Source: a virus. Taken from it: a DNA stretch of 64,000 bases. This document shows positions 1 to 64,000 of this stretch, one piece after another (within the stretch, counting starts at the first letter, position 1; the number at the start of each line of letters is the position of its first letter). The stretch covers positions 30,134-94,133 of IMG/VR virus record IMGVR_UViG_3300042453_004683. The stretch is one strand, 5' to 3'. The translations under genes and the position numbers were made by a program. Below the pieces are notes generated by a model. It had not been told where the DNA came from. It did no database searches and saw only the letters and a program-made list of their open reading frames with translations.

Positions 1-2
1 CA

Positions 3-404
3 GTGAACCTACTTACCTCCACCTTCGTTCCCTCGTACGCCGTGCTCGCGCGCCCGAAGACCCGGCAGGCGTGTGCCGAGTACGTCCGGCGCCTCGCGGG
101 CTTCCCGCCGAACCCGGCCGTCGTCGTGAAGTTGCAGACGGTGGAGAAGCTGGTCTCCCACGGCGCGCTGGGCGAGGAGCCGCCTCACCACGTCCGCCCG
201 TTCGGCCTCTACCTGCTCGCCCGCGTGTTCTACCCGACGGAGTTCAAGGAGCTGCTGGAGGAGGCGGAGGCCGCCGGCGTCTACGGCGAGGTCGCGCCGG
301 ACTTCCACGAGAGGGTGTACGCGGAGTTACGCCTCGTGGTCGCCGCCAAGCAGGGGGCTTGCCCGCCGGACGACTACGGGGTAGATGTCATCGTCATCGA
401 CTAA
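3..404 (+). CDS. hypothetical protein
   Basis: High-GC3 ORF ending in the acidic tail DVIVID; the start is uncertain because it lies at the window edge. Confidence 0.6.
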   Translation: MNLLTSTFVPSYAVLARPKTRQACAEYVRRLAGFPPNPAVVVKLQTVEKLVSHGALGEEPPHHVRPFGLYLLARVFYPTEFKELLEEAEAAGVYGEVAPDFHERVYAELRLVVAAKQGACPPDDYGVDVIVID

Positions 405-434
405 CACCGTGGCGTTAGGCCACAAGGAGGCACA

Positions 435-1301
435 TTGGATCCATTGCACACCGACGAGCGCGGATGGACGCTCTACCACGCCGACTACCGCGACACCCTC
501 GGGGCTGTCGCTGCGTCCGGCGGCGCTGACCTCATCGCCTTCAGCCCGCCCTATTGTGACGCACGCTCCTACGGGATGAGCGTCTCGTGGTGCATGGCCG
601 ATTACGCTTCACTCGGTGATGCGGTATTCGCCGCGCTCAAGCCCGGAGGTCACGCGCTGGTCAACGTCGACGCGCCGGTGCGGGAGTGGCGGCCGGGCTT
701 CGGCACGGAGCGCGGCTTTCACCCGTGGCGCCTGATGCTCGACTGGGCCGAGCGCATCGGCTTCCGAGTGCCCGACAGGCTGGCGTTCGAGCGTTTGGGC
801 AGTCCTGGCGCCTATAGCGGTCGCTTCCGAAACGACTGGGAACCTTTGATCTGGTTCCAGCGCCCAGGTGCGAAGGGGTTCTTCGATCGCTGGCCTCTCG
901 CGGAAGATGCTGTCGGTGGCGCGTACGCGGGAAAGAGCGCGAAAGCGCGGAAGGTTGACGGCAGCCAGAACGTACGAGAGGCGTCGGGGCGCGCAGCCGA
1001 AGAAGGAAAGAAGCATCGCGGCACTGTGTGGCACGTCGGACGCGGCCATTCCGGCGCGCCTGACATCGAGGCTGCCGGGCACCCCGCTCGGTGGCCATAC
1101 AAGCTCGCCTCCGACATTGTGCTGTGCTTCTCAACTCCTGGTGCGCTTGTCTGCGATCCCTTCGTCGGTGCGGGGACTACTGCGGCGGCCGCGCTGGCGC
1201 ATGGGCGACGCTTCGTCGGCGGCGACCTCGGGCTTCGGCAGACCGACGGCGTGCCGTGGGTAACCGTGGCCGACCGGTTGATGCGGCAAAGGCTCGCCTG
1301 A
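435..1301 (+). CDS. amino (N4-C/N6-A) DNA methyltransferase, beta class
   Basis: Motif IV FSPPY precedes motif I DPFVGAGTT; HPARWP motif; AAGGAGG RBS before a TTG start. Confidence 0.9.
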   Translation: MDPLHTDERGWTLYHADYRDTLGAVAASGGADLIAFSPPYCDARSYGMSVSWCMADYASLGDAVFAALKPGGHALVNVDAPVREWRPGFGTERGFHPWRLMLDWAERIGFRVPDRLAFERLGSPGAYSGRFRNDWEPLIWFQRPGAKGFFDRWPLAEDAVGGAYAGKSAKARKVDGSQNVREASGRAAEEGKKHRGTVWHVGRGHSGAPDIEAAGHPARWPYKLASDIVLCFSTPGALVCDPFVGAGTTAAAALAHGRRFVGGDLGLRQTDGVPWVTVADRLMRQRLA

Positions 1302-1302
1302 T

Positions 1303-1875
1303 TTACGCCTCCCAGTAGACCCGCTCGCCGCGGCGGTAGTGCTTCACCCGGATGTCGTTCGCGGTGAAGTGCTTGTCGCTGAGCGTGAAGTAGTTGTTCG
1401 GCAGCAGCGCGAAGCGGCCGCTGTCGAGCGCGACCAGGCTGAGCGGCTTGTGCTCCTGTGGGTAGCGCGAGAACCCGTCCGACCAGTCGACCCCGATCCC
1501 GGTGTGCCTGAGCGGGACCGCGACGGTGCCCTCACCTGACCCGTCATCAAGGCGCCGTCGCTGACGCACGCTCCCGGGCAACCCCTCCAGGTACTCGGCG
1601 TGCCAGACCTCGACGTGGGCGCCCATGCACCCCCACGGCATCAGCTCGGCGGCGTCACCGGACGCGGCCCCCTCGCGCCACGCCAGCGCGTGCACAGGAA
1701 GGCCGCTCCAGTGCGCCCCGGACTGAAGGAGGACGTGGCAGGCCAGGACCTGGCCCTCGCGGCCGTAGACGCCGTGCCAGATGCCCTGCGTGGTGCCCTC
1801 CGGCATCGCGGGGCCGAGGAAGGCGTTGTCGACGTGGACGTACAGGTGGAACGGGAGGCTGGTGTGGCGGGGCAT
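1303..1875 (-). CDS. conserved phage hypothetical protein
   Basis: Good codon bias; HK...G.FA..PNN-type C-terminal motif that I recall from phage proteins. Confidence 0.7.
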   Translation of the reverse strand: MPRHTSLPFHLYVHVDNAFLGPAMPEGTTQGIWHGVYGREGQVLACHVLLQSGAHWSGLPVHALAWREGAASGDAAELMPWGCMGAHVEVWHAEYLEGLPGSVRQRRRLDDGSGEGTVAVPLRHTGIGVDWSDGFSRYPQEHKPLSLVALDSGRFALLPNNYFTLSDKHFTANDIRVKHYRRGERVYWEA

Positions 1876-1979
1876 CGACGACGATCCTCTGGTGAGGGGA
1901 GCCGTTGCCTAACCCGGCTTGACGCCCGGCGCCTCCCGCGGTAGTCGTGTGGTGTTCCTGTCCAGGAGGATCTACGTCG

Positions 1980-2852
1980 ATGTCCCGCCGCCGAAACACC
2001 AAGTACTCGCCCGCACATGCTCCCCCGCCGCCTTCTCCAGAGGCGATCGCGGCGCAGGAGGCGCGCGTCGCTGAGATCTCGGCCGCAGCGTCCGCCGCGA
2101 AGGCGATCTACGACCGTGGTCCCCTCGCCGTCAGTGAAGGGATGTTCGAGTCGCCTCAGACGCGTGTGGATCAGGTCGCGCACTTCGCACGGTCGCGGAC
2201 GTTGTTCCGCATCCCGAACTACCAGCGCGAGAGCGTGTGGACCGCCGAGCAGGCGCGGCATTACGTCTCGGACGTGTTCTGCGGCAACCGCCCTGCGGGA
2301 GTGTTCGTCTTCCGCGAGCGGTCGATCCGCTACAAGGACAACCCGAACAGCGTCCGTGTGCTCGACGTGCTGGACGGCCAGCAGCGGCTCCTGGCGATGG
2401 GCGCGCCGTGCTTCCGCGGGACGGTGGAGGACATCGCCAACCTCCGCGCTCAGCCAGTGTTCGGGCCCGCGCCGTGGTTCGACTTCGAGGCGACAGACTA
2501 CGACAAGTCCTGGCGTGCGACGCCGGCAGACGCGCAGCACGATCTGTCTCGGCTCCTGGACGAGAATATTCGCGACCACACGTTCGTGCCCAGTTGCGTG
2601 CCACTGTTCTACCTCGGCCACCACGCCTGGCGGAAGGCCGTGCGCAAGGACGGCGCTGCGTCGAACGCCCCGCTGGAGATGCGCGCCGCGCACGCATCCT
2701 CCGTGGTCAGCCGCATCAACCTGCTCCTGATCGTCCTCCCGCCGTCGATGCCGCTCGACGCGCTGCGGCTCTGGTTCCGCGCCATCAACAGCGGCGGCAC
2801 GCCGATGTCCGCCGAGGACCTGGAGCGCGCGTTGGCGGCCGACGGCGATTGA
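1980..2852 (+). CDS. stand-alone DUF262 (GmrS/ParB-like NTPase-fold) protein
   Basis: IPNYQRESVW, LDGQQRL and F..INSGGTPMS motifs; AGGAGG RBS; promoter at 1919-1947. Confidence 0.85.
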   Translation: MSRRRNTKYSPAHAPPPPSPEAIAAQEARVAEISAAASAAKAIYDRGPLAVSEGMFESPQTRVDQVAHFARSRTLFRIPNYQRESVWTAEQARHYVSDVFCGNRPAGVFVFRERSIRYKDNPNSVRVLDVLDGQQRLLAMGAPCFRGTVEDIANLRAQPVFGPAPWFDFEATDYDKSWRATPADAQHDLSRLLDENIRDHTFVPSCVPLFYLGHHAWRKAVRKDGAASNAPLEMRAAHASSVVSRINLLLIVLPPSMPLDALRLWFRAINSGGTPMSAEDLERALAADGD

Positions 2853-2909
2853 CGGGTTGCCCGCCGTGGGCGGCCGCGTTACGGGTGATGCGAGGAGATA
2901 CCTTCTACA

Positions 2910-3335
2910 ATGAGCCGCGCCCCTTCATTCCCGACGAACGCCTGGTGGGGCGCCGACGAGCTGACGCCGGACGGCCGCGAGCCGAAAGGTCGGATCGACG
3001 CGCCCTTCCTGATCACGCAGGACCACATGCGCGACCGGAAGCCGCTACCGCTCCCAGACGAGGTGCACGCCATCGTCGGCATCGTCCGCGAGTTCATGCG
3101 CCTGGAGCGCCAGCTCTTGAACGAGTCGCCCCTCGCGCGTCCGTCCGCCGCGCTCGACCTGGTGAAGCGTGGCTACATGGTCAAGGGACCTACAGGGCGG
3201 CTGTCGCTGACGCCGCTCGGGCGGATGATCCAGTGGCGCCTCGCGCAGCTCCGTGCGTACCAGCTCGGCCAGGAGATGCAGCAGGCGCCCGCCGACGTGG
3301 AAGCGTTCATGTCCGATGATGAGGAGAATATCTAA
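2910..3335 (+). CDS. hypothetical protein, possible winged helix
   Basis: LVKRGY...LSLTPLG wing-like motif; TAATG overlap with the next gene. Confidence 0.65.
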   Translation: MSRAPSFPTNAWWGADELTPDGREPKGRIDAPFLITQDHMRDRKPLPLPDEVHAIVGIVREFMRLERQLLNESPLARPSAALDLVKRGYMVKGPTGRLSLTPLGRMIQWRLAQLRAYQLGQEMQQAPADVEAFMSDDEENI

Positions 3336-4210
3336 TGCGTTGCCTTGAACTCTTTGCCGGCGCCGGCGGCGCAGCCATCGGTCTGGAGCGAGCCGGGCTG
3401 ACCCACGCTGCCCTCTGCGAGTGGGACCGCGCTGCATGCGCCACGCTGCGCGCTGCGGGGTTCGGCCCCGTCGTCGAGGGCGACGTGCGCGACATTGACG
3501 CCATCGCCGCCGCGGCGGGGCCCGAACCTATCGGGGCGATCTGGTCCTCTTTCCCCTGCCAAGCCTTCTCCGCCGCCGGGAAGCGCCTCGGCGCCGCCGA
3601 CGAGCGCAACGGGTGGCCGTGGACGGTGGACGCGATCGACCGCTTCCGCCCGACGTGGTTCCTTGGGGAGAATGTTCGCGGGCTGTTGTCGCCTCCTGGC
3701 AATTACCTTGCGCGTGTCATCCTGCCCGACCTGCACGCCCGGTTCGCGTGCGTCGGCTGGTGGCTACTCGACGCCGCCGACTACGGCGTGCCACAGCATC
3801 GGCGGCGGGTCATCCTCTGGGCAGGCCCGCGGCCGTTGGCGATGCCGGCGCCGACGCATGGGCTGGGTCGGCCGCTGCCGTGGGTGGGTGTCAGCGCCGC
3901 TTTGAGCGTCCCTCCTGGTGCGTTCGTTCAGTCAGGTATCTGCCGCTCGGACAAAGGCGGCAGAGGCGCCCCTCGCGAAGTCACTCGTCCGAGTCCGACA
4001 GTGTCAAGTTCCTCGCGGATCTACCTCCAGCGCGATAATGTCATCCGCGCACTGACTCCAAGCGAACACGCGGTGCTTCAGGGCTTTCCTCCGTCTCATC
4101 CATTCAAGGGCACAAAGGCGCGCGTGCACCGGCAGATCGGGAACGCTGTGCCGCCTCTGCTCGCAGAGATGGTCGGGCGCGCTCTCTTGGAGGCTGATTG
4201 TGCGGTCTGA
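3335..4210 (+). CDS. C5-cytosine DNA methyltransferase
   Basis: ELFAGAGG, FPCQAFS, ENVRG, YGVPQHRRR, QIGNAVPP. Confidence 0.95.
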   Translation: MRCLELFAGAGGAAIGLERAGLTHAALCEWDRAACATLRAAGFGPVVEGDVRDIDAIAAAAGPEPIGAIWSSFPCQAFSAAGKRLGAADERNGWPWTVDAIDRFRPTWFLGENVRGLLSPPGNYLARVILPDLHARFACVGWWLLDAADYGVPQHRRRVILWAGPRPLAMPAPTHGLGRPLPWVGVSAALSVPPGAFVQSGICRSDKGGRGAPREVTRPSPTVSSSSRIYLQRDNVIRALTPSEHAVLQGFPPSHPFKGTKARVHRQIGNAVPPLLAEMVGRALLEADCAV

Positions 4211-4595
4211 CATACCTTCTATCCGCCATCGTATCCGCCAGCGCGTCGCCGATGGCCTGTACCGCGTGGCCGACGCCATCGGCGATCTCGCCGACCGCCT
4301 CGACGTGGAGGTCGACGACGAAGACGCCGATGGCGCTGAAGCCGCTGACGGCGATGCCCACGACAAGGACCCGATCGCGATCGCGCTGAAGGGTTGCGTC
4401 GAGATCCCGCACCCGTTACCGAAGGTGATGAGGGACCTCAACAAGCACTACACAGCCATGCAGATCGAAGGCTTCGTCGGCGCCTGGCGCCGGGCGAACG
4501 GGAAGATCCACATCGCCTTCGCCGCGCACGACGAGGCCCTCCTCGATCACCTCAACCGCCACCTCGGCCAAGCCATCGCAGGAATATACGAATGA
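4200..4595 (+). CDS. hypothetical protein with an acidic central patch
   Basis: Overlaps both neighbouring genes; GGAGG RBS. Confidence 0.65.
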   Translation: MRSDIPSIRHRIRQRVADGLYRVADAIGDLADRLDVEVDDEDADGAEAADGDAHDKDPIAIALKGCVEIPHPLPKVMRDLNKHYTAMQIEGFVGAWRRANGKIHIAFAAHDEALLDHLNRHLGQAIAGIYE

Positions 4596-5017
4596 CCTCC
4601 GAGCGCCTCTCCCTCCTTCCCTCTGCCATCCGTGATCGCCGCCGGCTCTCCACGACGAGCACGCTGGACACGCTCCCGGACGCGAACGTGCTGGCGGCGA
4701 TGCTCCGCGACGACCTCCGCGACGCGGGCCTCTTTGTCCGCGTCGGCGTGTGGCAGCCTGATGCGTCGTTGTACGGCAACTACCTGGTGCCGCCGGCGTT
4801 CGGCGGCGTCCACATCTACGCCAGTGACGCCAAGGACAGCCAGCCGGTCGCCTCCATTCTCCTCTGCACGGCCATTGTCATCGTGGTGACGCGGGCCGAC
4901 AACGTGACGACCCGCATCCCGTACGCCGGCCGCGGCTGGCTCGCGGCGACGAAGGCGGCCCTCGTGGCCGAGCACGTCGTCGACGCCCTGGCGACGATCA
5001 AGCCGGCGGGTGTGTGA
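4592..5017 (+). CDS. hypothetical protein
   Basis: ATGA overlap with the previous gene; codon bias. Confidence 0.65.
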   Translation: MTSERLSLLPSAIRDRRRLSTTSTLDTLPDANVLAAMLRDDLRDAGLFVRVGVWQPDASLYGNYLVPPAFGGVHIYASDAKDSQPVASILLCTAIVIVVTRADNVTTRIPYAGRGWLAATKAALVAEHVVDALATIKPAGV

Positions 5018-5078
5018 TGGTGGACTGCCGCGCCTCGCCGGGTTAGGCTGCCCGGCAGCGGAGGTAGGCCGCCCGCCC

Positions 5079-5378
5079 GTGTCCGACTTCACACGCTCTG
5101 TTGCCGCCGCCGTCCGGGAGCTCGAAAGCCCGGACGGCTGGTGCCGTTGTGAAGCGGCCGTACCGGCCGAGGACCGCATCGTCGCTCGCCTCGCCGCGCT
5201 CCTCGACCAGGAGGTGACGCCAGAGCTGGACCTGAACGCGCGCCGCGTCCTGGTCCGGCTGGCCTCCTACAGGGCGCTCCTCCACGAGGACGGTGCCTGG
5301 TCAAAGTCGCGCGCCGACGCGGGGAGGCGTCGGCGGCAACGTGAAGTCGAGGTGGTGGTCGTCAGGCGAAGAAGGTAG
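5079..5378 (+). CDS. hypothetical protein
   Basis: GGAGGT RBS upstream of a GTG start; basic C-terminus. Confidence 0.5.
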   Translation: MSDFTRSVAAAVRELESPDGWCRCEAAVPAEDRIVARLAALLDQEVTPELDLNARRVLVRLASYRALLHEDGAWSKSRADAGRRRRQREVEVVVVRRRR

Positions 5379-5391
5379 AGGCGCCCCACAT

Positions 5392-5955
5392 CTACCGCAT
5401 GTAGCGCGCCTGAAGCGCGCCGACGGCGCCGAGCAGGAACAGCAGCGCCTCGCCGAAGGGCGCGGGGCAGACCGTCCGCGTGAGCGTCTCCCCGGTGCGC
5501 GCCAGGTCCTTCGGCGCCCACTCCAAGGGCAACGGCACCTCGGAGTGCAGCAGTTGCCTCCCGAGCGTGTCCGCGTGGTGGGTGAAGTGGACGCGGCCAA
5601 CGGGCGCGCGGCCCGCCGCCGACTGCCAGGTGATGGACACAGACAACGGCCAGTCGCCGTCGTCGTCGGGGTCGGTCGTGGCGACGTTCTCGCGGAACCA
5701 GTAGGCGATCAACTCGACCAACTGGCCGGTCGTGAGCCACAGCGTCGTGTGGTCGAGGTAGTCGTGCGCCTTGACCTCGCCATCCTCGTCCGCCAGATCC
5801 ACCCGCAGGAGCGTCTGCGCGAGGGTGCTGTCGGGCGCACACGACAGCCGGGCGAGGTTGCCGTCGTCGCAGCCGACCACAATCAGCACGCAGTCAGGCA
5901 CGGCGAAGCAGTCGCTGGCCTCGTACCGGACGGTGACTTCGATGACGCGCGGCAT
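5392..5955 (-). CDS. hypothetical protein
   Basis: Codon bias; last gene of a minus-strand operon. Confidence 0.7.
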   Translation of the reverse strand: MPRVIEVTVRYEASDCFAVPDCVLIVVGCDDGNLARLSCAPDSTLAQTLLRVDLADEDGEVKAHDYLDHTTLWLTTGQLVELIAYWFRENVATTDPDDDGDWPLSVSITWQSAAGRAPVGRVHFTHHADTLGRQLLHSEVPLPLEWAPKDLARTGETLTRTVCPAPFGEALLFLLGAVGALQARYMR

Positions 5956-5957
5956 GT

Positions 5958-6275
5958 TCAGGCCCCCACGCGGGTGACGTGGCGACGAAGGGCCGTCGCG
6001 GCCGAGAACTTGATGTTGGCGCCGACGGTCGAGCCTTCGTCGGCGTCGACGAGGATGCGCGCGGCGCGCTGGAAGGTGCCGAAGCCGCGGAAGGTGACCG
6101 CCGCCTCGGCGATGTCCGGCTTCTGGAGTTGGGTCGAGATGATGCCGTGCTCGGGGTCGAACAGCGCCTCGACGATCTCGCTCGCGGCCGCGAGGTTGAG
6201 GTCGGGGATCCGCTCGGTCAGGAGGCGTGCGACGTCGCGCGCCATCAGGGACGTCGCGCCGGGGAGGCTGCTCAT
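5958..6275 (-). CDS. HU/IHF-fold DNA-binding-like protein with a shortened arm
   Basis: Two N-terminal helices, then VTFRGFGTF and IKFSAATALRRHV. Confidence 0.75.
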   Translation of the reverse strand: MSSLPGATSLMARDVARLLTERIPDLNLAAASEIVEALFDPEHGIISTQLQKPDIAEAAVTFRGFGTFQRAARILVDADEGSTVGANIKFSAATALRRHVTRVGA

Positions 6276-6739
6276 GTGGGGGTGTCCTGGATCTGGAGGC
6301 TGTGGACGCGGACGCCGATGGGCAGCAGGCGCGCGTCGTCCAGACGCACGCCCGGCTGCTCGGACTGGATGATATAGATGCGCAGGTCCTGGTCGACCTC
6401 GCCGACGCACCAGATACCGCGCCGGGTGAACTGCCAGTGGCTCACCGCGCGGCGCATCCCGAACGTGCCGGGCGAGATGCCGAGCACGTCGCGGTGCTCG
6501 TCCTGGATCTGCGGGTCGTAGCAGTTCGCGTCGACGAAGCCGATCGGGGAGACGAAGTACCGCAGCGCACGCGCCGTCTTCGGGTGGCGGATCAGGTCGT
6601 ACATCGTCCAGGTCGCGTACGGCAAGAGCGCCTTGCGGATGTCGTCCTCCGTGAGGAGGCGCCCGTCGACGACCAGCTTCAGCAGGTCCTCCGGGACCTC
6701 GTGGTCGACCGGGATCAGGCGCTTGCGAGACGGCTGCAT
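6272..6739 (-). CDS. hypothetical protein
   Basis: ATGA overlap with the HU-like gene; codon bias. Confidence 0.65.
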   Translation of the reverse strand: MQPSRKRLIPVDHEVPEDLLKLVVDGRLLTEDDIRKALLPYATWTMYDLIRHPKTARALRYFVSPIGFVDANCYDPQIQDEHRDVLGISPGTFGMRRAVSHWQFTRRGIWCVGEVDQDLRIYIIQSEQPGVRLDDARLLPIGVRVHSLQIQDTPT

Positions 6740-6826
6740 CTGGCTTCCGTGTCTGTGGGGCACGCCTCCGCTATCCCGCGTCGTCCTCGGCGTCAAGCGC
6801 CTGGATGTTCCGCTTGAAGTCGTTCA

Positions 6827-7405
6827 TCAGGTGACCACCTTGGCGAGCAGGTCGATCATCTCGTTGAGCGACACGCGCTTCGCGGGCAGCGAGTTGTCGG
6901 CGAGGATGGCGTCGATGTCGTCGGCGACCCCGTAGGCGCTGTCGAACGCGCCGCACGCGATCGTCTTGCGCAGTTCGATCAGGGCACGATGCACGTCGAA
7001 CAGCGTGGACAGGGCGACTACGCCCGCCTTGTCGAGCTGCCGCGCCTTGTCCGCCTTGGCGCCCTCCTCGTCGGCCATCCGCCAGACGTCGAGGAGCGCG
7101 TGCACGAGGGCGCGGCCGACGGTGGTGCCGTAGTACTCCTTTGGCGCGCGGTTGTAGGGGCGCACCAGGAACAGGTAGAGCCCCGCGCCGTCCACGGGAA
7201 ACACGCCGTCGACATCACGGGCGTGCGTTTCCAGGTGGCGCATCAGCGTGCAGTTGGCGTCGTAGCGGGCATAGTCCGCATCACGCATGTCCACCTGGTC
7301 GAGCGTCAGGGCGTCACCGCCCCAGCGCACGTCGGCGTTCAGCCGGTCGAGGTGCGCGTCCATGTCGGCCTCGAAGGCGGCGACGTCATCGGCGATGGTG
7401 CCCAT
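6827..7405 (-). CDS. hypothetical protein
   Basis: TGATG coupling to the upstream gene; codon bias. Confidence 0.7.
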   Translation of the reverse strand: MGTIADDVAAFEADMDAHLDRLNADVRWGGDALTLDQVDMRDADYARYDANCTLMRHLETHARDVDGVFPVDGAGLYLFLVRPYNRAPKEYYGTTVGRALVHALLDVWRMADEEGAKADKARQLDKAGVVALSTLFDVHRALIELRKTIACGAFDSAYGVADDIDAILADNSLPAKRVSLNEMIDLLAKVVT

Positions 7406-7788
7406 CAGGCACCGCCCTTAGCGGAGGTGCAGCCGCGCCAGGTGGCCTCGACGTGGGCGTCACCGTCCGCGTCGGTGTAGGCGTGCGTCTCGTAGAGGTG
7501 CTTGCCGTCCCACGCCGCGAGCTGGTAGGTGCACTCGGCGTCGCTGGGGGCCAGCGTGTTCGCGTCTTCGCTGTACTCGAAGACGCAGTTCGCGAACACC
7601 TCGATGACGACGCCGTTGGCCGTGGCGAGCTGCTCGTTGTCGTCGTCATCCCAGGAGACGTGATCCGCGATGGCGGCGCAGATGGCGTCGACGGCGGCCT
7701 GCGCGGTGAGGCCGCTGAAGCCGCCCACCTCGTCGAAAGCGTCGCACCAGGCGAAGAACATGTCGTCAGTGACGTAGGTACGGGGCAT
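7405..7788 (-). CDS. highly acidic small protein, candidate DNA mimic
   Basis: About 24 D/E versus 4 K/R in 127 aa; AGGAG RBS; first gene after the promoter at 7851-7817. Confidence 0.75.
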   Translation of the reverse strand: MPRTYVTDDMFFAWCDAFDEVGGFSGLTAQAAVDAICAAIADHVSWDDDDNEQLATANGVVIEVFANCVFEYSEDANTLAPSDAECTYQLAAWDGKHLYETHAYTDADGDAHVEATWRGCTSAKGGA

Positions 7789-7861
7789 CGAGGGGCTCCT
7801 GGTCGTTTGAGGTTACTCCACACACGTATCCGGATCGCCCGCCGCCGTCAACGCCTCGCCA

Positions 7862-7900
7862 GCAAAGAACAAGGGCCGGAGGCGTCGCCACCTCCAGCCC
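7862..7900 (-). terminator. intrinsic terminator
   Basis: GGGCTGGAGG/CCTCCGGCCC stem followed by TTGTTCTTT on the minus strand. Confidence 0.75.
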
Positions 7901-7922
7901 TGTCACAAGCGCGCCCCGAGAG

Positions 7923-8801
7923 CTACAGCTCCAGGCAGTTGCCGAGCGTGACCTCGTAGCTGTCGACGTTCCAGCCGCCGTCGAGGCCGCCGTCCCACCG
8001 CTGGCGCGCGCCGAAGCAGAGCGGGCCCTCGCCGCCGACGTCGACCGGTACGGTGACGTGCAGCCAGACCGAGCCGTCGACCAGCGAGTTCGGGAGCGGC
8101 TGCGTGTCGTAGGGGTCGCCGACCTCGCCGTACTCGACGTTCCAGATGTCGAGCGGGCGGTAGCCGCCGAGCGGGCCGGTGCCCTCCTCGCCGACGCCGC
8201 CGTCGGGGTCGCCCATCGGCCCCTCCTCGGGCATGTACTCCAGCAGCTCCTCCGCGGTCAGCGGGTCGCACTCCTCGGACCAGACCTCCAGGTCGAGGTC
8301 GGGGTCGCACTCCCCGAGCGGGTCGCTCGCGTCGCCGGACGCCCACCGCTCGACGTAGCGGTCCATCGGCGCGATGCTGATCATGCCGGGCTGGATGTTC
8401 TCGCCGTAGGGGTCGGCGAGGTAGTCCCACGGCGTCACCAGCAGGACCGCGGCCGGCCAGGCCACCTTGCCGCCGTGGAGCGCCATCCGCTCCATCCACG
8501 CCTTCGCGGCGGGCATGGAGGTGGCGGTGATCATCCGCGAGACGATGTGCTGGAGGGGCGACCGCAGGGCGGCCGGCGCGCGGCGGATCACCATGTTCAT
8601 CTCGGTGATCGCCATCGTGGCGCCGACGACGCGACCTTCCTTGAGGGCCTCCAGCGCCTTGCAGAAGATGGAGGACGTCTGTCCCGCCAGGCGGGCCAGC
8701 TCGGCCTCCTCGGCGGGCGTGATGGCGTGGGCGTCGCGCGGGACGATGGCTGCCGCGGTGAGGGTGATGGCGAGGGCCAGGGAGGGGATGATGGAACGCA
8801 T
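7923..8801 (-). CDS. secreted protein with signal peptide (moron-like)
   Basis: MRSIIPSLALAITLTAAAIVPRDAHA signal with an AxA cleavage site; own promoter TTGACG-N17-TACGAT (8896-8868) and own terminator. Confidence 0.8.
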   Translation of the reverse strand: MRSIIPSLALAITLTAAAIVPRDAHAITPAEEAELARLAGQTSSIFCKALEALKEGRVVGATMAITEMNMVIRRAPAALRSPLQHIVSRMITATSMPAAKAWMERMALHGGKVAWPAAVLLVTPWDYLADPYGENIQPGMISIAPMDRYVERWASGDASDPLGECDPDLDLEVWSEECDPLTAEELLEYMPEEGPMGDPDGGVGEEGTGPLGGYRPLDIWNVEYGEVGDPYDTQPLPNSLVDGSVWLHVTVPVDVGGEGPLCFGARQRWDGGLDGGWNVDSYEVTLGNCLEL

Positions 8802-8903
8802 GGGTGAGTACGTCTCCGGTTGGGTGTTCTACTGAGCCTGTTGGTCGCCCGACGTCCGGGCGGGTGCATCGTAGCCGGGCGGCTGTCAGCCGTCAACGGT
8901 CGA

Positions 8904-9389
8904 TCAGGTCATCTCGACGCGGGGGTCGAAGGCGGCGTTCCACACGCGCATGAGCGCCCGCGCGAGTGCGACGCCCTCGATCGGGTGCCTGCTCAGCAGC
9001 TCGCCGGCATCGCCGAGGGCGTCGCGCACGATGAACGCGCGGAACTCGCCGTCCTCGAACACAGGCAGGCAGACGTACCGCGGGCTCGCGCGGCGGAGCA
9101 TCGCGGCGACGTGTCCCGTCGAGGCGGGGCAGAGCAGATCGGGGTAGGTGCCGGGCTTGACCCATCCGCCTCGGCCGTTGACGTGGAGCGCGTGGGCGAG
9201 TTCGACGCCAACGTACATGCAGTGGATGCGCACCTGCTCGCGTAGCACCTCCAGCGCGCCGTCGCGGGTGTCCGCCGCATCTGCGCCGCTCACGGCGATC
9301 TCTCCAACGGACGCAGCCCATCGCCCGCGGCCGTCCTCCCACACGTCGATGAAGGGCGGGTCGGTGTCATCCGTGCGTACATCATCCAT
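8904..9389 (-). CDS. hypothetical protein with a HicB-like N-terminus
   Basis: EDGRGRWAASV...DTRDGALEVLREQV resembles the HicB N-terminal fold. Confidence 0.55.
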   Translation of the reverse strand: MDDVRTDDTDPPFIDVWEDGRGRWAASVGEIAVSGADAADTRDGALEVLREQVRIHCMYVGVELAHALHVNGRGGWVKPGTYPDLLCPASTGHVAAMLRRASPRYVCLPVFEDGEFRAFIVRDALGDAGELLSRHPIEGVALARALMRVWNAAFDPRVEMT

Positions 9390-9625
9390 CAGTCCCTCCA
9401 CTGAGCCGTCTGGAAGATGCCTGCCACGTAGTCACCCGCGGGCGCGAGGTCACCGACCTGGTGAAGCCCGTACTTGGCGAACTCGGTGAGAACCCGCGGC
9501 ATGTTGTGCTTCGGCGCGATCAACGCGACGCGCCACTGATCGACCGCCTTGTGGGTGACGCTGCACGAGAACGCCAGTTCCTTGCTGAGGTCTTCGATGG
9601 CGTCGTGCAGGTTCCCGAACGACAT
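9389..9625 (-). CDS. hypothetical protein
   Basis: TGATG-coupled on both sides. Confidence 0.65.
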   Translation of the reverse strand: MSFGNLHDAIEDLSKELAFSCSVTHKAVDQWRVALIAPKHNMPRVLTEFAKYGLHQVGDLAPAGDYVAGIFQTAQWRD

Positions 9626-9864
9626 CAGGCACCCCGCTTGGCGAGCTGGGCGCGGAGCCTGGCGACCTCGGCCTCCAACTCGGTCACGCGGTTGATGGAG
9701 GCGACGGACCAGACGCGCTCCTGCCGCGCGTCGTTGTCGACGAGGCGCTGCTTCAGGTCGAGCCAGGACGACTTGCGGTCGCCCGAGTTCGTCGGGAGGT
9801 CACGCTTGCGGCAGATCGCCGCCAGTTCCAGCCAGTTCATGCCATCGTAGATGCTTTCCATCAC
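9625..9864 (-). CDS. small SAP/HeH-like protein with a coiled coil
   Basis: ELAAICRKRDLPTNSGDRK...LKQRL pattern. Confidence 0.55.
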   Translation of the reverse strand: MMESIYDGMNWLELAAICRKRDLPTNSGDRKSSWLDLKQRLVDNDARQERVWSVASINRVTELEAEVARLRAQLAKRGA

Positions 9865-9870
9865 AGTACC

Positions 9871-10134
9871 TCAGTCCTTGTCGATGTTGTAGACGGTCTC
9901 GGTCGTCACGGTGTAGCTGGTGACCGACTTGTCGGGCGCGAGCACCCACACGCGGACCGCCTCGGCTTCGTACATGCCGACGAGGTAGTCCTGCGCGGCC
10001 TGGAGGGCCAGGTCCTGGACGCTCTGGCCGGAGGCGCGGTGCTCGCGCTCGCCGAGCCGGCAGATGTCCACCCCGTCGAGGGTGCAGGCGGTGTTGTCGG
10101 TCACGAAGATGAAGTAGGTGTTGTCCGTGATCAT
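9871..10134 (-). CDS. hypothetical protein
   Basis: AAGGAG RBS; promoter at 10234-10205. Confidence 0.65.
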   Translation of the reverse strand: MITDNTYFIFVTDNTACTLDGVDICRLGEREHRASGQSVQDLALQAAQDYLVGMYEAEAVRVWVLAPDKSVTSYTVTTETVYNIDKD

Positions 10135-10230
10135 GGCGTTCCAGGGCTCCTTCTCGGTTGTTGCAGGGCGGCGGCTTTGTTGTTCACGCCGGCCGCCTGC
10201 CACAGCAGTAACCGGGCGGCGCCCCAGGCG

Positions 10231-10455
10231 TCAAGGTTCCTTCGCGATCCCAGCCAACTTCGCGTCCAGCGCGACCTTCCCGTGCATCCGCGCGCGGATG
10301 AGGAGAACGCCCTCCGGCAGCGTCGGCGTCCGCGCCACCTGCTCGTGGAGGGACGCGAGCTGATGCGCCAGGAGACGCAGGCGGTAGTGCGTCTCCTTGA
10401 TCCAGTGGTAGGTGGACAGCAGCGTCAGGTAGATAGCAAGGCGGATGAACAGCAT
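10231..10455 (-). CDS. small membrane-anchored protein
   Basis: Hydrophobic N-terminus; coupled to the upstream gene. Confidence 0.55.
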   Translation of the reverse strand: MLFIRLAIYLTLLSTYHWIKETHYRLRLLAHQLASLHEQVARTPTLPEGVLLIRARMHGKVALDAKLAGIAKEP

Positions 10456-10802
10456 CAACCATCCATGCGCTTGCGGGCGCGGTTGTAGGCAGCGGTCACC
10501 TTGGCCTCGAAGGTGCCACGGCCGATGACGATGGGGCTGCGGATGGCGACGTTGCTCCGCGCGTACTTGGCGATGTACGTCGCGAGCACGTTGGCGTCGT
10601 CAATGGCCTGCACGGCACGCTCACGCCACAGGTCGCGCTCGCGGGCGAGGAAAGCCACCTCATCCTGCAAGCGCCGCACGTCGGCGTCCGTAGGGGACAC
10701 GCCGATCACGCCCGGGATCGCGCCCAGGTCGGCCATCACGGGCCGGTTGTGATCGACGGCGCCGAGGTCGCGCACCTGGTCACGGCCGATGGCGACACTC
10801 AC
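10455..10802 (-). CDS. hypothetical protein
   Basis: GGAGG RBS; GTGA overlap. Confidence 0.65.
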   Translation of the reverse strand: MSVAIGRDQVRDLGAVDHNRPVMADLGAIPGVIGVSPTDADVRRLQDEVAFLARERDLWRERAVQAIDDANVLATYIAKYARSNVAIRSPIVIGRGTFEAKVTAAYNRARKRMDG

Positions 10803-10990
10803 TTGTCACCTCCGGCGATCAGCGCCTCAAGCTCGGCGACACGAGCCTCCAGCGCGCGGACCTGCGCCGCACGCTCGCGTGCGAGGTTGAGGTAGGTCAC
10901 CGCGTCGTCGCGCGCGGCCGCCTGGGCGCGGATGGCCTTGGCGAGGCGCCGGTGCAGACGAGCGACTTCGAGCAGTTCTTCCACGGTCAT
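10799..10990 (-). CDS. small coiled-coil protein
   Basis: AGGAG RBS; promoter TTGACG-N17-TACGTC at 11065-11037. Confidence 0.65.
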   Translation of the reverse strand: MTVEELLEVARLHRRLAKAIRAQAAARDDAVTYLNLARERAAQVRALEARVAELEALIAGGDK

Positions 10991-11274
10991 CGGGCTCTCC
11001 TGTGTGAGCGGCGTTGAGTGCCGCGACCACGCCAACGACGTAGCAAGGTGCCCGCCAGCCGTCAAGCAGCCCAGCTCGTCCAGGTGCGGTAGCCACATAC
11101 CAACGCCGTCAGGTGGTCCTCCATCAGTATGTTTACCACCCCCTCCGCTGCTCTTTGGCCGGAAAGAGTCAACGCGCCACTACGCACGCCGCTACGCATT
11201 ACACGCCGCCCGCCGTACGCGCGAGTACGGTGAACACGCCAGCCGCTACAAACCGCAACACGGCCAAAGAAGGC

Positions 11275-11440
11275 TGGGCAGCGGCGAAAGTTGACAGGTG
11301 GGCGCAGGATACCGCTCATGTTCTGCGAGAATGCGTCAGGGGTCTATCGTAGGGTATATAATCGAAATCGCCGAGAACGTGGTAACGAGCGGCGATCTCA
11401 CCGCCGGGGGTGATCCACTATCCTCCTAAGATCCTATAGA
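11275..11440 (-). repeat. dispersed modular non-coding element, copy A
   Basis: GATCTTAGGAGGATAGTGGATCA (11433-11411), identical to 29880-29902; two TCGCCGC boxes 108 bp apart. Confidence 0.85.
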
Positions 11441-11579
11441 CCCGTGCGCCCTGGATCGCGTCCGGCGTGGACCCCGTAGGGCGGGAGCCGGGAGGCTACC
11501 GGGCTATGACCTGGCCGGCTGGGTCATGTGCAAGCGGTAGAAGGGGCGGCTGAGACATAGGACATGAAGTCAACTGGTG

Positions 11580-12240
11580 CAAGGGGTGTAAGTCAGAAGA
11601 AGGGGTCGGGGTGGTGCGCGGCAGCGCACCGGGGGGCGCGACCGGGGGGCCTGGTGGCGGCGCGGCAGGCGGCGGGCGCGCTTGTGGGTGGGGTGCGGGG
11701 TTGTGCGGGGGGCGCCCGCTACCCGGCGGGGGGTGCGCGCTTCCCCTCCCGTCAGGCGGTGTGGCGCGTGGTAGACCGTGCCCCGTCTCACCCACGGTCG
11801 GCGGGCGCGCGGCGGCGGCCCGGACCCGCGGGGTCCTACGCTGCTCACCCCGTGAGGGACCGCGGGGCAGGGCAGGGGAAGAAGGGGTCAGGGTCGGCGG
11901 CGGGCGGGCGGGCGGGCGCCCCGGGCCCCGGGCCTGCGGGCGGACGTGGCCCGTGCTCGCACGCTACGGGCCCCAGGAGGCGCGTTGCCCCGGCGGGCGG
12001 GCCAGCGGTCGGGCCCCGGCGGGCGGCGCCTGGAAAGGGGCTTCCCGTGCAAGCGCGGGCGTCGGTGGTAGCCCCTACGTCAGACGGCTACCCGGAACGC
12101 GAGAAAGCCCCGACGGGCGGACCGTCGGGGCAGGCGGGGCAGGCGAGGTCAGGCGGGCGCGCGGCGGGCGGGCGGGCGGGCGGGCGCCCGCGGCGGCTAC
12201 GGGCGACGGGCGGCGGGCGACGGGCCCGGGGTCTCAGCAA
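11580..12240 (+). other. strongly G-skewed non-coding tract with (GGGC)n runs
   Basis: GGGCGGGCGGGCGGG at 11902-11916 and 12166-12184; no credible CDS. Confidence 0.65.
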
Positions 12241-12691
12241 CCCACGTCAGGAGGGCCAGCCCGACAAGCGCGGCGGCGCCAGCGCCCGACCCTGCGAGGG
12301 CGAACCACGGGATCGCGATCGCAAGGGCCAGCGTGCACGCTGCCCCGACGGCGGGCCCGGCGGCATCGGCCATCGTCGCGCCCGCGGCATCGGCCCAGCG
12401 CCCGAAGGCGCGGCGGGCCAGCGCCAGCGCCCCGACGACACCCCCCGCGGCGGCCCCGGCGGTCCGGGCGGCGGCCCCGATCGCCTTGCGGGGCGTGGTC
12501 CGGGCGGACGCGATCACGCGCTGACCGCGGGCCCCGTTCGGGCGGCGGCGGGAGATGACGATCGCGCACTCGATGTCAGCGCAGACGGTCCAGAGCCCGA
12601 CGACGGCGGCAACCGCGAGGGCCAGCGGCGCCAGCGCGAGACAGGCGAGGGAGGCGAGGGTCAAGGCGAGGGCGGCGGGGACGAGCAGCAT
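12197..12691 (-). CDS. membrane protein
   Basis: GGAGTG RBS as in the early genes; several Ala/Leu hydrophobic helices. Confidence 0.6.
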   Translation of the reverse strand: MLLVPAALALTLASLACLALAPLALAVAAVVGLWTVCADIECAIVISRRRPNGARGQRVIASARTTPRKAIGAAARTAGAAAGGVVGALALARRAFGRWADAAGATMADAAGPAVGAACTLALAIAIPWFALAGSGAGAAALVGLALLTWVAETPGPSPAARRP

Positions 12692-12902
12692 TGTAGGCAC
12701 TCCAAGTTGAGGGGCGGCGGCGCGCCCCGGGGGAACACTCGCCACGTAATGCGGCATCGGATCCGGGCAAGGCGAGATTAGCGCACAAGCGACGGAAAGT
12801 TGAAAGCGTCGGGCGGGCGGGCGCTTTCGACGATCGGCGGGCGGAGTGTTCACCGCTTTCACCGTTATATCTGTAGGGCCCGACGGCGGGCGGCGGGTGG
12901 TC

Positions 12903-13177
12903 CTCGAGAAGCTCGAGCCTATCGGCATTCTCGAGAATGGGATCCTCGAGCGGCGCGCGGCTGGGCTCGAGCGGCGGCGGGGTCAGCTCGCGAGCGGGTC
13001 AGCTCGACAGACGGGCGGGCGGAACTCGACACTCGACACGGGCGGGCGGGCTCGACACTCGGATCGCCCCCAAGTACTGCGACCAGGTTGTGTACCTGTA
13101 TCTTATGCTGCAACGCAGCATGACCATAAACGATGGATCACCTTGCTCTATGGATCGCGCTGATCGGCATTCTCGAC
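12903..13177. repeat. CTCGAG/CTCGAC cluster
   Basis: CTCGAG at 12903, 12912, 12930, 12945, 12966; CTCGAC at 13003, 13025, 13032, 13051, 13172. Confidence 0.9.
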
Positions 13178-13243
13178 AATCGAGGGTCGGCCCTATGCTG
13201 CAACGCAGCATGACGGGCCAGGTCCTATGCTGCACCGCAGCAT
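13105..13243. promoter_or_regulatory. three 17-bp palindromes ATGCTGC-A(A/C)C-GCAGCAT (PhaR-type operator)
   Basis: Copies at 13105-13121, 13195-13211 and 13227-13243. Confidence 0.75.
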
Positions 13244-13327
13244 GACGGCTGGAAGGTCGAGAACGTCGGCCCTATGCGGATCGTAGCGGTTTCTATCGCT
13301 TGCCTACAAATATCTGCCCCGCTCCCC

Positions 13328-13356
13328 TTGGCGGCGGCGAGCGCCCGCCATATGAT
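13328..13356 (+). promoter_or_regulatory. early sigma70-type promoter
   Basis: TTGGCG-N17-TATGAT; upstream AAATATCT also precedes the promoter at 16426. Confidence 0.75.
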
Positions 13357-13428
13357 GTCTGTGCCACCCAGCGGCGCGCCCGACGCGCCCGCTCCCCTCC
13401 CCTCCCCTCCCCCTCCGGAGTGTGCCCC

Positions 13429-13740
13429 ATGACCGATCCCGCGCTTGACCCCCGCTGCTCCTCCTGGACCTTCAATGCGGACGGTACGCTGACCGTCCGG
13501 GCCCCCGCGGGGCAGGAGCGCCCCATTCGGGCCCTCATGGCGGCTATGGGCTACGTCTGCCCCATCGTGGAAGACATGCCCGATGGTAGCGTGCTCATGC
13601 ACGATTCCCGCGCGATTGTCGAGATCTTCAATGACTGGCCCGTCAGCGGCCGCCGGTGCGACCCCGACCCCGAGGCCCCCGGCGGGCCGTGGTATGACGG
13701 CCCGGATCGCTGCGTGGTCGACGTGCTCAACCGCTACTGA
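13429..13740 (+). CDS. early hypothetical protein
   Basis: GGAGTGTGCCCC-ATG start signal. Confidence 0.75.
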   Translation: MTDPALDPRCSSWTFNADGTLTVRAPAGQERPIRALMAAMGYVCPIVEDMPDGSVLMHDSRAIVEIFNDWPVSGRRCDPDPEAPGGPWYDGPDRCVVDVLNRY

Positions 13741-13743
13741 CCT

Positions 13744-14175
13744 GCCCGCCCCCTTGCGGGGGCCCCGCGTTTGCCCTATCGGTATGCGTACTGGTAGGGC
13801 ATACCCGGCGCCCCGGCCCGGATTGTGCGTTTCACCTATTGGAGTGTTCCCGATGTCCCGTCGAACGATGGTTGAGATTGTTGATTGCTACGAGGATCCC
13901 GCGCTTGCTGCGGGGCGCGCGTGGCTTGAGGCCCGCCGGGAAGCGGATCGCCTCAGCGCGATCGCGCGGCATACCCCGTCCTATGCGGACCGGGCCCGCC
14001 GGGCCCGTGAGGATGTCGCCTTGCTTGAGGCCCTCATCCACCAGAAGTACGGTACCCCGTAGCCCGCCCCCTTGCGGGGCCCCGCGCTTGACGGATCGGC
14101 GTCGTGTCGATCCGTCAACCCCGGCGCCCCGGCCCGGATTGTGCGTTTGCTTTCAACCTGTATGGAGTGTTCCCT
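13744..14175 (+). repeat. repeated structured intergenic element (copies at about 13744-13852 and 14062-14175; diverged copies at about 14667-14817 and 15640-15779)
   Basis: Identical 29-mer at 13804-13832 and 14120-14148; central hairpins differ in sequence. Confidence 0.85.
13853..14062 (+). CDS. early hypothetical protein
   Basis: GGAGTGTTCCCG-ATG. Confidence 0.75.
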   Translation: MSRRTMVEIVDCYEDPALAAGRAWLEARREADRLSAIARHTPSYADRARRAREDVALLEALIHQKYGTP

Positions 14176-14664
14176 ATGTCCACCGACACCCGTTACCGCG
14201 TCCTCTGCGCCGATGTCTCCCCCCTCGACCACGGCGGTACGTTCTACCGCGGCAACCTGACCGATGGGTTTGACGTGTTTGAAGTACAGCCCGTCGTCGC
14301 CTTTGTGGGCGAAGACGAGGCGGCCGATGTCGGTTTCCCCTTCTGGAGCCGTGAGTCCTTCCACGATCGGGAGGACATCGCCGCTACCCTGTCCGATCGG
14401 CTCACTCTCGGGTACGTCGGCGCCGATCGGCTGCTCGGTCGCGATGTCGACAGCCTGACGGACGCTGAGATCCTTGAGGTTGTGTACGCTCGCCATGCGG
14501 TCGGCTGCGGTACCGACGAGGGCCCCGCGGGGTGGAGCGCGGATCTCCCCCTTGAGGATCTCGGGATCGATCCCGCTGACGGCGCGGCGGCCGATGATGA
14601 CTTTCGGCGCGATGTCCTCGGGGAAGACGACGACACCGACGACGACACCGACGACGGCGAATAG
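14176..14664 (+). CDS. early, highly acidic protein (candidate DNA mimic)
   Basis: GGAGTGTTCCCT-ATG; about 40 D/E, 11 R and no K. Confidence 0.75.
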   Translation: MSTDTRYRVLCADVSPLDHGGTFYRGNLTDGFDVFEVQPVVAFVGEDEAADVGFPFWSRESFHDREDIAATLSDRLTLGYVGADRLLGRDVDSLTDAEILEVVYARHAVGCGTDEGPAGWSADLPLEDLGIDPADGAAADDDFRRDVLGEDDDTDDDTDDGE

Positions 14665-14817
14665 CAGCCCCGCCCCCGCCCACCGTCGGCGGGTCGCCCC
14701 GATGACACCGGCTTAGCCGCTGGTGTCATCCGGCCGGCTCACCCTGAACGGTTGTTCATGGCCCGGATCCGTCAGTCAACCTGGCGCCGTTGCGCGCCTA
14801 TGCCCGGAGTGTTCCCT

Positions 14818-15144
14818 ATGTCCGATGTCAAGCCGCCCCGCCTCCCCCCGATCGATACCCTCGCCCGCATCGTGGCCGATGTCCGGCGGGATCTCTACCG
14901 CTACGACGCTGACGACGTGCCCTATATCCAAGTCACGATCGGGATCGACGGCCGCGGCGGGTGGGGCTACCAGACGGGCGATAACTCGTATTCCGGCGCG
15001 GCCTACCACTACCCGTACTGGGGTGTCGCCGAAGTCTACCGCCGGCGCGACGTGCGCGAGACCGCGCGAGACGTGGCCCGTCAGCTCCGCAACGATGCCG
15101 CAGAAGCGTACTGGGCCAGCGAACCCTACGCCCCCCGCGAGTAA
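14818..15144 (+). CDS. early hypothetical protein
   Basis: GGAGTGTTCCCT-ATG; WGYQTGDNSYSGAAY. Confidence 0.75.
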   Translation: MSDVKPPRLPPIDTLARIVADVRRDLYRYDADDVPYIQVTIGIDGRGGWGYQTGDNSYSGAAYHYPYWGVAEVYRRRDVRETARDVARQLRNDAAEAYWASEPYAPRE

Positions 15145-15240
15145 GCCCCCGCTGGCGCCCGCCGTCCCCTCCCGTTCCCCTCTCAACCCGCCCGCCCCGG
15201 CGCCGTCAGCCGGCGGGCCCCTCAATACGGAGTGTTTCCT

Positions 15241-15636
15241 ATGCCCTACCGCCCCGCGCCGTTCACCGGCTACCGCAAGGCCCTCTATGTCTATGTCCGC
15301 ACGACGTTCAATGGCGCGCCCGCCGTCGTCTGGGGCGGCTACCCGCCCGCCGGCGCGGGCGTGGCGAGCGTCAACGTCCCCGACCCCGCCCGCTGGACCG
15401 GCAAGCGGCGGGTCAACGTCCCCTATCTGGGGCTGCCCCTCAAGCTACAGGCGCTGTTCATCGGCCGGATCGTCTGGGCCCGCGCGCTTCACCGGCGCCG
15501 GCACGCCCTCCCCTGTCTGTCCTGCTACAACCCCGGCCCCGCGCCCCGCCCGCGTGACAGCCGGGGCCGGTTCGCCCCGCTCCCCGACGCGCCGCCCGTG
15601 GCCTACTGGCAACCGCCCCGCCCGTGGAACGGGTAG
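15241..15636 (+). CDS. early basic hypothetical protein
   Basis: GGAGTGTTTCCT-ATG. Confidence 0.7.
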   Translation: MPYRPAPFTGYRKALYVYVRTTFNGAPAVVWGGYPPAGAGVASVNVPDPARWTGKRRVNVPYLGLPLKLQALFIGRIVWARALHRRRHALPCLSCYNPGPAPRPRDSRGRFAPLPDAPPVAYWQPPRPWNG

Positions 15637-15779
15637 CCCCGCCCGGTAGCTTCCCCGCCCCGTCGGGGCGCCCCGCCGGTACCACGGCTGACCCGCCGAT
15701 CGTGGTACCCGCCGGCCGCTGGCCCGATGTCTCTCCCTCAACCCCCGGCGCCGCCGCGCGCCTCCCTCAGGAGCGTTCC

Positions 15780-15977
15780 ATGCGCAACCGCCCCGCCCAT
15801 TCGGGCTTGCACGTTCTCGACTACTACAACCCCGCCCGGACCACGGCCGACCCCGACGGCTGGCGCGACCGCGAGACCGCCCGCGGCCGCCGCGCCCGCC
15901 GCCGCGGGTACGCCCGCGCGGAGCGGATCGATCGCGCCCTCGCCGCCGCCGACGCGGCCGCCGGGGGTGCCCGGTGA
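15780..15977 (+). CDS. early small basic protein
   Basis: AGGAGCGTTCC-ATG. Confidence 0.65.
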   Translation: MRNRPAHSGLHVLDYYNPARTTADPDGWRDRETARGRRARRRGYARAERIDRALAAADAAAGGAR

Positions 15978-16381
15978 GCGCCCGTGTAACCGTCGGCGGC
16001 CCCTCCCCCGCCGCGCCCCCCGAGCTGGGGCCCTACGCCCAGCGGATCGCCGTCATCCGCCCGCTGCTCACCGGGGAGCGCGCCGAGGTCTGGACCTATG
16101 GCGGCGACGGGATCGCGATCGTCAGCGTCGACAAGCCGCGCGGCCGGTCCGCCGGTGGGCGCGTGGTCTTCGCCGCCACCGGCTACCCGCAGAGCGTCAG
16201 GCGCTTCGGCGACATTGGGATCGCGGGTAACGTGTTTGACTATGGTCTTTACTGGGCCGACGAGTCCGCCGATCTCGCGGCCGCCGAGGATGTCACGATC
16301 GATCGCGCGTGGTGGGGCTCTGCCCTCGCCGACGCGGCCGCCGGCGCCGTATTCGCTGCGGCTGAGCGCGCCGGCCGGTAG
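15974..16381 (+). CDS. early hypothetical protein
   Basis: GTGA overlap; codon bias. Confidence 0.7.
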   Translation: MSARVTVGGPSPAAPPELGPYAQRIAVIRPLLTGERAEVWTYGGDGIAIVSVDKPRGRSAGGRVVFAATGYPQSVRRFGDIGIAGNVFDYGLYWADESADLAAAEDVTIDRAWWGSALADAAAGAVFAAAERAGR

Positions 16382-16425
16382 CTGCCCCGGCACGGGGGAA
16401 AGATTAGAAATATCTCCCCCGGCCC

Positions 16426-16454
16426 TTGACCCCCTCCCCTCAGTCAGATATAAG
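16426..16454 (+). promoter_or_regulatory. early sigma70-type promoter
   Basis: TTGACC-N17-TATAAG with an AT-rich upstream element. Confidence 0.75.
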
Positions 16455-16514
16455 AGTGTATCACCCGGCGGGCAGACAACCCCCCGCCGCTTCCCCTCCC
16501 CGGAGTGTGTCATC

Positions 16515-16850
16515 ATGGCGTTCCCTTCCGTAAAGACCCTTACCACGCGCCTCCCCCTGTCCGCCGATCAGGCCGCCGAGCTTCGGAAACTCGCCGCCGA
16601 CGGGCGCAAGCCCGGGGTCATCCTCGCCGCCGCCGATCGGATGCTCGGCGCGCATGGTGTGGAGCGTATCGTGCCCGACCGGGCCATGAATGACCCGTGG
16701 TGCGCGGACCGTGGGATCCGCTACGTCAACCGCGGCGATAGCTACGATGACACCCTGATCCACGACACCCGCCGGGATACGTGGCGCGTCTGTAGCTGGG
16801 CGGGCATCATCGAGGCGCAGCCCGCCCGGTTCAACGGCGCCGGCTTCTAA
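16515..16850 (+). CDS. early hypothetical protein
   Basis: GGAGTGTGT RBS; YVNRGDSYDDTL motif. Confidence 0.75.
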   Translation: MAFPSVKTLTTRLPLSADQAAELRKLAADGRKPGVILAAADRMLGAHGVERIVPDRAMNDPWCADRGIRYVNRGDSYDDTLIHDTRRDTWRVCSWAGIIEAQPARFNGAGF

Positions 16851-16926
16851 CGCTGTAGCTGGCTCCCTCCCCCGCCGGGCGCGGTCCGCCCGGCCTGTCC
16901 CTGTAACTCTGTCCCTATGGTGACCT

Positions 16927-17175
16927 ATGGTGATCTTCATTGTCGCGCGTGAGTACTTCCGTTCCGCCGGGCACACTGTCCAGGGCATCACTTGGGCGGC
17001 CTACCTTGACGGTGAGCGCGTCGGCGGCGGCTACCTGCCCCCCGACGCGGTGAGCGGGAACCACGCTGCGCGGTATCGCGTCAATCAGGCGGCCGTGGCG
17101 GCCGGTCTCGGCGACATCGCCGCCGCAGCGTGCGAGATCGTGCGCGTCCCCGTCAACCGGTTGCGCGACGCTTAG
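16927..17175 (+). CDS. early hypothetical protein
   Basis: ORF within the early array. Confidence 0.55.
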   Translation: MVIFIVAREYFRSAGHTVQGITWAAYLDGERVGGGYLPPDAVSGNHAARYRVNQAAVAAGLGDIAAAACEIVRVPVNRLRDA

Positions 17176-17213
17176 GCCCCTCCGTCTCAACGTCCACACT
17201 TGGAGTACGCATC

Positions 17214-17633
17214 ATGCCCCGCCCCCGTCTCGTGCCCGCCCACGCCCTCCGCGCCGCCGTCCCCGGCGCGGCGCTCCCCGAATGGGCCCGCCGCCACAAC
17301 CGCGCCGTGTTCGATCCGCAGGGCTTCGAGCTGCCGATCGTGTTGCTCTGGCGCGCGATCGTGTCGGCCCCCGACCTGCCCGTCAGCCGGCAGACGGCAA
17401 CCACGATCCGCGCGCGCTACGCCGCCGAGCACCGGCACCGCTACGGCTCCCCCGTCACCGATGATTGCGTCATCGGGGAGGCGCTGGCCGCCGCCCTCGC
17501 CCCGGACGGCACCGCCGCCGAGCGGCTCAACGCCGCCGCCGACCTGCTCAACGGGGAGATCGGCCGCCTCGACGGCGGTACCCTGTCCGGCCTGCTCGTG
17601 GCCGCCGCGGCCCGCGCGGGCGTGACCCTGTAG
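17214..17633 (+). CDS. early hypothetical protein
   Basis: TGGAGT RBS; LLNGEIGRLDGGTL. Confidence 0.7.
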   Translation: MPRPRLVPAHALRAAVPGAALPEWARRHNRAVFDPQGFELPIVLLWRAIVSAPDLPVSRQTATTIRARYAAEHRHRYGSPVTDDCVIGEALAAALAPDGTAAERLNAAADLLNGEIGRLDGGTLSGLLVAAAARAGVTL

Positions 17634-17817
17634 CAGGGCCGCCCGACGGCGAACGGCGCCCGCCGACAACGGCGCCGGCATCGAGTGCATTAGCCGTGGC
17701 AGTACGGGTAACCCGCATGGGGCGGGTGACCTGGCCGCCTATGGCTACACGCCCGACCCTTCCGGCTGCAATGATGCCGGACAGCGCCCCGGGGAATGGG
17801 GAGACAGGGAACGCACA

Positions 17818-18456
17818 ATGTCTGACCGTAGCAGCACCACGCTCACCCGTCAGGGTTTCCACGTCACCATCATGGCGGAGGTTGACCCCTTCGCCTGCGC
17901 CGTGTCCGAACTGGCCGACCGGGGGCACGTCGTCCAGACGTGGCAGGGCCCGTATCACGGGTGGGCGACCTTCACCCCCGGCCAGCCGCGCCGGGACGAT
18001 CGGGGCGTGACCCACAACCGCCCGCCCCGCCCCTCCTCGTGCGGGGGGAACTGGCGCGTCGTCAAGGCCGCCGGCCCGTCTCAGGGTGACAGCTACCGGA
18101 TCTGGTACAACGCCGACGAGATCCCCGCCGACGAGCGCGCCGCCTTCGCCGACAACGCGGCGGCCATGATGAACGGTACGGTGTCCGCCTATGGGCTGAC
18201 CGTCGAGATCCGCGCGACGCCCGGCGGCTCGGTACTCGCGGAGTCGGCCCTGTTCGGGTTCTGGATCGAGTACCGCCCCGACGGTGCCACCCTCATTCAG
18301 GAGGCCGACGGCGCCGGCATGATCGACGAGGCGATCCACAAGGCCCGCCGCAACGCAGCCGCCGCCGTCACCCGCCTGCGCGCCGAGGCCGACACGATCG
18401 CCGCGGCCATGCGCCGGGACGCCGACGCGATCGCCGCGGTCTGCGCGGGCGTGTAG
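17818..18456 (+). CDS. early hypothetical protein
   Basis: Codon bias. Confidence 0.7.
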   Translation: MSDRSSTTLTRQGFHVTIMAEVDPFACAVSELADRGHVVQTWQGPYHGWATFTPGQPRRDDRGVTHNRPPRPSSCGGNWRVVKAAGPSQGDSYRIWYNADEIPADERAAFADNAAAMMNGTVSAYGLTVEIRATPGGSVLAESALFGFWIEYRPDGATLIQEADGAGMIDEAIHKARRNAAAAVTRLRAEADTIAAAMRRDADAIAAVCAGV

Positions 18457-18602
18457 CCCCTCGGGGCGGGTGCCCCTTCTTCGCGCCCGTCCCCGGCCGG
18501 CCTCGTCGCACGTCGATCCGGCCGGACGGCGGGCGCTGTCTGACCCCCTCTCCCCTTGCCTGCTGCCCTCCTCCCCTCCCGCAAACACTACAGGTACGCA
18601 CA

Positions 18603-19091
18603 ATGACCGCCGCCGCTGACCGTCAGCCCGACTTCGCGATCGTCCTCGCCCCCGCCGAGAGCGCAGACGGCTGGCCCGTCCCGCCGCCCGGCCTCGTCGG
18701 CGTGAGGCCCGTTCTGGCGGTCGACCGCCGCGGGTGCTTCCGGTGGTGCTCGCCCGAAGTCCTGACCGCCGCTGAAGTCGTGGCCTATCTCCCGGTCATG
18801 GGCGAGGGCTCCACCGCCGAGCAGAGGAAGGCCGCCGCTGAATACCTGCTCCGGGCGGTGTCGGGTCTCCACCCGGACCGGGAGGGGATCGATATGGCGA
18901 TCCCCGCGGATCGCGTCGTCGCCGAGCGCCGCAAGGGAACGCACGACATCGCCGCCTTCACCCCGGCGTACCCCGTGCTGCTCAACCGCTGGCGCCCCTA
19001 CGGCGCGCGCCCCTCGTGGCCCGCCGTCCGCCGATGGGGTCGCGGTCCCCGGACCTACGCGCGCCTGCTCAAGCTGGCCGCCGCTGTCTGA
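18603..19091 (+). CDS. early hypothetical protein
   Basis: Codon bias. Confidence 0.7.
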   Translation: MTAAADRQPDFAIVLAPAESADGWPVPPPGLVGVRPVLAVDRRGCFRWCSPEVLTAAEVVAYLPVMGEGSTAEQRKAAAEYLLRAVSGLHPDREGIDMAIPADRVVAERRKGTHDIAAFTPAYPVLLNRWRPYGARPSWPAVRRWGRGPRTYARLLKLAAAV

Positions 19092-19192
19092 CGTAGCTCT
19101 CAACGGCGCCGGCCGGTCTGACGGTCGGCGGCCCTCCCCTCCCCTGTCTGCTCCCCGCTCAACGACCGCCGTCGCGGCCGAAGGATCCCGCC

Positions 19193-19468
19193 ATGTCTGA
19201 GCCTGAGATCATCATCGTCGCGGGCCTCGGCCTGAAGGCCGTGCACGCCCGCAGCACCACACGCGATGGGCGGCCCCGCGTCGAGTACGCGCCCCACGGC
19301 CACCCCATCGCCGCGCCCGTCGCGGGGTGCTGGGCGTACACCGCGAGTACCCGCACGCTCACCCCCGACGAGGCGCGCGAGGCGATCGCGTTCGAGCGCG
19401 CGCAGGCGATCCCTCGTGGTGTGGGTTGCGCCGACCCCTCGTGCTGGTGCCGCGGCATCGTGCCTTAG
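19193..19468 (+). CDS. early hypothetical protein with a C-terminal Cys cluster
   Basis: AAGGA RBS; CADPSCWC. Confidence 0.7.
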   Translation: MSEPEIIIVAGLGLKAVHARSTTRDGRPRVEYAPHGHPIAAPVAGCWAYTASTRTLTPDEAREAIAFERAQAIPRGVGCADPSCWCRGIVP

Positions 19469-19614
19469 TCTCTCCCCTCCCCCTCCCGCCGCCGGGAGGG
19501 TGCAACCCGCCGACGGTCGGCGGCGCGCCGAAGCGTACCCCGGTCGCGCCGTGTCTGAAGTCGTCGGCGGCTTTCACCCTGTCGGGATTGTCCCTCACAA
19601 TGTCAGGAGCTGCC

Positions 19615-20181
19615 ATGTCCGCCGATGTCCTGCCCGAAGTCGCCGCTGCAATCGTTTGTTTGTCCCGCGCCGCCGGGATCGCGCGCCCGCCCGTCACCTT
19701 CCGCCCCGTGCCGGGGCTGCCCCTCGTCGTCTTCGATCTGACGGCCGCCGCCTTTCCCGTCGATCGTCGCGAATGGTACGCGGTCCCCGTCAACGATGCC
19801 GCCGCCGTCGCCGCGTGGGTTGAGGCGGGGACGCTGACGCCGGACGAGATCGCGAGCGCCTTGTGCGAGTACCACGTACAGGGCGAGGCCGCCGAGCAGG
19901 CCGCCGTCGCACTTGGTATGGTGATCTTCCATCTCGACGAGGGTACCGCCGAAACGCTCACCGCCCACCCCTGCGCCGCTGCCCTCGCCGCCGCGTGCGA
20001 GGCGGGCCGTCTGCTTGGATGGATCGCGGACGGCTACGCGCTGGGCGTCACCGTCCCCGCCGAGCACCCCGACGCGGCGCGGGAGATCTTGGCCCCGCTC
20101 GGCTACGTCCTGCGCGCCGAGCGCCCCGCCGAATGGTGTCCCGCTGGCACCACCCGGCAGTCGTGGATCTTCGGATACTGA
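19615..20181 (+). CDS. early hypothetical protein (paralog 1)
   Basis: TGTCAGGAGCTGCC-ATG; similar to the next gene. Confidence 0.7.
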   Translation: MSADVLPEVAAAIVCLSRAAGIARPPVTFRPVPGLPLVVFDLTAAAFPVDRREWYAVPVNDAAAVAAWVEAGTLTPDEIASALCEYHVQGEAAEQAAVALGMVIFHLDEGTAETLTAHPCAAALAAACEAGRLLGWIADGYALGVTVPAEHPDAAREILAPLGYVLRAERPAEWCPAGTTRQSWIFGY

Positions 20182-20224
20182 CTCAGACGTTTCGATCCCT
20201 CGCCTCACCCTGTCAGGAGCTACC

Positions 20225-20878
20225 ATGCCCGCCGACGCCCTTTCCATCGTGGTCCGCCTCACCGCCGCCGCTCTCCAGTACGGTGAGCGGATCGCCTTCC
20301 GCGCCGTCGTCCTGCCGTTGCTTGACGGCACCTTCATCCTCGCCACGTTCGACCGGCGGACCGTGGCGCTCACCCTCGCCGACGCCGAGCAGGCGGCCCT
20401 TGCCGCCGAGGGTGACGGCGCATGGCAGGACATCCCCGACGCCGAGCGTGACCCGGACAGCCTCCCGCTGGACAGCCTGCTCGGCATGGTCCGCGCCTCC
20501 GCCGTGGCCGACTGGGACGTGCTTTCGCGCGTGGCCGTGGCCGCCGGTCGTGCGCTCGTTATCCCCGGCGCGCTGGTCGGCGCGGATGACTGGGCCCACC
20601 CGTGCTGGCCCGACCTGCGCGCGCTGCTCGTCGACGCGGTGACGGTGGAGACGCCGAGCGGGTACACCTACGCCACCCCCGGAACGCCGGTCGCCGACAA
20701 GCCGATCGCCAGCGTCAGCGCGTGCGACGAGGGCGGCGTCGACATCTGGCACACCGTCGCCGGCAAGGCCGCCGTCGTCCGCATCATGGCGCTGCGCGGC
20801 TACGCGCCCTGCTACGAGCACGCGCCCGCCTCCCGCGCGGACGGTCTGATCATGACCGCGTGGCGCTGGATCGGCTGA
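20225..20878 (+). CDS. early hypothetical protein (paralog 2)
   Basis: TGTCAGGAGCTACC-ATG. Confidence 0.7.
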   Translation: MPADALSIVVRLTAAALQYGERIAFRAVVLPLLDGTFILATFDRRTVALTLADAEQAALAAEGDGAWQDIPDAERDPDSLPLDSLLGMVRASAVADWDVLSRVAVAAGRALVIPGALVGADDWAHPCWPDLRALLVDAVTVETPSGYTYATPGTPVADKPIASVSACDEGGVDIWHTVAGKAAVVRIMALRGYAPCYEHAPASRADGLIMTAWRWIG

Positions 20879-20967
20879 AGAATAACAGCACAATCTCCCT
20901 TGCCGGTCGGCGGTGAGGGAGATACAAGAATGGAAACCCCGCCCCCACCGCCGGCGCTGGAGATACG

Positions 20968-21318
20968 ATGCTCACCATTGACGACTACCGCCGCACCGTC
21001 GGCTTCATCGCAGGAAACCTGCGGCATATCTGCCGCGGCGGTTTCATCCGCAGCACCGAGGGGTTGCGCGAGGCTGCCGAGCACGCGGTTCAGATGTCCC
21101 GCTGCTTCCACAACCCCGACAACGCGATCAAGGTCCTCGGCTTCTCCGGCAACGCGGACGCCGCCGAGGACGCGCTCGGCTGGAGCGGACTGGTCGCGGG
21201 CTGCCGCTCCTTCGACGAGCTGGTACACCGCAAGGCATACTATGCCTTGCTCGCCGATGTCGAAGCTCTGCTCGTGGACATCACCTTCGACGAGGAGGCG
21301 GCCGATGCCTCCGCGTAA
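20968..21318 (+). CDS. T7 Ocr (gp0.3)-like anti-restriction candidate
   Basis: 116 aa; LRHICRGGFIRSTEGLREAAEHA aligns without gaps to Ocr [23 protein letters not shown] (recalled sequence); ED..SGL and Y..L..D also present; own promoter at 20900-20928. Confidence 0.65.
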   Translation: MLTIDDYRRTVGFIAGNLRHICRGGFIRSTEGLREAAEHAVQMSRCFHNPDNAIKVLGFSGNADAAEDALGWSGLVAGCRSFDELVHRKAYYALLADVEALLVDITFDEEAADASA

Positions 21319-21853
21319 GAAGAAGCCAGCGGCACCGCCGCCCGCACCTGCCCCGCCCCCCGCTGTCCAGCGGCCCGCCGCGCCGAAGCCGCCCGCCTTC
21401 ATCCCGCCCTCCCCGTGGCGGCGGTTCGACCCGCTCTGCCACGTCACCCTCGGCCTCGACCGGCTGACCTTCGGGTCGGCGGCCGATGCCTCCTGGGCGG
21501 CCGAGCGGGTGGTGTCAGCGCACCCCGACCTCCCCGCCGACGTGGTGGATCTCCTCCGCACGCTGGCCGATGACATCGGCCGGTGGGATGCGGCCCTCGT
21601 CGACGCCGCCGAGGCTGTCAACGAGGCAGAGGACCGGGCGGAGAAGGCCAACGACGCTGCGGCGATCCACGCCGCCGCTTCGAGCAGCACGATCGATGAA
21701 CTGAACGAGGAGATCGGTAAGCTCCGCAGCGCCGAAGACAGGTACGGTGAGCAGATTGACGACCTCGCCGAGCAGGTCGACACCCTGCGCGCCGAGCGTG
21801 ACGCCGCCCGGCAGGTCCTCGCAGACATGCTTCGCCACGCCGGCCTCGTGTGA
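21305..21853 (+). CDS. Pro-rich/coiled-coil hypothetical protein
   Basis: GAGGAGG RBS. Confidence 0.7.
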   Translation: MPPRKKKPAAPPPAPAPPPAVQRPAAPKPPAFIPPSPWRRFDPLCHVTLGLDRLTFGSAADASWAAERVVSAHPDLPADVVDLLRTLADDIGRWDAALVDAAEAVNEAEDRAEKANDAAAIHAAASSSTIDELNEEIGKLRSAEDRYGEQIDDLAEQVDTLRAERDAARQVLADMLRHAGLV

Positions 21854-21929
21854 GATTATCTGGTCCAGGTACTTGCGGGTTTCGCCCGGACCAGATACAA
21901 CGATGGAAACCCCGCCTGGAGTTCTCGCC

Positions 21930-22220
21930 ATGCAGACCGACACCCCGGCCGTCCCCGCCGATGTCCTCGACCGCGCCCGCGCCCTCGCGCGTGGCAGCTA
22001 CCAGCGCAGCCTCCTCGACGGCTACGCCCGCTGGTCGGGCGCCGACCTGCGCGGCGCCGCGAAGCGGTGGAGCGGGCGGTACGCCGCCTCCCGCTCCGGC
22101 CTGTTCCGCCGCCTGCGCAAGGCGGGCCTCGACGTGGCCGTGCGCTACGTCACCACGTCCAACAACCGGCAGGCCGTCGCGCTCTGCCTGGCGGGCGTGC
22201 CCGTCAGCGCGGTACCGTAG
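21930..22220 (+). CDS. basic hypothetical protein
   Basis: TGGAG RBS; promoter at 21873-21901. Confidence 0.7.
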   Translation: MQTDTPAVPADVLDRARALARGSYQRSLLDGYARWSGADLRGAAKRWSGRYAASRSGLFRRLRKAGLDVAVRYVTTSNNRQAVALCLAGVPVSAVP

Positions 22221-22221
22221 C

Positions 22222-22416
22222 ATGGCACCCGCGTGGTACACCTCCGCCAACCTGGCGGGGCTGGCTCTGGCCGCGCTGGTCTGCGCCATCGCAAACGTCG
22301 GGCTCGGCGTCGTGCTCGGACACGGCGACGAGCACTACCCCGCCGCCGTGGTCTGCGCGGTGGTCGGGTTCTTCCTGACACTGCTCGCCAAGGCGGCGAG
22401 CAACGACGGCCTGTAG
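22222..22416 (+). CDS. small two-TM membrane protein
   Basis: Two hydrophobic helices. Confidence 0.6.
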   Translation: MAPAWYTSANLAGLALAALVCAIANVGLGVVLGHGDEHYPAAVVCAVVGFFLTLLAKAASNDGL

Positions 22417-22465
22417 CGGGCTGCCGCGCCCCGCTGTGCTGTTCCCTTCACCTCTGGAGTCTCCA

Positions 22466-22873
22466 ATGACCGCCGCCCCCGCCGCCTTCGACCCCTCCGC
22501 CGACAACACCCTTCCGCCTCCCCCGGAGACCATCGTGCTCGACTTCTACGTCATCGACAACATCCGCCGCCTCCCCCTCACCGTCGGCCCCAACGGTACC
22601 CCGTGCCCGACGGTGGGCTTCACGGACGATCCGCCCCAGGTCTTCCAGTCCCCCGACATCGACGGCGACCTCACCGTCCGCGTGGTCCGCCGCCACGTCG
22701 GCGCCACGGGCGACGTGGAGTGGGTCGACGTGGGCGACCCCGCCTACTCCCTCAAGGAGTTCCGCGCCATCACCGCCGGGCTGGTGTGCGACGGTGCGCT
22801 GACCCGCGCCGAGGCCGACGCGCTGGTCAACGAGGCGGCGGCGCTGATCGCCCGCCCGCAGGTGAGCGAGTGA
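22466..22873 (+). CDS. hypothetical protein
   Basis: TGGAGT RBS. Confidence 0.7.
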   Translation: MTAAPAAFDPSADNTLPPPPETIVLDFYVIDNIRRLPLTVGPNGTPCPTVGFTDDPPQVFQSPDIDGDLTVRVVRRHVGATGDVEWVDVGDPAYSLKEFRAITAGLVCDGALTRAEADALVNEAAALIARPQVSE

Positions 22874-23163
22874 GGCTCGCCCGCGCCCGCCGGCGGCTGA
22901 CGCTACGCGGGCTGGTCGCCCTGCGGCCCACCGGGTTCGTCCGGCTGCCGATGGTGGCCGGCACCGTGCCGCGGCTGGTCCATCGGAGCAACGGGATGTT
23001 GTTCCTCGTGGTCCGCGAGGACCGCGTGTTCCCCGACATCGGCCGCTTCGGCCTGTCCATCGTCGACTACGTGCCCCGCCTCGACGGGCGGGCCAGCATC
23101 CGGCTGACCCGCCGCTGGCGCGGCTGCGCGGCCGATGGTACTGGTGTCGAGCTGCCCTTCTGA
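22870..23163 (+). CDS. basic hypothetical protein
   Basis: GTGA overlap. Confidence 0.55.
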   Translation: MRLARARRRLTLRGLVALRPTGFVRLPMVAGTVPRLVHRSNGMLFLVVREDRVFPDIGRFGLSIVDYVPRLDGRASIRLTRRWRGCAADGTGVELPF

Positions 23164-23199
23164 TTGTGTGATGACACTCACCCCTGGAGCACTGACACC

Positions 23200-23469
23200 A
23201 TGCCCCTCGCCCCCTACAACACGTCCCTCGACCTGCCCACCCTGTCCGGCATCCTGCCCGCCGACTTCGACCCGACCCTCTGGTCGACGCCGGAGCTGCG
23301 CGAGTACCCCGCCGACCCGACCTCGCCGGCCATCTGCGACGTGATGCTCTACTCGATCCACCTGGACACGCGCCGCTACGTCAACGTCGCCTTCGGGCGT
23401 GACCTCGCGGACATCATCGACCGGAACCCAGCGCACGCCGCCTGGATCAAGTCGGCGGTGAAGAAGTGA
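23200..23469 (+). CDS. hypothetical protein
   Basis: TGGAG RBS. Confidence 0.65.
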   Translation: MPLAPYNTSLDLPTLSGILPADFDPTLWSTPELREYPADPTSPAICDVMLYSIHLDTRRYVNVAFGRDLADIIDRNPAHAAWIKSAVKK

Positions 23470-23618
23470 GCGAGTTCCTGGTGCTCACCGGCATGGCGTG
23501 CTACGTCGTGGCCGGCGTCTGGTGGTCCGAGTTCGCTCGGATCACGCTCGACCAGCGGGTCGCGCGCCGGTTGGTGTGGGCAGTCATCGTCCCCGTCATC
23601 CTCTGCAATCTTCCCTGA
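23466..23618 (+). CDS. 50-aa membrane peptide (not in the ORF track)
   Basis: GTGA overlap; two hydrophobic stretches. Confidence 0.5.
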   Translation: MSEFLVLTGMACYVVAGVWWSEFARITLDQRVARRLVWAVIVPVILCNLP

Positions 23619-23632
23619 CAGGATCCCCGCTT

Positions 23633-24520
23633 ATGTTGACCATCGAACTCGACTACCTCGGCGTCCTCGGCAACCTCGTCGAACTGGCAGGGTCCGGTCA
23701 CGTCCGCCGCGGGCGAACCTCGACCCCGTGGGTGTCATTGTCGGCGCCCATCTTCATCGACTTCTACGTCGGCGCCGGCTGCCGGCTGCCGCTCCTGACC
23801 ACCAAGAAGATGCACACGCGCAGCATCCTCGCCGAGCTGGTCTGGTTCCTGCGCGGCGACACCAACGTGCGCTGGCTCCAGGCGCACGGCGTCACCATCT
23901 GGGACGAGTGGGCCGACGCCGCCGGCAACCTCGGCCCCGTCTACGGCCACCAGTGGCGGCGCTGGCGCGACGAGCGCAGCGGCACCAGCATCGACCAGGT
24001 GCAGCGCGTCATCGACGGCTGGCTTCGCGACCCCTACGACCGCGGCCTGGTCGTGTCCGCCTGGAACGTGGCCGACCTCGGCTCGATGGCGCTCCGTCCG
24101 TGCCACTACGCATGGCAGATCACCTGCCCGGAGCCGGGCGTGATGGACATCCACGTTCAGCAGCGCAGCGCCGACTGGTTCCTCGGCGTGCCGTACAACC
24201 TGGCCTCGTACTCGGCGCTCCTGATCCTGCTCGCCAAGGCGGTCGGCGTCACGCCAGGCACCGTCTGGTGGAGCGGGGCCGACTGCCACCTGTACCTGAA
24301 CCACGTCGAGGCCGCGCAGCGGCAGTTGGCGGTGCGGGCTGCGGCGCTGGAGAGCGCGTTCACGGGCACGGACAGGTACACCGCCCCGTGCCTCGTCGTC
24401 TCGGACGAGGCCGACATCTACTACGCCGTCACCGACGAGGGCGCGTTGACGCTGGACATGTTCGAGGTGACCGGCTACAACCCCGTGGGCCCGGTGATCC
24501 GTGCGCCCGTCGCCGTGTAG
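23633..24520 (+). CDS. thyA: thymidylate synthase
   Basis: LPLLTTKK, ELVWFLRG, IWDEWAD, LGPVYG, MALRPCH, QRSADWFLGVPYN, DCHLYLNH. Confidence 0.95.
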   Translation: MLTIELDYLGVLGNLVELAGSGHVRRGRTSTPWVSLSAPIFIDFYVGAGCRLPLLTTKKMHTRSILAELVWFLRGDTNVRWLQAHGVTIWDEWADAAGNLGPVYGHQWRRWRDERSGTSIDQVQRVIDGWLRDPYDRGLVVSAWNVADLGSMALRPCHYAWQITCPEPGVMDIHVQQRSADWFLGVPYNLASYSALLILLAKAVGVTPGTVWWSGADCHLYLNHVEAAQRQLAVRAAALESAFTGTDRYTAPCLVVSDEADIYYAVTDEGALTLDMFEVTGYNPVGPVIRAPVAV

Positions 24521-24531
24521 GAGACTTGACC

Positions 24532-24783
24532 ATGAAGCCGTCTGACCTACTGCTGTCGCTCATGCCGAGCGTGATGTCCCTCGACGAACTCGCCGGCACG
24601 GTTGCGCACAACGTCCGCATCCGTTACTGATTGATCGTCAGCGGCTTCACCTACACCACCACGAGACACCACGTCATCGAATACTGCGGCGTCGGTGGCT
24701 TCTACATCAAGACGCCCGACTTCGCGATCAACCTCGACTTCACCCCGCGCTGGATGCGCACAACCACGACCGGAGGATACTGA
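24532..24783 (+). pseudogene. 83-codon ORF interrupted by an in-frame TGA at 24628-24630
   Basis: AGGAG RBS; the frame stays open past the stop to a TGATG overlap with the next gene. Confidence 0.6.
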
Positions 24784-25238
24784 TGGACAGCATCAAGAAC
24801 GAACTCATCCGTCTGCGGAACGAGGGCCGGATCGTGGCCGGCACCTGGAACGACACCCAGGTCATCCTCGTGATGGCGCCCGACCGCGTGGCCGACATCG
24901 ACGCCGAGATGCGGCGGCTGCACCTCAACCCCGTCGGCGAGCCCGAGCCTGAGTACGGCAACGTCACGCGCAGCTATGTCGCCGCTGACGCGGACGCGGC
25001 CTTGCCGGTTCCGGGGCTCGCCAACGCCTCCATGCGGCTGCTGAAGGCGGGCCTCGTCCGCAGCGTCTACCTCGACGTGCAGAATGGGCGCCTGCACGTC
25101 CTCTGCTACGTCAAGGAGGGCGACATCGCGGAGGTGAGCAGCGCCCTCGAAGACATCGGACTGCGCGTCGCTCCGGCCTACAGCGGCTGGGGCAGCACCG
25201 GGACCGAGTACGGCTGGGTCGGCTACCACCCCGCCTAA
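24783..25238 (+). CDS. hypothetical protein
   Basis: GGAGG RBS; codon bias. Confidence 0.75.
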   Translation: MDSIKNELIRLRNEGRIVAGTWNDTQVILVMAPDRVADIDAEMRRLHLNPVGEPEPEYGNVTRSYVAADADAALPVPGLANASMRLLKAGLVRSVYLDVQNGRLHVLCYVKEGDIAEVSSALEDIGLRVAPAYSGWGSTGTEYGWVGYHPA

Positions 25239-25813
25239 TCTGCGGACACGTCGATGATGCCGTAGTCCTGGCCGGCAGCCCCGGCCGGGACGCTCACACC
25301 ACCAGCGCCACCAGCGCCACCAGCGCCGCCTCGCCCGGACACGATCGCCTCGGTGACGAGGCGGCCGATCTCGGCGAGGCGCTCGGCGTCCGTCGCCTCG
25401 ACCTTCTCGCCCGCGTACTTGCGCTCGGCGTCTGCGGCCTCCTTGCCGAACATGCCAGCGACAGCGAGTACCTCCTTCGCGGCCGCGACGCGCGCGTTCG
25501 CTGGAGCGTCCTCGTTCCCGGCGATGTCCATCAGCGTGTTCAGCGCGCTCTCGGCCAGGTCTACGGCGGTCGAGCGCAAGGCGAACCGCTGGCGGTTGAC
25601 ACCGTGCGCGTGCGCGGCGGCCAGCTCGCGGGTCACGCTGGTGCCGATGGCGATGTCCGCCTCCGTCAACCCCGTCTCGCTGGCGATGACGGCCATCGGG
25701 ACCGACGCCACCAGCATGTCGCGGACGCGCTGCACGAGCGCGAGGTCGGCAGTCCACGAGGCGGCGGCGGTGGCGTCGGCGGCTCGGGTGAGATAGGCGG
25801 TCCGCGGCGGCAT
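25235..25813 (-). CDS. HTH protein, possible terminase small subunit
   Basis: HTH (IASETGLT) followed by ALNTLMDIA...APANARVAAAKEVL helices. Confidence 0.5.
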   Translation of the reverse strand: MPPRTAYLTRAADATAAASWTADLALVQRVRDMLVASVPMAVIASETGLTEADIAIGTSVTRELAAAHAHGVNRQRFALRSTAVDLAESALNTLMDIAGNEDAPANARVAAAKEVLAVAGMFGKEAADAERKYAGEKVEATDAERLAEIGRLVTEAIVSGRGGAGGAGGAGGVSVPAGAAGQDYGIIDVSAD

Positions 25814-25860
25814 CTTTGTGGGCGTCTCCTACCCACCCCCATAACACGCGGGAGGTCCCT

Positions 25861-26289
25861 TTGCACCGCGACATCACGCTCATCCTGGCCTCAACGCTCG
25901 ACGGCTGCATCGCCCGCCCGGACGGTGCGCTGCCGATGCGCGACCCGGAGGACCTCCGCCACTTCCGCGCGCTGACGATGGGCACCGACTGCGTTGTTGG
26001 GCGTGTCACGGCTGACACACTGCCCGTGCTGAAGGGACGTCGCCTGCTGGTGATGAGCGGCGGCTGGACGACGGCCTACCGCGGCGAGCACGTCATCGTC
26101 GGCAGCGTCGAGGAGGCCATCAGCGAGCGGTACGTCGGCGAGCCGCTTCACGTCATCGGCGGCGCCCAGGTCTACGAGCTGTGGGCCGACATCGCCGACG
26201 GCGTGTCCGTCACCTGGCTCCCGATCGTGGGCGGCCCCGGCTGGATCCGGCTCGGACCGAAGATGCGGGAGAGATTATTGGTGGATTGA
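25861..26289 (+). CDS. folA: dihydrofolate reductase
   Basis: LPMRDPEDLRHFRALT, VVGRVT, LKGR, VIGGAQVY; GGAGGT RBS before a TTG start. Confidence 0.9.
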   Translation: MHRDITLILASTLDGCIARPDGALPMRDPEDLRHFRALTMGTDCVVGRVTADTLPVLKGRRLLVMSGGWTTAYRGEHVIVGSVEEAISERYVGEPLHVIGGAQVYELWADIADGVSVTWLPIVGGPGWIRLGPKMRERLLVD

Positions 26290-26382
26290 GGTTGACGGCG
26301 GTGGAGGGCCGAGGTACTTGTGTGGAAGCGGCGGGCAGCGAACCCGCCGGGCACCCGACCCCGCAACACCAGGAGAACACGC

Positions 26383-28866
26383 ATGAGCAAGACCCTGACC
26401 GCCAGCCTGTCCCGTGCCGTCAACGAGAAGGACGTCGAGAACGCCTACCGCGCGGCCGTCACCGACGTGGTGGGACCGTCCGTCGCCTGGACGTCGCCGC
26501 ACCAGACCGACGGCGTGGCGACCTGGACGACCGCGCCCGCCACCGTCCGGCTGCTGCTGGAGGCGAAGTTCCAGCAGGACCTGAAGTCCCGCGTCGGCGC
26601 GTGCAACGTCCTCGGCCAGATGATCCTCTACCTCAAGCGGTTCGAGGCGGCCGGCGACGCCGTGCCGAACGTGCTCCTGGTCGGCGACAAGGACGAGTGC
26701 TTCGTCCTCTCCACCGACGCCGTGCGCGGCTTCCTGGCCCTCGACATCGACTGGTCCGTGGCGCCCAGCAAGGGCAACCCCGACCTCACCCGCGCGCTCG
26801 TCCAGGGCGTCAACCTCATGCCCTACGTCTACGACACGACCGGCGCCTTCAACTTCCGCGACGTCATCGCCAAGGTCGACGCGCTCGCCCAGGGCGTCGC
26901 GCACCAGGTCCGCGCCACGCCCTCCAACATCAGCGCCATCTTCGCCTACTGGCGTGACCGCGTGTTCCGCAAGGGCGACGGCAAGCACGCGCTCACCGCG
27001 ACCGAGCAGGTCGACGTGTTCCTGCGCTGCCTGTTCCTGCCGACCGACGTGGCGCTGCACCCCACCAAGAAGGGCGTCCTCATCGTCCCTGGCTACCAGG
27101 ACGGCGTGCTCGTGAACGCCGACCAGTACGCATCCTTCTTCAGCCACTTCGTCCAGGGCTACAAGCCCGCCGAGGTCGAGCACTTCTACGCCAACAAGGA
27201 CCGCCTCGTCGACGAGGACGACCGGCGCCGGCAGGGCGCGTTCTTCACGCCCGCGCTGTGGGTCGCGGAGGCGCACCGCGAGATGGACCGCGTGCTTGGC
27301 GAGGGCTGGCGGCGTGACTGCGTGGTGTGGGATCCGGCTGCCGGGACCGCCAACCTCACCCGGGACTACACGGACTGGGGCTGCCTGATCTCCTCGACGG
27401 CTGAGAAGGCCGACGTCAAGGTGATGCGCGAGAACCGCTGGGGCGGGCAGGTGTTCCACTACGACTTCCTGAACGACGACGCGCCCTCGCCGTTCTTCGG
27501 CCCCGACGACGGCGACAACCGCATCCCGTCCGCCGTGGACCGCGTGCTCCGCGAGGCTGCGAAGGCGGGCAAGCGGCTGGTGTTCCTGGCGAACCCGCCG
27601 TACGGTACTGCGGGTGTTCTGGGCAAGGACAGCAAAGAGGGGATTGCGACCAACGCCACGAACGGTCACATGAAGAAGGCAAAGATGGGCAAGGCGGCAA
27701 GCCAGCTCTACGCGCAGTTCATGTTCCGGTTCATGCAGATCGCGCAGCAGTACGGGTTCACGCGCACGACGGTCGGCCTGTTCAGTCCGCTGAACCACAT
27801 GTGCAGCGGCTCCTACGCCAGGTTCCGCCAGTGGTGGTACGCGCGGAACGCCTACCAGGGCGGCTTCATGTTCCAGGCGTCGCACTTCGCCGACGTGTCC
27901 GGCGCGTGGGGCATCTCCTTCACCGTCTGGTCGGAGGGCACGACGCCCCTCAACCGCGACATCGAGATCGACCTGCGTGACGTCGCCGACTTCCAGGTGC
28001 GGAGGATCGGCGGGAAGATGCTCGCCGCCCCTGATGGTCGAGGGGCGACGGACTGGCTGGCTGAAAGTGCTTCAAGCCCCAACGCGGACGCACCAAAGTT
28101 CTCCAGCGGGCTGAACCTGTCCGATGCGTGGGACGGCGGCTGGCGCTCTGACGCGATCTGCGGCTTCGTCGCAAAGGCCAACTGCCCGCAGCAGCAGCAG
28201 ATTGTGTTCTGGCTGTCGGGACCGTTGACCGACAAGCGTACGAAGACGTCGATCGTCTGCGACAACCGGGCGTGGCGCCGTGCCGTCGCCCTGTTCGGTG
28301 CGCGGAAGCTGGTGACCGGCAACTGGATCAACGACAAGGACGAGTACCTCGCCCCCGACGAGGCCGCCGCCGGCTACGACCAGTGGGTCAACGACTGCCA
28401 CATCTACGCCCTGCTCCACCCGTCCAACAACTGCACGGCCATGCGCGACGTGCAGTACAAGGGCAAGTCCTGGCGCATCAAGAACAACTGGTTCTGGCGC
28501 ACCCGCACGGACACGCTCGCCGCCACCAACACCGTCAACACCGGCGGGCTCTACCGCGACGCGCGTGCCGAGAACGAGGACGCCTACTTCGCCAAGGTGA
28601 TCGACGGGCTGGCGCTTAGCGACGACGCCCGGCGCGTCCTCGACCTGGTGGACACGCTCTGGCTCAAGAGCCTCGACGTCAGGGAGGACTTCGCCGCGGG
28701 CCACCCCGACCTCCACCTGATGGCGCACGACGCCGGCGTCTACCAGCTCAAGCAGCTCTGGAAGGCGCTGTACCCGACGGAGTGGGAGGAGATCCGCGCG
28801 GCGCACAAGGCGCTCGCCGACCGCCTCCGGGATGGCGTCTACGACTACGGCTTCCTCCGCCGGTAG
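26383..28866 (+). CDS. fused restriction endonuclease-N6A methyltransferase (type IIG-like)
   Basis: N-terminal TDG...LEAK...QMILY PD-(D/E)XK motif; GAFFTP, WDPAAGTANL, NPPY. Confidence 0.8.
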   Translation: MSKTLTASLSRAVNEKDVENAYRAAVTDVVGPSVAWTSPHQTDGVATWTTAPATVRLLLEAKFQQDLKSRVGACNVLGQMILYLKRFEAAGDAVPNVLLVGDKDECFVLSTDAVRGFLALDIDWSVAPSKGNPDLTRALVQGVNLMPYVYDTTGAFNFRDVIAKVDALAQGVAHQVRATPSNISAIFAYWRDRVFRKGDGKHALTATEQVDVFLRCLFLPTDVALHPTKKGVLIVPGYQDGVLVNADQYASFFSHFVQGYKPAEVEHFYANKDRLVDEDDRRRQGAFFTPALWVAEAHREMDRVLGEGWRRDCVVWDPAAGTANLTRDYTDWGCLISSTAEKADVKVMRENRWGGQVFHYDFLNDDAPSPFFGPDDGDNRIPSAVDRVLREAAKAGKRLVFLANPPYGTAGVLGKDSKEGIATNATNGHMKKAKMGKAASQLYAQFMFRFMQIAQQYGFTRTTVGLFSPLNHMCSGSYARFRQWWYARNAYQGGFMFQASHFADVSGAWGISFTVWSEGTTPLNRDIEIDLRDVADFQVRRIGGKMLAAPDGRGATDWLAESASSPNADAPKFSSGLNLSDAWDGGWRSDAICGFVAKANCPQQQQIVFWLSGPLTDKRTKTSIVCDNRAWRRAVALFGARKLVTGNWINDKDEYLAPDEAAAGYDQWVNDCHIYALLHPSNNCTAMRDVQYKGKSWRIKNNWFWRTRTDTLAATNTVNTGGLYRDARAENEDAYFAKVIDGLALSDDARRVLDLVDTLWLKSLDVREDFAAGHPDLHLMAHDAGVYQLKQLWKALYPTEWEEIRAAHKALADRLRDGVYDYGFLRR

Positions 28867-28959
28867 CTGTTGACGTCGGACGGATCAACAGATACACCAA
28901 CAGTGCCTGGCGCCATCGACGCCGGGCGCCCCCAACCCACCAGCAGGAGAACCACCACC

Positions 28960-29622
28960 ATGTTCCTCAACCCGACCGCGCTCAACAACTTCATGGCCGC
29001 CCTGGCCGACGCCCGCCGCACCATCGAGGAGCGCGCCGTTGCGCTCGGGACGACGCTCAGCGACGACGACCTGAAGGCGCTCGCCACCGGCGGCAGCACC
29101 AACACCGGCTGGCTCGGCAGCATCCCCGTCCACATCCCCGACGGGAAGGGCGGCGCCTACAAGACCGAGTGGACGCTGTTCGACCACCCGCAGATCGGCA
29201 CCGTCAAGCTGAACTTCTGGCACGCGCCCGACCCGCGGCGCATCCCGCACAACCACCCGTGGCGGTACGAGTACCAGTCGTTCGAGTCGCGCATCATCTC
29301 GGGCGGCTTCAAGGAGACGTGCTACCGCGAGTCGCCGACCGGGCTCTACTACTCGTTCGAGAAGTACGTCTACCCGGATGGCCTCTACAACGTGAACTCC
29401 ACTGATGACGGCATCTACCACACCGTCGATGAGGTCGAGCCCGGCACCATCACGCTGATGGTCTGCGGGCCCCGCAAGCCGGAGTGGGGCTACCTCTTGC
29501 TCGGTGAGCGTGATGAGAACGGCTACTTCACCGGCGAGGAGGTCCGCTTCGACGACCCGCGCGTCGCCGACCCGGGCTTCCGCGAGGCGTTCCTGGTGCT
29601 CAACCCGATGAAGCGGAAGTAG
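28960..29622 (+). CDS. cupin-like (HxHPW) metal-binding protein
   Basis: PHNHPW...IISGGFKE...YHTV...TLMVCGP...WGY. Confidence 0.7.
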   Translation: MFLNPTALNNFMAALADARRTIEERAVALGTTLSDDDLKALATGGSTNTGWLGSIPVHIPDGKGGAYKTEWTLFDHPQIGTVKLNFWHAPDPRRIPHNHPWRYEYQSFESRIISGGFKETCYRESPTGLYYSFEKYVYPDGLYNVNSTDDGIYHTVDEVEPGTITLMVCGPRKPEWGYLLLGERDENGYFTGEEVRFDDPRVADPGFREAFLVLNPMKRK

Positions 29623-29872
29623 ATACAGGCCACACACGCGCCAGCGCGTCCAGACGCCGCCAGGCCAGGCCGGGTTCACAGCCCGCCCTGGCCTTCGCCT
29701 TTGGGGCGAGCGCGCCTTCCCGGCCCCGTTCTGTGCAACGGCGGCCCCGTCCTGCCCCGCCCTCGCCCGCCCCTCGCCCGCCCCTCCTGTAGTATTCCAG
29801 GAGCACGGAGGACGACTGCCCCTCGCGAGGTACGGCTGCCGCTCGGACCCACGGTGCCACGCGCCACGTCTC

Positions 29873-30136
29873 TCTCTACGATCTTAGGAGGATAGTGGAT
29901 CAGGCGGTTGTCAACATTCGCCGCTGCCCACGGCGTTCTCATGCGGTCGAGGGCAGTCCTGTACGGTATCAACCCGATACGTTTCGGCCTCCCTTTGGCG
30001 CGTCGCGCATAGTGGATCGGACGCCGAGCCACCATCGTAGCCGACCGGCAACCGGCGAGAACACCGTAACCGCAGGCGAAAGTGGAAACCGTGCGGGCCA
30101 ACATCGCACCGGAAGCGGCTTGCTCCAGCGCGCCGA
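29873..30136 (+). repeat. dispersed modular non-coding element, copy B
   Basis: Box 1 at 29880-29902, box 2 at 29909-29940, inverted box 2 at 30057-30088, box 3 at 30118-30136. Confidence 0.85.
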
Positions 30137-30269
30137 CACGCCATCCGCGAGGAACATCCTTGCACGGTTACGTCCGGCGTGTTACTGGAGGGGCGGCCGC
30201 ATCGTGCGGCATGTTCACCCCCCGCTGCCGGCGCCTCCGCCGCCAGCCCCTTCACACTGGAGACCCGCC

Positions 30270-30626
30270 ATGTCCGACACCGAGACCTCCGCCGTCGACA
30301 CCGAGACCGCCGCCACCTCCACGCGGAAGACGCTCGCCCTGAGCCTCCGCATCCTCGCCCGCGAGCTGGGCGACAACGTGTTCGACATCAACACCGCCGC
30401 CGCCACGCTCAGCATCGGCCGCAACGGCATCAACGCGAAGCTCAACGCGCTGATGCGCTCCGGCGCCGTCGAGCGCGTCGAGCGCGGCCGCTACCGCATC
30501 AGCACCTGCCTCAGCATCGACGAGATCGCCGACGCCCTCGACGCCTCCGACGGCCGCCGGAAGTCCTGGACCGACGAGCGCCGGCAGAAGGCGAGCGAGA
30601 CCCGCAAGGCCCGCAGCGCCGCGTGA
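30270..30626 (+). CDS. winged-HTH DNA-binding protein
   Basis: AAATLSIGRNGINAKLNALMRSGAVERVERGRYRI; NUMOD3-like tail; promoter at 30160-30188. Confidence 0.8.
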   Translation: MSDTETSAVDTETAATSTRKTLALSLRILARELGDNVFDINTAAATLSIGRNGINAKLNALMRSGAVERVERGRYRISTCLSIDEIADALDASDGRRKSWTDERRQKASETRKARSAA

Positions 30627-30662
30627 TGCGAGGTGGCGGGCGTGGAGGTCGCAAGCCCTCCC

Positions 30663-32051
30663 CTACCCGCTGCCGAACAGCGCCCCGCGGAAGCTGTAGC
30701 CGAGGATCGCCGTCTGCCGGCCCCCGATGATGAACTCACGGGCGGTCTGGCAGGCGGCGATCCAGTCGTTTCCGGCGGCGGCGCGCTTGCCCGTGGCGGA
30801 CACGTCCACCAGGACGAGCCCCTCCTCCGCCCACTGGCGGAGCAGGACGTTGGCGTTGTTGCCCGTCTCGCGCGCCCACTGGAGCATCTTCGGCGCGGTG
30901 ACGAACCCGTCCTCGCCAGGCGACACGGGCCACGCCCCAACGAGCGTCTCCTGCCCGCTGTAGCCGAGGCCAAGCACCCGGCTCGGCTGGCTCGCCATCC
31001 AGGACAGCAGGCCCGCGAGGGCGTGCGCGCCCCGGTCTGTGGCGCCCGCGGTCACCGCGACGCAGGACCGCAGCTCCTCGATGAGCGCGAGAGTGTCGAC
31101 GGGAGCAGCGATCGTGGCGTCGGCGTTCACCATCTCGGCTGCCAGCGCGATGAGCGCGGCGTACCGCGCGACCCGCCGGACGGTCGCATCCGTCTCGGCT
31201 GTACCACCGGCAAACACCGTATGCCACTTGGCGAACTGCCCGACCAGGCGGTTGAGCCCGCCGTCCTTCGACCGGACGATGCGAACTGCGGCGACGGCGA
31301 AACGCTGCCCGATGTGCCCGCTGCCGGCGGCGATCTGCACCTTCAGCGCGGCGACGTCCCGGCCGGCCTCGGCGGATACGCCCCCGAAAGGCGACCGCGG
31401 CAGTGGCAGCAGGCGCGCCTTGGCCCCCGTCCGCGTGCGGGTGAGGTTGAGCAGCAGCTCCTCGTTGGTCGAGGCCGCGATGGAGTGCCACTCGCGGACG
31501 CCTCCCGTCGCGTCGTGCGTGAACCTCCCCTCCTGGAAGGCGTACACGAAGTCGAGGAACGTGGCCGCGCCGCCCTTGTCGGTGCGCGCCTGCCCCTCGT
31601 TGACCAGGAGCGGCAGGTTGCGGAGGACGGCCGCGTGCCGGAGGAGCGCCGCGTCCTTGGTGCGCCAGCTCTCGCGGAGGCAGCCGGGCGCGCCCCACAT
31701 GCTCTCCATCGCGGAGAGCGCCACGGTCTTCCCGGTGCCGGACGGTCCGCCGATGTCGAGCACGAAGGGCTCGATGTCCGCCCCGGCCTCGCGGAGCGGC
31801 TCGATGAGGATGGACGCGAGGCTGGCGAGGCACGCGACCTGGAGGCCCGGGTAGCGGCGGACGATCTCCCAGGCGGCGACCGACGCGGACGGGTCGCCCG
31901 TCGGGCGGATCTTGCTGTACGGGAACGTCGACCGCGCCGGCGGGATGAACTTCGGCGCGTGCGGCATCGCCGGTCCGAGGCGAAGCGCGGGCAGCATGAA
32001 GTGGCCGGTCGGCTGGAACCCGTAGTGGTGCGTCTTGCTTTGATCTGCCAT
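30663..32051 (-). CDS. DUF927-type replicative helicase/ATPase
   Basis: GPSGTGKT, SWRT, LPLLVNE, ASTNE and ARLL motifs; possibly leaderless (TATGCT 6 nt before the ATG). Confidence 0.8.
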   Translation of the reverse strand: MADQSKTHHYGFQPTGHFMLPALRLGPAMPHAPKFIPPARSTFPYSKIRPTGDPSASVAAWEIVRRYPGLQVACLASLASILIEPLREAGADIEPFVLDIGGPSGTGKTVALSAMESMWGAPGCLRESWRTKDAALLRHAAVLRNLPLLVNEGQARTDKGGAATFLDFVYAFQEGRFTHDATGGVREWHSIAASTNEELLLNLTRTRTGAKARLLPLPRSPFGGVSAEAGRDVAALKVQIAAGSGHIGQRFAVAAVRIVRSKDGGLNRLVGQFAKWHTVFAGGTAETDATVRRVARYAALIALAAEMVNADATIAAPVDTLALIEELRSCVAVTAGATDRGAHALAGLLSWMASQPSRVLGLGYSGQETLVGAWPVSPGEDGFVTAPKMLQWARETGNNANVLLRQWAEEGLVLVDVSATGKRAAAGNDWIAACQTAREFIIGGRQTAILGYSFRGALFGSG

Positions 32052-32146
32052 ACCCGGAGCATAACCTGTTCGATTGCCCCTTGCACGGTTGGTGGCTTAG
32101 TGGTATGTGATTGGCGGCGGTCCGCTGGCCGCAAGGAGAACAGAGC

Positions 32147-32506
32147 ATGAGCCCTCACCGATCCGATGATCCGCACTACAACTCCGTGGTCTTCGTCAGC
32201 ACGTCACCTTCGAGGATGTGGGGTCTGGACAACTACGCACAAGCGGTCGCGCGTAGACTGCGTGACGCCGGATACGTAGTAGTGCTTGACGAAACGGCGC
32301 CTCAGCCGCGTGGTGTCTGCTACCGCCGCCACAAGAGTCTGCCCCCGCGCCATCGGATCTTGGAGATCCTCCTCGACGAGTTCGAGGCGGGCGTCCATGT
32401 GGTGAACGAGGTCTTCAATGATGGTCACCATCACATCACCATAGGGCACGAGGGCGACTGCCCCAGCGGCGAGCACCATTACATCACCCCTTCCAAGCGT
32501 CGCTAA
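32147..32506 (+). CDS. hypothetical protein
   Basis: AAGGAG RBS; promoter at 32081-32109. Confidence 0.7.
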   Translation: MSPHRSDDPHYNSVVFVSTSPSRMWGLDNYAQAVARRLRDAGYVVVLDETAPQPRGVCYRRHKSLPPRHRILEILLDEFEAGVHVVNEVFNDGHHHITIGHEGDCPSGEHHYITPSKRR

Positions 32507-32517
32507 GGAGAACCACC

Positions 32518-33222
32518 ATGCCCTACAATCGCACCCGCCATCAGGAACTCACCGACGTCCTCAACAATGGTCTCGCCCGCGTGGCTGGACCGCAGCTCGT
32601 GGACGACTTCACGGACTCCTCCGATGAAGCCTTCGCCTCCATGCTGGATGACGTGCTCGACATCATCAAGGACCGCCTCAACAACGGGCGCAACTCGGCC
32701 GTGGTCGACCTCCTGTTCACGCCCGCGAACATCCTCATGGCCGGCCGCCTCGTCGAGGCGCTGGAGGAGCGGGGCTTCTACTGCTCCGACATGCGGCACA
32801 AGAGCGAGGAACTCCGGGCGGACTACCTGACCTTCGAGGCAGTCCTGCTGCCGCTGAAGGAGGAGGCTGTCGATGGGCCGGGCGTGATGGAGGCCCAGAT
32901 GCACGAGGCGGACGTCACCTCCGCAGTGGGCACCACCAACGACATCACGCCCGGGACCGTGGTGAAGGTCTCCTCGCCCAAGGGGTCGCGTCGGGCGGAG
33001 CAGGCGCGAAACGCTCTGCGTACCGCCGGCTACGACGTCATCGCTGATGTGTTTCACCTGACGAACTGCGCGATCCCCGTGCTGGGCTATCGTGAGGGCG
33101 CTCCCGAGGCGGAACGTATCAAGAGGCTTCTCATCGATCTGTTTGGAAGCGCGCGCTCCAATCTCCACAACCCCCGCACGGATCTGACGCCGGACACCTA
33201 CTACGTCCACATCAACGACTGA
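32518..33222 (+). CDS. hypothetical protein
   Basis: AAGGAG RBS. Confidence 0.75.
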   Translation: MPYNRTRHQELTDVLNNGLARVAGPQLVDDFTDSSDEAFASMLDDVLDIIKDRLNNGRNSAVVDLLFTPANILMAGRLVEALEERGFYCSDMRHKSEELRADYLTFEAVLLPLKEEAVDGPGVMEAQMHEADVTSAVGTTNDITPGTVVKVSSPKGSRRAEQARNALRTAGYDVIADVFHLTNCAIPVLGYREGAPEAERIKRLLIDLFGSARSNLHNPRTDLTPDTYYVHIND

Positions 33223-33243
33223 CGCACCAGGACGAACCGCACC

Positions 33244-35220
33244 ATGATCCCCCTCTACGGCAACCCGCACGCGACCTTCACCGTCCGGGCGTCACCGACT
33301 TCGCTGATCGACCTGCGCTCCCTGGTCCCTGGCGTCCTCGTCCACGGCAAGGGCGCCCGGCGGTGGGTCAACGTGACGGCCCTTCGGCCGTGGGATCACC
33401 GTGCGGACGGCCCCGAGCCGTTGACGTCGCGCCTCACGGTCGCGGCGCCTGGCGTCACGCTGATCGAGGGGCACCTCCGCGCCCGCGGCCTCGCCTTCGA
33501 CGTCAAGGTGAGCGGCGACCTGGAGCCGCTGTCCCGCGGCGGCAAGGACGTCAGCGACGCCATCGTCGGCCCGCTCATCGAGCGAGGCCGCACCGGCATC
33601 CGACGTCTCGCGGACGAGGGCTGGGTCCGCACCGGTCTCGCCGAGCGGGTCTACCCGATGCAGGCCGAGTTGGTCGGCCGCATCGAGGGCGGCGCGCGGG
33701 CGCTCCTGCTCGTCTGGCCCGGCGGCTCGGGCAAGACCTGGGCTGCGCTGCTGGCGGCGTTCACGGCGATGTCACTCACCCGGGCGCCCATCGTCTGCGT
33801 CGTCCCCTCGAATGTCCGCCCCGGCTGGGCGCGGGACGCGGCGCGGATCACCGACACGGAGATCCATGTCTGCCTCCCGTCGTCGAAGGGTGGCGGCGCG
33901 ATCGGGCTGCACGCTTACCTGGAGCGGATGGCGGAGGCCGGCCGGCCGCCCATCCTGGTCGTCGGCCAGGAGCACCTCGCGTACTGGATGAACTTCATCC
34001 CCGACGTCAAGCCCGGCGTCGTCATCTTCGACGAGATCGACACCATCGCCAACCGCTCGCTGTACGACGTCAAGTACCGCGCGGACGGCGAGGTCGACAT
34101 CAGCTTCAAGACCACGGCTGGTGGTGTGGCCGCCCGCGGCGCGGCTGCGGTGGCGCTCACCATGCTACCGTCAGTGAAGGTCCGCGTGGGCCTGACCGCC
34201 ACGCCCTTGTGGAACGGCATCCCCGAGAAGCTGTGGGGCGTCGCGCACCTCGTCTGGCCCGGCGTCTTCGGCTTCGGCTTCTACGACTACGGGCTGCGGT
34301 ACTGCGGCGGCGCGGTGCCCGAGGGTGGCTTCGGCGTCACCTACGACAAGCCCACCAACCTCGCCGAGCTGAAGCGGCGGTGTACGTGGTTCGTCCACTA
34401 CGTCTCCTACGCGGAGAGCCACGGACACCTCCAGCCCCTGGTCTACAAGGTGTCCACCGTGCCGGTCGAGGAGCAGGACAAGTCGGTCCGCTTCTCGGAG
34501 GACCTGACCTGGGGGCAGGCCATCAAGGCGGCGGCCAAGGGCGCGGTCACGGATGACACCGGCGCGGTCTACGGCGTCGATGGTGGAGACACCAACCCTG
34601 GGGCGTCCACCTACGAGCTGACCCTCGCGCACGCCTGCGCGCTGAAGCGGTCGGCGGTCGTCGAGCGTGCGGTGTCGACCGCGATGGGCGGCGGCAAGGT
34701 GATCGTGGCGGTCGGCCGCATCGCCGAGGCGCGGGCGTGGACGCTGGCGATCGAGACGGCGCTGACGCGGCGGACGCCGAAGGGCGCGGCGCACCCGCCT
34801 CGGACCTGGATGATGATCGGCGACGGCTCCACCGTCGAGGACCGGATGGCTGCGCTCGACGCCTGGATCGCCTACGAGGGCGGTGCTGTCGGCATCATCA
34901 CCTACCAGGCGATGGGCGCTGGCGTGAACGGGATGCAGGTGGCGGACCACTTCATCATCGCGCAGCTCCCGCCCACCGGGCGCGACCTGGAGCAGCTCAT
35001 CAAGCGCGCCGACCGCGCCGACCGGAAGAAGTCGATCTTGTTGGAGATCGTGATCGCCGAGAACACCCGCGAGGTCGACCACCTGAAGCGGCAGGCGGAG
35101 AACTACAAGGCGTTCGCCGCGTTCCTGGGCGACGCCAACTTCGAGGCGGTCGCCGACATCCTGGCGCCGAAGCGGTCGTACGAGGAAACATTGAGCAGCT
35201 TCCTTGACGGCCTGTTCTAA
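33244..35220 (+). CDS. superfamily 2 (SNF2-like) helicase
   Basis: GSGKT, FDEID, LTATP, GAGVNG, QLIKRADR. Confidence 0.85.
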   Translation: MIPLYGNPHATFTVRASPTSLIDLRSLVPGVLVHGKGARRWVNVTALRPWDHRADGPEPLTSRLTVAAPGVTLIEGHLRARGLAFDVKVSGDLEPLSRGGKDVSDAIVGPLIERGRTGIRRLADEGWVRTGLAERVYPMQAELVGRIEGGARALLLVWPGGSGKTWAALLAAFTAMSLTRAPIVCVVPSNVRPGWARDAARITDTEIHVCLPSSKGGGAIGLHAYLERMAEAGRPPILVVGQEHLAYWMNFIPDVKPGVVIFDEIDTIANRSLYDVKYRADGEVDISFKTTAGGVAARGAAAVALTMLPSVKVRVGLTATPLWNGIPEKLWGVAHLVWPGVFGFGFYDYGLRYCGGAVPEGGFGVTYDKPTNLAELKRRCTWFVHYVSYAESHGHLQPLVYKVSTVPVEEQDKSVRFSEDLTWGQAIKAAAKGAVTDDTGAVYGVDGGDTNPGASTYELTLAHACALKRSAVVERAVSTAMGGGKVIVAVGRIAEARAWTLAIETALTRRTPKGAAHPPRTWMMIGDGSTVEDRMAALDAWIAYEGGAVGIITYQAMGAGVNGMQVADHFIIAQLPPTGRDLEQLIKRADRADRKKSILLEIVIAENTREVDHLKRQAENYKAFAAFLGDANFEAVADILAPKRSYEETLSSFLDGLF

Positions 35221-35288
35221 CCGAGGTACTTGTGTGGAGCCGGCGCTGATGGTGCCGGCGGCGAGAGACACCAACCAGGAGGTACCCA

Positions 35289-35780
35289 GTGACCAGTGAC
35301 GAGATCCGCGAGAGGGCGCGTATGCACCGCATCATCGCCGACCTGATGGACGAGGTGGTCGACCTGCGCGCCAAGTACTCGGCGATGTGCAGCGACGCGG
35401 GCGACGCCATCGCGAAGCAGCGCGCCGCCGAGCAGGCGCTGGAGCGCGAGCGCGCCGCAGTCGTGCGCATGGACAAGGAGATCGCCGACTGGACGTGGAT
35501 CTGCGACCAGCGCGATGCGGCACGCAACCGCGCCGACGCCGCCGAGGATCGCGTCGCCGAGTTGGAGGCCGCCGCCGAGAGCGCCGTCCTCGCCGCCATC
35601 CCCGGCATCATGGCGAAGGTCGCCAAGCGCATCGACCTGGCGTGCATCGCGGAGACGTGCGAGGGGCACCTGCCCTACGCCGAGAGGACCGGCTTCGCCA
35701 TCGCCAACCGAGCGGCCATCGCCGCCGTCGAGTACCTGAGCGAGCACCCGAAGGACGCGCTGCCCGAGGGCACCCCATGA
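35289..35780 (+). CDS. coiled-coil hypothetical protein
   Basis: AGGAGG RBS; promoter at 35204-35232. Confidence 0.7.
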   Translation: MTSDEIRERARMHRIIADLMDEVVDLRAKYSAMCSDAGDAIAKQRAAEQALERERAAVVRMDKEIADWTWICDQRDAARNRADAAEDRVAELEAAAESAVLAAIPGIMAKVAKRIDLACIAETCEGHLPYAERTGFAIANRAAIAAVEYLSEHPKDALPEGTP

Positions 35781-36853
35781 CCAACTTCTTCGACAAGATG
35801 CGTGCGCGGATCGTCGAGCCCGACATCGCGCAGCACGCCGGCGCTGTCGGAGCCGGCACCACCGTGCTCAACGCCTCCACCAGCCTCCGCGGCTGGTCCT
35901 ACTACGGCCCGTTCATGGCCTGCCCGTACCTGTGGGCGATGACGCGGCTCGGCGGCGCGCGGGAGGAGGAGACGACGCCGCTCGCCCGCGGGAGCATGGG
36001 CCACCTGCTCCTCGCCCACCTCGCCATCCACGAGGAGGCCGAGAAGAACATCGGCCCTGTTCGTGCGAACAACGTGCTCGTCGGCGCGGCGGAGGCGGCG
36101 GACTACGCCTCGCCCGTGGCCGCGCTGCGGACGGCGAGCAAGGGCAACCCCGCGTGGAGCCGCGAACTGGTCCACATGCTCCGCGTGTTCGACGGCTACC
36201 TCCGCACGCGCGAGCTGCCCGAACACAACACCATCGAGGTCGAGAGCGAGCTGGTCGGCGTCGTCGGCACCCGCGGCAAGCGCCCCGGGCTCTACCTGGT
36301 CGCGCCGTCCGAGTGGGACGCGCTGAAGGCGGGCGCGCCGCTCGACCGCTACCGCGCCTTCGACGGCGGCACCATCGAGGTCGCCCCCGAGCAGCGGGCC
36401 GGCGGCAAGACCGTCTACATCTCGCGGCGGCTGGACGCGGTGTGGCTCACGCCCGATGGCGTCGAGGTCGTCGACCACAAGCACAAGTCGAAGATCCACG
36501 GCGCGACCGCGGTGTCCGGCTACCTCACCGACGGCGGCTTCACCGCGATGGCGGTCCTGGCGGCGCAGGCGTGGCCCGACCGCTTCCGGTCGATCACGCT
36601 CAACCTGGTTAGCACCAACGACGACAACCTCGGCCACAACCGGATCGTGCGCCTGCCGCGCGACCCGCAGCAGGAGGCCCGGTTCTGGCGCGACCTGCTG
36701 ATGACGGCCGTCCAGATGGAGGCCGTGGCGGCCGTGGCGGCGCGCCCCGACGACTACCCGCGGAAGCGGTTGGAGGAGGTTGGCGGCGCGTGCAACTCGC
36801 GTTATGGGCGCTGCGGTCTGTACGACCGCTGCCACCCAATCAAGACGCCATAG
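35777..36853 (+). CDS. Cas4/RecB-like PD-(D/E)XK exonuclease with an Fe-S staple
   Basis: CP, RGSMGH, RLDAV, VVDHK, and three C-terminal Cys. Confidence 0.85.
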   Translation: MTNFFDKMRARIVEPDIAQHAGAVGAGTTVLNASTSLRGWSYYGPFMACPYLWAMTRLGGAREEETTPLARGSMGHLLLAHLAIHEEAEKNIGPVRANNVLVGAAEAADYASPVAALRTASKGNPAWSRELVHMLRVFDGYLRTRELPEHNTIEVESELVGVVGTRGKRPGLYLVAPSEWDALKAGAPLDRYRAFDGGTIEVAPEQRAGGKTVYISRRLDAVWLTPDGVEVVDHKHKSKIHGATAVSGYLTDGGFTAMAVLAAQAWPDRFRSITLNLVSTNDDNLGHNRIVRLPRDPQQEARFWRDLLMTAVQMEAVAAVAARPDDYPRKRLEEVGGACNSRYGRCGLYDRCHPIKTP

Positions 36854-36866
36854 GAGGGCAACGCCG

Positions 36867-37973
36867 ATGAGCACCGCCCCTGAGTACGGATACGTCAGCA
36901 ACCGCACGCGCAACGGCAACGTCGACGCGCTGATCATCTACGGCCCGCCCGGCGTGGGCGGGACCACCGCCGCCGTCCTGGCCGACCCGAGCGCGCTCGT
37001 GTTCGGCGCGCCCCAGCACGTCCTGCCGGCCTTCAGGCTGGCGGGCAACGACCGCCCGCGGCTCGCCTCCTACTCCAAGCTGGAGGCGTGGAAGGACCGG
37101 GCGAACTGGAACCTGGTCGATCTGAAGGGCGCGCTGGAGATGCTGGCGCGCACGCGCCACAAGGAGCCCGGCTTCGTCACCATCTACTGCGACGACTTCA
37201 GCGAGATGGGCGCGAACACGATGGACTTCCTGGAGGTGCTCGCGCTCAGCAACTCCGAGGCAGGCAAGCCCTTCCGCACCAACGCCGGCAAGGTCCACAC
37301 GGACTCCATCTTCCGTGAGGTCGGTGCGCTCGCCCGCGGCATCATCAAGCAGGCGGCCGACGTCGGCGTGAACCTCATCCTGCGCTGCCACGAGCGGCAG
37401 CCGGGCGAGGGCAAGAACAGCCAGACCAACAAGGCGACCTGGTACCCGGGCGGACCGAAGCTGCCGAGCCGGAACATGGGCACCTCGCTCCAGCCCTACG
37501 TCTCCACGCAGCTCCGCGTCACCCGCAACCGGGACTTCACCGACCCGCTCAGCCTGCCCGGCCGGCCGTACAGCAGCCTGATGTCCTGCTACCCGCCCGA
37601 CGCGGCCTACGCGACGCGGGACCGCTGGGACATCCTGCCCGGCTCGGCGCCGCTCAGCCTCGTCGCGTACATGTACGAGGCTGGCACGCTCCCGGTGATC
37701 GCCGGCCGCGAGTGGATGATCGAGGAGATGCTCAAGGTGAGCGACACCTTGACGGCCCGGCTCGGCAGCGGTTACACCCAGGACGTGATCGCCGCCACCG
37801 CCAACGAGCACCTCGCCACCGCGACCGCCTCCGGGCTGACGCGGACGCAGGCGCGCCTGACGTGGCAGGCCGGCTGGTCGCTCGCGGTCATGCGGGCGCA
37901 GCGCGACGCGATCATCCCGCCTTTCGACTTGCCGATCCCCGGCGAGGCGGATAGCGGGGCAAGCGACTACTGA
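36867..37973 (+). CDS. Sak4/AAA_24-like recombination ATPase with a degenerate Walker A
   Basis: IIYGPPGVGGTT, IYCDDFS, LILRCHE; lies between the exonuclease and SSB. Confidence 0.75.
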   Translation: MSTAPEYGYVSNRTRNGNVDALIIYGPPGVGGTTAAVLADPSALVFGAPQHVLPAFRLAGNDRPRLASYSKLEAWKDRANWNLVDLKGALEMLARTRHKEPGFVTIYCDDFSEMGANTMDFLEVLALSNSEAGKPFRTNAGKVHTDSIFREVGALARGIIKQAADVGVNLILRCHERQPGEGKNSQTNKATWYPGGPKLPSRNMGTSLQPYVSTQLRVTRNRDFTDPLSLPGRPYSSLMSCYPPDAAYATRDRWDILPGSAPLSLVAYMYEAGTLPVIAGREWMIEEMLKVSDTLTARLGSGYTQDVIAATANEHLATATASGLTRTQARLTWQAGWSLAVMRAQRDAIIPPFDLPIPGEADSGASDY

Positions 37974-38065
37974 CACCTGGATGCCGGCGGCAAGCGGGCC
38001 GCCACCGCCGGCGAACCAGAACACCAACAGCAAGGCGGCCCACAACAACCGAGAGGACACAGCAG

Positions 38066-38782
38066 ATGAGCAACTTCTTCAACAAGGCCAAGGGCAACGC
38101 GGTCAAGGGCATCGGCAGCCAGTCGGCGATCGGCGTCGGCGGCGGCAACGTGCCGCAGTCCGGCTACTACGAGGGCGTGGTGGTCGGCGGGAGCAAGGCC
38201 AAGAACGGCAGCATGTGGCTCGACGTGCTGCACAACGGCATGGACCGGCCGTCCCGCACGCCGTTCTTCAACGACCCCCGCAACACCGCGAACGGCGCCA
38301 AGCCGCAGTACGCCGAGCGCGACGCCGACAAGCTCGGCGCCCTGGTCGTCATGCTCGGCGTCGCCGACGAGGTGGAGGCGATCCTCGTCAAGCGCAAGGT
38401 CAACTTCGATGACCCCATCGCCGTCGGCGGGGCCATCATCGACCTGCTCTGCGAGGACAAGTTCTTCAAGACCGGGCCGGGCGCCGGCGCCAAGGTGACG
38501 ATCCAGTGGCGGTACGCGCCCAACGGCGCGGTGCAGGCCAAGAAGCCGACCGAGCGCCAGTGGTCCGAGATCGTGGCCGTCCTGCCGATCGACCAGCTCG
38601 ACGACCTGCGCACCAACGGCCCCGTCGTCGAGGACTTCCCCCTGCCCACCATCGGCCACCGCGCCGTCAGCGACGGCGACGACGCGCCCCGCGGCGACTA
38701 CAGCGGCTACACCGGCCGCGCGCCCACCAACGGCGCCACCGGCGGCGGCTCGCAGGCCGAGGACGAGGACATCCCCTTCTAA
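38066..38782 (+). CDS. single-stranded DNA-binding protein
   Basis: Gly-rich linker and EDEDIPF C-terminus; position in the module. Confidence 0.75.
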   Translation: MSNFFNKAKGNAVKGIGSQSAIGVGGGNVPQSGYYEGVVVGGSKAKNGSMWLDVLHNGMDRPSRTPFFNDPRNTANGAKPQYAERDADKLGALVVMLGVADEVEAILVKRKVNFDDPIAVGGAIIDLLCEDKFFKTGPGAGAKVTIQWRYAPNGAVQAKKPTERQWSEIVAVLPIDQLDDLRTNGPVVEDFPLPTIGHRAVSDGDDAPRGDYSGYTGRAPTNGATGGGSQAEDEDIPF

Positions 38783-38803
38783 GGGGCTGCCCCTGCACGC
38801 CAG

Positions 38804-38840
38804 GCCCTCGCGGTTCCACGACCGCGGGGGCTTCGTCTTT
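38804..38840 (+). terminator. intrinsic terminator
   Basis: GCCCTCGCGGT/ACCGCGGGGGC stem followed by TTCGTCTTT. Confidence 0.75.
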
Positions 38841-38941
38841 GTGGCGATCTGTCTACTTGCCCTCGCGCGGCGGACGGGATACCAGCGGGAGGCCATCGGC
38901 GACAACGCCACGGGCAACCGCATCAAAGGAGTACAACGTAC

Positions 38942-39871
38942 ATGGCATCCGCCTCCACTCACAACGGCGTCCCGCTACTGTTCCGCTACCCTGGGGCCAA
39001 GGGCCGCGCCATCATGGCGTACGGCGCCGCCTACAAGGCGCAGGCCGCCGGCGTCAACCACCTCATCATCCCGTTCGCCGGGTCGCTGGCGGAGCCACTC
39101 TGGCTGCTCGCCGAGGGCGCGCTCCAGGACGACGTGACGCTCGACGTCAACGACGCGAACCCGCACGTCGCCAACCTCTGGCGAGCGGTCACGACCGACG
39201 GCGCCCTGCTCGCCGAGCTGACGCGCGACCTCGTGTGCGAGTGGAACGAGATGCCGATCGACCGTGACACGCGCGTGGCCGCCTTCAAGGCGCTCCGCGG
39301 GCAGGTCAACCAGACGGTGTTCGGGGCGGCCCCGACGGCGGGCCTCTACGGCAGCACGCTCCAGGCGGCGAGGTTCCTTCTGTTCCAGGCCACCGGCTAC
39401 AACGGTCTGTTCCGCGTGAACAGCGCCGGGAAGATCAACACGCCCTACGGCACCGAGAAGGACAAGACCCCGCGGCAGCTCAACGTCGAAGCCCACGTCC
39501 AGAGCATCCAGGCGGCGGTGCGGCTGCTCGACAGGTGCAGCGTGCGGGTCACCTGCAAGGACTGGCGCGACACGCTGGTGTTCGACCCCGGCAGAGCCGC
39601 CGAGGACACCCTCGTCATCGCGGACCCTCCGTATCATGGTACGTTCAGCACCTACACGGCCGACGGCTTCGCCGACACGGACCACATCGAGCTGGTCCAG
39701 ACGCTCGCCGACGCGCCCTGCCGGGCCATCGTGACCAACAGCCCGTCGGCGCGCTCGCTGTTCGACGACCGCTGGGACGTCAGCGACCACGAGGTCCGGC
39801 GGTCCATCGCGCCGACGGCGAAGGGCCGCGGCGACGCGGGCGAGATCCTGGCCGTCAAGCGGGTGGGGTAG
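38942..39871 (+). CDS. Dam-like (D12 class) N6-adenine methyltransferase
   Basis: RYPGAK, PFAGS, NDAN, GYNGLFRVNSAGKINTPYG, DPPY. Confidence 0.9.
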   Translation: MASASTHNGVPLLFRYPGAKGRAIMAYGAAYKAQAAGVNHLIIPFAGSLAEPLWLLAEGALQDDVTLDVNDANPHVANLWRAVTTDGALLAELTRDLVCEWNEMPIDRDTRVAAFKALRGQVNQTVFGAAPTAGLYGSTLQAARFLLFQATGYNGLFRVNSAGKINTPYGTEKDKTPRQLNVEAHVQSIQAAVRLLDRCSVRVTCKDWRDTLVFDPGRAAEDTLVIADPPYHGTFSTYTADGFADTDHIELVQTLADAPCRAIVTNSPSARSLFDDRWDVSDHEVRRSIAPTAKGRGDAGEILAVKRVG

Positions 39872-39875
39872 CCCG

Positions 39876-42824
39876 ATGACGTGCTCCTTCAACGGCGCGA
39901 AGTGTGACGTCTGCCCGCTCGGCCCGAAGGGCCCGCTCCGGGACGCCGACCGCCCCTGGCAGCCCGTCGCCCACGAGGATCACCGCATGAGCGGCGCGGA
40001 GATCATCGCGGTGCATCAGGCGCCCGAGATCGAGGACGAGAAGCGAGGCAGCCTGCTGTCCGGCCGGAACGGCGGCACCTGGGCGCGCGGCCTCAACAAC
40101 GCGGGCCTCCGCCGCGTGGACGTCAGCTCGACCACGGTGATCGCGTGTGCACCGCCCGGCGCGCCAGGCGGCGCCTACCGCCGGATGGAGGACATGCTCC
40201 GGCGGCTCAACAAGCGGGCCGCCAAGGAGGGGCTGCCGTCCTGGCCGCACCCGCGGGACTGTTGCCGACCGCGCCTGGAGATCGACCTGCTCGGCTACAA
40301 GAACGTCCTGCTCATGGGCAAGACCGCGGCGGTCGCGCTCGCGGGCCTCAACCGCGACATCAAGAAGACCCGCGGCGCGCCCATCGGCATCGACGAGGGT
40401 TGGCAGGCGGTCCCGCACGACAGCGACCGGGCGGTCCACCTCGCGCTGCCGACGCTCGACGTCTCCTTCGTCGCCAAGAACGGACACTTCGTGTCCGTGT
40501 GGGTGCGCGACATCGCCAAGGCGCGGCGGCTGTTCGAGGGCGCGTTGCGCTGGCGCGACCCCGAGATGCTCTGGCGGCCGACGCCGGACGAGCTGCGCTT
40601 CTGGCTCCGCGGCTTCAACGGCTGTCCCGACAAGACCGCCGTGTTCGACGTGGAGACGTCCCGCCACCACCAGGGGATGCGGCCCCGCGCGCTGAAGCTC
40701 TACACGCTGTCCATCGCGCGTTGGAGCAAGCACGGCGAGGGCTCCACGATGGAGGCCGTCGGCATCGAGTTCATGGACCCGTCGACCGGCGTGAGGTGGT
40801 ACACGCCGGAGGCGGAGGCGGAGATCAAGGACCTGCTCCGGCGGTTCTTCACCGAGCAGCGCATCCCGAAGATGGGCCACAACGCCGGGATGTTCGACCG
40901 CGCCGTGATCGAGGAGCACTTTGGCGTCACGCCCGTGCCGCTGATCGACAGCATCTTCGCCACGCGGGCGGCGAACCCGGGGCTGCCGAAGGGCCTCAAG
41001 CCGACGGGGCGGACGTTCACGGACGTCGGCGAGTGGGACAGCGACGACAAGGACGAGGACGGCGGCGGCGCGGACAGCAAGAACGCGACCACGCTGTTGC
41101 GGTACAACATGATGGACTGCGCGGTCAACCTCGCGCTGTGGCCCACCGTCCGCGACATCGCCGCCCGTGCGGGCTACTACACGCCCATCCGGCAGGACCT
41201 GGCGGACATGATGCTCCCGCCCGAGCGGCGGGGGCAGCCGCTCACGCTCAACGAGATCGACCACGCGGCGCAGGACCGCGGCCTCCGCATGACCGACGCC
41301 GGGCTCTGGATCGACCAGCGCCTCCGGGCGGCGATGCAGGAGGACGCCGAGAAGCAGGCGGCCACCATCCTCCGGCTCCTCCAGGCGCGGCTGAAGGCAG
41401 CGGGCGCGGCCGTCCTTGCCGATGCCGACCTCGACATCGAGGAGGACGACGATGGCGTCGAGATGAACCCGAACTCGACCGCGAGGTTGCGCGCGCTCTA
41501 CTTCGGTCCGCCGGACGAGGGCGGGTGGGACCTCCCGTTCCTGCCCAGCGAGGGCGGCGTGGACAGCGCGGGCAAGCCCCTCTACAGCCGCAAGGACTTC
41601 CTGACGGGCACAGGGGACATGTCCACGTCGGACGCGGTGCACCGCGCGTACCTCGCCAGCGGCGTGCTCCGGCCGGACCAGTTCGAGATCATGTACCTGG
41701 TCCGCGTGTACCGGCGGATCAAGACCAAGATCGTCGGCACCACGCTCCGGCCACTGGCGCCCGAGCAGCCCATCTACAAGGCAGGTGTCCTCCGCGGCTT
41801 CACGAAGTCGTGGGTCCACGGCGACAACCGCGTCCACAGCATCTTCTCGGCGCACGTCACCAATGTGGGACGTTACGCAAGTAGTTCGACAAACGTCATG
41901 AACGTCGGCAACAAGAAGGGGCAGGGGCTCCTCAAGACCGTGTTCGCTGCGCCGCCGGGCTACTTCTTCGTCGGCGCGGACCTGAACCAGGCGCACCTGT
42001 TCATCATCGCCAACGTCTGGCAGATCCCCGCGCTGTGCGAGGCCATCGCCAACGGCTACGACCCGCACAACTTCAACGCCTCGACCACGTTCGGGCGGAC
42101 CTTCACGGAGGCGCCCGGCTACAACGGCCTCAAGGACAAGCCCTCCAAGGGCACTCCCGCAGAGGCCATGCGGAACGTCATCAAGACGTTCATCTACGCT
42201 TCCGTCTACGGCGCCATGCCCGAGACCATCTGGCGCGTGCTCACCTCGACGGAGACGGACCCTCCCCCGGCGTGGCTTGACCGAGTGCTCTCGCGCGACG
42301 ACCAGCTCAACATCAAGGAGCTGGTCCGGCAGACGATGCCCTACCTGCTGAAGTCGCTGGACGACGTGAGGATGATCCACGAGAACTGGCTCAAGGGCCA
42401 GCCCGAGTGGCTGGACGCCTGGCAGCGGGAGATCGACTTCTACTCCAAGCACGGCTACGTCCAGTCCTACCTGTTCGGGCGGCGGTCGGGCGACCTCGGC
42501 GAGGACCAGAACAAGGTCACGAACTTCGGCGTGCTTGCGACGGAGAGCGACATCATGCGGATCGTCGAGAGCCGCATCGACCGCGAGTTCCCGGGCAAGA
42601 TCGTCTACCAGTGCCACGACAGCGCGGCGATCTGCCTCCCGCTGCCCGCGGGCTACGCGCCCGACTGGCGGCCGGCGAAGGACGCCAAGGGCAAGTACGT
42701 GTGGCCGGCCGAGTTCGAGGAGGTGCGCCGGCGGTTCGAGGCGTGCTTCCACGTCCAGGTCCCGGGCTGGCGCTTCCCGATCAGCGGTGAGGCGGCCCTC
42801 GGCTTCAACCTCCACGAGGTTTGA
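39876..42824 (+). CDS. polA: family A DNA polymerase with an N-terminal family-4 UDG-like domain and a 3'-5' exonuclease
   Basis: CxxC Fe-S UDG-like N-terminus; FDVET, GHNAGMFD, YNMMD exonuclease motifs; GADLNQAH, KTFIYASVYG, CHDS polymerase motifs. Confidence 0.92.
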   Translation: MTCSFNGAKCDVCPLGPKGPLRDADRPWQPVAHEDHRMSGAEIIAVHQAPEIEDEKRGSLLSGRNGGTWARGLNNAGLRRVDVSSTTVIACAPPGAPGGAYRRMEDMLRRLNKRAAKEGLPSWPHPRDCCRPRLEIDLLGYKNVLLMGKTAAVALAGLNRDIKKTRGAPIGIDEGWQAVPHDSDRAVHLALPTLDVSFVAKNGHFVSVWVRDIAKARRLFEGALRWRDPEMLWRPTPDELRFWLRGFNGCPDKTAVFDVETSRHHQGMRPRALKLYTLSIARWSKHGEGSTMEAVGIEFMDPSTGVRWYTPEAEAEIKDLLRRFFTEQRIPKMGHNAGMFDRAVIEEHFGVTPVPLIDSIFATRAANPGLPKGLKPTGRTFTDVGEWDSDDKDEDGGGADSKNATTLLRYNMMDCAVNLALWPTVRDIAARAGYYTPIRQDLADMMLPPERRGQPLTLNEIDHAAQDRGLRMTDAGLWIDQRLRAAMQEDAEKQAATILRLLQARLKAAGAAVLADADLDIEEDDDGVEMNPNSTARLRALYFGPPDEGGWDLPFLPSEGGVDSAGKPLYSRKDFLTGTGDMSTSDAVHRAYLASGVLRPDQFEIMYLVRVYRRIKTKIVGTTLRPLAPEQPIYKAGVLRGFTKSWVHGDNRVHSIFSAHVTNVGRYASSSTNVMNVGNKKGQGLLKTVFAAPPGYFFVGADLNQAHLFIIANVWQIPALCEAIANGYDPHNFNASTTFGRTFTEAPGYNGLKDKPSKGTPAEAMRNVIKTFIYASVYGAMPETIWRVLTSTETDPPPAWLDRVLSRDDQLNIKELVRQTMPYLLKSLDDVRMIHENWLKGQPEWLDAWQREIDFYSKHGYVQSYLFGRRSGDLGEDQNKVTNFGVLATESDIMRIVESRIDREFPGKIVYQCHDSAAICLPLPAGYAPDWRPAKDAKGKYVWPAEFEEVRRRFEACFHVQVPGWRFPISGEAALGFNLHEV

Positions 42825-42920
42825 TCGGTTTCGTGCTTGTTTGTCCTTGCGGCTGCCGCAGGGACCAGATACTCCTGGTGTGCTGGGGGCCGGAGCCCCC
42901 GCCACACAGGAGAGCAACCG

Positions 42921-43409
42921 ATGCCGAAGTCCCTGGTCCTCAACAGCAAGCAGGCGTCCGACCTCGCGGGCGACGCCCTGCGCATCCACATCCACCGCGC
43001 GATGGTCGACATCCCGGGCGAGTACGACATCGCCGGCGAGGTCTTCCTCAGCAAGGCCGGCGAGTTCGGCGGCTTCAAGGGCTGGCTGCCCTGGGTGCTC
43101 GGCCACGACGCCTTCGGCCAGCCGCGCTACGACCGCTTCGTCCTGGTGGACGAGGGGCAGGTCGCTGGCGTCGGCGACGCCACGGCCGTCGTCCGGGTGG
43201 ACATGGCGGAGGGCTGCCGGATCATCCTGCCCGACGTCACGCACAAGCTGGTGCTGGCGGCGCAGGAGGCGGGCCGCGAGGTCAACGTGATCATCGGCGG
43301 CTCCCCGCTCCTCATCGGCAAGCACATCGACACCATCTCCATCCCGAGCGGCAAGACCACGAAGGCCGGCAAGGACATCCTCAACACCATCCACCTCTGG
43401 AGCTTCTGA
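42921..43409 (+). CDS. hypothetical protein
   Basis: AGGAG RBS; promoter at 42847-42875. Confidence 0.75.
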   Translation: MPKSLVLNSKQASDLAGDALRIHIHRAMVDIPGEYDIAGEVFLSKAGEFGGFKGWLPWVLGHDAFGQPRYDRFVLVDEGQVAGVGDATAVVRVDMAEGCRIILPDVTHKLVLAAQEAGREVNVIIGGSPLLIGKHIDTISIPSGKTTKAGKDILNTIHLWSF

Positions 43410-43414
43410 TCACC

Positions 43415-45757
<2,343 letters not shown>

Positions 45758-45806
45758 GCGGGCGGCTGGCGGGTGGATGCGCTTCCACCTCGCCAGCCGC
45801 GGCCGG

Positions 45807-46274
45807 CTACCGCCCCGTCGACCCGAAGCCCCCGGACCCCCGGGGGCTCTTGGCGTCCTGGACCAGCCCGTCGATGTCGATGTCGGCGACCTGGGCGAAC
45901 ACGACCTGGGCGATGCGGTCGCCCGGCTGGATGTAGTGACTGGGAAGGAGGAGGTGGTTGAAGCGCACCCGCTGGAGGATCACGCCGACCTCGCCTTCGT
46001 AGTCGCTGTCGATGGTGCCGGGCGCGTTGAGGACGGTGATGCCGTGCTTGGCGGCGAGGCCAGAGCGGGGGCGGATCTGCGCCTCGTAGCCGGGCGGGAT
46101 GCTGAAGCGGAGGCCGGTGCGGATGACGCGGACGTCGCCGGTGAACATCTCGGCACCCTCGGCCGCGCAGATGTCGAAGCCGGCGGCGCCGGCGGTCGCG
46201 CGCACCAGCGGGAAGGCGGCGCGGCCCTCGGCCAGCGCGTCGGGGTGCTGCTCGATGATGAACTGCGGAAGCAT
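45807..46274 (-). CDS. dut: trimeric dUTPase
   Basis: AGFDI, RSGLA, GTIDSDYEG, GDRIAQ, RGSGGFGSTG. Confidence 0.95.
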   Translation of the reverse strand: MLPQFIIEQHPDALAEGRAAFPLVRATAGAAGFDICAAEGAEMFTGDVRVIRTGLRFSIPPGYEAQIRPRSGLAAKHGITVLNAPGTIDSDYEGEVGVILQRVRFNHLLLPSHYIQPGDRIAQVVFAQVADIDIDGLVQDAKSPRGSGGFGSTGR

Positions 46275-46353
46275 GTTGACGTTCTCCAGGCGCCGAGGTA
46301 GAAGGATGGTAGCTGGCGCCGCTGGAAGCGTAACCCGCCAGCAGGAGAACGGC

Positions 46354-46740
46354 ATGGACAACGACATCGAGAAGCGCCTCGCGAGCCTCACCCCCTTCGC
46401 CCGCGAGCAGGTCGACAGCACCTGGCTCGGCGGCACGCCGAAGCGGGACTGGCTGATCGTCGGCCTGCTGCTGGAGACGCTGGAGGACCTGCTGGTGCGG
46501 TTCTGCGAGCGGTTCCATGACAAGGGGCACGGCGAGTGGGAGTACGACGTGATCTTCATGGACGACGGGAACGTGCGCGTGCGCGTTGTCCTCAGCGACA
46601 CCTACTCCGAGGGGCGTCAGACCTACGACAAGGGGAACCCCATCGACGCACTCGTCGACCAGATCAACGCCTTCGCCCTCCGCCTGGAGCCGACCGACCA
46701 GGAGAAGCGGGACGACGCAGAGGTGTCCGCGGCGTGTTAG
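46354..46740 (+). CDS. acidic hypothetical protein
   Basis: AGGAG RBS; promoter at 46276-46304. Confidence 0.7.
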   Translation: MDNDIEKRLASLTPFAREQVDSTWLGGTPKRDWLIVGLLLETLEDLLVRFCERFHDKGHGEWEYDVIFMDDGNVRVRVVLSDTYSEGRQTYDKGNPIDALVDQINAFALRLEPTDQEKRDDAEVSAAC

Positions 46741-46765
46741 ACTGACCTCCTCCAAGGGGCGCCTC

Positions 46766-47296
46766 ATGGGCCGACGCTCAGCGTTTCCACGCAAGAGCCA
46801 GTGGGCAACCGCGTTCACCGACGCGAGCTACGACTGGCGGACTGGAACGGGGGGCGTCGGCATCGTCCTGATGCTCTACGACGCCGACGGCCGGACGCAC
46901 ACGGAGACGTTCACGGCGCCGGTGCCGCTGTCGCACGCCAAGAGGCGGCACCAGATCGACCCGCTGTACGCCGAGATGTACGGCTGCGTCCTCGGCATCC
47001 AGGTCGCGCTCGACCTGTGGTGGCACGACATCCAGGGCGTCCACCTCCGGTGCGACAACAAGAACGCCATCGACCTGCTCACGCGGGCCGAGCGCCTGTG
47101 CCGCAAGGGGCCGAGCGTGCCGTGCGCCGCCTTCGACGCGCTCACGCCCCGGCCCGACATCCAGGAGCTGCTGATCTGGCGCGCGTCGCTACCGACCCTG
47201 GTGTCGCCCCGCTGGGTTCCAGGTCACCAGAAGTCGGCGTCGAAGGCGGCCAAGGCGAACCGGATGGCCGACCGCCTCAGCCGCATGGCCGGGTAG
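46766..47296 (+). CDS. rnhA: ribonuclease HI-like protein
   Basis: FTDAS, AEMYG, RCDN, WVPGH, NRMADRL (D-E-D-D active site). Confidence 0.85.
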   Translation: MGRRSAFPRKSQWATAFTDASYDWRTGTGGVGIVLMLYDADGRTHTETFTAPVPLSHAKRRHQIDPLYAEMYGCVLGIQVALDLWWHDIQGVHLRCDNKNAIDLLTRAERLCRKGPSVPCAAFDALTPRPDIQELLIWRASLPTLVSPRWVPGHQKSASKAAKANRMADRLSRMAG

Positions 47297-47302
47297 GCCC
47301 GC

Positions 47303-48250
47303 TCACCGGAGCAGGGCCTCGGCAACGTAGGAGGCCAGCGCCTCGGCCATCGGCGGGGGGACGGCGTTGCCGATCTGGCGGTAGACGGACTCCTTGTTGC
47401 CGACGAACTTGCGGCCGGGCGCGAAGCCCTGGAGCGCGGCGCACTCGTCCGGCGTCAGCCGGCGGCGCCCGACGGCCAGGAAGGCAGCGTCGGCCGCCCG
47501 GTCGGGCCCGCCGTTGAACGTCCAGTTCGTGATCGCCGAGGCCCGCGTGCCCTTGCCTTCCGTCGTCATCACGGTGGGCGCGGGAAGGTAGAGGCGGTGC
47601 GGCTCGCTGCCCGCGCGGCCGTAGCCGCGAGAGTAGACGATCTCGCCCGTCACGCGGCAGCGGCCGTCGACGGGCGCGTCCGCGAGGTACGGGATCGCGT
47701 CGAGAAGGTTGCGGCGGCGCGCGCACATCTGCGGACCGTCGGTGAACGCAGGCGGGTCGCGGACGTCCTCGTGGAAGGCGATCAGGATGCTCCGGTTGCG
47801 GTGCTGCGGCACGCCGAAGTCGGCGGCGTCGTAGACGCGCACGTCGGTCCAGGTGTAGCCGAGCGGCTTGAGTGCCGCCTGCCACCGGCACATCACGTCG
47901 TACGCGGCCTTGACGTTCTCGATGATCACCGCCTTCGGGCGGAGGCGCTCGATCACCGCCAGCGTCGCCGGCCAGCCGTCGAACGCCTCGTGGCGCCGTC
48001 GGCTGTTCGCCCGGCTGTGGAGCTGGCACGGCGGGCTTGACCACAGCAGGTCGGGCGGCAGCACGTCGCCGAAGTCTACCGGCTGCGCCAGGTCGGCCAG
48101 CCGCGCCGTGTGACCGTTGGCCGCCAGCGTCATCACACAGTCAGGGTTGTTGTCGATGGCGAGCTGCCCGTGGAAGCCGGCGGCGCGGATCCCGTCGGAC
48201 GCGCCACCGCCGCCGGCGAACAGCTCGATGGAGGTGAGGCGGGGCGGCAT
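47303..48250 (-). CDS. C5-cytosine DNA methyltransferase
   Basis: ELFAGGGG, SPPCQ, ENV, FGVPQHRNR, QIGNAVPP. Confidence 0.95.
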   Translation of the reverse strand: MPPRLTSIELFAGGGGASDGIRAAGFHGQLAIDNNPDCVMTLAANGHTARLADLAQPVDFGDVLPPDLLWSSPPCQLHSRANSRRRHEAFDGWPATLAVIERLRPKAVIIENVKAAYDVMCRWQAALKPLGYTWTDVRVYDAADFGVPQHRNRSILIAFHEDVRDPPAFTDGPQMCARRRNLLDAIPYLADAPVDGRCRVTGEIVYSRGYGRAGSEPHRLYLPAPTVMTTEGKGTRASAITNWTFNGGPDRAADAAFLAVGRRRLTPDECAALQGFAPGRKFVGNKESVYRQIGNAVPPPMAEALASYVAEALLR

Positions 48251-48576
48251 CAGGTGCTCAGCCAGAAGTAGAGGGCGTAGAAGGCGCCGAAGGCGGGCCA
48301 GCCGATGAAGGCGACGAAGGCGGTCACGAGGAAGCTGATCGAGACGAAGACCAGCGACAGGCGCTTCCAGGGCTGGACGATGCGGTTGTATTCCTCGAAG
48401 GCGCTCAGCAGGAAGCCGGAGATGCCGCAGATGGTGAGCAGCGCCATGTGGACGGAGACGAAGCCCTTGTAGAGCGAGGTCGGCACACCGGCGAAGTAGA
48501 GCGCCAGCATGACGCCGGCGATGATGAGGATGTTGTTGATGATGAAGTTGCGGCGAGACAGGACTTTGAGGGACAA
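48250..48576 (-). CDS. multi-pass membrane protein
   Basis: AGGAGG RBS before a TTG start; about 4 TM helices; promoter at 48635-48607. Confidence 0.7.
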   Translation of the reverse strand: MSLKVLSRRNFIINNILIIAGVMLALYFAGVPTSLYKGFVSVHMALLTICGISGFLLSAFEEYNRIVQPWKRLSLVFVSISFLVTAFVAFIGWPAFGAFYALYFWLST

Positions 48577-48641
48577 GGCGGCCTCCTGTGTTGAGCAGCC
48601 GACCACCTTGTACCTCGTCAACGCACGCCCGTCAACCCCCG

Positions 48642-51600
48642 CTACACGATCGAGCAGGCGCCGGAGGTGCAGGCGAACGTCTGTTGGCCCTCGGCGAAGC
48701 CGTTCTCGAACGACGCCATCCGCGACCAGTCCACCTCCGGCAGCGACGCCAGCCGGGCCTCGTACTCGGCCTCGGTGATCTCCTCCAGCGGGGCGCCGTA
48801 GTAGACGTGATCGTCGTACGGGAAGAACGACAGGCCGCCGATCTTGTCCAGGTGCTCGAACACCCACGCGCCCACCTCGTCCCACTCGTGCTCGCGGACG
48901 TTGACGGTCGCGGACTGGTTGTGGCCCTTGACCGCCAGCCAGGAGCGGTTGAGCAGGTCGATGCGCTCCAGCATCTGGATCGCCGTCTCGTCCTCGCGCG
49001 TGAAGGCCCCTTCCGGCGCTCGGACCGGGACCTCGAACGTCCACCCTCCCACGGCCTCCGGGGCCAAGGAACCGGCCTCCAGAGCCGCGGCGACACCCTC
49101 CCCGGTCGGGATGCACGGGACGCCCGCCGCGCGCAGGAGCGCGCACACCGGCGACCGCGCCGACACCTGGAAGCGTCGGATGTAGAACAGCGCGTGGTGC
49201 GCGTGGACGCCCGACGAACAGCCCAGGAACACGCTGCTGTTGCCGTCCGGCTTGCCGCAGGTGAGCCCGGCCGCCTCGTTGATCCCGAAGCGCGCCGCCC
49301 AGGTGAGGTTCGCGCGCTCGACGCAGGCGTTCATCAGCGTGAGCGTGGCCTCGTTCGTGCTGATGTGCAGCGCGTCCACCTGGCCGGCGAGGCCGACGCC
49401 GAGGAGCGCGTCGCGGCGGGTGACCTCCTCCCAGCCCTTGCGCACGCCCGGGAAGTTGGTGAGGCACGCCTGCATGGTGCCGATGAAGGCGGCGAGGTCG
49501 GCCTTCCGCAGCGCGGTGACACCGTTGTCGTGCGGCCGGAGGACGATGTTGCTGAGATTGCACTGGAACGTGAGCGTGTTGTTGAACACGCCCATGTGGC
49601 GCTCGCTCTCCTCGAAGCAGTATGTGTCATGCAGCCCGGGGAGCGCCTCGATCGACCGGATGGTCTGGTACTTCGACTTGAACTTCGGCGCGTGACCTCC
49701 GCTGGTGTCGAGGCGCTTGCACGGGATGTCGGCGCAGTCGGTGATGCAGATGTAGTAGAGGTTCCGCGAGCGGGTGCCGTAGTTCGTGACGGCGCCCTCC
49801 TCGGCGAACAGGCTGATCGACGAGCGGATGCCGCACCGGGTCAGAAGAAGCTGCACCTTCTTGGCGTGCTCCTCGCCGCTCAGGTAGAGCCGGACGCCGC
49901 CCTTGCCGTTCTTGCTGCCATCGGTGTCCAACCAGCCCGCGATGAAGGCCAGGATCGACTCGCGGCTCCAGGTGAACATGGCATCGAGCGCGCTCGCGTC
50001 AGCGCGGATCGCCGCCATCTCGGCAACTGGAACGGTGACGCAGCGAACGGTCTGCTTGTCAACGGCGTAGCCCGCAGGGCGGCGGCGCTTGTGGCGGACA
50101 CCCTCCAAGGGGATCTTGTCGATCTTCGCGCCCATCAGAGCGACGTGGACCGACTCTGAGGTGAAGTTCTTGCGCGCACGCCGCTGAATGTAGCCGTCAC
50201 CGATGGCGACTCCGAGATCGTAGGCGTACGGCACCGAGGTTCCGTCGGCGAGATCCATACGGAACTGAGGGGTGGCCCAGGTCTTGTCGCCGACGCTGGC
50301 CGCCAGTTCCGCCGTGGTCATCTCGCGCCACGCCTGCTTCGTGTTCCGCGTGTAGATGTTCGACACGAGGAAGCGATGCCCGCCCGTGCAGTCCAGGTGG
50401 GAGCCGTCCGAGAACTTGACACGGAACAGCGGCTGATCCGTCCCGGTCTGGAACGGCTGGACCTTCGCCCACTTCTCGCCGTTCCAGATGTGGACGGGCT
50501 TGCCGACGGCATCCTTGATCGTCGTCAGACCTTCACGGGTAATCAGCGGCGTGTCGCCGGCGACGCACAACTGGCCCCCGCCCGAGGAGTAGTCGCCGGT
50601 GCGAGACGCCATCTCCAGCGCGTCCAGCCACGCCAGCCAGATCTCCATGCACGGGTTCCCGCGCACGGGGACGCCGCGGTACAGCGCCCGCGTCGTGTTC
50701 ACGATGCCGCGCTCGCCCGCGCCGCTGGAGCGGAGGATCTCCCACTCGCGGCTGAAGTCCGTCCACGTCACCTCGTCGCCCGGCTCGATGACCCAGGAGT
50801 TGTTCGCCTGGTACCGCTGCTCGGGGATGGTGGTGCCGTTGGCCGCCGCCGACGGGTAGTGCTTGGCCCACCGCATGTCGTCGTCGTCGCGGTCGCTGAA
50901 CGAGATCATCGCCGACCGGCGGACGCCTCCGACCTGGACGATGCTGCCCGCGAGGCAGAGGAGGTCGTGGACCTCGACCGGCGCCAGCTTCCGCTTCTCG
51001 TAGCCGGCCGTGCGGATCGCCTCGCGGAGCGCCATCAGGTACTTGCGCAGCGGCTCCGGCCCGCTCGCCTCACCGCCCTTGGTCTTGAGCGGCGTCCCCT
51101 CGGCGCGGACGCGGCTGTAGTCGAAGTCCACGTCGCCGCCCATGAACCACGCCCGGACGCCGACGGCGGTCGCGCGCCGCCAGCCATCGGTGCTGTCCTC
51201 GATGACGTGCCGCGGGATCGCGCAGACCTGCGGGACCGCCGGCTGGGGCAGCTTGCTGACGAACTTCCGCTCGACGCTGAAGCCGAAGCCGGTGCCCTGC
51301 ATCAGCACGAACAGCGCCTCGGAGAAGATGGCGGGGCTGTCGGCGGGCGCGAAGGCACAGTTTCCGGTGACGAGGCCGGACGGCAGCACGAAGGAGTGGT
51401 CGTCCTCGACAACAAGGCACCACACGGGCTCCACGGCGTCCTCGACGATCTCCCGCGCGCGGAAGTTGCCGCTGGTGCCCGGGTAGAAGCCCTGGCTGAG
51501 GCCGAAGAACGACGTGGTGGGCCGCGTTCCGTAGTTGGTCGTCTGCCCGGTCAGGTCACGCTCCGCGGTGACGTAGCAGCCCACCGACGGGAACATCGAC

Positions 51601-52694
51601 CGGATGAACTCGATCCCGTCTTCGTTGCTGGACTGGATCGAAAGGAAGCGGCCCTCGCGCCCCTCCTTGTAGTTGACGGCGCCGTCGGCGTCCAAGTAAC
51701 CACGGATGAACGCGGTCAACTCGGCGATGTTCTCGGCGCCACCTTCGGGGAGGGTCTTGAGGTAGGATCCGAAGTAGAGGAGCGCATCACCGTTGAAGGA
51801 GGGCGGCGAGCAGTGACCGCACCCGAGCGCCTTGAAGCGGTCGAAGAAGCGCATCTTGTTGCCGCACAGGCGCACCGCGGACTGATGGTACTCCCCTCTG
51901 GAGTTCTTGAGCAGGGTGCCGTCGCCATACACGAAGCCCCGGGCCCACGCGATCTTCTCGTTCTCGGGTGCGGTAGCGTAGTCCCACCGGGAGACGATCT
52001 CGGGCGGAGGGAGGATGGCGTCGCCCACGCGGAGGTTCGTGGTGCGGCTGCCATCCGCCAGGAGCCACTGGTGATCGGCCGTCGCTCGCACGGTGACGGT
52101 TCCGCGGCCACGGGAGAAGCGGATCTTGTAGAGGCGCTGCTCGCCGAAGCAGCGGACGACGGCGGGCTTGTACGCTCCAGTGTGCGTCAGGACGCGCACC
52201 GTGTCACCGTCGTTGAAGTCGGCGAAGCTACGCACGCCCTGGTCGGTGATGAACTCCGTCTCAACCCCCAGACAGTTGTAGCTCGCCAGGTCGTTGACCT
52301 CCAGGACGTCGCCGGCGGCCCACAGGCCGCGCATCGACGGCATCACGTCGCGCAGGAACACGGCGCGGATGGCCTCGACCACCTTCTCGTCGAAGGCGTC
52401 GAGCATGATCAGCCGGGCGGACTTGTTGTCGTGCGCCCCGGCGATCTGCTGGTACATGCGGTGGCGCATGTACGCGCCCCACCGGATGACCGTCTCGCGC
52501 CAGGTCTCGCGGGCACCATCGCTCTTGATCCGGGCGTAGGTCCGCAGCCGGACCGCCTCGCTGGCGAGCCGAGCGCCCGGCGAGAGCGACGCGAGCGCGT
52601 CACCATCGGCGAGATCGGAGAGGGCGTTGGCGACGAACGCCTCGTGAGAGGCGCGGGAGTGGGCCCACTGGAGCCCGATCAGGTCGATGGTCAT
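48642..52694 (-). CDS. nrdJ: class II (B12-dependent) ribonucleotide reductase containing two inteins
   Basis: RTYAR, ETW.E, PSMR, GTGFG, ASGP, VRRSA, NPCMEI, KPDGN, C-terminal CxxxxC. Confidence 0.92.
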   Translation of the reverse strand: MTIDLIGLQWAHSRASHEAFVANALSDLADGDALASLSPGARLASEAVRLRTYARIKSDGARETWRETVIRWGAYMRHRMYQQIAGAHDNKSARLIMLDAFDEKVVEAIRAVFLRDVMPSMRGLWAAGDVLEVNDLASYNCLGVETEFITDQGVRSFADFNDGDTVRVLTHTGAYKPAVVRCFGEQRLYKIRFSRGRGTVTVRATADHQWLLADGSRTTNLRVGDAILPPPEIVSRWDYATAPENEKIAWARGFVYGDGTLLKNSRGEYHQSAVRLCGNKMRFFDRFKALGCGHCSPPSFNGDALLYFGSYLKTLPEGGAENIAELTAFIRGYLDADGAVNYKEGREGRFLSIQSSNEDGIEFIRSMFPSVGCYVTAERDLTGQTTNYGTRPTTSFFGLSQGFYPGTSGNFRAREIVEDAVEPVWCLVVEDDHSFVLPSGLVTGNCAFAPADSPAIFSEALFVLMQGTGFGFSVERKFVSKLPQPAVPQVCAIPRHVIEDSTDGWRRATAVGVRAWFMGGDVDFDYSRVRAEGTPLKTKGGEASGPEPLRKYLMALREAIRTAGYEKRKLAPVEVHDLLCLAGSIVQVGGVRRSAMISFSDRDDDDMRWAKHYPSAAANGTTIPEQRYQANNSWVIEPGDEVTWTDFSREWEILRSSGAGERGIVNTTRALYRGVPVRGNPCMEIWLAWLDALEMASRTGDYSSGGGQLCVAGDTPLITREGLTTIKDAVGKPVHIWNGEKWAKVQPFQTGTDQPLFRVKFSDGSHLDCTGGHRFLVSNIYTRNTKQAWREMTTAELAASVGDKTWATPQFRMDLADGTSVPYAYDLGVAIGDGYIQRRARKNFTSESVHVALMGAKIDKIPLEGVRHKRRRPAGYAVDKQTVRCVTVPVAEMAAIRADASALDAMFTWSRESILAFIAGWLDTDGSKNGKGGVRLYLSGEEHAKKVQLLLTRCGIRSSISLFAEEGAVTNYGTRSRNLYYICITDCADIPCKRLDTSGGHAPKFKSKYQTIRSIEALPGLHDTYCFEESERHMGVFNNTLTFQCNLSNIVLRPHDNGVTALRKADLAAFIGTMQACLTNFPGVRKGWEEVTRRDALLGVGLAGQVDALHISTNEATLTLMNACVERANLTWAARFGINEAAGLTCGKPDGNSSVFLGCSSGVHAHHALFYIRRFQVSARSPVCALLRAAGVPCIPTGEGVAAALEAGSLAPEAVGGWTFEVPVRAPEGAFTREDETAIQMLERIDLLNRSWLAVKGHNQSATVNVREHEWDEVGAWVFEHLDKIGGLSFFPYDDHVYYGAPLEEITEAEYEARLASLPEVDWSRMASFENGFAEGQQTFACTSGACSIV
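49563..50567 (-). mobile_element. intein 2 (335 aa) with LAGLIDADG endonuclease and C-terminal Gln
   Basis: CVAGDT start; LGVAIGDG and IAGWLDTDG; ends TLTFQ/C. Confidence 0.9.
51360..52274 (-). mobile_element. intein 1 (305 aa) with LAGLIDADG endonuclease
   Basis: CLGVET start; TADH block B; RGFVYGDG and IRGYLDADG; ends LVTGN/C. Confidence 0.9.
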
Positions 52695-52786
52695 GGTGCG
52701 CGGGGGTCCTTGCGGTTGGTGGGATCGTCGGCATGGCCGGCTGGCGGGCGTCGGACGGCGCCCGCTGGCTGCCGTCCCGCACACAC

Positions 52787-52984
52787 CTACAGGCCCTTGT
52801 GCTCTAACAGTCGGAGAGCGGCCTGCCAAGGCCGGAGGGCGCGGTGGAGATCGTCGGCCGCCAGCCGAAGGTCGGCGCGTCGGATGATCTCCGCATGGAG
52901 CTTCGCCTGCTCGGTCTGGAGCGTCGCCTCCTCGGACGGGTCCACCAGTCGGAGGGGTGATGCGGCGAGCGCAGGGCTACCCAT
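52787..52984 (-). CDS. small hypothetical protein
   Basis: GGAGG RBS; overlaps the upstream gene. Confidence 0.55.
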   Translation of the reverse strand: MGSPALAASPLRLVDPSEEATLQTEQAKLHAEIIRRADLRLAADDLHRALRPWQAALRLLEHKGL

Positions 52985-53297
52985 TGGTGCCTCCGACAGA
53001 GCGGATCCGGGCCAGGAGGTCCATGATCTTGTCGAGCGGCGGCTGCGACGCCAGGAGGGTGCGGACGTCGCCGCGCAGGTCGGACAGGGCACGCTCCGCC
53101 TCCCGGACGTACTCCTGAACCCGCTCGACGTCCGCCTCCACGCGCGTCAGCCGGTCGCGCAGCGCGGCCACGTCCTTGTCGTTGCCGCTGTTCTTCTGGT
53201 CCATCACCAGCTTGTAGATGAGCTGGAGGAGCATGGACATGACCGCCCCGCCGGCGAGGCCGGCTCCGGTGTCACTGAACACGGGGAAGCCCTCCAT
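52977..53297 (-). CDS. single-TM plus coiled-coil protein, holin-like
   Basis: N-terminal TM helix; lies in the lysis region; GAGGAGG RBS. Confidence 0.55.
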   Translation of the reverse strand: MEGFPVFSDTGAGLAGGAVMSMLLQLIYKLVMDQKNSGNDKDVAALRDRLTRVEADVERVQEYVREAERALSDLRGDVRTLLASQPPLDKIMDLLARIRSVGGTNG

Positions 53298-53312
53298 GCA
53301 CCACCTCCTCGG

Positions 53313-53567
53313 CTACTTCGCCAGCTTGCGGACGGGAGCCGCCGACCACATCCGGCAGGAGTGGTAGCGCGCCTTGTTCGGCGGGCCGGGATCGTCGCAG
53401 CCGTGCCGCGCCCGGAAGTTCTTGCGCCGTTCGGGATCGTCCCGCCGGATCTCCATGTCGGGGTCGCCGAACCGCACGGTGTACGGCTTGCCTTCGTAGT
53501 TGCCGGTCGCCACGAACTTCTTGCGGCCGTAGCCGGGCTCACCAGGACGGATGCGGCGGGTGGACAT
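53313..53567 (-). CDS. small basic conserved viral protein
   Basis: VRFGDPDM...DPERRKNFRARHGC...W motif. Confidence 0.75.
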   Translation of the reverse strand: MSTRRIRPGEPGYGRKKFVATGNYEGKPYTVRFGDPDMEIRRDDPERRKNFRARHGCDDPGPPNKARYHSCRMWSAAPVRKLAK

Positions 53568-53615
53568 CGAGGGCTCCTGGGGCGTGCGATCCACGTCGGT
53601 AGTAGTCTACTAATC

Positions 53616-53772
53616 GAGGATAGTGGATCAGTGGATTTCGGTTTCGCCGCTGCCTACGGCGTTCTCGTCAATCGTGGTGTTCGGCTGTCGGCGCGTTTGG
53701 CGCGTTGGAGCAAGCGGTTTCGGGCTGTTCGGAGGCGACCTGTCAACTTTCGCCGCGAACCACGGCGTTCTC
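53616..53772 (+). repeat. dispersed modular non-coding element, copy C
   Basis: Box 1 at 53616-53630, box 2 at 53642-53666 and 53741-53772, box 3 at 53697-53715. Confidence 0.85.
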
Positions 53773-53779
53773 GTCGTCG

Positions 53780-54364
53780 CTACCCGCAGGCTGCCACGAT
53801 GGCACGCGCCACGCGGCGGAGGGTGTCCTCCGTGTAGAGCCGCGCGCAGGCGGGGTTGCTGATGAAGCCCAGCTCGATCAGCCCGGCGTGAACCCCGGCC
53901 GGCGCGGTGAAGGTGGGCTCGACCAGGTTGGCGGCGTGGCTCCAGGTCGGGCGGGCGGCGGCCACGGGGCGGACGTCGCTCACGCTGGCGGACGCGAGGG
54001 CGAGGGACAGGCGCTCGGCGGTCTTGCGCCCGGCGGCAGACCGCGGGTCGTACATCGCCATCGAGTACGCGGCGGTCGAGGAGCCGGCGTTGACGTGGAG
54101 GTGGAGGACGATCCCCGCCTTCGTCGGACCTTCGGCGATCCAGGCTTGCGCGGCGTCGCGCCGCGCGGTATAGGTGTGGGGCCCGCCCTCGGGGCTGTCG
54201 AAGATCCGAGCCTCCACCGGGAACTGCTCGACGACGTAGCGAGCCAGCTCGCGCACGATGTCAGCCTCCCGGAGCCCGTGTCCGCCGGCGCCAGGGTCGA
54301 AGCGACCGGGCCCTCGCCAACCGTGGCCGGGGATGATAGCGATACGCTTGGACGGCGATGGCAT
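53780..54364 (-). CDS. N-acetylmuramoyl-L-alanine amidase (endolysin)
   Basis: IIPGHG, E, LHLHVNA, LIELGFISN. Confidence 0.9.
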   Translation of the reverse strand: MPSPSKRIAIIPGHGWRGPGRFDPGAGGHGLREADIVRELARYVVEQFPVEARIFDSPEGGPHTYTARRDAAQAWIAEGPTKAGIVLHLHVNAGSSTAAYSMAMYDPRSAAGRKTAERLSLALASASVSDVRPVAAARPTWSHAANLVEPTFTAPAGVHAGLIELGFISNPACARLYTEDTLRRVARAIVAACG

Positions 54365-54428
54365 GGCGTGGCCTCCCGTCCGACCATCCTAACACGCCGC
54401 GGGCCCTGACGCCCGCAGGAGGGACGTC

Positions 54429-54989
54429 ATGGCTGATGTGAAGCTGTCCGCGGCGCAGAAGCGCGCGCTGGAGAAGTTCACCCCGGGCGAGGTGCGGACG
54501 ACGGTGGGCCTCAACAGCAGTACGCTGGAGGCCCTGGAGACGCGGTGTCTGGTGGTCCGCGGGAAGGCGGCGCTTGACACGTCATGGTCGAACCGCGCCA
54601 AGCACATCCTCGTCGAAGCCGTCGCCATCACCGTCGCCGGCTACAAGGCACTCACTGGCGAGGCCGCATCGGCGGAGGTGATCGAGGCGTGCGAGAAGGC
54701 CGCGCTCCGGCTCTCCCTCGGGCTGAAGGCGGATCCTGCCCGTCTGCGGTCCGTGCGCCGCATCCTGAACAACGACATCACGGATGTCCGCGAGCGCGAG
54801 CGGCGGATCGCCGCCCTCCTCAAGCGGATCGCGGAGGAGGAAGCGCACCTCGCCTACGCGAAGCAGACGTGCGACGAAGCACTGGCGAAGTTCAACGAAG
54901 TCAAGAACGAGCGCACTGAGGCCGCCCGCCAGTACGAGGCGCTCACCGGGCTCACGCTGCTTGCCGGCCCCGGCGAGGACGAGCCGTAG
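54429..54989 (+). CDS. hypothetical protein (winged-helix-like plus coiled coil)
   Basis: AGGAGG RBS. Confidence 0.7.
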   Translation: MADVKLSAAQKRALEKFTPGEVRTTVGLNSSTLEALETRCLVVRGKAALDTSWSNRAKHILVEAVAITVAGYKALTGEAASAEVIEACEKAALRLSLGLKADPARLRSVRRILNNDITDVRERERRIAALLKRIAEEEAHLAYAKQTCDEALAKFNEVKNERTEAARQYEALTGLTLLAGPGEDEP

Positions 54990-54997
54990 CCCTCCGC

Positions 54998-55867
54998 CTA
55001 CCGCGCCGCGCGGAGGAGCCGGAGCAGACGCGCGGCGTGCTGGACGTTCTGGACGTAGAGCACCTTGGCGTCCTCCGACTCCGCGTCCGGGTTGATGATG
55101 ACGACGGCGGCACGCCCGTACTTCGCCTCGGCGAGGTTGAGGTCCCGCCCGTACGGGTCGAACCGTTTGTAGCTCCCGACCTGGAGGACGTGGACGAGGC
55201 TCGTGTCCGGTCGCTCGATCAGGGCGTAGCCGTGCTGGTGCGTGTGCCCGCACGCCAGCACGTCGGCCTTCCAGGCGCCGCGGACGGCTGCCTTCTGCGG
55301 TCCGTGGTTGACGTTCCACTCGCTCCGTCCCGGGAAGCTGTGCCGGACGTGCAGCCGCACCGGCGCCTTCCACCCGGGTCCGCTGATCTTGAGCCGCGCG
55401 TCCGAGTGACGGATCCGCTGGACGCCGGTGATCCGGCCGAGCAGCTCGACGATGGTGCCGCGGCGCCCCCAGGTGTCGTGGTTGCCGAGCACCCACAGCA
55501 GCCACTTGTCGCCGAGGGCCTTGCCGTACCACTCCAGGAGCCGCCAGCCTTCCGCGACGGTTCCCTCGTTGTCGGCGTAGAGGTCGGCGAGGCGGCCGAC
55601 CCAGTTGTCCGTCATGTCACCGAGCGACACGGCGAACATCCCCTCCGTCTCCGCGACGGTCGCCAGGTCGGCGCGCATGGCGGGCAGGTCGCACCCGTCG
55701 TTGTCGAGGTGCGGGTCGCCGCCGAAGTAGATGGCGATGGGCCCGCGGACGTTGAGGCTGATGACCTCGCCGTCCTCGGGCGGCTGCGCGGCGGCGCGGC
55801 GCTTGAAGGCGGCGGTGCGCCGCTCGACAAGCGCGTCGAGCGTCTCCTCGCTCGGGTCGTTGCTCAT
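54998..55867 (-). CDS. calcineurin-like metallophosphoesterase
   Basis: GDPH, GDMTDN, GNHD, RH, GHTH. Confidence 0.9.
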   Translation of the reverse strand: MSNDPSEETLDALVERRTAAFKRRAAAQPPEDGEVISLNVRGPIAIYFGGDPHLDNDGCDLPAMRADLATVAETEGMFAVSLGDMTDNWVGRLADLYADNEGTVAEGWRLLEWYGKALGDKWLLWVLGNHDTWGRRGTIVELLGRITGVQRIRHSDARLKISGPGWKAPVRLHVRHSFPGRSEWNVNHGPQKAAVRGAWKADVLACGHTHQHGYALIERPDTSLVHVLQVGSYKRFDPYGRDLNLAEAKYGRAAVVIINPDAESEDAKVLYVQNVQHAARLLRLLRAAR

Positions 55868-55905
55868 GGGTGCGTCTCCGATGTGGGTGTGCTTCTCTGG
55901 CGCGA

Positions 55906-56127
55906 CTACGGCGCTTGTCCCACGCCCGCTGCCTTGAGCGAGGCGACGATGGGCCTTGCGATTGCACGGCAGTCGGCCGCGCTTGGGGACGTCGCGCTGT
56001 TCTCGTCGAACACGTTGATGATGGCGTCCATCTCAGCGACAGTGAGGCGAACGGTGACGACGTAGACCTGCTGCCCGTCGATGGTCGCGCCGGTGCCGTG
56101 GTGGGTCGCGTCAAGGGTTGCGCTCAC
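55906..56127 (-). CDS. small tail-associated hypothetical protein
   Basis: GGAGG RBS; GTGA overlap with the fiber-like gene. Confidence 0.6.
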   Translation of the reverse strand: MSATLDATHHGTGATIDGQQVYVVTVRLTVAEMDAIINVFDENSATSPSAADCRAIARPIVASLKAAGVGQAP

Positions 56128-57509
56128 ACGGCCTCCAGACGAGAGACGCGCACGCGGGAGATGGTGCCCGCGCAGGTGTGCTTCACGCTGCAAAGCAGGT
56201 TGAAGTTCGAGCCGAAGATCTGCGACGAGGCGGCGGACTGGAGCGCGGAGCCCGGGTGTGACATGCTGGTCACGTCGGCGGGGTCGGAGAACGTGGTGGT
56301 GCCGGCGGTCACCTTGGCGCGCGCAAAGCGGCCGTTCATAATGCGCAGGTCCAGCACAAATGAGCTAAGGGTGGACCCGGCCGTGAACACAGACCCTGAC
56401 GTCGCATCGTAGTACCACGAGAGGTCCGCCGTGCCGGCGCTGGCGTGGTTGAGGAACAGCCCGACGAATCCGGCGCCCTGGATGGTCAGCGGCGACACCC
56501 CAATCAGCAGGTATCCCGACGTGGAGACCGCGAAGCCCGTGATGGCCACCTGCACAAGCACGTCGCCGGCGGCGAAGAAGGCGTCATCCGTCGAGAGCAG
56601 CGTGTCGAGGTTGATCGCGGCGTTGACGTTGCCGGTGCCGGCAACCCCCGTGGTCGTGAGCCCGTCGGCGGTCACCTGCACGTTGCCGCTGGTCGACCCG
56701 GACCGCGTGGTGGTCACCGTGGCGATGGTGGTCGCACCGCCGCCGGTCGTGATGTTGTTGGTGCCCGTGCTCCACGGCCCGGCGATGTCCGCTGCCGAGA
56801 GGTCGAGGTCGGCCTTCGTCACCCAGTCGTAGGCCCCGCCAGACGATGCCACCTGGACGCCGTGGACCGCCGTCGCCAGCGGGTTGTTGCTCGCGTCACG
56901 CGCCGTCAGCGTGTGGACGAACGCGGTGCCGTCCGCGGTTCCGCTGTAGCTGTACGCGCCGAGTCCCGTACCTGTCGCGGTCGTGGTTCCGCTGACGTTG
57001 GTGACGGCCGAAACGTAGTTGTCGATCAGCCCGTCCGGGTCGGTGAACGCGCTGAACGTCTTGTTTGCTGGCGTACCGCCGCTGGCGACGCTCTCCGAGG
57101 TGGCCGCCGGCGGGGTGACCGCCGACGGCGGCGACGGCATGATGTCGACGCCGTGTGCCGCGGTGGCGAGCGGGTTGTTGCTCGCGTCACGCGCGGTGAG
57201 GAGGTGGACGAACGCGGTGCCGGGGCCGGCGCCGCTGTAGGTGTAGGGGCCGAGGCCGCTACCGCTCGCGGTCGTGGTGCCGACGATGTTGAGGATCGAG
57301 GAGGCGTAGTTGTCGATCAGCCCCTCGGTGTCCGTGAACGCGCTGAACGTCTTGGCCGTCGGCGTGTCCGTGTCGGGCAGATCTTCCGACGTCGCCGCCG
57401 GCGGGGTGACCGTCCCGCCACCGCCACCGCCACTCGCCGGCGGGTCGAACGCCGACGCCGCCAGCGCGCCGAGGCGGGGGCGGATCGCGTACCAGCCCTG
57501 GTTGCTCAC
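56124..57509 (-). CDS. virion tail/fiber-like protein with two tandem Ig-like repeats
   Basis: T/S/G/A-rich; about 90-aa repeat duplicated at a 291-nt offset. Confidence 0.7.
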   Translation of the reverse strand: MSNQGWYAIRPRLGALAASAFDPPASGGGGGGTVTPPAATSEDLPDTDTPTAKTFSAFTDTEGLIDNYASSILNIVGTTTASGSGLGPYTYSGAGPGTAFVHLLTARDASNNPLATAAHGVDIMPSPPSAVTPPAATSESVASGGTPANKTFSAFTDPDGLIDNYVSAVTNVSGTTTATGTGLGAYSYSGTADGTAFVHTLTARDASNNPLATAVHGVQVASSGGAYDWVTKADLDLSAADIAGPWSTGTNNITTGGGATTIATVTTTRSGSTSGNVQVTADGLTTTGVAGTGNVNAAINLDTLLSTDDAFFAAGDVLVQVAITGFAVSTSGYLLIGVSPLTIQGAGFVGLFLNHASAGTADLSWYYDATSGSVFTAGSTLSSFVLDLRIMNGRFARAKVTAGTTTFSDPADVTSMSHPGSALQSAASSQIFGSNFNLLCSVKHTCAGTISRVRVSRLEAV

Positions 57510-57931
57510 GAGCCGCCCTTGCGGTTGTAGGTGAGGAAGGACTGGACGGTGGCCGTGCCAGCGTCGAGCTTGACATGCAGCCAGACGGCGGGCTCGTTGG
57601 CACCGAAGGCGCCGCTGCCGGCCACGACGAACGGGGCCTCCGCATCGATCGCACCGGCGAACCAGTTGCTGCTGTCCTTGTGGGCGCTCCAGACCGCGCC
57701 GGTCTGGACGGCCGTGATCGGGGCGCCGCCCGCTGCGTCGCTGGACAGGTACCAGGAGAAGGACACGGCGGTCACGATCGAGGTGAACTTGATGTGGACC
57801 TGCCCGAAGGTGGCGTGCGACGGCCTGTCGCCGAGCGTGAAGTCCGTGTACTGCACGGACTTCCAGGTGTTGTCGGCGGCCAGCGTGGAGGTCTTGGCCG
57901 AGTCAGGGACGTATTGCCAGGTCGGCGGCAT
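57506..57931 (-). CDS. probable virion structural protein
   Basis: GAGGAG RBS; beta-rich; coupled to the fiber-like gene. Confidence 0.65.
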   Translation of the reverse strand: MPPTWQYVPDSAKTSTLAADNTWKSVQYTDFTLGDRPSHATFGQVHIKFTSIVTAVSFSWYLSSDAAGGAPITAVQTGAVWSAHKDSSNWFAGAIDAEAPFVVAGSGAFGANEPAVWLHVKLDAGTATVQSFLTYNRKGGS

Positions 57932-58045
57932 GGGGCTACACTCCTCGCGTGCCCCAGCCTAACACGATCCGGCCCGCCTTGCCAGCGGGGCGGCTGATGG
58001 GTTACCGGAGCGGGTGCACAGCAACCCTCAAAGGAGCGCAACACC

Positions 58046-58609
58046 ATGAGCCTCGCCGCAAAGCTTCACGCCATCTACGTCGACAACATCACCGCCTTCG
58101 AGCGGGACTACCCGGAACTCGCCGGCGCCATCCGTCAGTTCGTGATGGACACCTTGGAGGGTTGCGCCAAGCACGCGCAGTCCGCGACCATCAACGTCAA
58201 TATCGCCGCGTCGACCGCGATCATGGCCGTCAACGGGCACAGTGGGATGACCGTCAGCGCGCGCCTGTACGTCCAGCACTTCTGCCGGAGCCTGGAGGGT
58301 GATGGTGTGTACGTGTACGAGCCCGGGCCCGTCGGCGGCGGTGAGACCATCACCATCGCGTGGCCGTACCGGGTCCCGCAGTCCGACACCAGCGGCGCCG
58401 CCCCGGAGGGCTCCACCGACGATCCGACCGGCCGCGGCGCCCGCGCCATCACGACGCTGGACGACATCGTGAACGACAACCTGGCCGAGTTCGATGCGGA
58501 CTTCCTCATCAAGCACGGCGGTCTTCCGGCGAACTGGCGCGACGACCCCGAGACGGAGGCGCGCCTCCTGGTTCGCGCCCTGATCAACTGCGACTGGCGC
58601 CCCCGCTGA
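58046..58609 (+). CDS. hypothetical protein (moron in the structural region)
   Basis: AAGGAG RBS; promoter at 57979-58008. Confidence 0.7.
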   Translation: MSLAAKLHAIYVDNITAFERDYPELAGAIRQFVMDTLEGCAKHAQSATINVNIAASTAIMAVNGHSGMTVSARLYVQHFCRSLEGDGVYVYEPGPVGGGETITIAWPYRVPQSDTSGAAPEGSTDDPTGRGARAITTLDDIVNDNLAEFDADFLIKHGGLPANWRDDPETEARLLVRALINCDWRPR

Positions 58610-58613
58610 CCGG

Positions 58614-61600
58614 CTACTCCCGCGCGGCTGCGTCCGCGTCCCGGCGCTCTGCGCCGAGGCGCTCGTCGGCGCCGCGGCGGATCGGGTAGCCGAGCAGCGT
58701 GATCATAGTCTCGAAGGCCGTCGCGGCCGCCGCCCGGTCGCCGGCCTTGGAGGCGATGTAGTACGCCTGCGCGGCCATCTCGAACTCGCGCTTGACGTCC
58801 GCGAGCGCGAACTGCGAGAGGATGTTGACGGCCGCCCAGGTGCCGGCGCTGACGTAGTAGGTGTAGCGCCCCTCGACGGTCGCGCCCTCCTCGTTCGCCT
58901 TCTCCAGCGGAACGTCGTCGCGGCGGATCGTGACGAGGCTGGCCGGGAGCATCGCGCCGATCCACTCGGGGATGCGGACCTTGCCGTCGGCCTCCTTTGC
59001 GGCGAGCGCCTGGTACGTTTGGATGACCTGCCCAGCCAGCGGCGACCGCTCGGCGTCCTCCGGCGAGAACGCCGTCTCGTCGATGTTGATGATCGGGGCT
59101 TCCACGCCGGCGGCGGAGAGCCCCGCGTTGAAGACACCGCCGGCGATGGAGCCCAGCAGCCCCATCACGTTGACGGCGGTGGCGATCATCGAAGCCGTCT
59201 CCGACTCCTGCATGATCAGGGCGGCGATCTGGAACGGCGAGGCCGTGTCCAGGTCCTGCTGGAGCATCCGGATCTGCGACCGCCCGCGGGAGTAGCGGAC
59301 GTACCGCTCGTCGGCGATGCCCGGCGCGACAAGCATCGGGTTGCGGCTGTCGCCCGCCCGGAGGAACTTCGCCGCGAGCTGCGTCGCGCCGGTGTTCGGG
59401 CGACCGCTCACGCTGAACAGGTCCTGCCCCACCGGGATCTTCGTGCCGACCCGGTTGGAGACGATCGCCCGGAGGGCGGCCACCTTGTCGGCGGGCAGCG
59501 GGTAGCCGTGCTCGCGCTCCAGCGCGCCGACCATGCCGTAGTACATCTCGCGCTGCTCAGGCGTCATCTGGTCCGTGTCGATGCCGTACTCGTCGGACGT
59601 GTAGGCGTCGATGAGGGACTGCGCGCCGGCGAAGATGCCGGCCTGCGCCCGGCGCGCCCGCATGAGCGCCACGCGACCGCGGTTGGTGAACAGCAGGTCG
59701 AGCACGGCGCGGTTGTTGTTCTTGCGCCAGGCCCAGAAGGGCAGGAACAGCGACACAAACAGGCTACGGTCATTCCCGTGGACCGTACGGCCGTAGTTGT
59801 AGAGGATCGCCGACGTCGAGCGCGCGGCGCTCACGGGGTCGAACCCGTCCTCCAGGAGCGTCACGTACAGCGACAGGCGCTCCATCGACGAGAACTGCTC
59901 CATCGTCGCGGACGTCACCTCGCGGGACCACTGGACGACATCCAGCGCGTTCGCCGCGAGCTGCCGCGCGGTCTCCACGGGGATGCGCGGATACCGACGG
60001 AGCAGGTTGGAGACGGCGAGGCTGGGGTTCGCCTCGGCCTCGCGCATGGTCATGCCGAACATGTCGCGCAGGCTGGCCTCGACGCGCTGGCTGGTGTCGA
60101 AGCTGGACAGGACGCCGTACTGCTGGGCGACGTCGCGGGCCTCGCGGGCGGTGGTCTGCCCAATCGAGGTGGGGATGATCGTGTTCTCGCCTCGCCACAC
60201 GCTGAGGACGCTGGGACGCTGCATCCCGAGCGCGAGCATCTCCTCCACCCGAGCGTGGTGGGCCGCGAGGCCGGCGTCGTCGAGGCCGCGCACGAACCGC
60301 TCGATGGCGGCGGCGGCAGCCTGCCCGCCGTCCGCGAGGCGGCCCACGACGTCCACCTCCGTCCCCTGCTGGCGCGCCATCTGGATCGCCGGGGCGAGCC
60401 CGGGGATGAGGCCGTAGATCCCGCCCGCCGCGGTGCGCGCGGTGTACCGCGCGGTCACGGACGGGTTGGTCATGGTGAGGACGCGGAAGAAGCCGTCCAC
60501 CGTGTCCTGGACCATCTTCTTGTTGTACAGGAACAGGTTGCCGCGGACGATCGAGGTGCTCGCCGCGCGGCCGATCAGCTTGGCGCGCTCGATGTCGGCG
60601 GAGGTGCCGCGCTCGAAGGCCGCGATCTCGATCGGCTTGGCCTTGCTGAACGCCTGCGCCAGGATGGCGGCGGCGGAGCGCGGCACGTAGATGTCCTCGC
60701 CGGTGAGGTCGATGCGCTCCATGTCGCCGCGCTCGGCCAGGCCGAACACGCGGATCAGCCGCTCGGCCTCAGCGCGCTCGGCGTCCTCCAGGTACTCGCC
60801 GCTGATCGCCTTGGAGATCAGGCTGTACTGGTCGGGCGAGATGGCGGCGCCGGTGCGGGAGAGCCGGATGGTGCCGTGCGTGGTCTGGGAGTACGCGGTC
60901 AGGTGAACCACGAGGTTGACGGCGCGCCGGTTGAGGGCGATGTCGTCGAGCGAGGTGGTCTTGACGATGCCGATCAGGCGCTGCACGAAGCCCTTGATCT
61001 GGTCGGGATCGCCGAAGTCGGGGTCGGGGTCGGTGAGGATCTCCAGCAGCGGGATGTCGATCGCGGCGCTCGCCCCGGGCACCGTGTCGCCCTGGCCGAA
61101 GGCGATCTTGCGCATGTCGCCCATGAAGTCGGGCGCGAGCTGCATGGAGATCTGCTCGGCCTGCTTCGACGCCTTCGCGTCCCGCAGCGCCCGCGCCTGC
61201 ACGAGGTCGGCGACCGCCTTGGACAGCGCGTCGTTGGCCTCGCCCATCTTCTCGCGGCTGATCGGGCGCCCCTTCGGGTCCTCGGGCAGCAGGAAGTGGG
61301 TGTTGAGCCACTGGATGGCGTCGAACCGGCGGCCGTCCTTCCGCGCGACGCGGGCCGCGTCGATGGCACCGCCGACCAGCTCGGCGGCCGTGACGGTGCT
61401 CTCGTTGCTGCGGCGGCGCACGCCAGCGATCACCTTGCCACCGGGCGTGCCCTCGCCGCCAGCGCGGAAGTCGTCGACGATCCGCGTCATCATGGCGCGC
61501 GCGTTCTCGGCGGCGTTGATCCGACCGGAGGAGGAGACGGGCACGCCGAACGGCGTCACCAGCCCTGGCTCGCCCGTGAGGTAGCGGTAGATCAGGTCGC

Positions 61601-64000
61601 TGTTCGGGGCCTGCCGGAGGAGGACCACCATGTCGCCGATGCCCTGCTCGACCTCGTTGGCGAGGGGCGCCAGGAACGGACGCAGCGGCGGCGGGTTGCG
61701 CACGAACGGAGCGGCGGAGGCATCGCCGATGACGGGCAGGGACAGGTACTTGAGGATGGTGCGGGTGACGCCAGGACCGCCGCCGTCCAGCAGGTACGGA
61801 GCGTGGAGCGCCTGGTCGATCGCCTCGGTGAGCGACCGGGTGGCGATGGTGGCGCCACGGCGGCGGGTGGTGGCGCGGGGGAAGGCGGCCTCGGTGTCGA
61901 TCGCTTCCGCGCCCGACAGATCGGTGCGGATGCCGGGGATCGCCTCCGGGGTCAGGGCCTCCGCCTTGAGGACCGGCACCGGCGCCCGGACGAAGGCGAA
62001 GCCGTCCCGCGGGGTGGCGCCGGTGGCGTCGCCGTACATCGTGTTGATGTTGACCTCGTGCGGCTTCCAGGTGGGGCGCCCGCCGGCCAGAGCCGCGGCG
62101 ATGGTGTCGTCATCCTCGCCAACCACGCTCTCTGGGATCTCGACCGCCCGCCGCTCGATGAGGGCGACGCCGAGGTCCTTCTTGGCCTGGTTGAGCCGCT
62201 TGTTGAGGGCGTACCCGGACAGACCTTCCGCGCGGGCGGCCTGCTCGACCTTGGCGTACTCGGCGACAGCGCGGTCCAAGATCTCCTCGTACGCCTCCGG
62301 CGAGTAGTACTGCTCCTCGCCCATGAAGCGGATGAGGACGGCGTGCTGGTCCGGGGTGGCGTTGACGGCGATCTTGACCTTCGAGGAGATCACCTTGTCA
62401 ACCTCGCTGCTCACCTGCCGCGAGAGCGCCCGCGCCTGCGAGGTGGCGGCGGTGTCGATGATCAGCGGGACGCTGCCCTGGTCGCCGTAGGCGACGCGGG
62501 CGATGGGGGCAGCCGGGTTGACGTTGCCACGCGCCTTGTTGACCACGCGGCGGAGGTTGGGCGCGAAGCCGCCCTTGTCGAGCAGCGCCTCGGTGATGGC
62601 GCGCACCTCGGGGACGTCGCCGAACAGCGGGGTCGCCGCGCCGGCGCGGAGGGCCGCGGCCGTGCGCATCGCCGCCAGCCCGCGGACTTCGGCCGCCACG
62701 AGCGTCGCGTCGATGAGCGAGTCGATCTCCTCCAGCGCCTCCTTCTCGCCGCGGGCCTCGCGGTACTTGCGCGCCTGCTGGTGAAGGTCGGTCACGCCCT
62801 TGTAGAAGTCGTCGAGGGCGGCGGCCGCCTCGCCGACGCTCTCCTCGTCCTTGGTGAGCGCCGAGGAGGCTCGCTGGTTGATGGGGGTGAAGATCGCGTT
62901 GGCGGCGCGCTTGTTGGCGGCGAGGTCGGCGGCGATGTCGAAGGGGATGTCCGCCGCGTTCACGTCGTCCTTGCCGGCCTCGACGGCCTTCAGCCGGTTG
63001 TAGAGCGCGCGCAGGTCGGCCAGGTCGGCCTTGCCGACGATCTCGGCGATGTCAACGTCGCCGTCCTTGTTGGCCTTGATGCGCGCGATCAGCTTGAACG
63101 GCTTCCTCGGAGCCGGTGCGGCGGGAGCGGGCGGCGCGGGGGCAGCGGCGGGCGTCGGGGCGGGCGCGGCGGGCGTCGGAGGAGCAGTCGGGCGCGCCGG
63201 CGCGATCACGGTCGGCGCGTCAACGTCGTCGACCACCGCGGCGGGCGTGGGCGTCGGGGTCGCAGCCGCGGCCGGCGCGGGCGTAGCAGCAGCGGCCTTG
63301 GCGTCCACCACGTTGCCATCATAAACGCGCGCGACGGTGACCTTGGTCTTGTCCTTGTCCTTGGCGGCCTGCGCCTTGATGGCGTCCGCCACCTTGGCGC
63401 CGTGAGCGCGGGTAGCCGCCTCGTCGAGGCCGGTGGCGTCGGTGAAGAACTTCAGGTACTCGGCCGCATCCTCCGGCTTCGTGACGCGGGTGAGGACGTA
63501 GGCGGCGCGGTCCAGGTCGGACGCGAACGACACGTTCACCTTGCCCACCCGAAGCGGCGCGGAGGCAAGCACCTTGGGCAGCTTCGGGTGCTCGACCTTG
63601 GGCGCGGGAGCCGGCTTCGCGGCGGGCGGCGCGACCTCGATGGCGCCCTCGGCGATGCGCTCCTTGACGAAGTACGCGAAGTTCGTCGTGTTGTTGTAGC
63701 GGAACTCCAGCGTCAGGCCGGCGGGGGCGAGGCTCTCGTCGACGGCAGCGGCGATGGCCTTGATGTCCTCGGGGGTGTCGCCCGCGATGATGATCGACGA
63801 CTTGCCCTGGTTGGCCTTGCCGCCCTTGTTGAACGCCTGCACCGCCGCGTCGCGGTAGCCATTCACCTTGGCGACCACCTGGTCGGCCTCCAGGTTCGCC
63901 TTCATCCGCTCGGTGAGCGCGAGCAGCGCGGGGCCGGCGCCTTCCAGCGCACGGCGCTCCTTGCTGGCGATCTTCCAGCCGTCGAAGGCGGTGCCCTCGA
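58614..64000 (-). CDS. giant virion/ejected-type protein (>1790 aa, 5' end outside the window)
   Basis: Frame is open to the window edge; helical, with Pro/Ala linkers; C-terminal AA...ILYNY...FLPFWAWR motif as in podovirus ejection or large polyvalent proteins. Confidence 0.75.
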   Translation of the reverse strand, partial: EGTAFDGWKIASKERRALEGAGPALLALTERMKANLEADQVVAKVNGYRDAAVQAFNKGGKANQGKSSIIIAGDTPEDIKAIAAAVDESLAPAGLTLEFRYNNTTNFAYFVKERIAEGAIEVAPPAAKPAPAPKVEHPKLPKVLASAPLRVGKVNVSFASDLDRAAYVLTRVTKPEDAAEYLKFFTDATGLDEAATRAHGAKVADAIKAQAAKDKDKTKVTVARVYDGNVVDAKAAAATPAPAAAATPTPTPAAVVDDVDAPTVIAPARPTAPPTPAAPAPTPAAAPAPPAPAAPAPRKPFKLIARIKANKDGDVDIAEIVGKADLADLRALYNRLKAVEAGKDDVNAADIPFDIAADLAANKRAANAIFTPINQRASSALTKDEESVGEAAAALDDFYKGVTDLHQQARKYREARGEKEALEEIDSLIDATLVAAEVRGLAAMRTAAALRAGAATPLFGDVPEVRAITEALLDKGGFAPNLRRVVNKARGNVNPAAPIARVAYGDQGSVPLIIDTAATSQARALSRQVSSEVDKVISSKVKIAVNATPDQHAVLIRFMGEEQYYSPEAYEEILDRAVAEYAKVEQAARAEGLSGYALNKRLNQAKKDLGVALIERRAVEIPESVVGEDDDTIAAALAGGRPTWKPHEVNINTMYGDATGATPRDGFAFVRAPVPVLKAEALTPEAIPGIRTDLSGAEAIDTEAAFPRATTRRRGATIATRSLTEAIDQALHAPYLLDGGGPGVTRTILKYLSLPVIGDASAAPFVRNPPPLRPFLAPLANEVEQGIGDMVVLLRQAPNSDLIYRYLTGEPGLVTPFGVPVSSSGRINAAENARAMMTRIVDDFRAGGEGTPGGKVIAGVRRRSNESTVTAAELVGGAIDAARVARKDGRRFDAIQWLNTHFLLPEDPKGRPISREKMGEANDALSKAVADLVQARALRDAKASKQAEQISMQLAPDFMGDMRKIAFGQGDTVPGASAAIDIPLLEILTDPDPDFGDPDQIKGFVQRLIGIVKTTSLDDIALNRRAVNLVVHLTAYSQTTHGTIRLSRTGAAISPDQYSLISKAISGEYLEDAERAEAERLIRVFGLAERGDMERIDLTGEDIYVPRSAAAILAQAFSKAKPIEIAAFERGTSADIERAKLIGRAASTSIVRGNLFLYNKKMVQDTVDGFFRVLTMTNPSVTARYTARTAAGGIYGLIPGLAPAIQMARQQGTEVDVVGRLADGGQAAAAAIERFVRGLDDAGLAAHHARVEEMLALGMQRPSVLSVWRGENTIIPTSIGQTTAREARDVAQQYGVLSSFDTSQRVEASLRDMFGMTMREAEANPSLAVSNLLRRYPRIPVETARQLAANALDVVQWSREVTSATMEQFSSMERLSLYVTLLEDGFDPVSAARSTSAILYNYGRTVHGNDRSLFVSLFLPFWAWRKNNNRAVLDLLFTNRGRVALMRARRAQAGIFAGAQSLIDAYTSDEYGIDTDQMTPEQREMYYGMVGALEREHGYPLPADKVAALRAIVSNRVGTKIPVGQDLFSVSGRPNTGATQLAAKFLRAGDSRNPMLVAPGIADERYVRYSRGRSQIRMLQQDLDTASPFQIAALIMQESETASMIATAVNVMGLLGSIAGGVFNAGLSAAGVEAPIINIDETAFSPEDAERSPLAGQVIQTYQALAAKEADGKVRIPEWIGAMLPASLVTIRRDDVPLEKANEEGATVEGRYTYYVSAGTWAAVNILSQFALADVKREFEMAAQAYYIASKAGDRAAAATAFETMITLLGYPIRRGADERLGAERRDADAAARE

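Follow-up and report, generated by a model that had tools for sequence, protein, structure and literature searches.

The window analysed here, a stretch of 64,000 nucleotides, comes from an uncultivated phage genome of 94 kb and 70% G+C, and contains three long non-coding regions (loci A, B and C) that share a composite repeated module. In this module Box 1 (GTGGATCA) is followed, 21-25 nt further on, by the invariant TCG of a core site of about 30 bp (GTGAGATCG ... TAC-GCGTTCTC), and a second core site lies at a distance and in an orientation that are fixed for each locus. The composite sites span about 30-50 bp. Across the 94 kb, module copies are confined to these three regions, or to four when a weaker Box 2-like copy about 85-110 bp to the left of the first base of the window (the edge locus) is counted, giving 6-8 core sites at 3-4 loci. 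Positions in the window are as follows.

11037..11065, minus strand: gene-proximal phage-type promoter TTGACG-N17-TACGTC, downstream of module A
11270..11296, minus strand: degenerate core site A2 of locus A, with TGTCAAC pre-box, 108 bp after A1 in direct orientation
11372..11402, minus strand: core site A1 of locus A (Box 2, GTGAGATCG type), nhmmer E-value 1.9e-5
11411..11433, minus strand: Box 1 of locus A, a 23-mer containing GTGGATCA and two GATC, matching 29880-29902 at 23/23 positions and invariant in L033/L034
11554..11582, minus strand: promoter-like TTGCAC-N17-TATGTC, upstream of module A
29880..29902, plus strand: Box 1 of locus B, invariant in L027/L032, in which the bases just upstream vary
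29909..29940, plus strand: core site B1 of locus B (TGTCAAC pre-box and Box 2)
30007..30018, plus strand: second Box 1-like word of locus B, GCATAGTGGATC
30056..30081, minus strand: core site B2 of locus B, convergent with B1, anchors 161 bp apart
30118..30136, plus strand: Box 3 of locus B
30160..30188, plus strand: phage-type promoter TTGCAC-N17-TACTGG ahead of the winged-helix gene
30270..30626, plus strand: gene for a winged-helix protein (118 aa), candidate reader of the module
30663..32051, minus strand: DUF927 primase/helicase gene, convergent with the winged-helix gene
38942..39871, plus strand: gene for a D12-class N6-adenine DNA methyltransferase, a possible GATC methylase (PF02086, E-value 3.9e-13; DPPY motif)
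53616..53630, plus strand: Box 1 core of locus C
53640..53667, plus strand: core site C1 of locus C
53697..53715, minus strand: Box 3 of locus C, on the strand opposite to that of locus B
53741..53773, plus strand: core site C2 of locus C, with TGTCAAC pre-box, 106 bp after C1 in direct orientation

Re-measurement bore out the layout given for these boxes in the original prediction. The Box 1 23-mer is identical at loci A and B and its 15-nt core recurs at locus C; the fourth Box 1-like word, GCATAGTGGATC, was absent from the earlier list. Box 2, TCGCCGC-N6-ACGGCGTTCTC, is exact at 29918-29940, 53644-53666 and 53750-53772, with degenerate copies at 11373-11395(-), 11270-11296(-) and 30057-30079(-). 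The gaps between Box 1 and Box 2 are 15, 15 and 13 bp, and the distances from one Box 2 to the next 108 bp (A) and 106 bp (C). Box 3 stands ahead of the second Box 2 by 38 nt at B and 34 nt at C, in the orientation of that box. The Box 2 pattern has five matches against 0.21 expected, a number equalled in none of 100 shuffles, and Box 3 has four against 0.14 expected. When all intergenic regions were compared with one another, pairs of loci A, B and C were among the strongest between-region matches (E-values of 1.6e-7 to 4e-5). All three loci are intergenic, as had been supposed, and show no coding signal.

The phage belongs to a lineage with no cultivated relative and in which most genes lack a known function. 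A search of IMG/VR for relatives returned only G001, a genome of 96.6 kb with proteins 30-78% identical to those of the present phage and the sole distant relative found; GenBank phages gave no DNA match, and protein matches that were remote only. The cross-phage comparison is one of two diverged genomes. Two primases (P0002 and P0003) are 85-86% identical to that of the phage, and run X1, consisting of contigs of uncertain kind, contained strain variants only and showed no transcript ends. The module-bearing matches in metagenomes are variants of this phage at strain level, those compared being L033 and L034 at locus A and L027 and L032 at locus B. Beyond these, the composite pattern gave one chance match, in a Bacillus contig of 41% G+C, and none in IMG/VR; nor was there a match to a host repeat or IS end, an origin that had been allowed for. 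The 84-aa neighbour gene is widespread, lying elsewhere inside operons and with no equivalent of locus C.

It had also been allowed that the boxes might be missing from related phages. Instead, a repeated module particular to G001 occupies the three syntenic loci, and also a fourth whose counterpart lies just to the left of the window. The repeats of G001, of 17-26 nt, are 100% identical among its four equivalent loci, and the words GTGGATCAG, GTGAGATCG and TAC-GCGTTCTC are common to both phages. The intergenic DNA is otherwise unalignable between them, with GTGGATCAG, TACGGCGTTCTC and TACGCGATC kept at matching loci. The geometry of the pairs agrees to within 1 bp, the direct pair at A being spaced at 108 bp here and 107 bp in G001, and the convergent pair at B at 161 and 160 bp; the C' and D' pairs of G001 are divergent, at 78/79 bp. 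The distance of 21-25 nt from Box 1 to the core is likewise kept, and the spacer DNA between the paired core sites has diverged. A profile made from the G001 copies alone has A1 as its best match in this genome (E-value 0.13), and the cross-genome profile matches fall at the correct loci with weak E-values of 0.13 and 0.2. The divergent region that heads the structural genes has other conserved words and lacks the module, which suggests that the cis elements are class-specific. The occurrence of the module at syntenic loci, with the same spacing, in so distant a relative indicates that it is a genuine control element, and upholds the view of a dispersed cis-acting system that is neither chance nor the ordinary phage promoter. 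The sites keep their position and spacing while their sequence shifts in step within each genome, and a pattern of this kind allows a protein-DNA recognition code to be derived from natural variants.

The two genes that had been proposed to act on the module are both present. That immediately after copy B (30270-30626) has a GC3 close to 1.0 and a conserved position in G001, and its product is modelled as a winged helix with a core pLDDT of about 90; the nearest folds are MarR-type regulators, with a weak E-value of about 2e-3, and a match to AbiEi_4 lies below the curated cut-off. Its syntenic homologue in G001 is only 27% identical (E-value 8e-7) against 45-75% for the neighbouring proteins, a divergence that fits co-evolution with changing sites. 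The methyltransferase is a D12-class (Dam-family) N6-adenine enzyme with an orthologue in G001.

We tentatively favour, with a likelihood somewhat short of even, a reading in which a DNA-binding protein encoded by the phage docks at the paired sites of the modules and controls the non-structural operons. With both sites occupied, the protein would bridge or wrap some 80-160 bp of DNA where the non-structural transcription units begin. Those units carry helicase/primase genes, the winged-helix gene, the gene for ribonucleotide reductase and a group of small genes, and the complex would turn all of them on or off at once, as a single regulon. The foremost candidate for the reader is the winged-helix protein, which might regulate its own gene through locus B, and the GATC inside the sites could render binding sensitive to the phage D12 methylase. 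Binding by a protein, the identity of that protein and transcription as the output are what we infer from the sequences. Box 1 is invariant among the strain variants even where adjoining bases vary, which supports such docking. Recognition of DNA sequence is favoured because the sequence is conserved in the absence of hairpin covariation or excess RNA stability.

Several observations weaken the docking-site reading. The sites do not consistently overlap recognisable promoters, and they are asymmetric, whereas inverted repeats are the usual target of MarR/AbiEi-type winged helices. Identity within each genome could be explained by gene conversion, with no shared reader, and the E-values of the cross-genome profiles are weak, as given above. 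Furthermore, locus C in this phage is aimed into the 3' end of the amidase gene, an orientation explicable only as left over from rightward genes, which G001 still has at this place. Orientation towards genes, striking at first sight, was set aside as a signal: A1, A2 and B1 run with transcription and B2, C1 and C2 do not, so that it is mixed outside the divergent regions, and within these it carries no information. The modules mark an apparent coordinated set of control regions for replication and nucleotide-metabolism genes, and name a testable candidate reader.

The main rival, which we consider on the whole unlikely, is that the loci are replication origins or sites at which an initiator or helicase is loaded, an iteron-like array being read by an origin-binding protein. 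The candidates would be the winged-helix protein, the DUF927 primase-helicase and a 1065-aa helicase-like protein, and replication might start at several places or at one, with the others auxiliary, like ori and crr in P4. DUF927 proteins are Rep initiators that bind iterons beside their own gene in staphylococcal islands, and DUF927 has a single phage-database match, in the SaPI-like PT1028. In both phages locus B adjoins the winged-helix and DUF927 primase/helicase genes and the edge locus adjoins a helicase-like 'replication' protein; loci A and C, however, are not beside replication-initiator genes, and it would be out of the ordinary for four origins to share a sequence type. Host DnaA might take part by way of CTGATCCAC, a word that resembles the G-box. 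The resemblance of a Box 1 word to the Caulobacter DnaA box was noted at the outset, and TGATCCACA is indeed the Caulobacter G-box (PMC4285127), with which CTGATCCAC agrees at 8/9 positions. There are 4 copies of CTGATCCAC per genome against about 0.8 expected, and all four in G001 lie in module loci, but the base that follows is T, G or C, the ninth base being A in 0/8 copies.

Three of the four most GATC-dense 200-bp intervals of G001 are module loci, yet GATC is not special genome-wide, being common throughout with 668 sites against 723 expected from trinucleotide counts. Loci A, C and edge contain 40-mers of 40-42% G+C that are among the most A+T-rich of this 70% G+C genome, and none ranks at B; regulatory DNA is generally A+T-rich. 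The phage encodes PolA, RNase H and the D12 methylase, a parts list that recalls P1 oriR and oriC. On the other side, each locus has two core sites (direct, convergent or divergent) and no phased iteron array, and GC skew tracks transcription with no origin signal. Were these loci origins, a single phage would have several that are related in sequence, which would be rare. For a role in packaging, also suggested earlier, no supporting evidence was found.

There is a slim chance that the modules are recombination-prone regulatory cassettes with no dedicated reader, remnants of duplicated DNA kept alike through gene conversion, whose main role would be as exchange points that shuffle gene blocks, in the manner of PeSLs, the promoter-early/stem-loop (promoter/terminator) cassettes described in T4-type phages (PMC2839356, PMC4122927). 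Exchange from copy to copy has left its mark on locus B of L027 and L032, where the pre-box and the loop of Box 2 have the A1-type sequence instead, and contigs of X1 (loose ends only) hint at a version of locus C whose Box 1 is of B type and which has one Box 2 rather than two, as recombination of C1 with C2 would leave it. Blocks of variable gene content border loci A, B and C, and the closest breakpoint (29632-29639) is about 240 bp from Box 1 of B: L032 is without 26292-29638, in X1 other sequence stands in place of 28867-29631, and at C' G001 carries five additional genes, with different genes at A' and B'. Gene conversion does not explain, however, the survival of words at the same loci between phages or the conservation of spacing to 1 bp, and the modules have no recognisable promoter and no convincing terminator.

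Slimmer again is the chance that the modules are promoters of an unrecognised class, used either by a phage polymerase that escaped detection or by host RNA polymerase aided by a phage factor, with Box 1 as the recognition element and Box 2 as the transcript start. They are not the ordinary phage promoter, as had been stated: a scan for TTGACG-N17-TACnnG finds none within the modules, which also lack a sigma-70 consensus, and the nearest TTGACG-type promoters are about 0 to 280 bp from the sites, at distances that are not conserved. An ordinary promoter lies nearer the gene in every module-bearing unit, and tandem promoters of two classes are conceivable. Box 1 here contains TAGTGG, fitting the phage -10 pattern TA(C/G)nnG, but two of the three G001 Box 1 copies read AGCGTG and at no spacing is a -35 conserved. 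Readings of ECF-like or sigma-54-like type, or with the -35/-10 shifted, were tried by eye and none held across copies. In the divergent regions C' and D' of G001 the modules are arranged back to back, as divergent promoters would be; sites B2, C1 and C2 of the present phage face away from any gene. No sigma factor or RNA polymerase was found with Pfam and PHROGs among the called genes, nearly all of which were scanned. Hairpin promoters of an N4-like virion RNA polymerase were rejected, the 3729-aa protein having no polymerase match and resembling instead a polyvalent protein, whose domains were the sole leads.

We regard as very unlikely that the modules act at the RNA level, whether as nut/put-like antitermination or processing sites in leaders or as small RNAs that would extend from Box 1 as far as the second Box 2. 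A promoter-like site does lie about 115 nt upstream of module A (11554..11582), within some 360 nt that hardly differ in the diverged strain L033, while the sequence on either side diverges. Box 2 has a 5-bp inverted repeat that some G001 copies keep via U-G pairs and one C-G to U-A change, but the stem is badly broken in 4 of 15 copies and its covariation is no better than in shuffled columns (76.0% against 75.4% of cells paired). RNA folds do not improve on those of shuffled sequence, with z-scores of -0.20, -0.17 and +0.92, Rfam has no match at gathering level and at E<=1 only noise far below threshold (E-values of 0.04-0.3), and the back-to-back modules leave no space for upstream promoters. 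The 5-bp repeat, lacking both covariation and a T tract, was rejected as a terminator, and no tRNA was found. A leader peptide, or an upstream continuation of the winged-helix gene that starts at the GTG of Box 1, shows no codon-position signal; the frame is broken by the L027 indel and in copy A has only 6 codons. The alphaproteobacterial LexA box, the CtrA box, GANTC, IHF and parS were absent by eye.

Least probable is that the four loci are coupling hubs, at which host DnaA on CTGATCCAC and the phage winged-helix protein on the adjoining core sites would form one wrapped complex that fires replication and turns on the replication and nucleotide-metabolism operons, with GATC marked by the phage D12 methylase in a host without Dam, so that the state of each locus would change after the DNA is copied and yield a self-timed, multi-site switch of replication and transcription.

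The original prediction knew of no described element of this form. This stands for the sequence but not for the kind, since dispersed asymmetric protein-binding repeats are known in phage genomes. Phage P1 has dispersed C1 operators. Cluster A mycobacteriophages carry dispersed asymmetric operators or 'stoperators', of the L5 gp71 type (PMC9283540, PMC6550527). Shared with both are asymmetric, phage-specific words at several intergenic places that differ between related phages, with one phage protein presumed to read them all. Compared with Cluster A, there are 6-8 sites at 3-4 loci rather than more than 20, and the sites are composite and about 30-50 bp long rather than 13-17 bp; they are paired at a fixed, locus-specific spacing and are not consistently oriented with transcription. 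No repressor or immunity context is seen here, the winged-helix protein being a candidate reader.

Iteron origins offer a second comparison. In P4 the alpha primase-helicase reads ori and crr through its winged-helix domain, P1 oriR has iterons, DnaA boxes and GATC repeats, and the SaPI Rep-ori is also an iteron origin. Similar features are the repeated initiator-type words beside primase-helicase and winged-helix genes, the GATC words, the DnaA-box-like word and the presence of more than one cis locus. The present module differs in having two sites per locus and no phased array, in being spread over more than 50 kb and in a DnaA-like word that is imperfect in every copy.

The PeSLs (PMC2839356, PMC4122927) are similar as short composite intergenic repeats that border variable gene blocks and bear signs of recombination. 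They differ in that the present module has no promoter or supported stem-loop, is found in few copies, and keeps words and spacing across diverged phages, which points to sequence-specific recognition. Finally, although the sites here are asymmetric, form direct, convergent and divergent pairs, and are only presumed to loop, they resemble looping operator pairs such as lac O1-O3 at 92 bp and gal OE-OI at 113 bp in that two of them head an operon some 80-160 bp from each other, with conserved spacing.

The three intergenic loci at about 11.3, 29.9 and 53.6 kb of the window, here termed A, B and C, carry a repeated module whose words (Box 1, Box 2 and Box 3) all lie at the positions named in the original prediction. 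Box 2 is present as three exact and three degenerate copies, its pattern giving five matches against 0.21 expected, and Box 3 occurs once at B (+) and once at C (-). The intergenic regions concerned measure 212-1206 bp and coding signal is absent from all three. When all intergenic regions were compared with each other, the A/B/C pairs ranked among the strongest matches between different regions, with E values of 1.6e-7 to 4e-5. There is probably a fourth module locus (the edge locus) immediately beyond the left end of the window, where a further Box 2-like copy is flanked by a gene for a 1065-aa helicase-like protein and by the window's first gene. A TTGCCG-N17-TACGTG promoter follows there, its -35 coming 3 nt after the end of the Box 2-like core, GAGATCGCCGCTCCCTACGCGATCCTC.

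Module features in this phage (window coordinates unless marked genome)
11411-11433 (-) and 29880-29902 (+): identical copies of the Box 1 23-mer
53616-53630: 15-nt core of Box 1
30007-30018: further Box 1-like word, GCATAGTGGATC
genome 29855-30135 (sequence stretch L048:9855-10135; window -278 to 2): divergent promoter region of the edge locus

Close to locus A, the region 11600-12200 is very G+C-rich and has no evident reading frame; it holds two exact copies of the 23-mer GGCGGGCGGGCGGGCGGGCGCCC, at about 11899-11921 and 12167-12189 (268 bp apart).

The virus record measures 94,133 bp at around 70% G+C, the window being its bases 30134-94133; among GenBank phages no DNA match was found and protein matches were only remote. 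Codon-position composition led to about 100 genes being called. Functions encoded include replication and DNA transactions (PolA, helicase, DUF927 primase/helicase, SbcC-like protein, RNase H), nucleotide metabolism (ribonucleotide reductase, dUTPase, thymidylate synthase, DHFR) and methylation (two C5 and one D12 N6-adenine methylase). Around 25 promoter-like sites across the whole window have the form of the phage's ordinary promoters, TTGACG-N17-TA(C/G)nnG, often with GC just before. Their likeness to the Caulobacter RpoD consensus, TTGaCgS/GCtANAWC (PMC8144410), offers a lead, and nothing more, towards a possible alphaproteobacterial host in lake water. A giant gene is cut by the record ends (window 58614-63998 (-) plus genome 2-4240 (-)).

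A distant relative in IMG/VR, G001, was reached through a primase homologue (45% identical); searches of IMG/VR found no other members of the clade. This contig of 96,570 bp is syntenic with the present phage, with proteins 30-78% identical. Its version of the giant protein (3729 aa) had no match in Pfam, PHROGs or PDB searches, and a protein atlas gave weak leads only, to the 'large polyvalent protein' domains LPD23, LPD1 and ART-PolyVal. G001 carries its own repeated module in four intergenic regions, which share blocks of 17-26 nt at 100% identity, and flanking orthologues identify these as the counterparts of the edge locus and of A, B and C.

Intergenic regions of G001 carrying its own module
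39997-40303: module region
52287-53464: module region
69938-70369: module region
90994-91536: module region

The matching intergenic regions of the two phages cannot be aligned beyond conserved words. Gap-free alignment of 15 copies from both phages defines a core of roughly GTGAGATCG-yyG-N7-TAC-GCGTTCTCG, and at E<0.05 matches to its profile are confined to those copies in both genomes; when a profile was built from a single phage, its best match in the other genome fell within a module locus, with weak E values (0.13 and 0.2). At three loci in each phage, GTGGATCAG precedes the core's invariant TCG by 21-25 nt, and the word TACGCGATC is common to the edge locus and its G001 counterpart. Adjoining locus C, the gene at 53313-53567 (-) encodes an 84-aa protein that shares 79% identity with its G001 counterpart; at least 262 IMG/VR contigs from many phage types encode relatives. 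In G001 the locus-C module is separated from the amidase gene by five genes reading rightward (L046:11537-14198, equivalent to G001 91537-94198), one of which encodes a GmrSD_N domain; since these are missing here, the C module of the present phage points into the amidase gene end.

The most telling result is the conserved geometry of the pairs. Cores are paired, with a spacing and orientation that are specific to the locus and kept between both phages, distances being taken from the invariant TCG of one core to that of the other.

Geometry of paired cores
Locus A: direct, 108 bp in this phage versus 107 bp in G001
Locus B: convergent, 161 bp in this phage versus 160 bp in G001
Locus C: direct, 106 bp in this phage
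Loci C' and D': divergent, 78 bp and 79 bp in G001

The DNA between paired cores has largely diverged between the phages, and in neutral DNA this diverged gains and losses of bases would be expected. With uninformative divergent regions set aside, the orientation of sites relative to genes is mixed.

Conservation of sequence without structure, restriction to a few control regions, pairs of fixed spacing, and words that differ between phages and agree within each together point to a sequence-specific, phage-encoded DNA-binding protein. Our tentative reading, possible rather than probable, is that the modules are putative sites through which such a protein jointly controls the neighbouring non-structural operons. 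It would bind Box 1 with its core as the primary site and another core as the secondary one, and would bridge the two, the bridged complex then controlling these operons together. The candidate reader, as the original prediction also suggested, is the winged-helix protein of 118 aa encoded at 30270-30626. Its gene follows locus B in both phages and its product is 27% identical between them, compared with 45-75% for neighbouring genes; the model of the protein has a confident winged-helix core, with the recognition helix at about residues 51-63, and the nearest solved folds are MarR-type regulators, with weak scores. Binding might be methylation-sensitive, since conserved words hold GATC, a sequence common genome-wide, and the phage encodes the D12 methylase. 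Outside the window, the two structural-gene blocks are separated by a divergent region (genome 18490-18716) whose conservation with G001 is unusually high (22 nt at 100%, 32 nt at 94%). The module is absent from this region, which may act as a control region of its own for a late class.

The main rival, an origin or initiator-loading function, we consider unlikely. In its favour, two of the four loci have helicase or primase genes as neighbours, patches rich in A+T are found at the edge locus as well as at A and C, and three of the four most GATC-dense windows of G001 are module loci; against it, there are only two sites per locus, and the four loci are all of one type. CTGATCCAC, enriched in the modules, is one base away from the Caulobacter G-box (PMC4285127), but the ninth base of this G-box-like word is never A.

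Strain variants in lake metagenomes (L027-L034), 87-99% identical, cover all three loci. Box 1 is unchanged in them, including where the bases directly upstream differ. At locus B of L027 and L032, the TGTCAAC pre-box and the Box 2 loop are swapped for the locus-A version, and in L033 some 360 nt, from the promoter-like site at 11582 through both A sites, are nearly unchanged while the flanks diverge. A recombination cassette resembling PeSL (PMC2839356, PMC4122927) would account for such copy-to-copy exchange and for variable gene blocks at the loci, but not for the words and spacing kept between phages.

Gene content beside locus B varies among strain variants: L032 lacks 26292-29638 (an 827-aa and a 220-aa gene) and contigs of run X1 have 28867-29631 exchanged for 36 other letters, both breakpoints falling at 29632-29639, about 240 bp ahead of the locus B Box 1. 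The gene that ends at 29622 is directly followed by a stem-loop, GGCCAGGCCGGG...CCCGCCCTGGCC and then TTCGCCTTT (29660-29710), which is likely the terminator of the early rightward operon; module B may therefore mark the start of a unit of its own.

A promoter of unrecognised class and an RNA element both have little support: promoter scans placed no site of recognisable kind inside the modules, Pfam and PHROGs scans of nearly all called genes found neither phage sigma factor nor RNA polymerase, pairing of the 5-bp repeat in Box 2 holds for 76.0% of cells versus 75.4% when shuffled, folds of the three regions gave z-scores of -0.20, -0.17 and +0.92, and Rfam gave no match at gathering level. 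A terminator was likewise rejected as a reading of the module, as were a coding function (an indel in L027, codon signal absent) and, by searches of bacterial genomes, other viruses and metagenomes, a host repeat or IS end.

The module is a genuine composite cis element that has been conserved, and the phage lineage carrying it is new. The description in the original prediction holds; its functional interpretation, a dispersed system of origins, recombination sites or packaging checkpoints perhaps read by the winged-helix protein, is supported only in part. In kind, the element belongs with what is already known as 'dispersed protein-binding repeats in phage control regions'.

What the first reader, a model, noticed from the sequence alone, without database searches (positions are those of the whole stretch)
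12903..13177. Five CTCGAG sites in 69 bp in a genome that otherwise seems to lack CTCGAG
Seen: CTCGAG occurs at 12903, 12912, 12930 (inside the perfect palindrome CATTCTCGAGAATG), 12945 and 12966, followed by five near-cognate CTCGAC. My manual scan found on the order of 100 CTCGA[A/C/T] elsewhere but no other CTCGAG. Leu-Glu is written CTGGAG, CTTGAG or CTCGAA instead, although CTC and GAG are favoured codons. Inference: the site is a host restriction target (XhoI/PaeR7I-type) purged genome-wide but deliberately kept near the putative genome end. Possible roles are a sacrificial decoy for the restriction enzyme, a methylation-gated pac site like the GATC-containing repeats of P1 pac, or use of the host enzyme to create ligatable ends.
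Basis: partly seen in the sequence, partly recalled or inferred. Interest (0 to 1): 0.85.

Follow-up and report, generated by a model that had tools for sequence, protein, structure and literature searches.

The report
Purged XhoI sites kept in repeats
An uncultured ~95-kb phage has removed the restriction-enzyme word CTCGAG from its whole genome except for five copies inside a short repeat array in its main early control region, and its one known relative keeps its single copy at the same place. So a DNA-level signal there appears to outweigh the cost of being cuttable.

Summary
CTCGAG occurs five times in the 94,133-bp contig, all at window 12903-12971, against 50-57 expected. None of 106 Leu-Glu dipeptides is written CTC-GAG (43.5 expected).

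CTCGAG is only one of about 15 purged six-base palindromes, and CTAG is absent altogether. That is ordinary restriction avoidance, although very strong.

The five sites are the left half of a degenerate array of about eight units (G-tract plus CTCGA[G/C]) spaced about 21 bp apart on average. The array lies in a 738-bp divergent intergenic region, upstream of a conserved sigma-70-type promoter. It sits beside one of the three most AT-rich spots in the genome and three unique palindromes.

The only reachable relative (96.6 kb, DNA polymerase 74% identical) has one CTCGAG in its whole genome. It lies in the homologous intergenic region, inside a shared 17-mer, CGGGCGGGCGGGCTCGA.

My best reading is a cis-acting array of protein-binding sites (operator or origin type) whose core happens to form an XhoI-type site. 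It was kept by functional constraint and amplified by local duplication.

The decoy, pac-site and genome-end ideas are not supported. The array is not conserved while the terminase is, it lies 23 kb from the terminase gene, and half its units are CTCGAC, which is not the CTCGAG word.

The parts
12903..12971 (.). Left sub-array: the five CTCGAG sites (12903, 12912, 12930, 12945, 12966). Includes the 14-bp palindrome CATTCTCGAGAATG (12926-12939). All five sites are in one triplet phase.
12972..13063 (+). Right sub-array: GCTCGCGAGC palindrome (12982-12991), then CTCGAC units at 13003, 13025, 13032 and 13051, and CTCGGA at 13058. Two 27-bp tandem units ACGGGCGGGCGGAACTCGACACTCGAC, containing 7-bp ACTCGAC doublets.
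13039..13055 (+). Best conserved copy of the unit, CGGGCGGGCGGGCTCGA. It is identical to the relative's L008:1489-1505. The next base is C here and G in the relative, where it forms that phage's only CTCGAG.
12809..12900 (+). Leftward continuation: G-tract units (GGGCGGGCGGGCG...TTCGAC), the direct repeats TGTTCACC/CTTTCACC (12846-12864) and TATATCTGT (12866-12874). Together with the first CTCGAG sites this forms a module, CTCGAG-N13..27-ACAGATATARCGGTG, which the relative carries in the opposite orientation.
13091..13150 (.). AT-rich segment (45% GC in a 69% GC genome), one of the three most AT-rich 60-mers of the contig, directly right of the array.
13105..13243 (.). Three copies of the palindrome ATGCTGC-N3-GCAGCAT (13105, 13195, 13227), found nowhere else in the genome.
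13155..13180 (+). Dispersed second copy of the ATCGGCATTCTCGA[G/C]AAT unit (85% identical to 12913-12938). It carries CTCGAC instead of CTCGAG.
13328..13356 (+). Sigma-70-type promoter candidate, TTGGCG-17-TATGAT, for the rightward early genes. The relative has TTGGCA-17-TATGCT at the same place. A C-rich leader (CTCCC x4, 13392-13412) and the ribosome-binding site GGAGTGTGCCCCATG follow.
12197..12691 (-). Left flanking gene, a 164-aa predicted membrane protein. It is 39% identical to the protein at the same position in the relative, which anchors the positional homology of the intergenic region.
13429..13740 (+). Right flanking gene, the first rightward early ORF (103 aa). No Pfam or PHROG family, and not detectably homologous to the relative's first gene.

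Best explanation
The five CTCGAG sites are half of a degenerate array of about eight short units. Each unit is a G-rich tract followed by the core CTCGA(G/C), and the average spacing is about 21 bp. The array sits in the 738-bp divergent intergenic region from which the phage's leftward and rightward early gene blocks start. I read it as a cis-acting array of binding sites for a sequence-specific DNA-binding protein that is not yet identified. It could be an operator array for early transcription or the iteron part of an origin; the data do not separate the two. The protein reads CTCGA plus the G-tract. When the next base is G, the unit also forms an XhoI/PaeR7I-type restriction site. Selection has removed that word everywhere else, including all 106 Leu-Glu codon pairs, but it cannot remove the word here without damaging the element. 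The ancestor had at least one such unit, and this lineage amplified it by local tandem duplication. Shown: the purge, the clustering, the array structure, the position, and the conservation of the unit and its place in the relative. Inferred: protein binding, the functional constraint, and the duplication history.
For: (1) Purge: 5 CTCGAG observed against 50-57 expected, all within 69 bp. CTC-GAG encodes 0 of 106 Leu-Glu dipeptides against 43.5 expected. About 15 other palindromes are co-purged in both phages, with lineage-specific differences. (2) Array: CTCGA/TCGAG density is 14 per 200 bp against a genome mean of 0.85, the highest in the contig. Tandem units of 21 and 27 bp were found. Spacings between units are 27, 15, 21, 18, 19, 22 and 26 bp, mean 21.1, from the coordinates. 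(3) Non-coding control region: divergent genes flank it, coding potential is low, and a promoter conserved in the relative lies downstream. (4) Conservation: the relative (DNA polymerase 74% identical) has a single CTCGAG in 96,570 bp. It lies in the 447-bp homologous intergenic region (chance about 0.5%), inside the shared 17-mer CGGGCGGGCGGGCTCGA and next to the shared ACAGATATARCGGTG block. The rest of the region has diverged beyond alignment. (5) The constraint acts on DNA, not on a protein. A coding Leu-Glu could be rewritten CTG-GAG at no cost, as happened everywhere else, and the overlapping ORF has no homologue. (6) The five G-type units are contiguous, as are the following C-type units, and the repeat copies are 80-92% identical. 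Both fit local duplication.
Against: No binding protein has been identified. All flanking genes lack Pfam and PHROG families. The array is not conserved in copy number: the relative has one unit, so most copies here may be dispensable. The flanks of the CTCGA cores vary and the spacing is irregular, which is looser than classical iterons. Five cuttable sites should be costly if hosts with a CTCGAG enzyme are still met, and nothing here shows how that cost is avoided. Only two genomes could be compared. No read-level or expression data could be obtained.
Confidence: 0.55

Rival explanations
1. Replication origin. The G-tract-CTCGA units are iterons for a phage initiator, the adjacent AT-rich segment is the unwinding element, and the three palindromes are auxiliary sites, as in the lambda ori layout (iterons, then an AT-rich region, then a palindrome). 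This is a special case of the best explanation, singled out because it makes different predictions.
For: About eight units at roughly two helical turns. 13091-13150 is among the three most AT-rich 60-mers of the genome. Unique palindromes lie next to it. The direct repeats TGTTCACC/CTTTCACC at 12846-12864 contain the same 8-mer as the annotated type-1 ori repeats of phage P4, and the relative has two TGTTTCACC there. The site sits between divergent promoters, as in transcription-activated phage origins (established knowledge for lambda and T7).
Against: No initiator gene is adjacent. The helicase, DUF927 protein and polymerase lie 13-27 kb away, and the DUF927 protein shows no similarity to P4 alpha. 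The replication proteins are conserved in the relative but the array is not. The GC-skew flip at this point is explained by the strand switch of the genes. AT-richness is also expected of a promoter region.
Confidence: 0.15
2. Neutral minisatellite. One tolerated ancestral CTCGAG in a conserved element was copied by replication slippage in a non-coding, duplication-prone stretch. The extra sites have no function and persist because the present host population rarely carries a CTCGAG enzyme.
For: Copy number differs between the two phages (five against one). Tandem and dispersed duplicates are 80-93% identical. Like units are contiguous. The surrounding 22-kb block is the most variable part of the genome and holds 6 of the 11 other surviving purged-palindrome sites, which suggests a weaker or younger purge there.
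Against: Both lineages have zero CTCGAG outside this region despite deep divergence and 55-68 expected, so selection against the word has persisted. Words that have truly relaxed in this lineage, such as GACGTC (91 here against 2 in the relative), have returned to expected numbers genome-wide, whereas CTCGAG has not. All five spacings being multiples of three is not explained by this reading.
Confidence: 0.15
3. A restriction-modification-centred function: a decoy for the enzyme, a methylation-gated packaging (pac) site like P1 pac, or a way to make ends with the host enzyme.
For: The layout of five palindromic hexamers followed by five near-cognates recalls the seven TGATCA/G hexamers of P1 pac (from established knowledge, not tested here). 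The word is clearly under restriction-type selection.
Against: The cluster is 23 kb from the terminase and portal genes. The structural and terminase block is about 72% identical in DNA between the two phages, yet the relative has only one CTCGAG and no array. CTCGAC units are not the CTCGAG word. The best conserved unit is CTCGAC here. Five sites cannot titrate an enzyme, and a cut there would still break the genome. The contig ends and the relative's circular assembly give no sign of a physical end here.
Confidence: 0.05
4. A small gene. The ORF at 12846-13163 (105 aa) reads all five sites in frame as Leu-Glu (VVLEKLEPIGILENGILERRAAGLERRR), so the cluster would be a coding repeat.
For: All four spacings are multiples of three (chance about 1 in 81). 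GC by codon position is 0.80/0.47/0.80 over 12860-12979. The codon-usage score is mildly positive there.
Against: There is no proper start: the GTG overlaps GGAG with no spacer. The second half of the ORF scores as non-coding. There is no Pfam family and no homologue in the relative in any frame. In the relative the conserved module reads CTCGAG in another frame, with no start codon. Coding would not explain retention, because CTG-GAG is used for Leu-Glu everywhere else. The positive score is partly circular, because CTC and GAG are favoured codons.
Confidence: 0.07

Closest known systems
Restriction-site (palindrome) avoidance in phage genomes
   Same: Strong depletion of CTCGAG and about 15 other six-base palindromes, synonymous codon shifts, and different purge lists in two related phages.
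   Different: The purge is nearly absolute, yet one word survives only as a tight cluster inside a cis-element. The usual description of avoidance does not cover sites held in place by a conflicting function.
Iteron arrays of replication origins (lambda ori; phage P4 ori/crr type-1 repeats TGTTCACC)
   Same: Several short repeats at about two helical turns, an adjacent AT-rich segment and nearby palindromes. An exact TGTTCACC plus a CTTTCACC direct repeat lies at the edge of the array.
   Different: The units are degenerate and irregularly spaced. No initiator gene is adjacent, no P4 alpha homologue was found, and origin activity is untested.
P1 pac site (hexamer repeats carrying Dam GATC sites)
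   Same: Repeated hexamers that contain the target word of a restriction-modification-type methyltransferase, arranged in two groups.
   Different: Not in or near a terminase gene, and not conserved in a relative with a conserved terminase. Half the hexamers lack the palindrome, and no cleavage or methylation data exist.
Operator or centromere arrays of ribbon-helix-helix proteins (omega repressor heptads of pSM19035, ParR iterons)
   Same: Very short cores (5-7 bp) repeated in direct and palindromic arrangements with variable number, including adjacent 7-bp ACTCGAC doublets, upstream of promoters.
   Different: This is a resemblance from established knowledge only. No RHH or HTH protein was identified nearby.

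Membership tests
Restriction-driven palindrome avoidance | Observed count far below the Markov expectation for the word | tested here: met
   5 against 50-57 expected, and 0 outside the array. The relative has 1 against 57-68.
Restriction-driven palindrome avoidance | Avoidance achieved by synonymous codon choice | tested here: met
   CTC-GAG 0 of 106 Leu-Glu against 43.5 expected; CTG-GAG 73 against 40.6.
Restriction-driven palindrome avoidance | Several unrelated palindromes purged, with lineage-specific lists | tested here: met
   About 15 words in both phages. GACGTC is 91 here against 2 in the relative, TCGCGA 27 against 0, GCATGC 1 against 27.
Restriction-driven palindrome avoidance | Host carries a cognate CTCGAG enzyme | not testable with these tools
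   Host unknown. The thymidylate synthase search gave mixed phyla, and there are no cultured relatives.
P1-type pac site | Lies in or next to the terminase genes | tested here: not met
   The large terminase subunit is at genome 18672-20426 and the portal at 20439-22136. The cluster is at genome 43036, 23 kb away.
P1-type pac site | Conserved among relatives that share the terminase | tested here: not met
   The structural and terminase block is 72% identical over 13 kb, but the relative has one CTCGAG and no array.
P1-type pac site | Packaging cuts or termini at the site; methylation dependence | not testable with these tools
Iteron-type replication origin | Three or more direct repeats in helical phase | tested here: inconclusive
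   About eight units with mean spacing 21.1 bp, but a range of 15-27 bp and degenerate flanks.
Iteron-type replication origin | Adjacent AT-rich unwinding element | tested here: met
   13091-13150 has 45% GC and ranks in the top three of the genome.
Iteron-type replication origin | Initiator gene adjacent or overlapping | tested here: not met
   Flanking genes have no family. Replication genes lie 13-27 kb away.
N4-type hairpin early promoters (considered for the three palindromes beside the array) | 5-7-bp stem with a 3-nt loop, in several copies | tested here: met
   ATGCTGC-N3-GCAGCAT occurs three times.
N4-type hairpin early promoters (considered for the three palindromes beside the array) | Giant virion RNA polymerase encoded | tested here: not met
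   The 3,822-aa protein has no PDB or PHROG match to a virion RNA polymerase. Its nearest ESM Atlas clusters carry polyvalent-protein LPD domains (a weak lead).

The most novel reading that the evidence does not exclude
The array is a sensor that couples early gene control to the modification state of the incoming DNA. The palindromic CTCGAG units would be bound, or not, by a regulator depending on whether the previous host's CTCGAG methyltransferase marked them, while the CTCGAC units would be bound constitutively. The phage would then learn in the first minutes which restriction background it came from and adjust its anti-restriction programme (four methyltransferases and a giant polyvalent protein). 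Alternatively, a protein injected with the DNA occupies the array and shields this single weak point. Nothing tested here excludes either version, and nothing supports them beyond the two-type layout of the units.
Probability: 0.06. Interest if true: 0.85.

Novelty: new variant of a known kind. Interest (0 to 1): 0.45.

Why it matters
This is a clean natural example of a conflict between two selective forces on a phage genome: restriction avoidance and the need for a fixed cis-acting DNA word. The surviving sites mark a functional element that no annotation would find, in a phage lineage with no cultured relatives. They also mark the one place where this otherwise site-free genome can be cut by a CTCGAG enzyme. 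The general point is that leftover sites of purged words can be used to locate control elements or origins in uncultured phages. The finding does not change what is known about restriction or packaging.

Tried and rejected
- **Read-level support and termini.** I have no coverage data, no termini and no independent assembly of the region.
- **More relatives.**
  - The polymerase, the polymerase alignment and the membrane-protein alignment, searched against viral contigs, all returned the same single relative.
  - The right-flank protein and the palindrome pattern returned nothing.
  - Metagenome hits do not cover the region and their records are not held.
  - Megablast and blastn searches against phage and plasmid collections found nothing.
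  - The capsid protein has no match in cultured phages.
- **RNA genes.** No Rfam family, tRNA or convincing terminator was found in 10.5-14.5 kb.
- **Structure.** The array does not fold better than shuffled sequence (z = -0.5). The palindrome stretch folds only mildly better (z = -2.3).
- **N4-like reading of the hairpins.** Rejected, because no virion RNA polymerase was found.
- **Phage methyltransferase protecting CTCGAG.** Rejected by argument. Words that are truly relaxed in this lineage have returned to expected numbers, and CTCGAG has not. The methyltransferase specificities could not be read from PDB relatives.
- **Host inference from thymidylate synthase.** Uninformative.
- **Literature.** Searches for retained clusters of purged sites and for the P4 iteron word gave nothing usable. 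The P4 word was checked on the annotated record instead.
- **Sigma-70 reading of CTCGACA as a -35 element (TCGACA).** No matching -10 lies at the proper spacing, judged by eye.

Full report
**What the sequence is**

The window is bases 30134-94133 of a 94,133-bp IMG/VR virus contig with 69% GC. It encodes:
- a major head protein, large terminase subunit and portal;
- a family A DNA polymerase with a UDG-like N-terminus, an intein-containing ribonucleotide reductase, thymidylate synthase, DHFR and helicases;
- four DNA methyltransferases and a GmrSD_N protein.

There is no close cultured relative.

One related genome could be reached: IMGVR_UViG_3300034072_001395, 96,570 bp, with DNA polymerase 74% identical. 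Its 127-bp end overlap points to a circular assembly. The two genomes are collinear. The ends of this contig fall inside a giant gene that is intact in the relative (3,822 aa). So the contig is a nearly complete genome and its ends are an assembly break, not physical termini. CheckV's 48% completeness estimate is therefore probably too low.

**The observation**

- CTCGAG occurs five times, at window 12903, 12912, 12930, 12945 and 12966, and nowhere else in the genome.
- The expected count is 50-57 under Markov orders 1, 2 and 4.
- In called genes, none of 106 Leu-Glu dipeptides is written CTC-GAG, although 43.5 are expected from codon usage. CTG-GAG takes the excess.
- Outside the array, CTCGA is never followed by G (0 of 193). 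Inside it, 5 of 10 are (p = 9e-8).
- A TCGAG-rich coding repeat, (GTCGAG)n at about 45.1 kb, holds no CTCGAG. This is a useful internal control.

**Context of the purge**

CTCGAG is one of about 15 purged six-base palindromes:

| Word | Observed | Expected |
|---|---|---|
| AGGCCT | 0 | 44 |
| CCATGG | 0 | 36 |
| AGCGCT | 0 | 36 |
| CACGTG | 0 | 34 |
| CAGCTG | 0 | 29 |
| CTGCAG | 0 | 20 |
| ACGCGT | 1 | 54 |
| GAGCTC | 1 | 39 |
| GCATGC | 1 | 32 |
| TGGCCA | 2 | 36 |
| TCCGGA | 3 | 37 |

. CTAG is 0 against 103 expected.

The relative shows the same purge with its own differences:

| Word | This phage | Relative |
|---|---|---|
| GACGTC | 91 | 2 |
| TCGCGA | 27 | 0 |
| GTGCAC | 10 | 0 |
| GCATGC | 1 | 27 |

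This is the signature of restriction avoidance tuned to different host enzyme sets. Words that one lineage no longer avoids have returned to expected numbers there. CTCGAG has not returned in either lineage, so selection against it has persisted in both.

**What the cluster is**

The cluster lies in a 738-bp non-coding region (12692-13428) between two divergent genes:
- a leftward gene for a 164-aa membrane protein (12197-12691);
- the first rightward early ORF (13429-13740).

This is the spot with the highest CTCGA/TCGAG density in the genome, at 14 per 200 bp against a mean of 0.85.

The sites form a degenerate array. G-rich tracts (GGGCGGGCGG and variants) are each followed by CTCGA(G/C). 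Tandem units of 21 bp (12945-12990) and 27 bp (13011-13061) are present. From left to right the array contains:
- five palindromic CTCGAG units;
- the palindrome GCTCGCGAGC;
- CTCGAC units, twice as adjacent 7-bp doublets.

If doublets are counted as one unit, the spacings are 27, 15, 21, 18, 19, 22 and 26 bp. The mean is 21.1 bp, about two helical turns.

To the right of the array lie:
- one of the three most AT-rich 60-mers of the genome (13091-13150);
- three copies of a palindrome found nowhere else, ATGCTGC-N3-GCAGCAT;
- a second, degenerate copy of the ATCGGCATTCTCGA(G/C)AAT unit;
- a sigma-70-type promoter candidate, TTGGCG-17-TATGAT, at 13328-13356.

To the left lie the direct repeats TGTTCACC/CTTTCACC and TATATCTGT.

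**The relative**

The relative's whole genome holds one CTCGAG. It lies in the positionally homologous 447-bp intergenic region. That homology rests on three features:
- the left gene is 39% identical;
- the promoter hexamers and their 17-bp spacer are conserved;
- the C-rich leader is conserved.

A single random site would land there with a probability of about 0.5%.

The region as a whole no longer aligns, but short blocks survive:
- CGGGCGGGCGGGCTCGA, 17 of 17 bases, continuing with G in the relative and C in this phage;
- GGGCTCGAGC;
- GAAGCTCGAGCC;
- a composite module, CTCGAG-N13..27-ACAGATATARCGGTG, which is inverted between the two phages relative to the flanking genes;
- the TTTCACCG direct repeats.

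So a G-tract-CTCGA unit is ancestral and has been kept while everything around it changed. The many copies are specific to this lineage.

**How it most likely works**

The retained feature acts at the DNA level. If the sites were only coding for Leu-Glu, they could be rewritten at no cost, as happened at every other Leu-Glu in the genome.

The conserved part is CTCGA with its G-tract, not the palindrome, because the best conserved copy is CTCGAC here. That points to a sequence-specific DNA-binding protein, phage or host, that reads CTCGA-type units. The units lie between the two early promoters and next to an AT-rich segment, so the array is either an operator-type array or the iteron part of an origin.

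The XhoI-type site is a by-product of the unit whenever the sixth base is G. In this view the CTCGAC units are the restriction-safe form of the same element. The contiguous block of CTCGAG units arose by local duplication of one retained palindromic unit.

I give this reading 0.55 in its general form. Within it, the origin version is scored separately at 0.15.

What remains unexplained:
- how the phage bears the cost of five cuttable sites;
- why all five sites share one triplet phase.

**Rivals**

- **Neutral minisatellite (0.15).** This fits the copy-number difference and the high turnover of the surrounding 22-kb variable block. That block holds 6 of the 11 other leftover purged sites. It does not fit the persistent zero elsewhere.
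- **Small ORF, 12846-13163 (0.07).** It reads all five sites as Leu-Glu and has a mild coding signal. It has no proper start, no homologue and no explanatory power for the retention.
  - The cluster is 23 kb from the terminase gene.
  - The array is absent from a relative whose terminase block is conserved.
  - Half the units are CTCGAC, which is not the CTCGAG word.
  - There is no evidence of a genome end here.
- **N4-type hairpin promoters.** This was considered for the three palindromes and dropped, because the giant protein shows no similarity to a virion RNA polymerase.

**Limits**

- Only two genomes could be compared.
- The host is unknown.
- Reads, termini, methylation and transcription could not be examined.
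- The resemblances to lambda ori, P1 pac and omega-type heptad operators come from established knowledge and are leads, not tests.
- The identity of TGTTCACC with the P4 type-1 ori repeat was checked on the annotated P4 record. It rests on two copies only and on no alpha homologue.

**Verdict**

- Observation: confirmed.
The purge and the non-random retention hold. The genome end and the proposed roles do not.
- The finding is a new variant of known things, namely restriction avoidance meeting a cis-element, and is of moderate interest.
I did not test it.

Noticed in passing
whole genome (window 1-64000 and G000:C1:1-30133); relative G001: CTAG is completely absent (0 against 103 expected) in both phages, and GANTC is rare (46 each). 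The two phages differ sharply in some purged words: GACGTC is 91 here against 2 in the relative, TCGCGA 27 against 0, and GCATGC 1 against 27. This suggests different host enzyme sets or different self-methylation.
   Followed up: partly
window 435-1301 (+), 1947-2852 (+), 3335-4210 (+), 38942-39871 (+), 47303-48250 (-): Four DNA methyltransferases (N6_N4, two C5, and a D12 Dam-like) plus a GmrSD_N/DUF262 protein. The relative has the N6_N4 enzyme and one C5 enzyme. The extra C5 enzyme here may relate to the words relaxed in this lineage.
   Followed up: partly
L009:2780-14248 (-) in the relative; window 58614-63905 (-) and G000:C1:2-4240 (-) here: A giant 3,822-aa ORF, split by the contig ends in this genome (about 2.6 kb missing). 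It has no PDB or PHROG match. The nearest ESM Atlas clusters carry polyvalent-protein LPD, ART-PolyVal and MuF_C domains (score 0.83, a weak lead), so it may be an injected anti-defence protein like P1 DarB.
   Followed up: partly
window 1092-13414: Six of the 11 surviving sites of other purged palindromes lie in this 12-kb stretch of the variable block, and 20 of 41 in the relative's matching block. The early variable region is less purged than the rest, which is the opposite of the early-region purges noted elsewhere in this scan.
   Followed up: partly
window 13105-13243: Three copies of ATGCTGC-N3-GCAGCAT (7-bp arms) occur only here, 85 bp or more upstream of the conserved promoter. They are probably operators for a dimeric regulator. 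The relative has none.
   Followed up: partly
window 12846-12864; L008:1390-1420: The direct repeats TGTTCACC/CTTTCACC (TGTTTCACC twice plus an inverted copy in the relative) contain the same 8-mer as the annotated type-1 ori/crr repeats of phage P4. No P4 alpha homologue was found.
   Followed up: partly
window 11099-12196: A 1.1-kb stretch without coding signal. An AT-rich part (57% GC, 11240-11420) is followed by 600 bp at 80-88% GC with GGGC repeats able to form G-quadruplexes at 11902 and 12166. A (CTCCC)4 run at 13392-13412 gives a G4 motif on the minus strand.
   Followed up: no
window 11411-11433 (+), about 29880-29902 (-), about 53617 (-): The 23-nt element TGATCCACTATCCTCCTAAGATC is repeated exactly at two loci, and its first 14 nt occur at a third. 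At two of them it is preceded by GGGCAGCGGCGAA-GTTGACA. It contains a DnaA-box-like TGATCCAC. It could be a promoter or an origin element.
   Followed up: partly
window 13417, 13841, 14164, 14806, 15229, 16502: Early genes share an extended start sequence, GGAGTGT(T/G)(C/T)CC-N-ATG. A copy without a start codon lies at 12843, at the left edge of the array.
   Followed up: partly
window 48642-52829 (-): The ribonucleotide reductase alpha gene is interrupted by an intein with a LAGLIDADG homing endonuclease domain.
   Followed up: no
window 45090-45250: Coding repeats (GTCGAG)n, giving (Val-Glu)n, and (GACACC)n, giving (Asp-Thr)n, inside the 978-aa SMC/AAA_23-like protein.
   Followed up: no
window 12903-12966: All five CTCGAG sites share one triplet phase (spacings 9, 18, 15 and 21 bp). 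This is not explained by the binding-array reading.
   Followed up: partly

Follow-up and report, generated by a model that had tools for sequence, protein, structure and literature searches.

A histidine at the steric-gate position of a viral family A DNA polymerase and the linked changes in its nucleotide pocket

Glu710 and Gln849 of Escherichia coli DNA polymerase I are textbook residues of which the former, or the Glu at its position in related enzymes, excludes RNA building blocks, and polymerases that make RNA or XNA are usually obtained by engineering the two positions (Taq E615G and others). A family A polymerase gene in a viral genome (IMG/VR record IMGVR_UViG_3300042453_004683, of which positions 30,134 to 94,133, a stretch of 64,000 nucleotides here called the window, were analysed) has lost both residues, which raises the question of whether the encoded enzyme selects different substrates or selects the usual ones with a rebuilt pocket. 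The preliminary description of this DNA favoured co-evolved changes that alter sugar or base selectivity.

The gene product, P0001, combines a UDG-like domain, a 3'-5' exonuclease and a family A DNA polymerase in a single chain (Table 1). It scores above the gathering cut-off of the Pfam DNA_pol_A model PF00476 (54 bits, cut-off 34.3) and matches phrog_17 with an E value of 1e-55; the matches to PF03167 and PF01612 are weak. The AF2 model of P0001 (pLDDT 89, pTM 0.86) is matched by Foldseek to Klenow, Bst and Taq with TM scores of 0.73-0.79 (E 2e-22), and on this predicted structure the protein is placed in family A, with a Klenow-like fold, at high confidence. P0001 shares about 16% identity with these three enzymes along with the catalytic Asp pair and the R/K/Y residues of motif B, but it differs from them at every one of the positions Thr of TGR, E710, Q849, A852 and E883, has gained a UDG-like domain and lacks the 5'-3' exonuclease domain. 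The exonuclease motifs are all present, with ExoI aligned to the DTETD motif of Klenow, and are nearly invariant across relatives with His and with Glu at the gate (His-type and Glu-type in the following). No second DNA polymerase was found in the record.

Residue equivalence to Klenow was established by phmmer and profile (HMM) alignments. The translation of 41979-42625 reads DLNQAHLF ... RNVIKTFIYASVYG ... NFGVLATESD ... QCHDS, where ADLNQAHLF pairs with Klenow ADYSQIELR and puts H707 at E710, NfpiLaaEss pairs with NaPmqgtaad and puts L887 at Q849 and E890 at A852, and qCHDs pairs with qVHDe and puts S916 at E883. The gate His, the lost Gln and the new Glu that had been read from the sequence are thereby confirmed, as is the retention of the catalytic and motif B residues, with D702, D915, R766, K770, Y778 and Y774 (the Tyr at position 762) invariant in 80 relatives. 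N883, L887 and E890 are likewise invariant in relatives and lie on a helix that spans residues 878-904 in the AF2 model. The gate Glu (position A2), the motif-6 Gln and the TGR Thr are family A hallmarks, treated as conserved across all 19 PolA clusters (Czernecki et al., PMC10201439), and P0001 has H707, L887 and V664 in their places; as none of these positions is catalytic, its family A membership stands, as a variant. At the positions of Klenow T666 (of TGR), E710, Q849 and A852, the four-residue pocket set thus reads V-H-L-E as opposed to T-E-Q-A.

Table 1. Features of the polymerase gene and its surroundings (positions in the window).
Feature	Position	Strand	Details
UDG-like / 3'-5' exonuclease / family A DNA polymerase fusion gene (P0001)	39876..42824	+	982 aa
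N-terminal family-4 UDG-like domain	39876..40565	+	Aligns to TM0511 UDG; PF03167
3'-5' exonuclease motifs	40647..41117	+	ExoI D258/E260, ExoII N336/D341, ExoIII Y410/D414; DEDDy type
TGR motif variant V664-G-R666	41865..41873	+	Aligns to Klenow T-G-R668
Motif A D702-L-N-Q-A-H707	41979..41996	+	His codon CAC (41994-41996) at steric-gate position
Motif B (O helix) R766, K770, Y774 (position 762/B3), Y778	42171..42209	+	Invariant in 80/80 relatives
Motif 6 (helix Q) N883-F-G-V-L887-A-T-E890	42522..42545	+	Leu at Q849, new Glu one helical turn on
Motif C H914-D915-S916	42615..42623	+	Ser at E883
Thymidylate synthase (ThyA type)	23498..24520	+	PF00303 E 6e-73; TIGR03284 equivalog 212.6 bits, cut-off 108.35
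DUF927 (Cch/D5-like) helicase	30663..32051	-	phrog_8841 primase/helicase E 6e-33, helicase part only; PF06048; cluster 9 HMM E 1e-67
SNF2/DEAD-type helicase, replication module	33244..35220	+	phrog_62 E 3e-36; context cluster 4 (SNF2-rel, Helicase_C)
AAA_24-type ATPase, replication module	36780..37973	+	Context cluster 1 (AAA_24) HMM, E 1.6e-13
D12-class N6-adenine DNA methyltransferase	38942..39871	+	PF02086 E 4e-13; phrog_56; directly upstream of polA
SbcC/SMC-like ATPase	42821..45757	+	phrog_77, AAA_23; directly downstream of polA
dUTPase (C-terminal half of ORF)	45807..46601	-	PF00692 E 3e-23; NF001862 equivalog 134.9 bits, cut-off 103
RNase H-like ORF, weak match	46586..47296	+	phrog_531 E 1.7e-8; PF00075 25.5 bits, cut-off 25.8
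Ribonucleotide reductase (B12-type hints), intein(s) inside	48642..52829	-	phrog_367 E 1e-106 in 3 stretches; LAGLIDADG_3, Intein_splicing, RNR_Alpha, RNR-II_ins_dom

Relatives were collected in a first round (80 proteins) and in a wider set of 225 UDG-PolAs; of 1,339 representatives with E <= 1e-30, 150 were covered. A scan with the single Glu-type protein P0154 gave no matches and an alignment was used as the query instead. His occupies the gate in 80 of 80 first-round relatives and in 146 of the 225 listed in the wider set, and is therefore neither chance nor a read error, the latter having been called unlikely before on the ground of the codon. An artefact of sequencing or assembly, or a polymerase gene in decay, would have the departure from consensus in its favour and nothing more. 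Both are refuted by the conservation across the family, with an unvarying His in 146 proteins that come from many samples, and by a frame that is open over 982 aa with a GC3 of 0.96 and keeps its catalytic and exonuclease residues in the only DNA polymerase of the record, which leaves this explanation a vanishingly small chance. The pocket set is a lineage trait of His-type UDG-PolAs.

The replaced residues vary together. H-[L/I]-E is found in 146 of the 225 UDG-PolAs listed and [E/D]-[Q/S]-small in 70, with no mixed combination, and among the relatives listed the first residue of TGR is V, P, I or N in all His-type and T, S, G or N in all Glu-type enzymes. The E883 position lies outside the coupled set since Ser or Ala is found there in both types alike. 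Good branch support places a second and small His clade within the Glu-type enzymes; nine columns split the main His clade from the Glu-type, and the small clade shares only the four of the T666/E710/Q849/A852 set. In an AU test a single origin of the His type is not formally rejected (p 0.075). A canonical comparison is given by the Glu-type UDG-PolAs of uncultured phages (for example P0154 and P0197), a sister group with 30-40% full-length identity. They agree in domain make-up, in the Tyr at B3 and in the neighbouring replication genes, but differ from P0001 in that their set reads T/S-E-Q-A/G and their UDG motifs are for the most part intact.

In KlenTaq ternary complexes a single water is hydrogen-bonded to O2/N3 of the dNTP and to E615, N750 and Q754 (PMC6125688). 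The minor-groove edge of the incoming base is read in canonical PolAs by a water bound to the steric-gate Glu, the Gln of motif 6 and Asn845. Q797, R615, E658 and D830 of Bst lie close together and interact electrostatically (PMC10520511), and in canonical enzymes the catalytic Asp makes up one electrostatic cluster with the Glu, the Gln and the Arg of TGR. As the Glu and Gln equivalents bind one and the same base-reading water in KlenTaq, a co-evolved rewiring of the pocket is strongly supported, and this part of the preliminary description stands: the count of 146 against 70 without mixtures and the recurrence of the set in a second clade both speak for it, and the loss of the TGR Thr is to be added to the changes. 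The replacement of Gln849 could carry real functional consequences and need not be a neutral rewiring, given that its equivalent Q754 ranks among the least substitution-tolerant residues of KlenTaq (PMC6345897).

The reading preferred here, with a probability of roughly 60%, is that P0001 is a dNTP-dependent, DNA-templated replicase with a coupled V-H-L-E pocket rebuilt around His707 and Glu890. The imidazole of His707 would sit under C2' of the sugar in place of the Glu, and Glu890, one turn down helix Q, would supply the lost carboxylate; that the Glu of TESD spatially substitutes for the gate Glu, a possibility raised already in the preliminary description, is the favoured interpretation. 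The polar Thr/Gln pair would become a hydrophobic Val/Leu pair, by which the direct contact of the Gln to the template minor groove would be lost. His707 most likely still blocks the 2'-OH, in analogy to the His of PolD and probably that of Pol III alpha. In PolD the His gate is proven, as H931A abolishes discrimination and the His also aids dNTP binding (PMC7708050), and for H760 of Pol III alpha (family C) a steric gate has been modelled and proposed (PMC8485763). Both place a His beside C2' of the incoming nucleotide, which P0001 may resemble at the sequence position; with unrelated folds the likeness is a functional analogy only.

Loss of the Gln could instead signify that base and minor-groove checking has changed and not the choice of sugar, such that unusual DNA (modified bases, lesions or abasic sites left by the fused UDG) is copied or extended, or fidelity and mismatch extension are altered. 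This is in keeping with the contacts of Q849/Q754, which reads N3/O2 of the template base and, via the water, the incoming base (PMC6125688), with the shifted error spectra of Klenow Q849A, E710A and R668A given in a review, and with the incorporation of 5hm-dUTP by related UDG-PolAs of T-modified phages (PMC13697223). Several DNA methyltransferases are also encoded, one Dam-like upstream of polA, one Dcm-like and possibly an Eco57I/MmeI-like protein of 848 aa, but N6-mA and 5-mC sit in the major groove. No hypermodification genes were seen among the ORFs scanned, ThyA and the dUTPase exceed the equivalog cut-offs for canonical enzymes and standard metagenome data yield a normal assembly of these genomes. 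Within 10 kb of polA, moreover, only diverged orthologues are specific to His-type loci. Changed minor-groove checking is thus possible but unlikely.

The gene content points to canonical dNTP supply, since the phage encodes a ribonucleotide reductase, ThyA (above its equivalog cut-off) and a dUTPase, and P0001 would work in the usual module of SNF2 helicase, nuclease, AAA_24, DUF669, PolA and SbcC. The replication modules of His-type and Glu-type loci are orthologous, and the SbcC/SMC-like gene (cluster 3) follows polA in 54 loci of the His-type and 49 of the Glu-type. Cluster 7, present in 65 His-type and no Glu-type loci, was considered as a His-specific accessory gene and rejected, being homologous to the DUF669-like cluster 8 of the Glu-type (hhalign 99.2%); clusters 6 and 14 are unrelated, and within 10 kb of polA there is no His-specific gene family apart from diverged orthologues. 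As CheckV completeness of the record is just 48%, genes may be missing from it.

A relaxed gate that tolerates or uses rNTPs, leading to rNMP-containing DNA, to RNA primers being made or extended, or to starts without a primer that offset a missing primase, has to be weighed against this background. The canonical gate residue is absent, and Taq E615G-type changes are cited in PMC6125688 as giving RNA synthesis activity. The primase reported as lacking in the window is not found in the whole 94-kb record either, as judged by four Pfam models (PF01896, PF09250, PF13155 and PF13362), while a DUF927 helicase of the primase/helicase family is present. The RNase HI that had been noted nearby is an RNase H-like ORF 3.8 kb downstream of polA, but its match to PF00075 falls just under the cut-off. 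RNase H often accompanies phage replication modules without a 5'-3' exonuclease, which counts against a relaxed gate, and His is bulkier and stiffer than Glu and forms a steric gate in other polymerases. Position 762, the helper of the gate, holds an invariant aromatic Tyr, the proofreading motifs are intact and the phage carries its own intein-bearing ribonucleotide reductase, ThyA and dUTPase. Glu-type sisters occupy the same replication module, hence no change of replisome logic is visible, and use of rNTPs is very unlikely. P0001 is most likely still a dNTP-specific replicase, and the altered sugar or base selectivity of the preliminary description finds no support here, in view of the His gates of PolD (proven) and family C (proposed), the nucleotide supply genes and the orthologous modules.

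It is improbable that V-H-L-E represents a second natural solution for nucleotide selection in family A that arose at least twice and accepts substrates of another kind (nucleotides with a ribose or a 2' modification, or bases with an altered minor-groove edge); such a range would imply that the phage DNA, or the intermediates of its replication, have a chemistry not yet known, and would point to unusual nucleic acids in an abundant marine and soil phage group. Should selectivity be the same, the Glu gate would be replaceable and His gates would have arisen convergently in three polymerase families (A, C and D). The loss of both E710 and Q849 in a large natural clade, with defined compensating changes, shows which combinations are tolerated by evolution, and the His-type enzymes offer ready scaffolds for polymerase engineering, with the swap of four residues between sisters as a clean test of epistasis. 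By its sequence the pocket appears to be a natural variant of a textbook enzyme, shared by about 150 relatives, and a search of the accessible literature found neither a description of it nor any family A polymerase reported to have a His gate.

The His-type clade is known from metagenomic viral contigs only. A tblastn search of 50,697 phage records for cultured relatives gave nothing above 32% identity and short stretches only, such as a marginal match to Schitoviridae phage Kc283 (31.8% over 13% of the query, a stretch of about 120 aa), and a search of 185,579 species genomes for prophages or a host gave two matches, both within one Myxococcaceae MAG, and yielded no host assignment. Among described enzymes, the N4-like UDG-PolAs (cluster #17, Czernecki et al. 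2023, PMC10201439) also join a family-4 UDG-like domain, a 3'-5' exonuclease and PolA in one chain of 800-1000 aa; the likeness extends to lytic phages, to the degenerate UDG catalytic residues of P0001 and to carrier genomes with a giant ORF of 2,600-3,800 aa. However, their gate is Glu (ADFNALEDR) and their B3 residue Phe, as opposed to His and Tyr in P0001, which has the UDG-like domain of cluster #17 but neither Phe at B3 nor clustering with the N4 polymerase. Classification as N4-like by way of the giant ORF was rejected, as there is no PHROG or PDB sequence match to N4 vRNAP.

The SPO1-like and SP15-like UDG-PolAs of T-modified phages (Missoury et al. 2026, PMC13697223) are likewise UDG-exonuclease-PolA fusions and replicative enzymes of lytic phages, in which the sugar packs against Phe with an E710-type gate. 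Their UDG is active, and their 1,200-1,400 aa include large inserts as well as a C-terminal domain, whereas P0001, at just 982 aa, leaves no room for Insert 1 and Insert 2 and lacks the conserved UDG catalytic motifs and the C-terminal domain; none of their chains is among the PDB sequence matches listed for P0001.

The UDG-like domain of P0001 is probably inactive, as suggested by its degenerate catalytic residues. Its GEGPG motif has become HQAPE and the motif-B His an Asp, with Q48, L61 and D195 where an active family 4 UDG has GE(A/G)PG, the Phe of GRPF and the motif-B His; most relatives of P0001 retain E, F or L, and H. Four Cys of the domain (C10, C13, C91 and C130) are invariant among the relatives and would fit an Fe-S cluster site.

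P0001, a UDG-like/3'-5' exonuclease/family A polymerase fusion, is encoded in the final 64 kb of one 94,133-bp virus record (GC about 70%), and its frame is taken as a real gene because of its length and a third-position GC content of 0.96. The AlphaFold2 model of P0001, for which 41 relatives served as input, has a mean pLDDT of 89 and a pTM of 0.86, and Klenow, Bst and Taq head its PDB matches (target-normalised TM 0.73-0.79). Three concordant alignments to Klenow bear out the preliminary description, which reported a His at the E710 steric-gate position, the loss of Gln849 and a new Glu. H707 corresponds to E710 (GADLNQAHLF against SADYSQIELR; phmmer and a 41-sequence profile), and the same profile pairs L887 with Q849, E890 with A852 (N-F-P-I-L-A-A-E against N-A-P-M-Q-G-T-A) and S916 with E883 (Q-C-H-D-S against Q-V-H-D-E), while the TGR motif reads V-G-R. 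All motifs named at that stage are found in the translated protein, and the catalytic Asp pair and motif B Lys/Tyr, including a Tyr at position 762, are intact as stated (D702, D915, R766, K770, Y774 at position 762 and Y778), as are all three exonuclease motifs. The model predicts D702 at a strand end and H707 at the start of the next helix, with N883, L887 and E890 placed i, i+4 and i+7 on a single long helix (878-904).

Features of the polymerase locus and of other parts of the record (window positions unless stated)
Feature	Position	Strand	Remarks
Polymerase gene (P0001)	39876-42824	+	982 aa
Family-4 UDG match, weak	residues 41-167 of P0001		
3'-5' exonuclease	P0001		
Family A polymerase domain	P0001		PF00476 54 bits (cut-off 34.3); phrog_17 E 1e-55
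UDG-like domain	39876-40565	+	
His707 codon	41994-41996		CAC
RNR ORF	48642-52829	-	1,395 aa
Giant open frame	58614-64000	-	continues at 2-4240(-) of the whole record, G000 (L002)
Ambiguous frame	35387-36853	+	488 aa
Overlapping ORFs	35289-35780; 36780-37973	+	
848-aa ORF	26320-28866	+	
Dam-like methyltransferase	38942-39871		
Dcm-like methyltransferase	47303-48250		

To judge from the aligned relatives, the His pocket is a lineage trait of the P0001 clade. In a first set of 80 relatives (33-99% identity), drawn from a 5.8-billion-protein collection, the motif D-[LIV]-[ND]-Q-A-H-[LI] is present in all 80, and V664, H707, L887, E890 and Q-C-H-D-S do not vary. Searching 1.84 billion representatives with a profile gave 1,339 proteins at E <= 1e-30, the best 150 of which were aligned to the family HMM together with the earlier set. 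At E710/Q849/A852, 146 proteins carry H-[L/I]-E (His-type) and 70 carry [E/D]-[Q/S]-[A/G/C/M/S] (Glu-type), with no protein showing any other combination and nine having at least one of these positions unresolved; the proposed co-evolution of the changes is real and stronger than first claimed. His-type enzymes all begin the TGR motif with V/P/I/N and Glu-type enzymes all with T/S/G/N, and no intermediates between the two states are seen in the aligned relatives. At E883 both states have Ser or Ala, which places this position outside the linked set; Tyr at B3 (position 762) is likewise common to both. The clade is nearly restricted to viral metagenome contigs, its carriers including some complete genomes (about 66-74 kb) and one relative of ~96.6 kb, and 185,579 species genomes yield just two matches, both in a single MAG.

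The main His group forms one clade of 135 tips in a FastTree phylogeny of 214 sequences, and is set apart by a branch (27 rows, SH-aLRT 98) in an IQ-TREE phylogeny of 56 sequences from which the four signature columns (T666, E710, Q849 and A852) had been removed. Three further His-type proteins, P0172, P0184 and P0192, are nested in the Glu-type clade as sister to P0197 and P0221 (SH-aLRT 99, 95, 98), and the residues flanking their motif resemble those of Glu-type enzymes (GADMDQL-H-L against GADMDQL-E-L). The main His clade differs from Glu-type enzymes in nine alignment columns; the small clade shares exactly the four signature columns with it and resembles its Glu-type kin in the other five. 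Two origins of the His state are indicated by these sequence comparisons, albeit formally unproven since p is 0.075 (delta lnL 58.6) when a single His clade is put to the AU test.

Published KlenTaq and Bst structures imply that the co-switching residues are neighbours within one cluster. In natural KlenTaq ternary complexes a single water hydrogen-bonds the incoming-nucleotide O2/N3 and E615, N750 and Q754, the equivalents of E710, N845 and Q849, with a further role for Q754, shared with R573, in reading the terminal base pair's minor groove (PMC6125688). Four residues of Bst polymerase, Q797, R615, E658 and D830, adjoin in electrostatic interaction (PMC10520511), and KlenTaq Q754 is among the sites least tolerant of substitution (PMC6345897). 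The carboxylate would have left motif A for helix Q, His would have taken over the gate position, and a Val/Leu pair would stand in for the polar Thr/Gln pair. In the survey of Czernecki et al., which sorts PolAs into 19 clusters, the gate (A2) is a highly conserved motif position, B3 is the most variable one and the TGR exception is confined to one cluster, with Ala (PMC10201439). The literature searched holds no report of His at the E710 position in family A. The Schitoviridae Kc283 polymerase, which matches P0001 only marginally, differs in its Glu gate (ADFNALEDR) and in a Phe at position B3. The SP15-like UDG-PolAs are of far greater size; their UDG is active, and the gate in their published description is of the E710 type (PMC13697223). 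The P0001 clade is a naturally occurring family A polymerase lineage with His at the gate position and a putatively compensated pocket, of interest to polymerase enzymologists and engineers.

The co-evolved pocket had been thought to alter sugar or base selectivity, a part of the interpretation for which nothing was found and which the context makes less likely than conventional dNTP specificity. Experiments have established a His as the steric gate in PolD, its H931A substitution abolishing dATP/rATP discrimination, and this His also helps dNTP binding (PMC7708050); in Pol III alpha of E. coli a His is the modelled gate (PMC8485763). Position 762 keeps its aromatic helper, the phage encodes RNR, thymidylate synthase (TIGR03284, 212.6 bits vs 108.35) and dUTPase (NF001862, 134.9 bits vs 103), and the P0001 gene, with intact proofreading motifs, is the sole DNA polymerase gene detected in the record. 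A comparison of 80 His-type with 80 Glu-type viral loci reveals a common module of SNF2-type helicase, PD-(D/E)XK nuclease and AAA_24 ATPase, with a DUF669-like protein directly upstream of the polymerase and an SbcC-like ATPase downstream in both. Together these features argue for a conventional dNTP-specific replicase, in which the lost Gln contact could change fidelity or tolerance of unusual templates. The sole candidate for a His-specific neighbour proved to be a diverged DUF669 homologue (hhalign 99.2%). In agreement with the earlier reading, four Pfam models detect no primase domain in the whole record; the nearby RNase HI is present as an RNase H-like ORF, albeit with a borderline match. 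The record also holds a DUF927 helicase of 462 aa, the marine orthologues of which are ~707 aa and carry a Cch HTH domain.

The RNR ORF is intein-interrupted, its RNR match falling in three stretches alongside LAGLIDADG and intein-splicing domains. Many clade polymerases (P0003, P0011, P0013, P0014 and many of P0084-P0227) reach 1,200-2,000 aa with the profile match in 2-5 stretches, and P0003 (1,280 aa, 99% identical) has a ~298-aa insertion upstream of motif A that is absent from P0001; the extra stretches are probably inteins, which some phages have and others, though near-identical, lack. In the UDG-like domain the motif-A Glu is replaced by Gln and the motif-B His by Asp, and the four Cys are invariant. 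Both residues are kept in most His-type and Glu-type relatives, so the loss of UDG activity seems sporadic and independent of the pocket state. The giant frame leaves both record ends in phase (2 nt + 1 nt) and, should the record be circularly permuted, would encode one ~3,208-aa protein; it has no PHROG or PDB sequence match, including to N4 virion RNA polymerase, and all five related viral genomes tested have a homologous giant frame (2,601-3,828 aa). BLAST places the 488-aa frame with the cluster of PD-(D/E)XK nucleases from related loci, and the two ORFs that overlap it, one an AAA_24 homologue, have better codon-position GC, leaving the gene call ambiguous. The 848-aa ORF has no Pfam, PHROG or NCBIfam match; its ESM Atlas neighbours, a lead only, are Eco57I/MmeI-type N6-adenine methyltransferases, and if this holds it would bring the DNA methyltransferases to three, with the Dam-like and Dcm-like enzymes.
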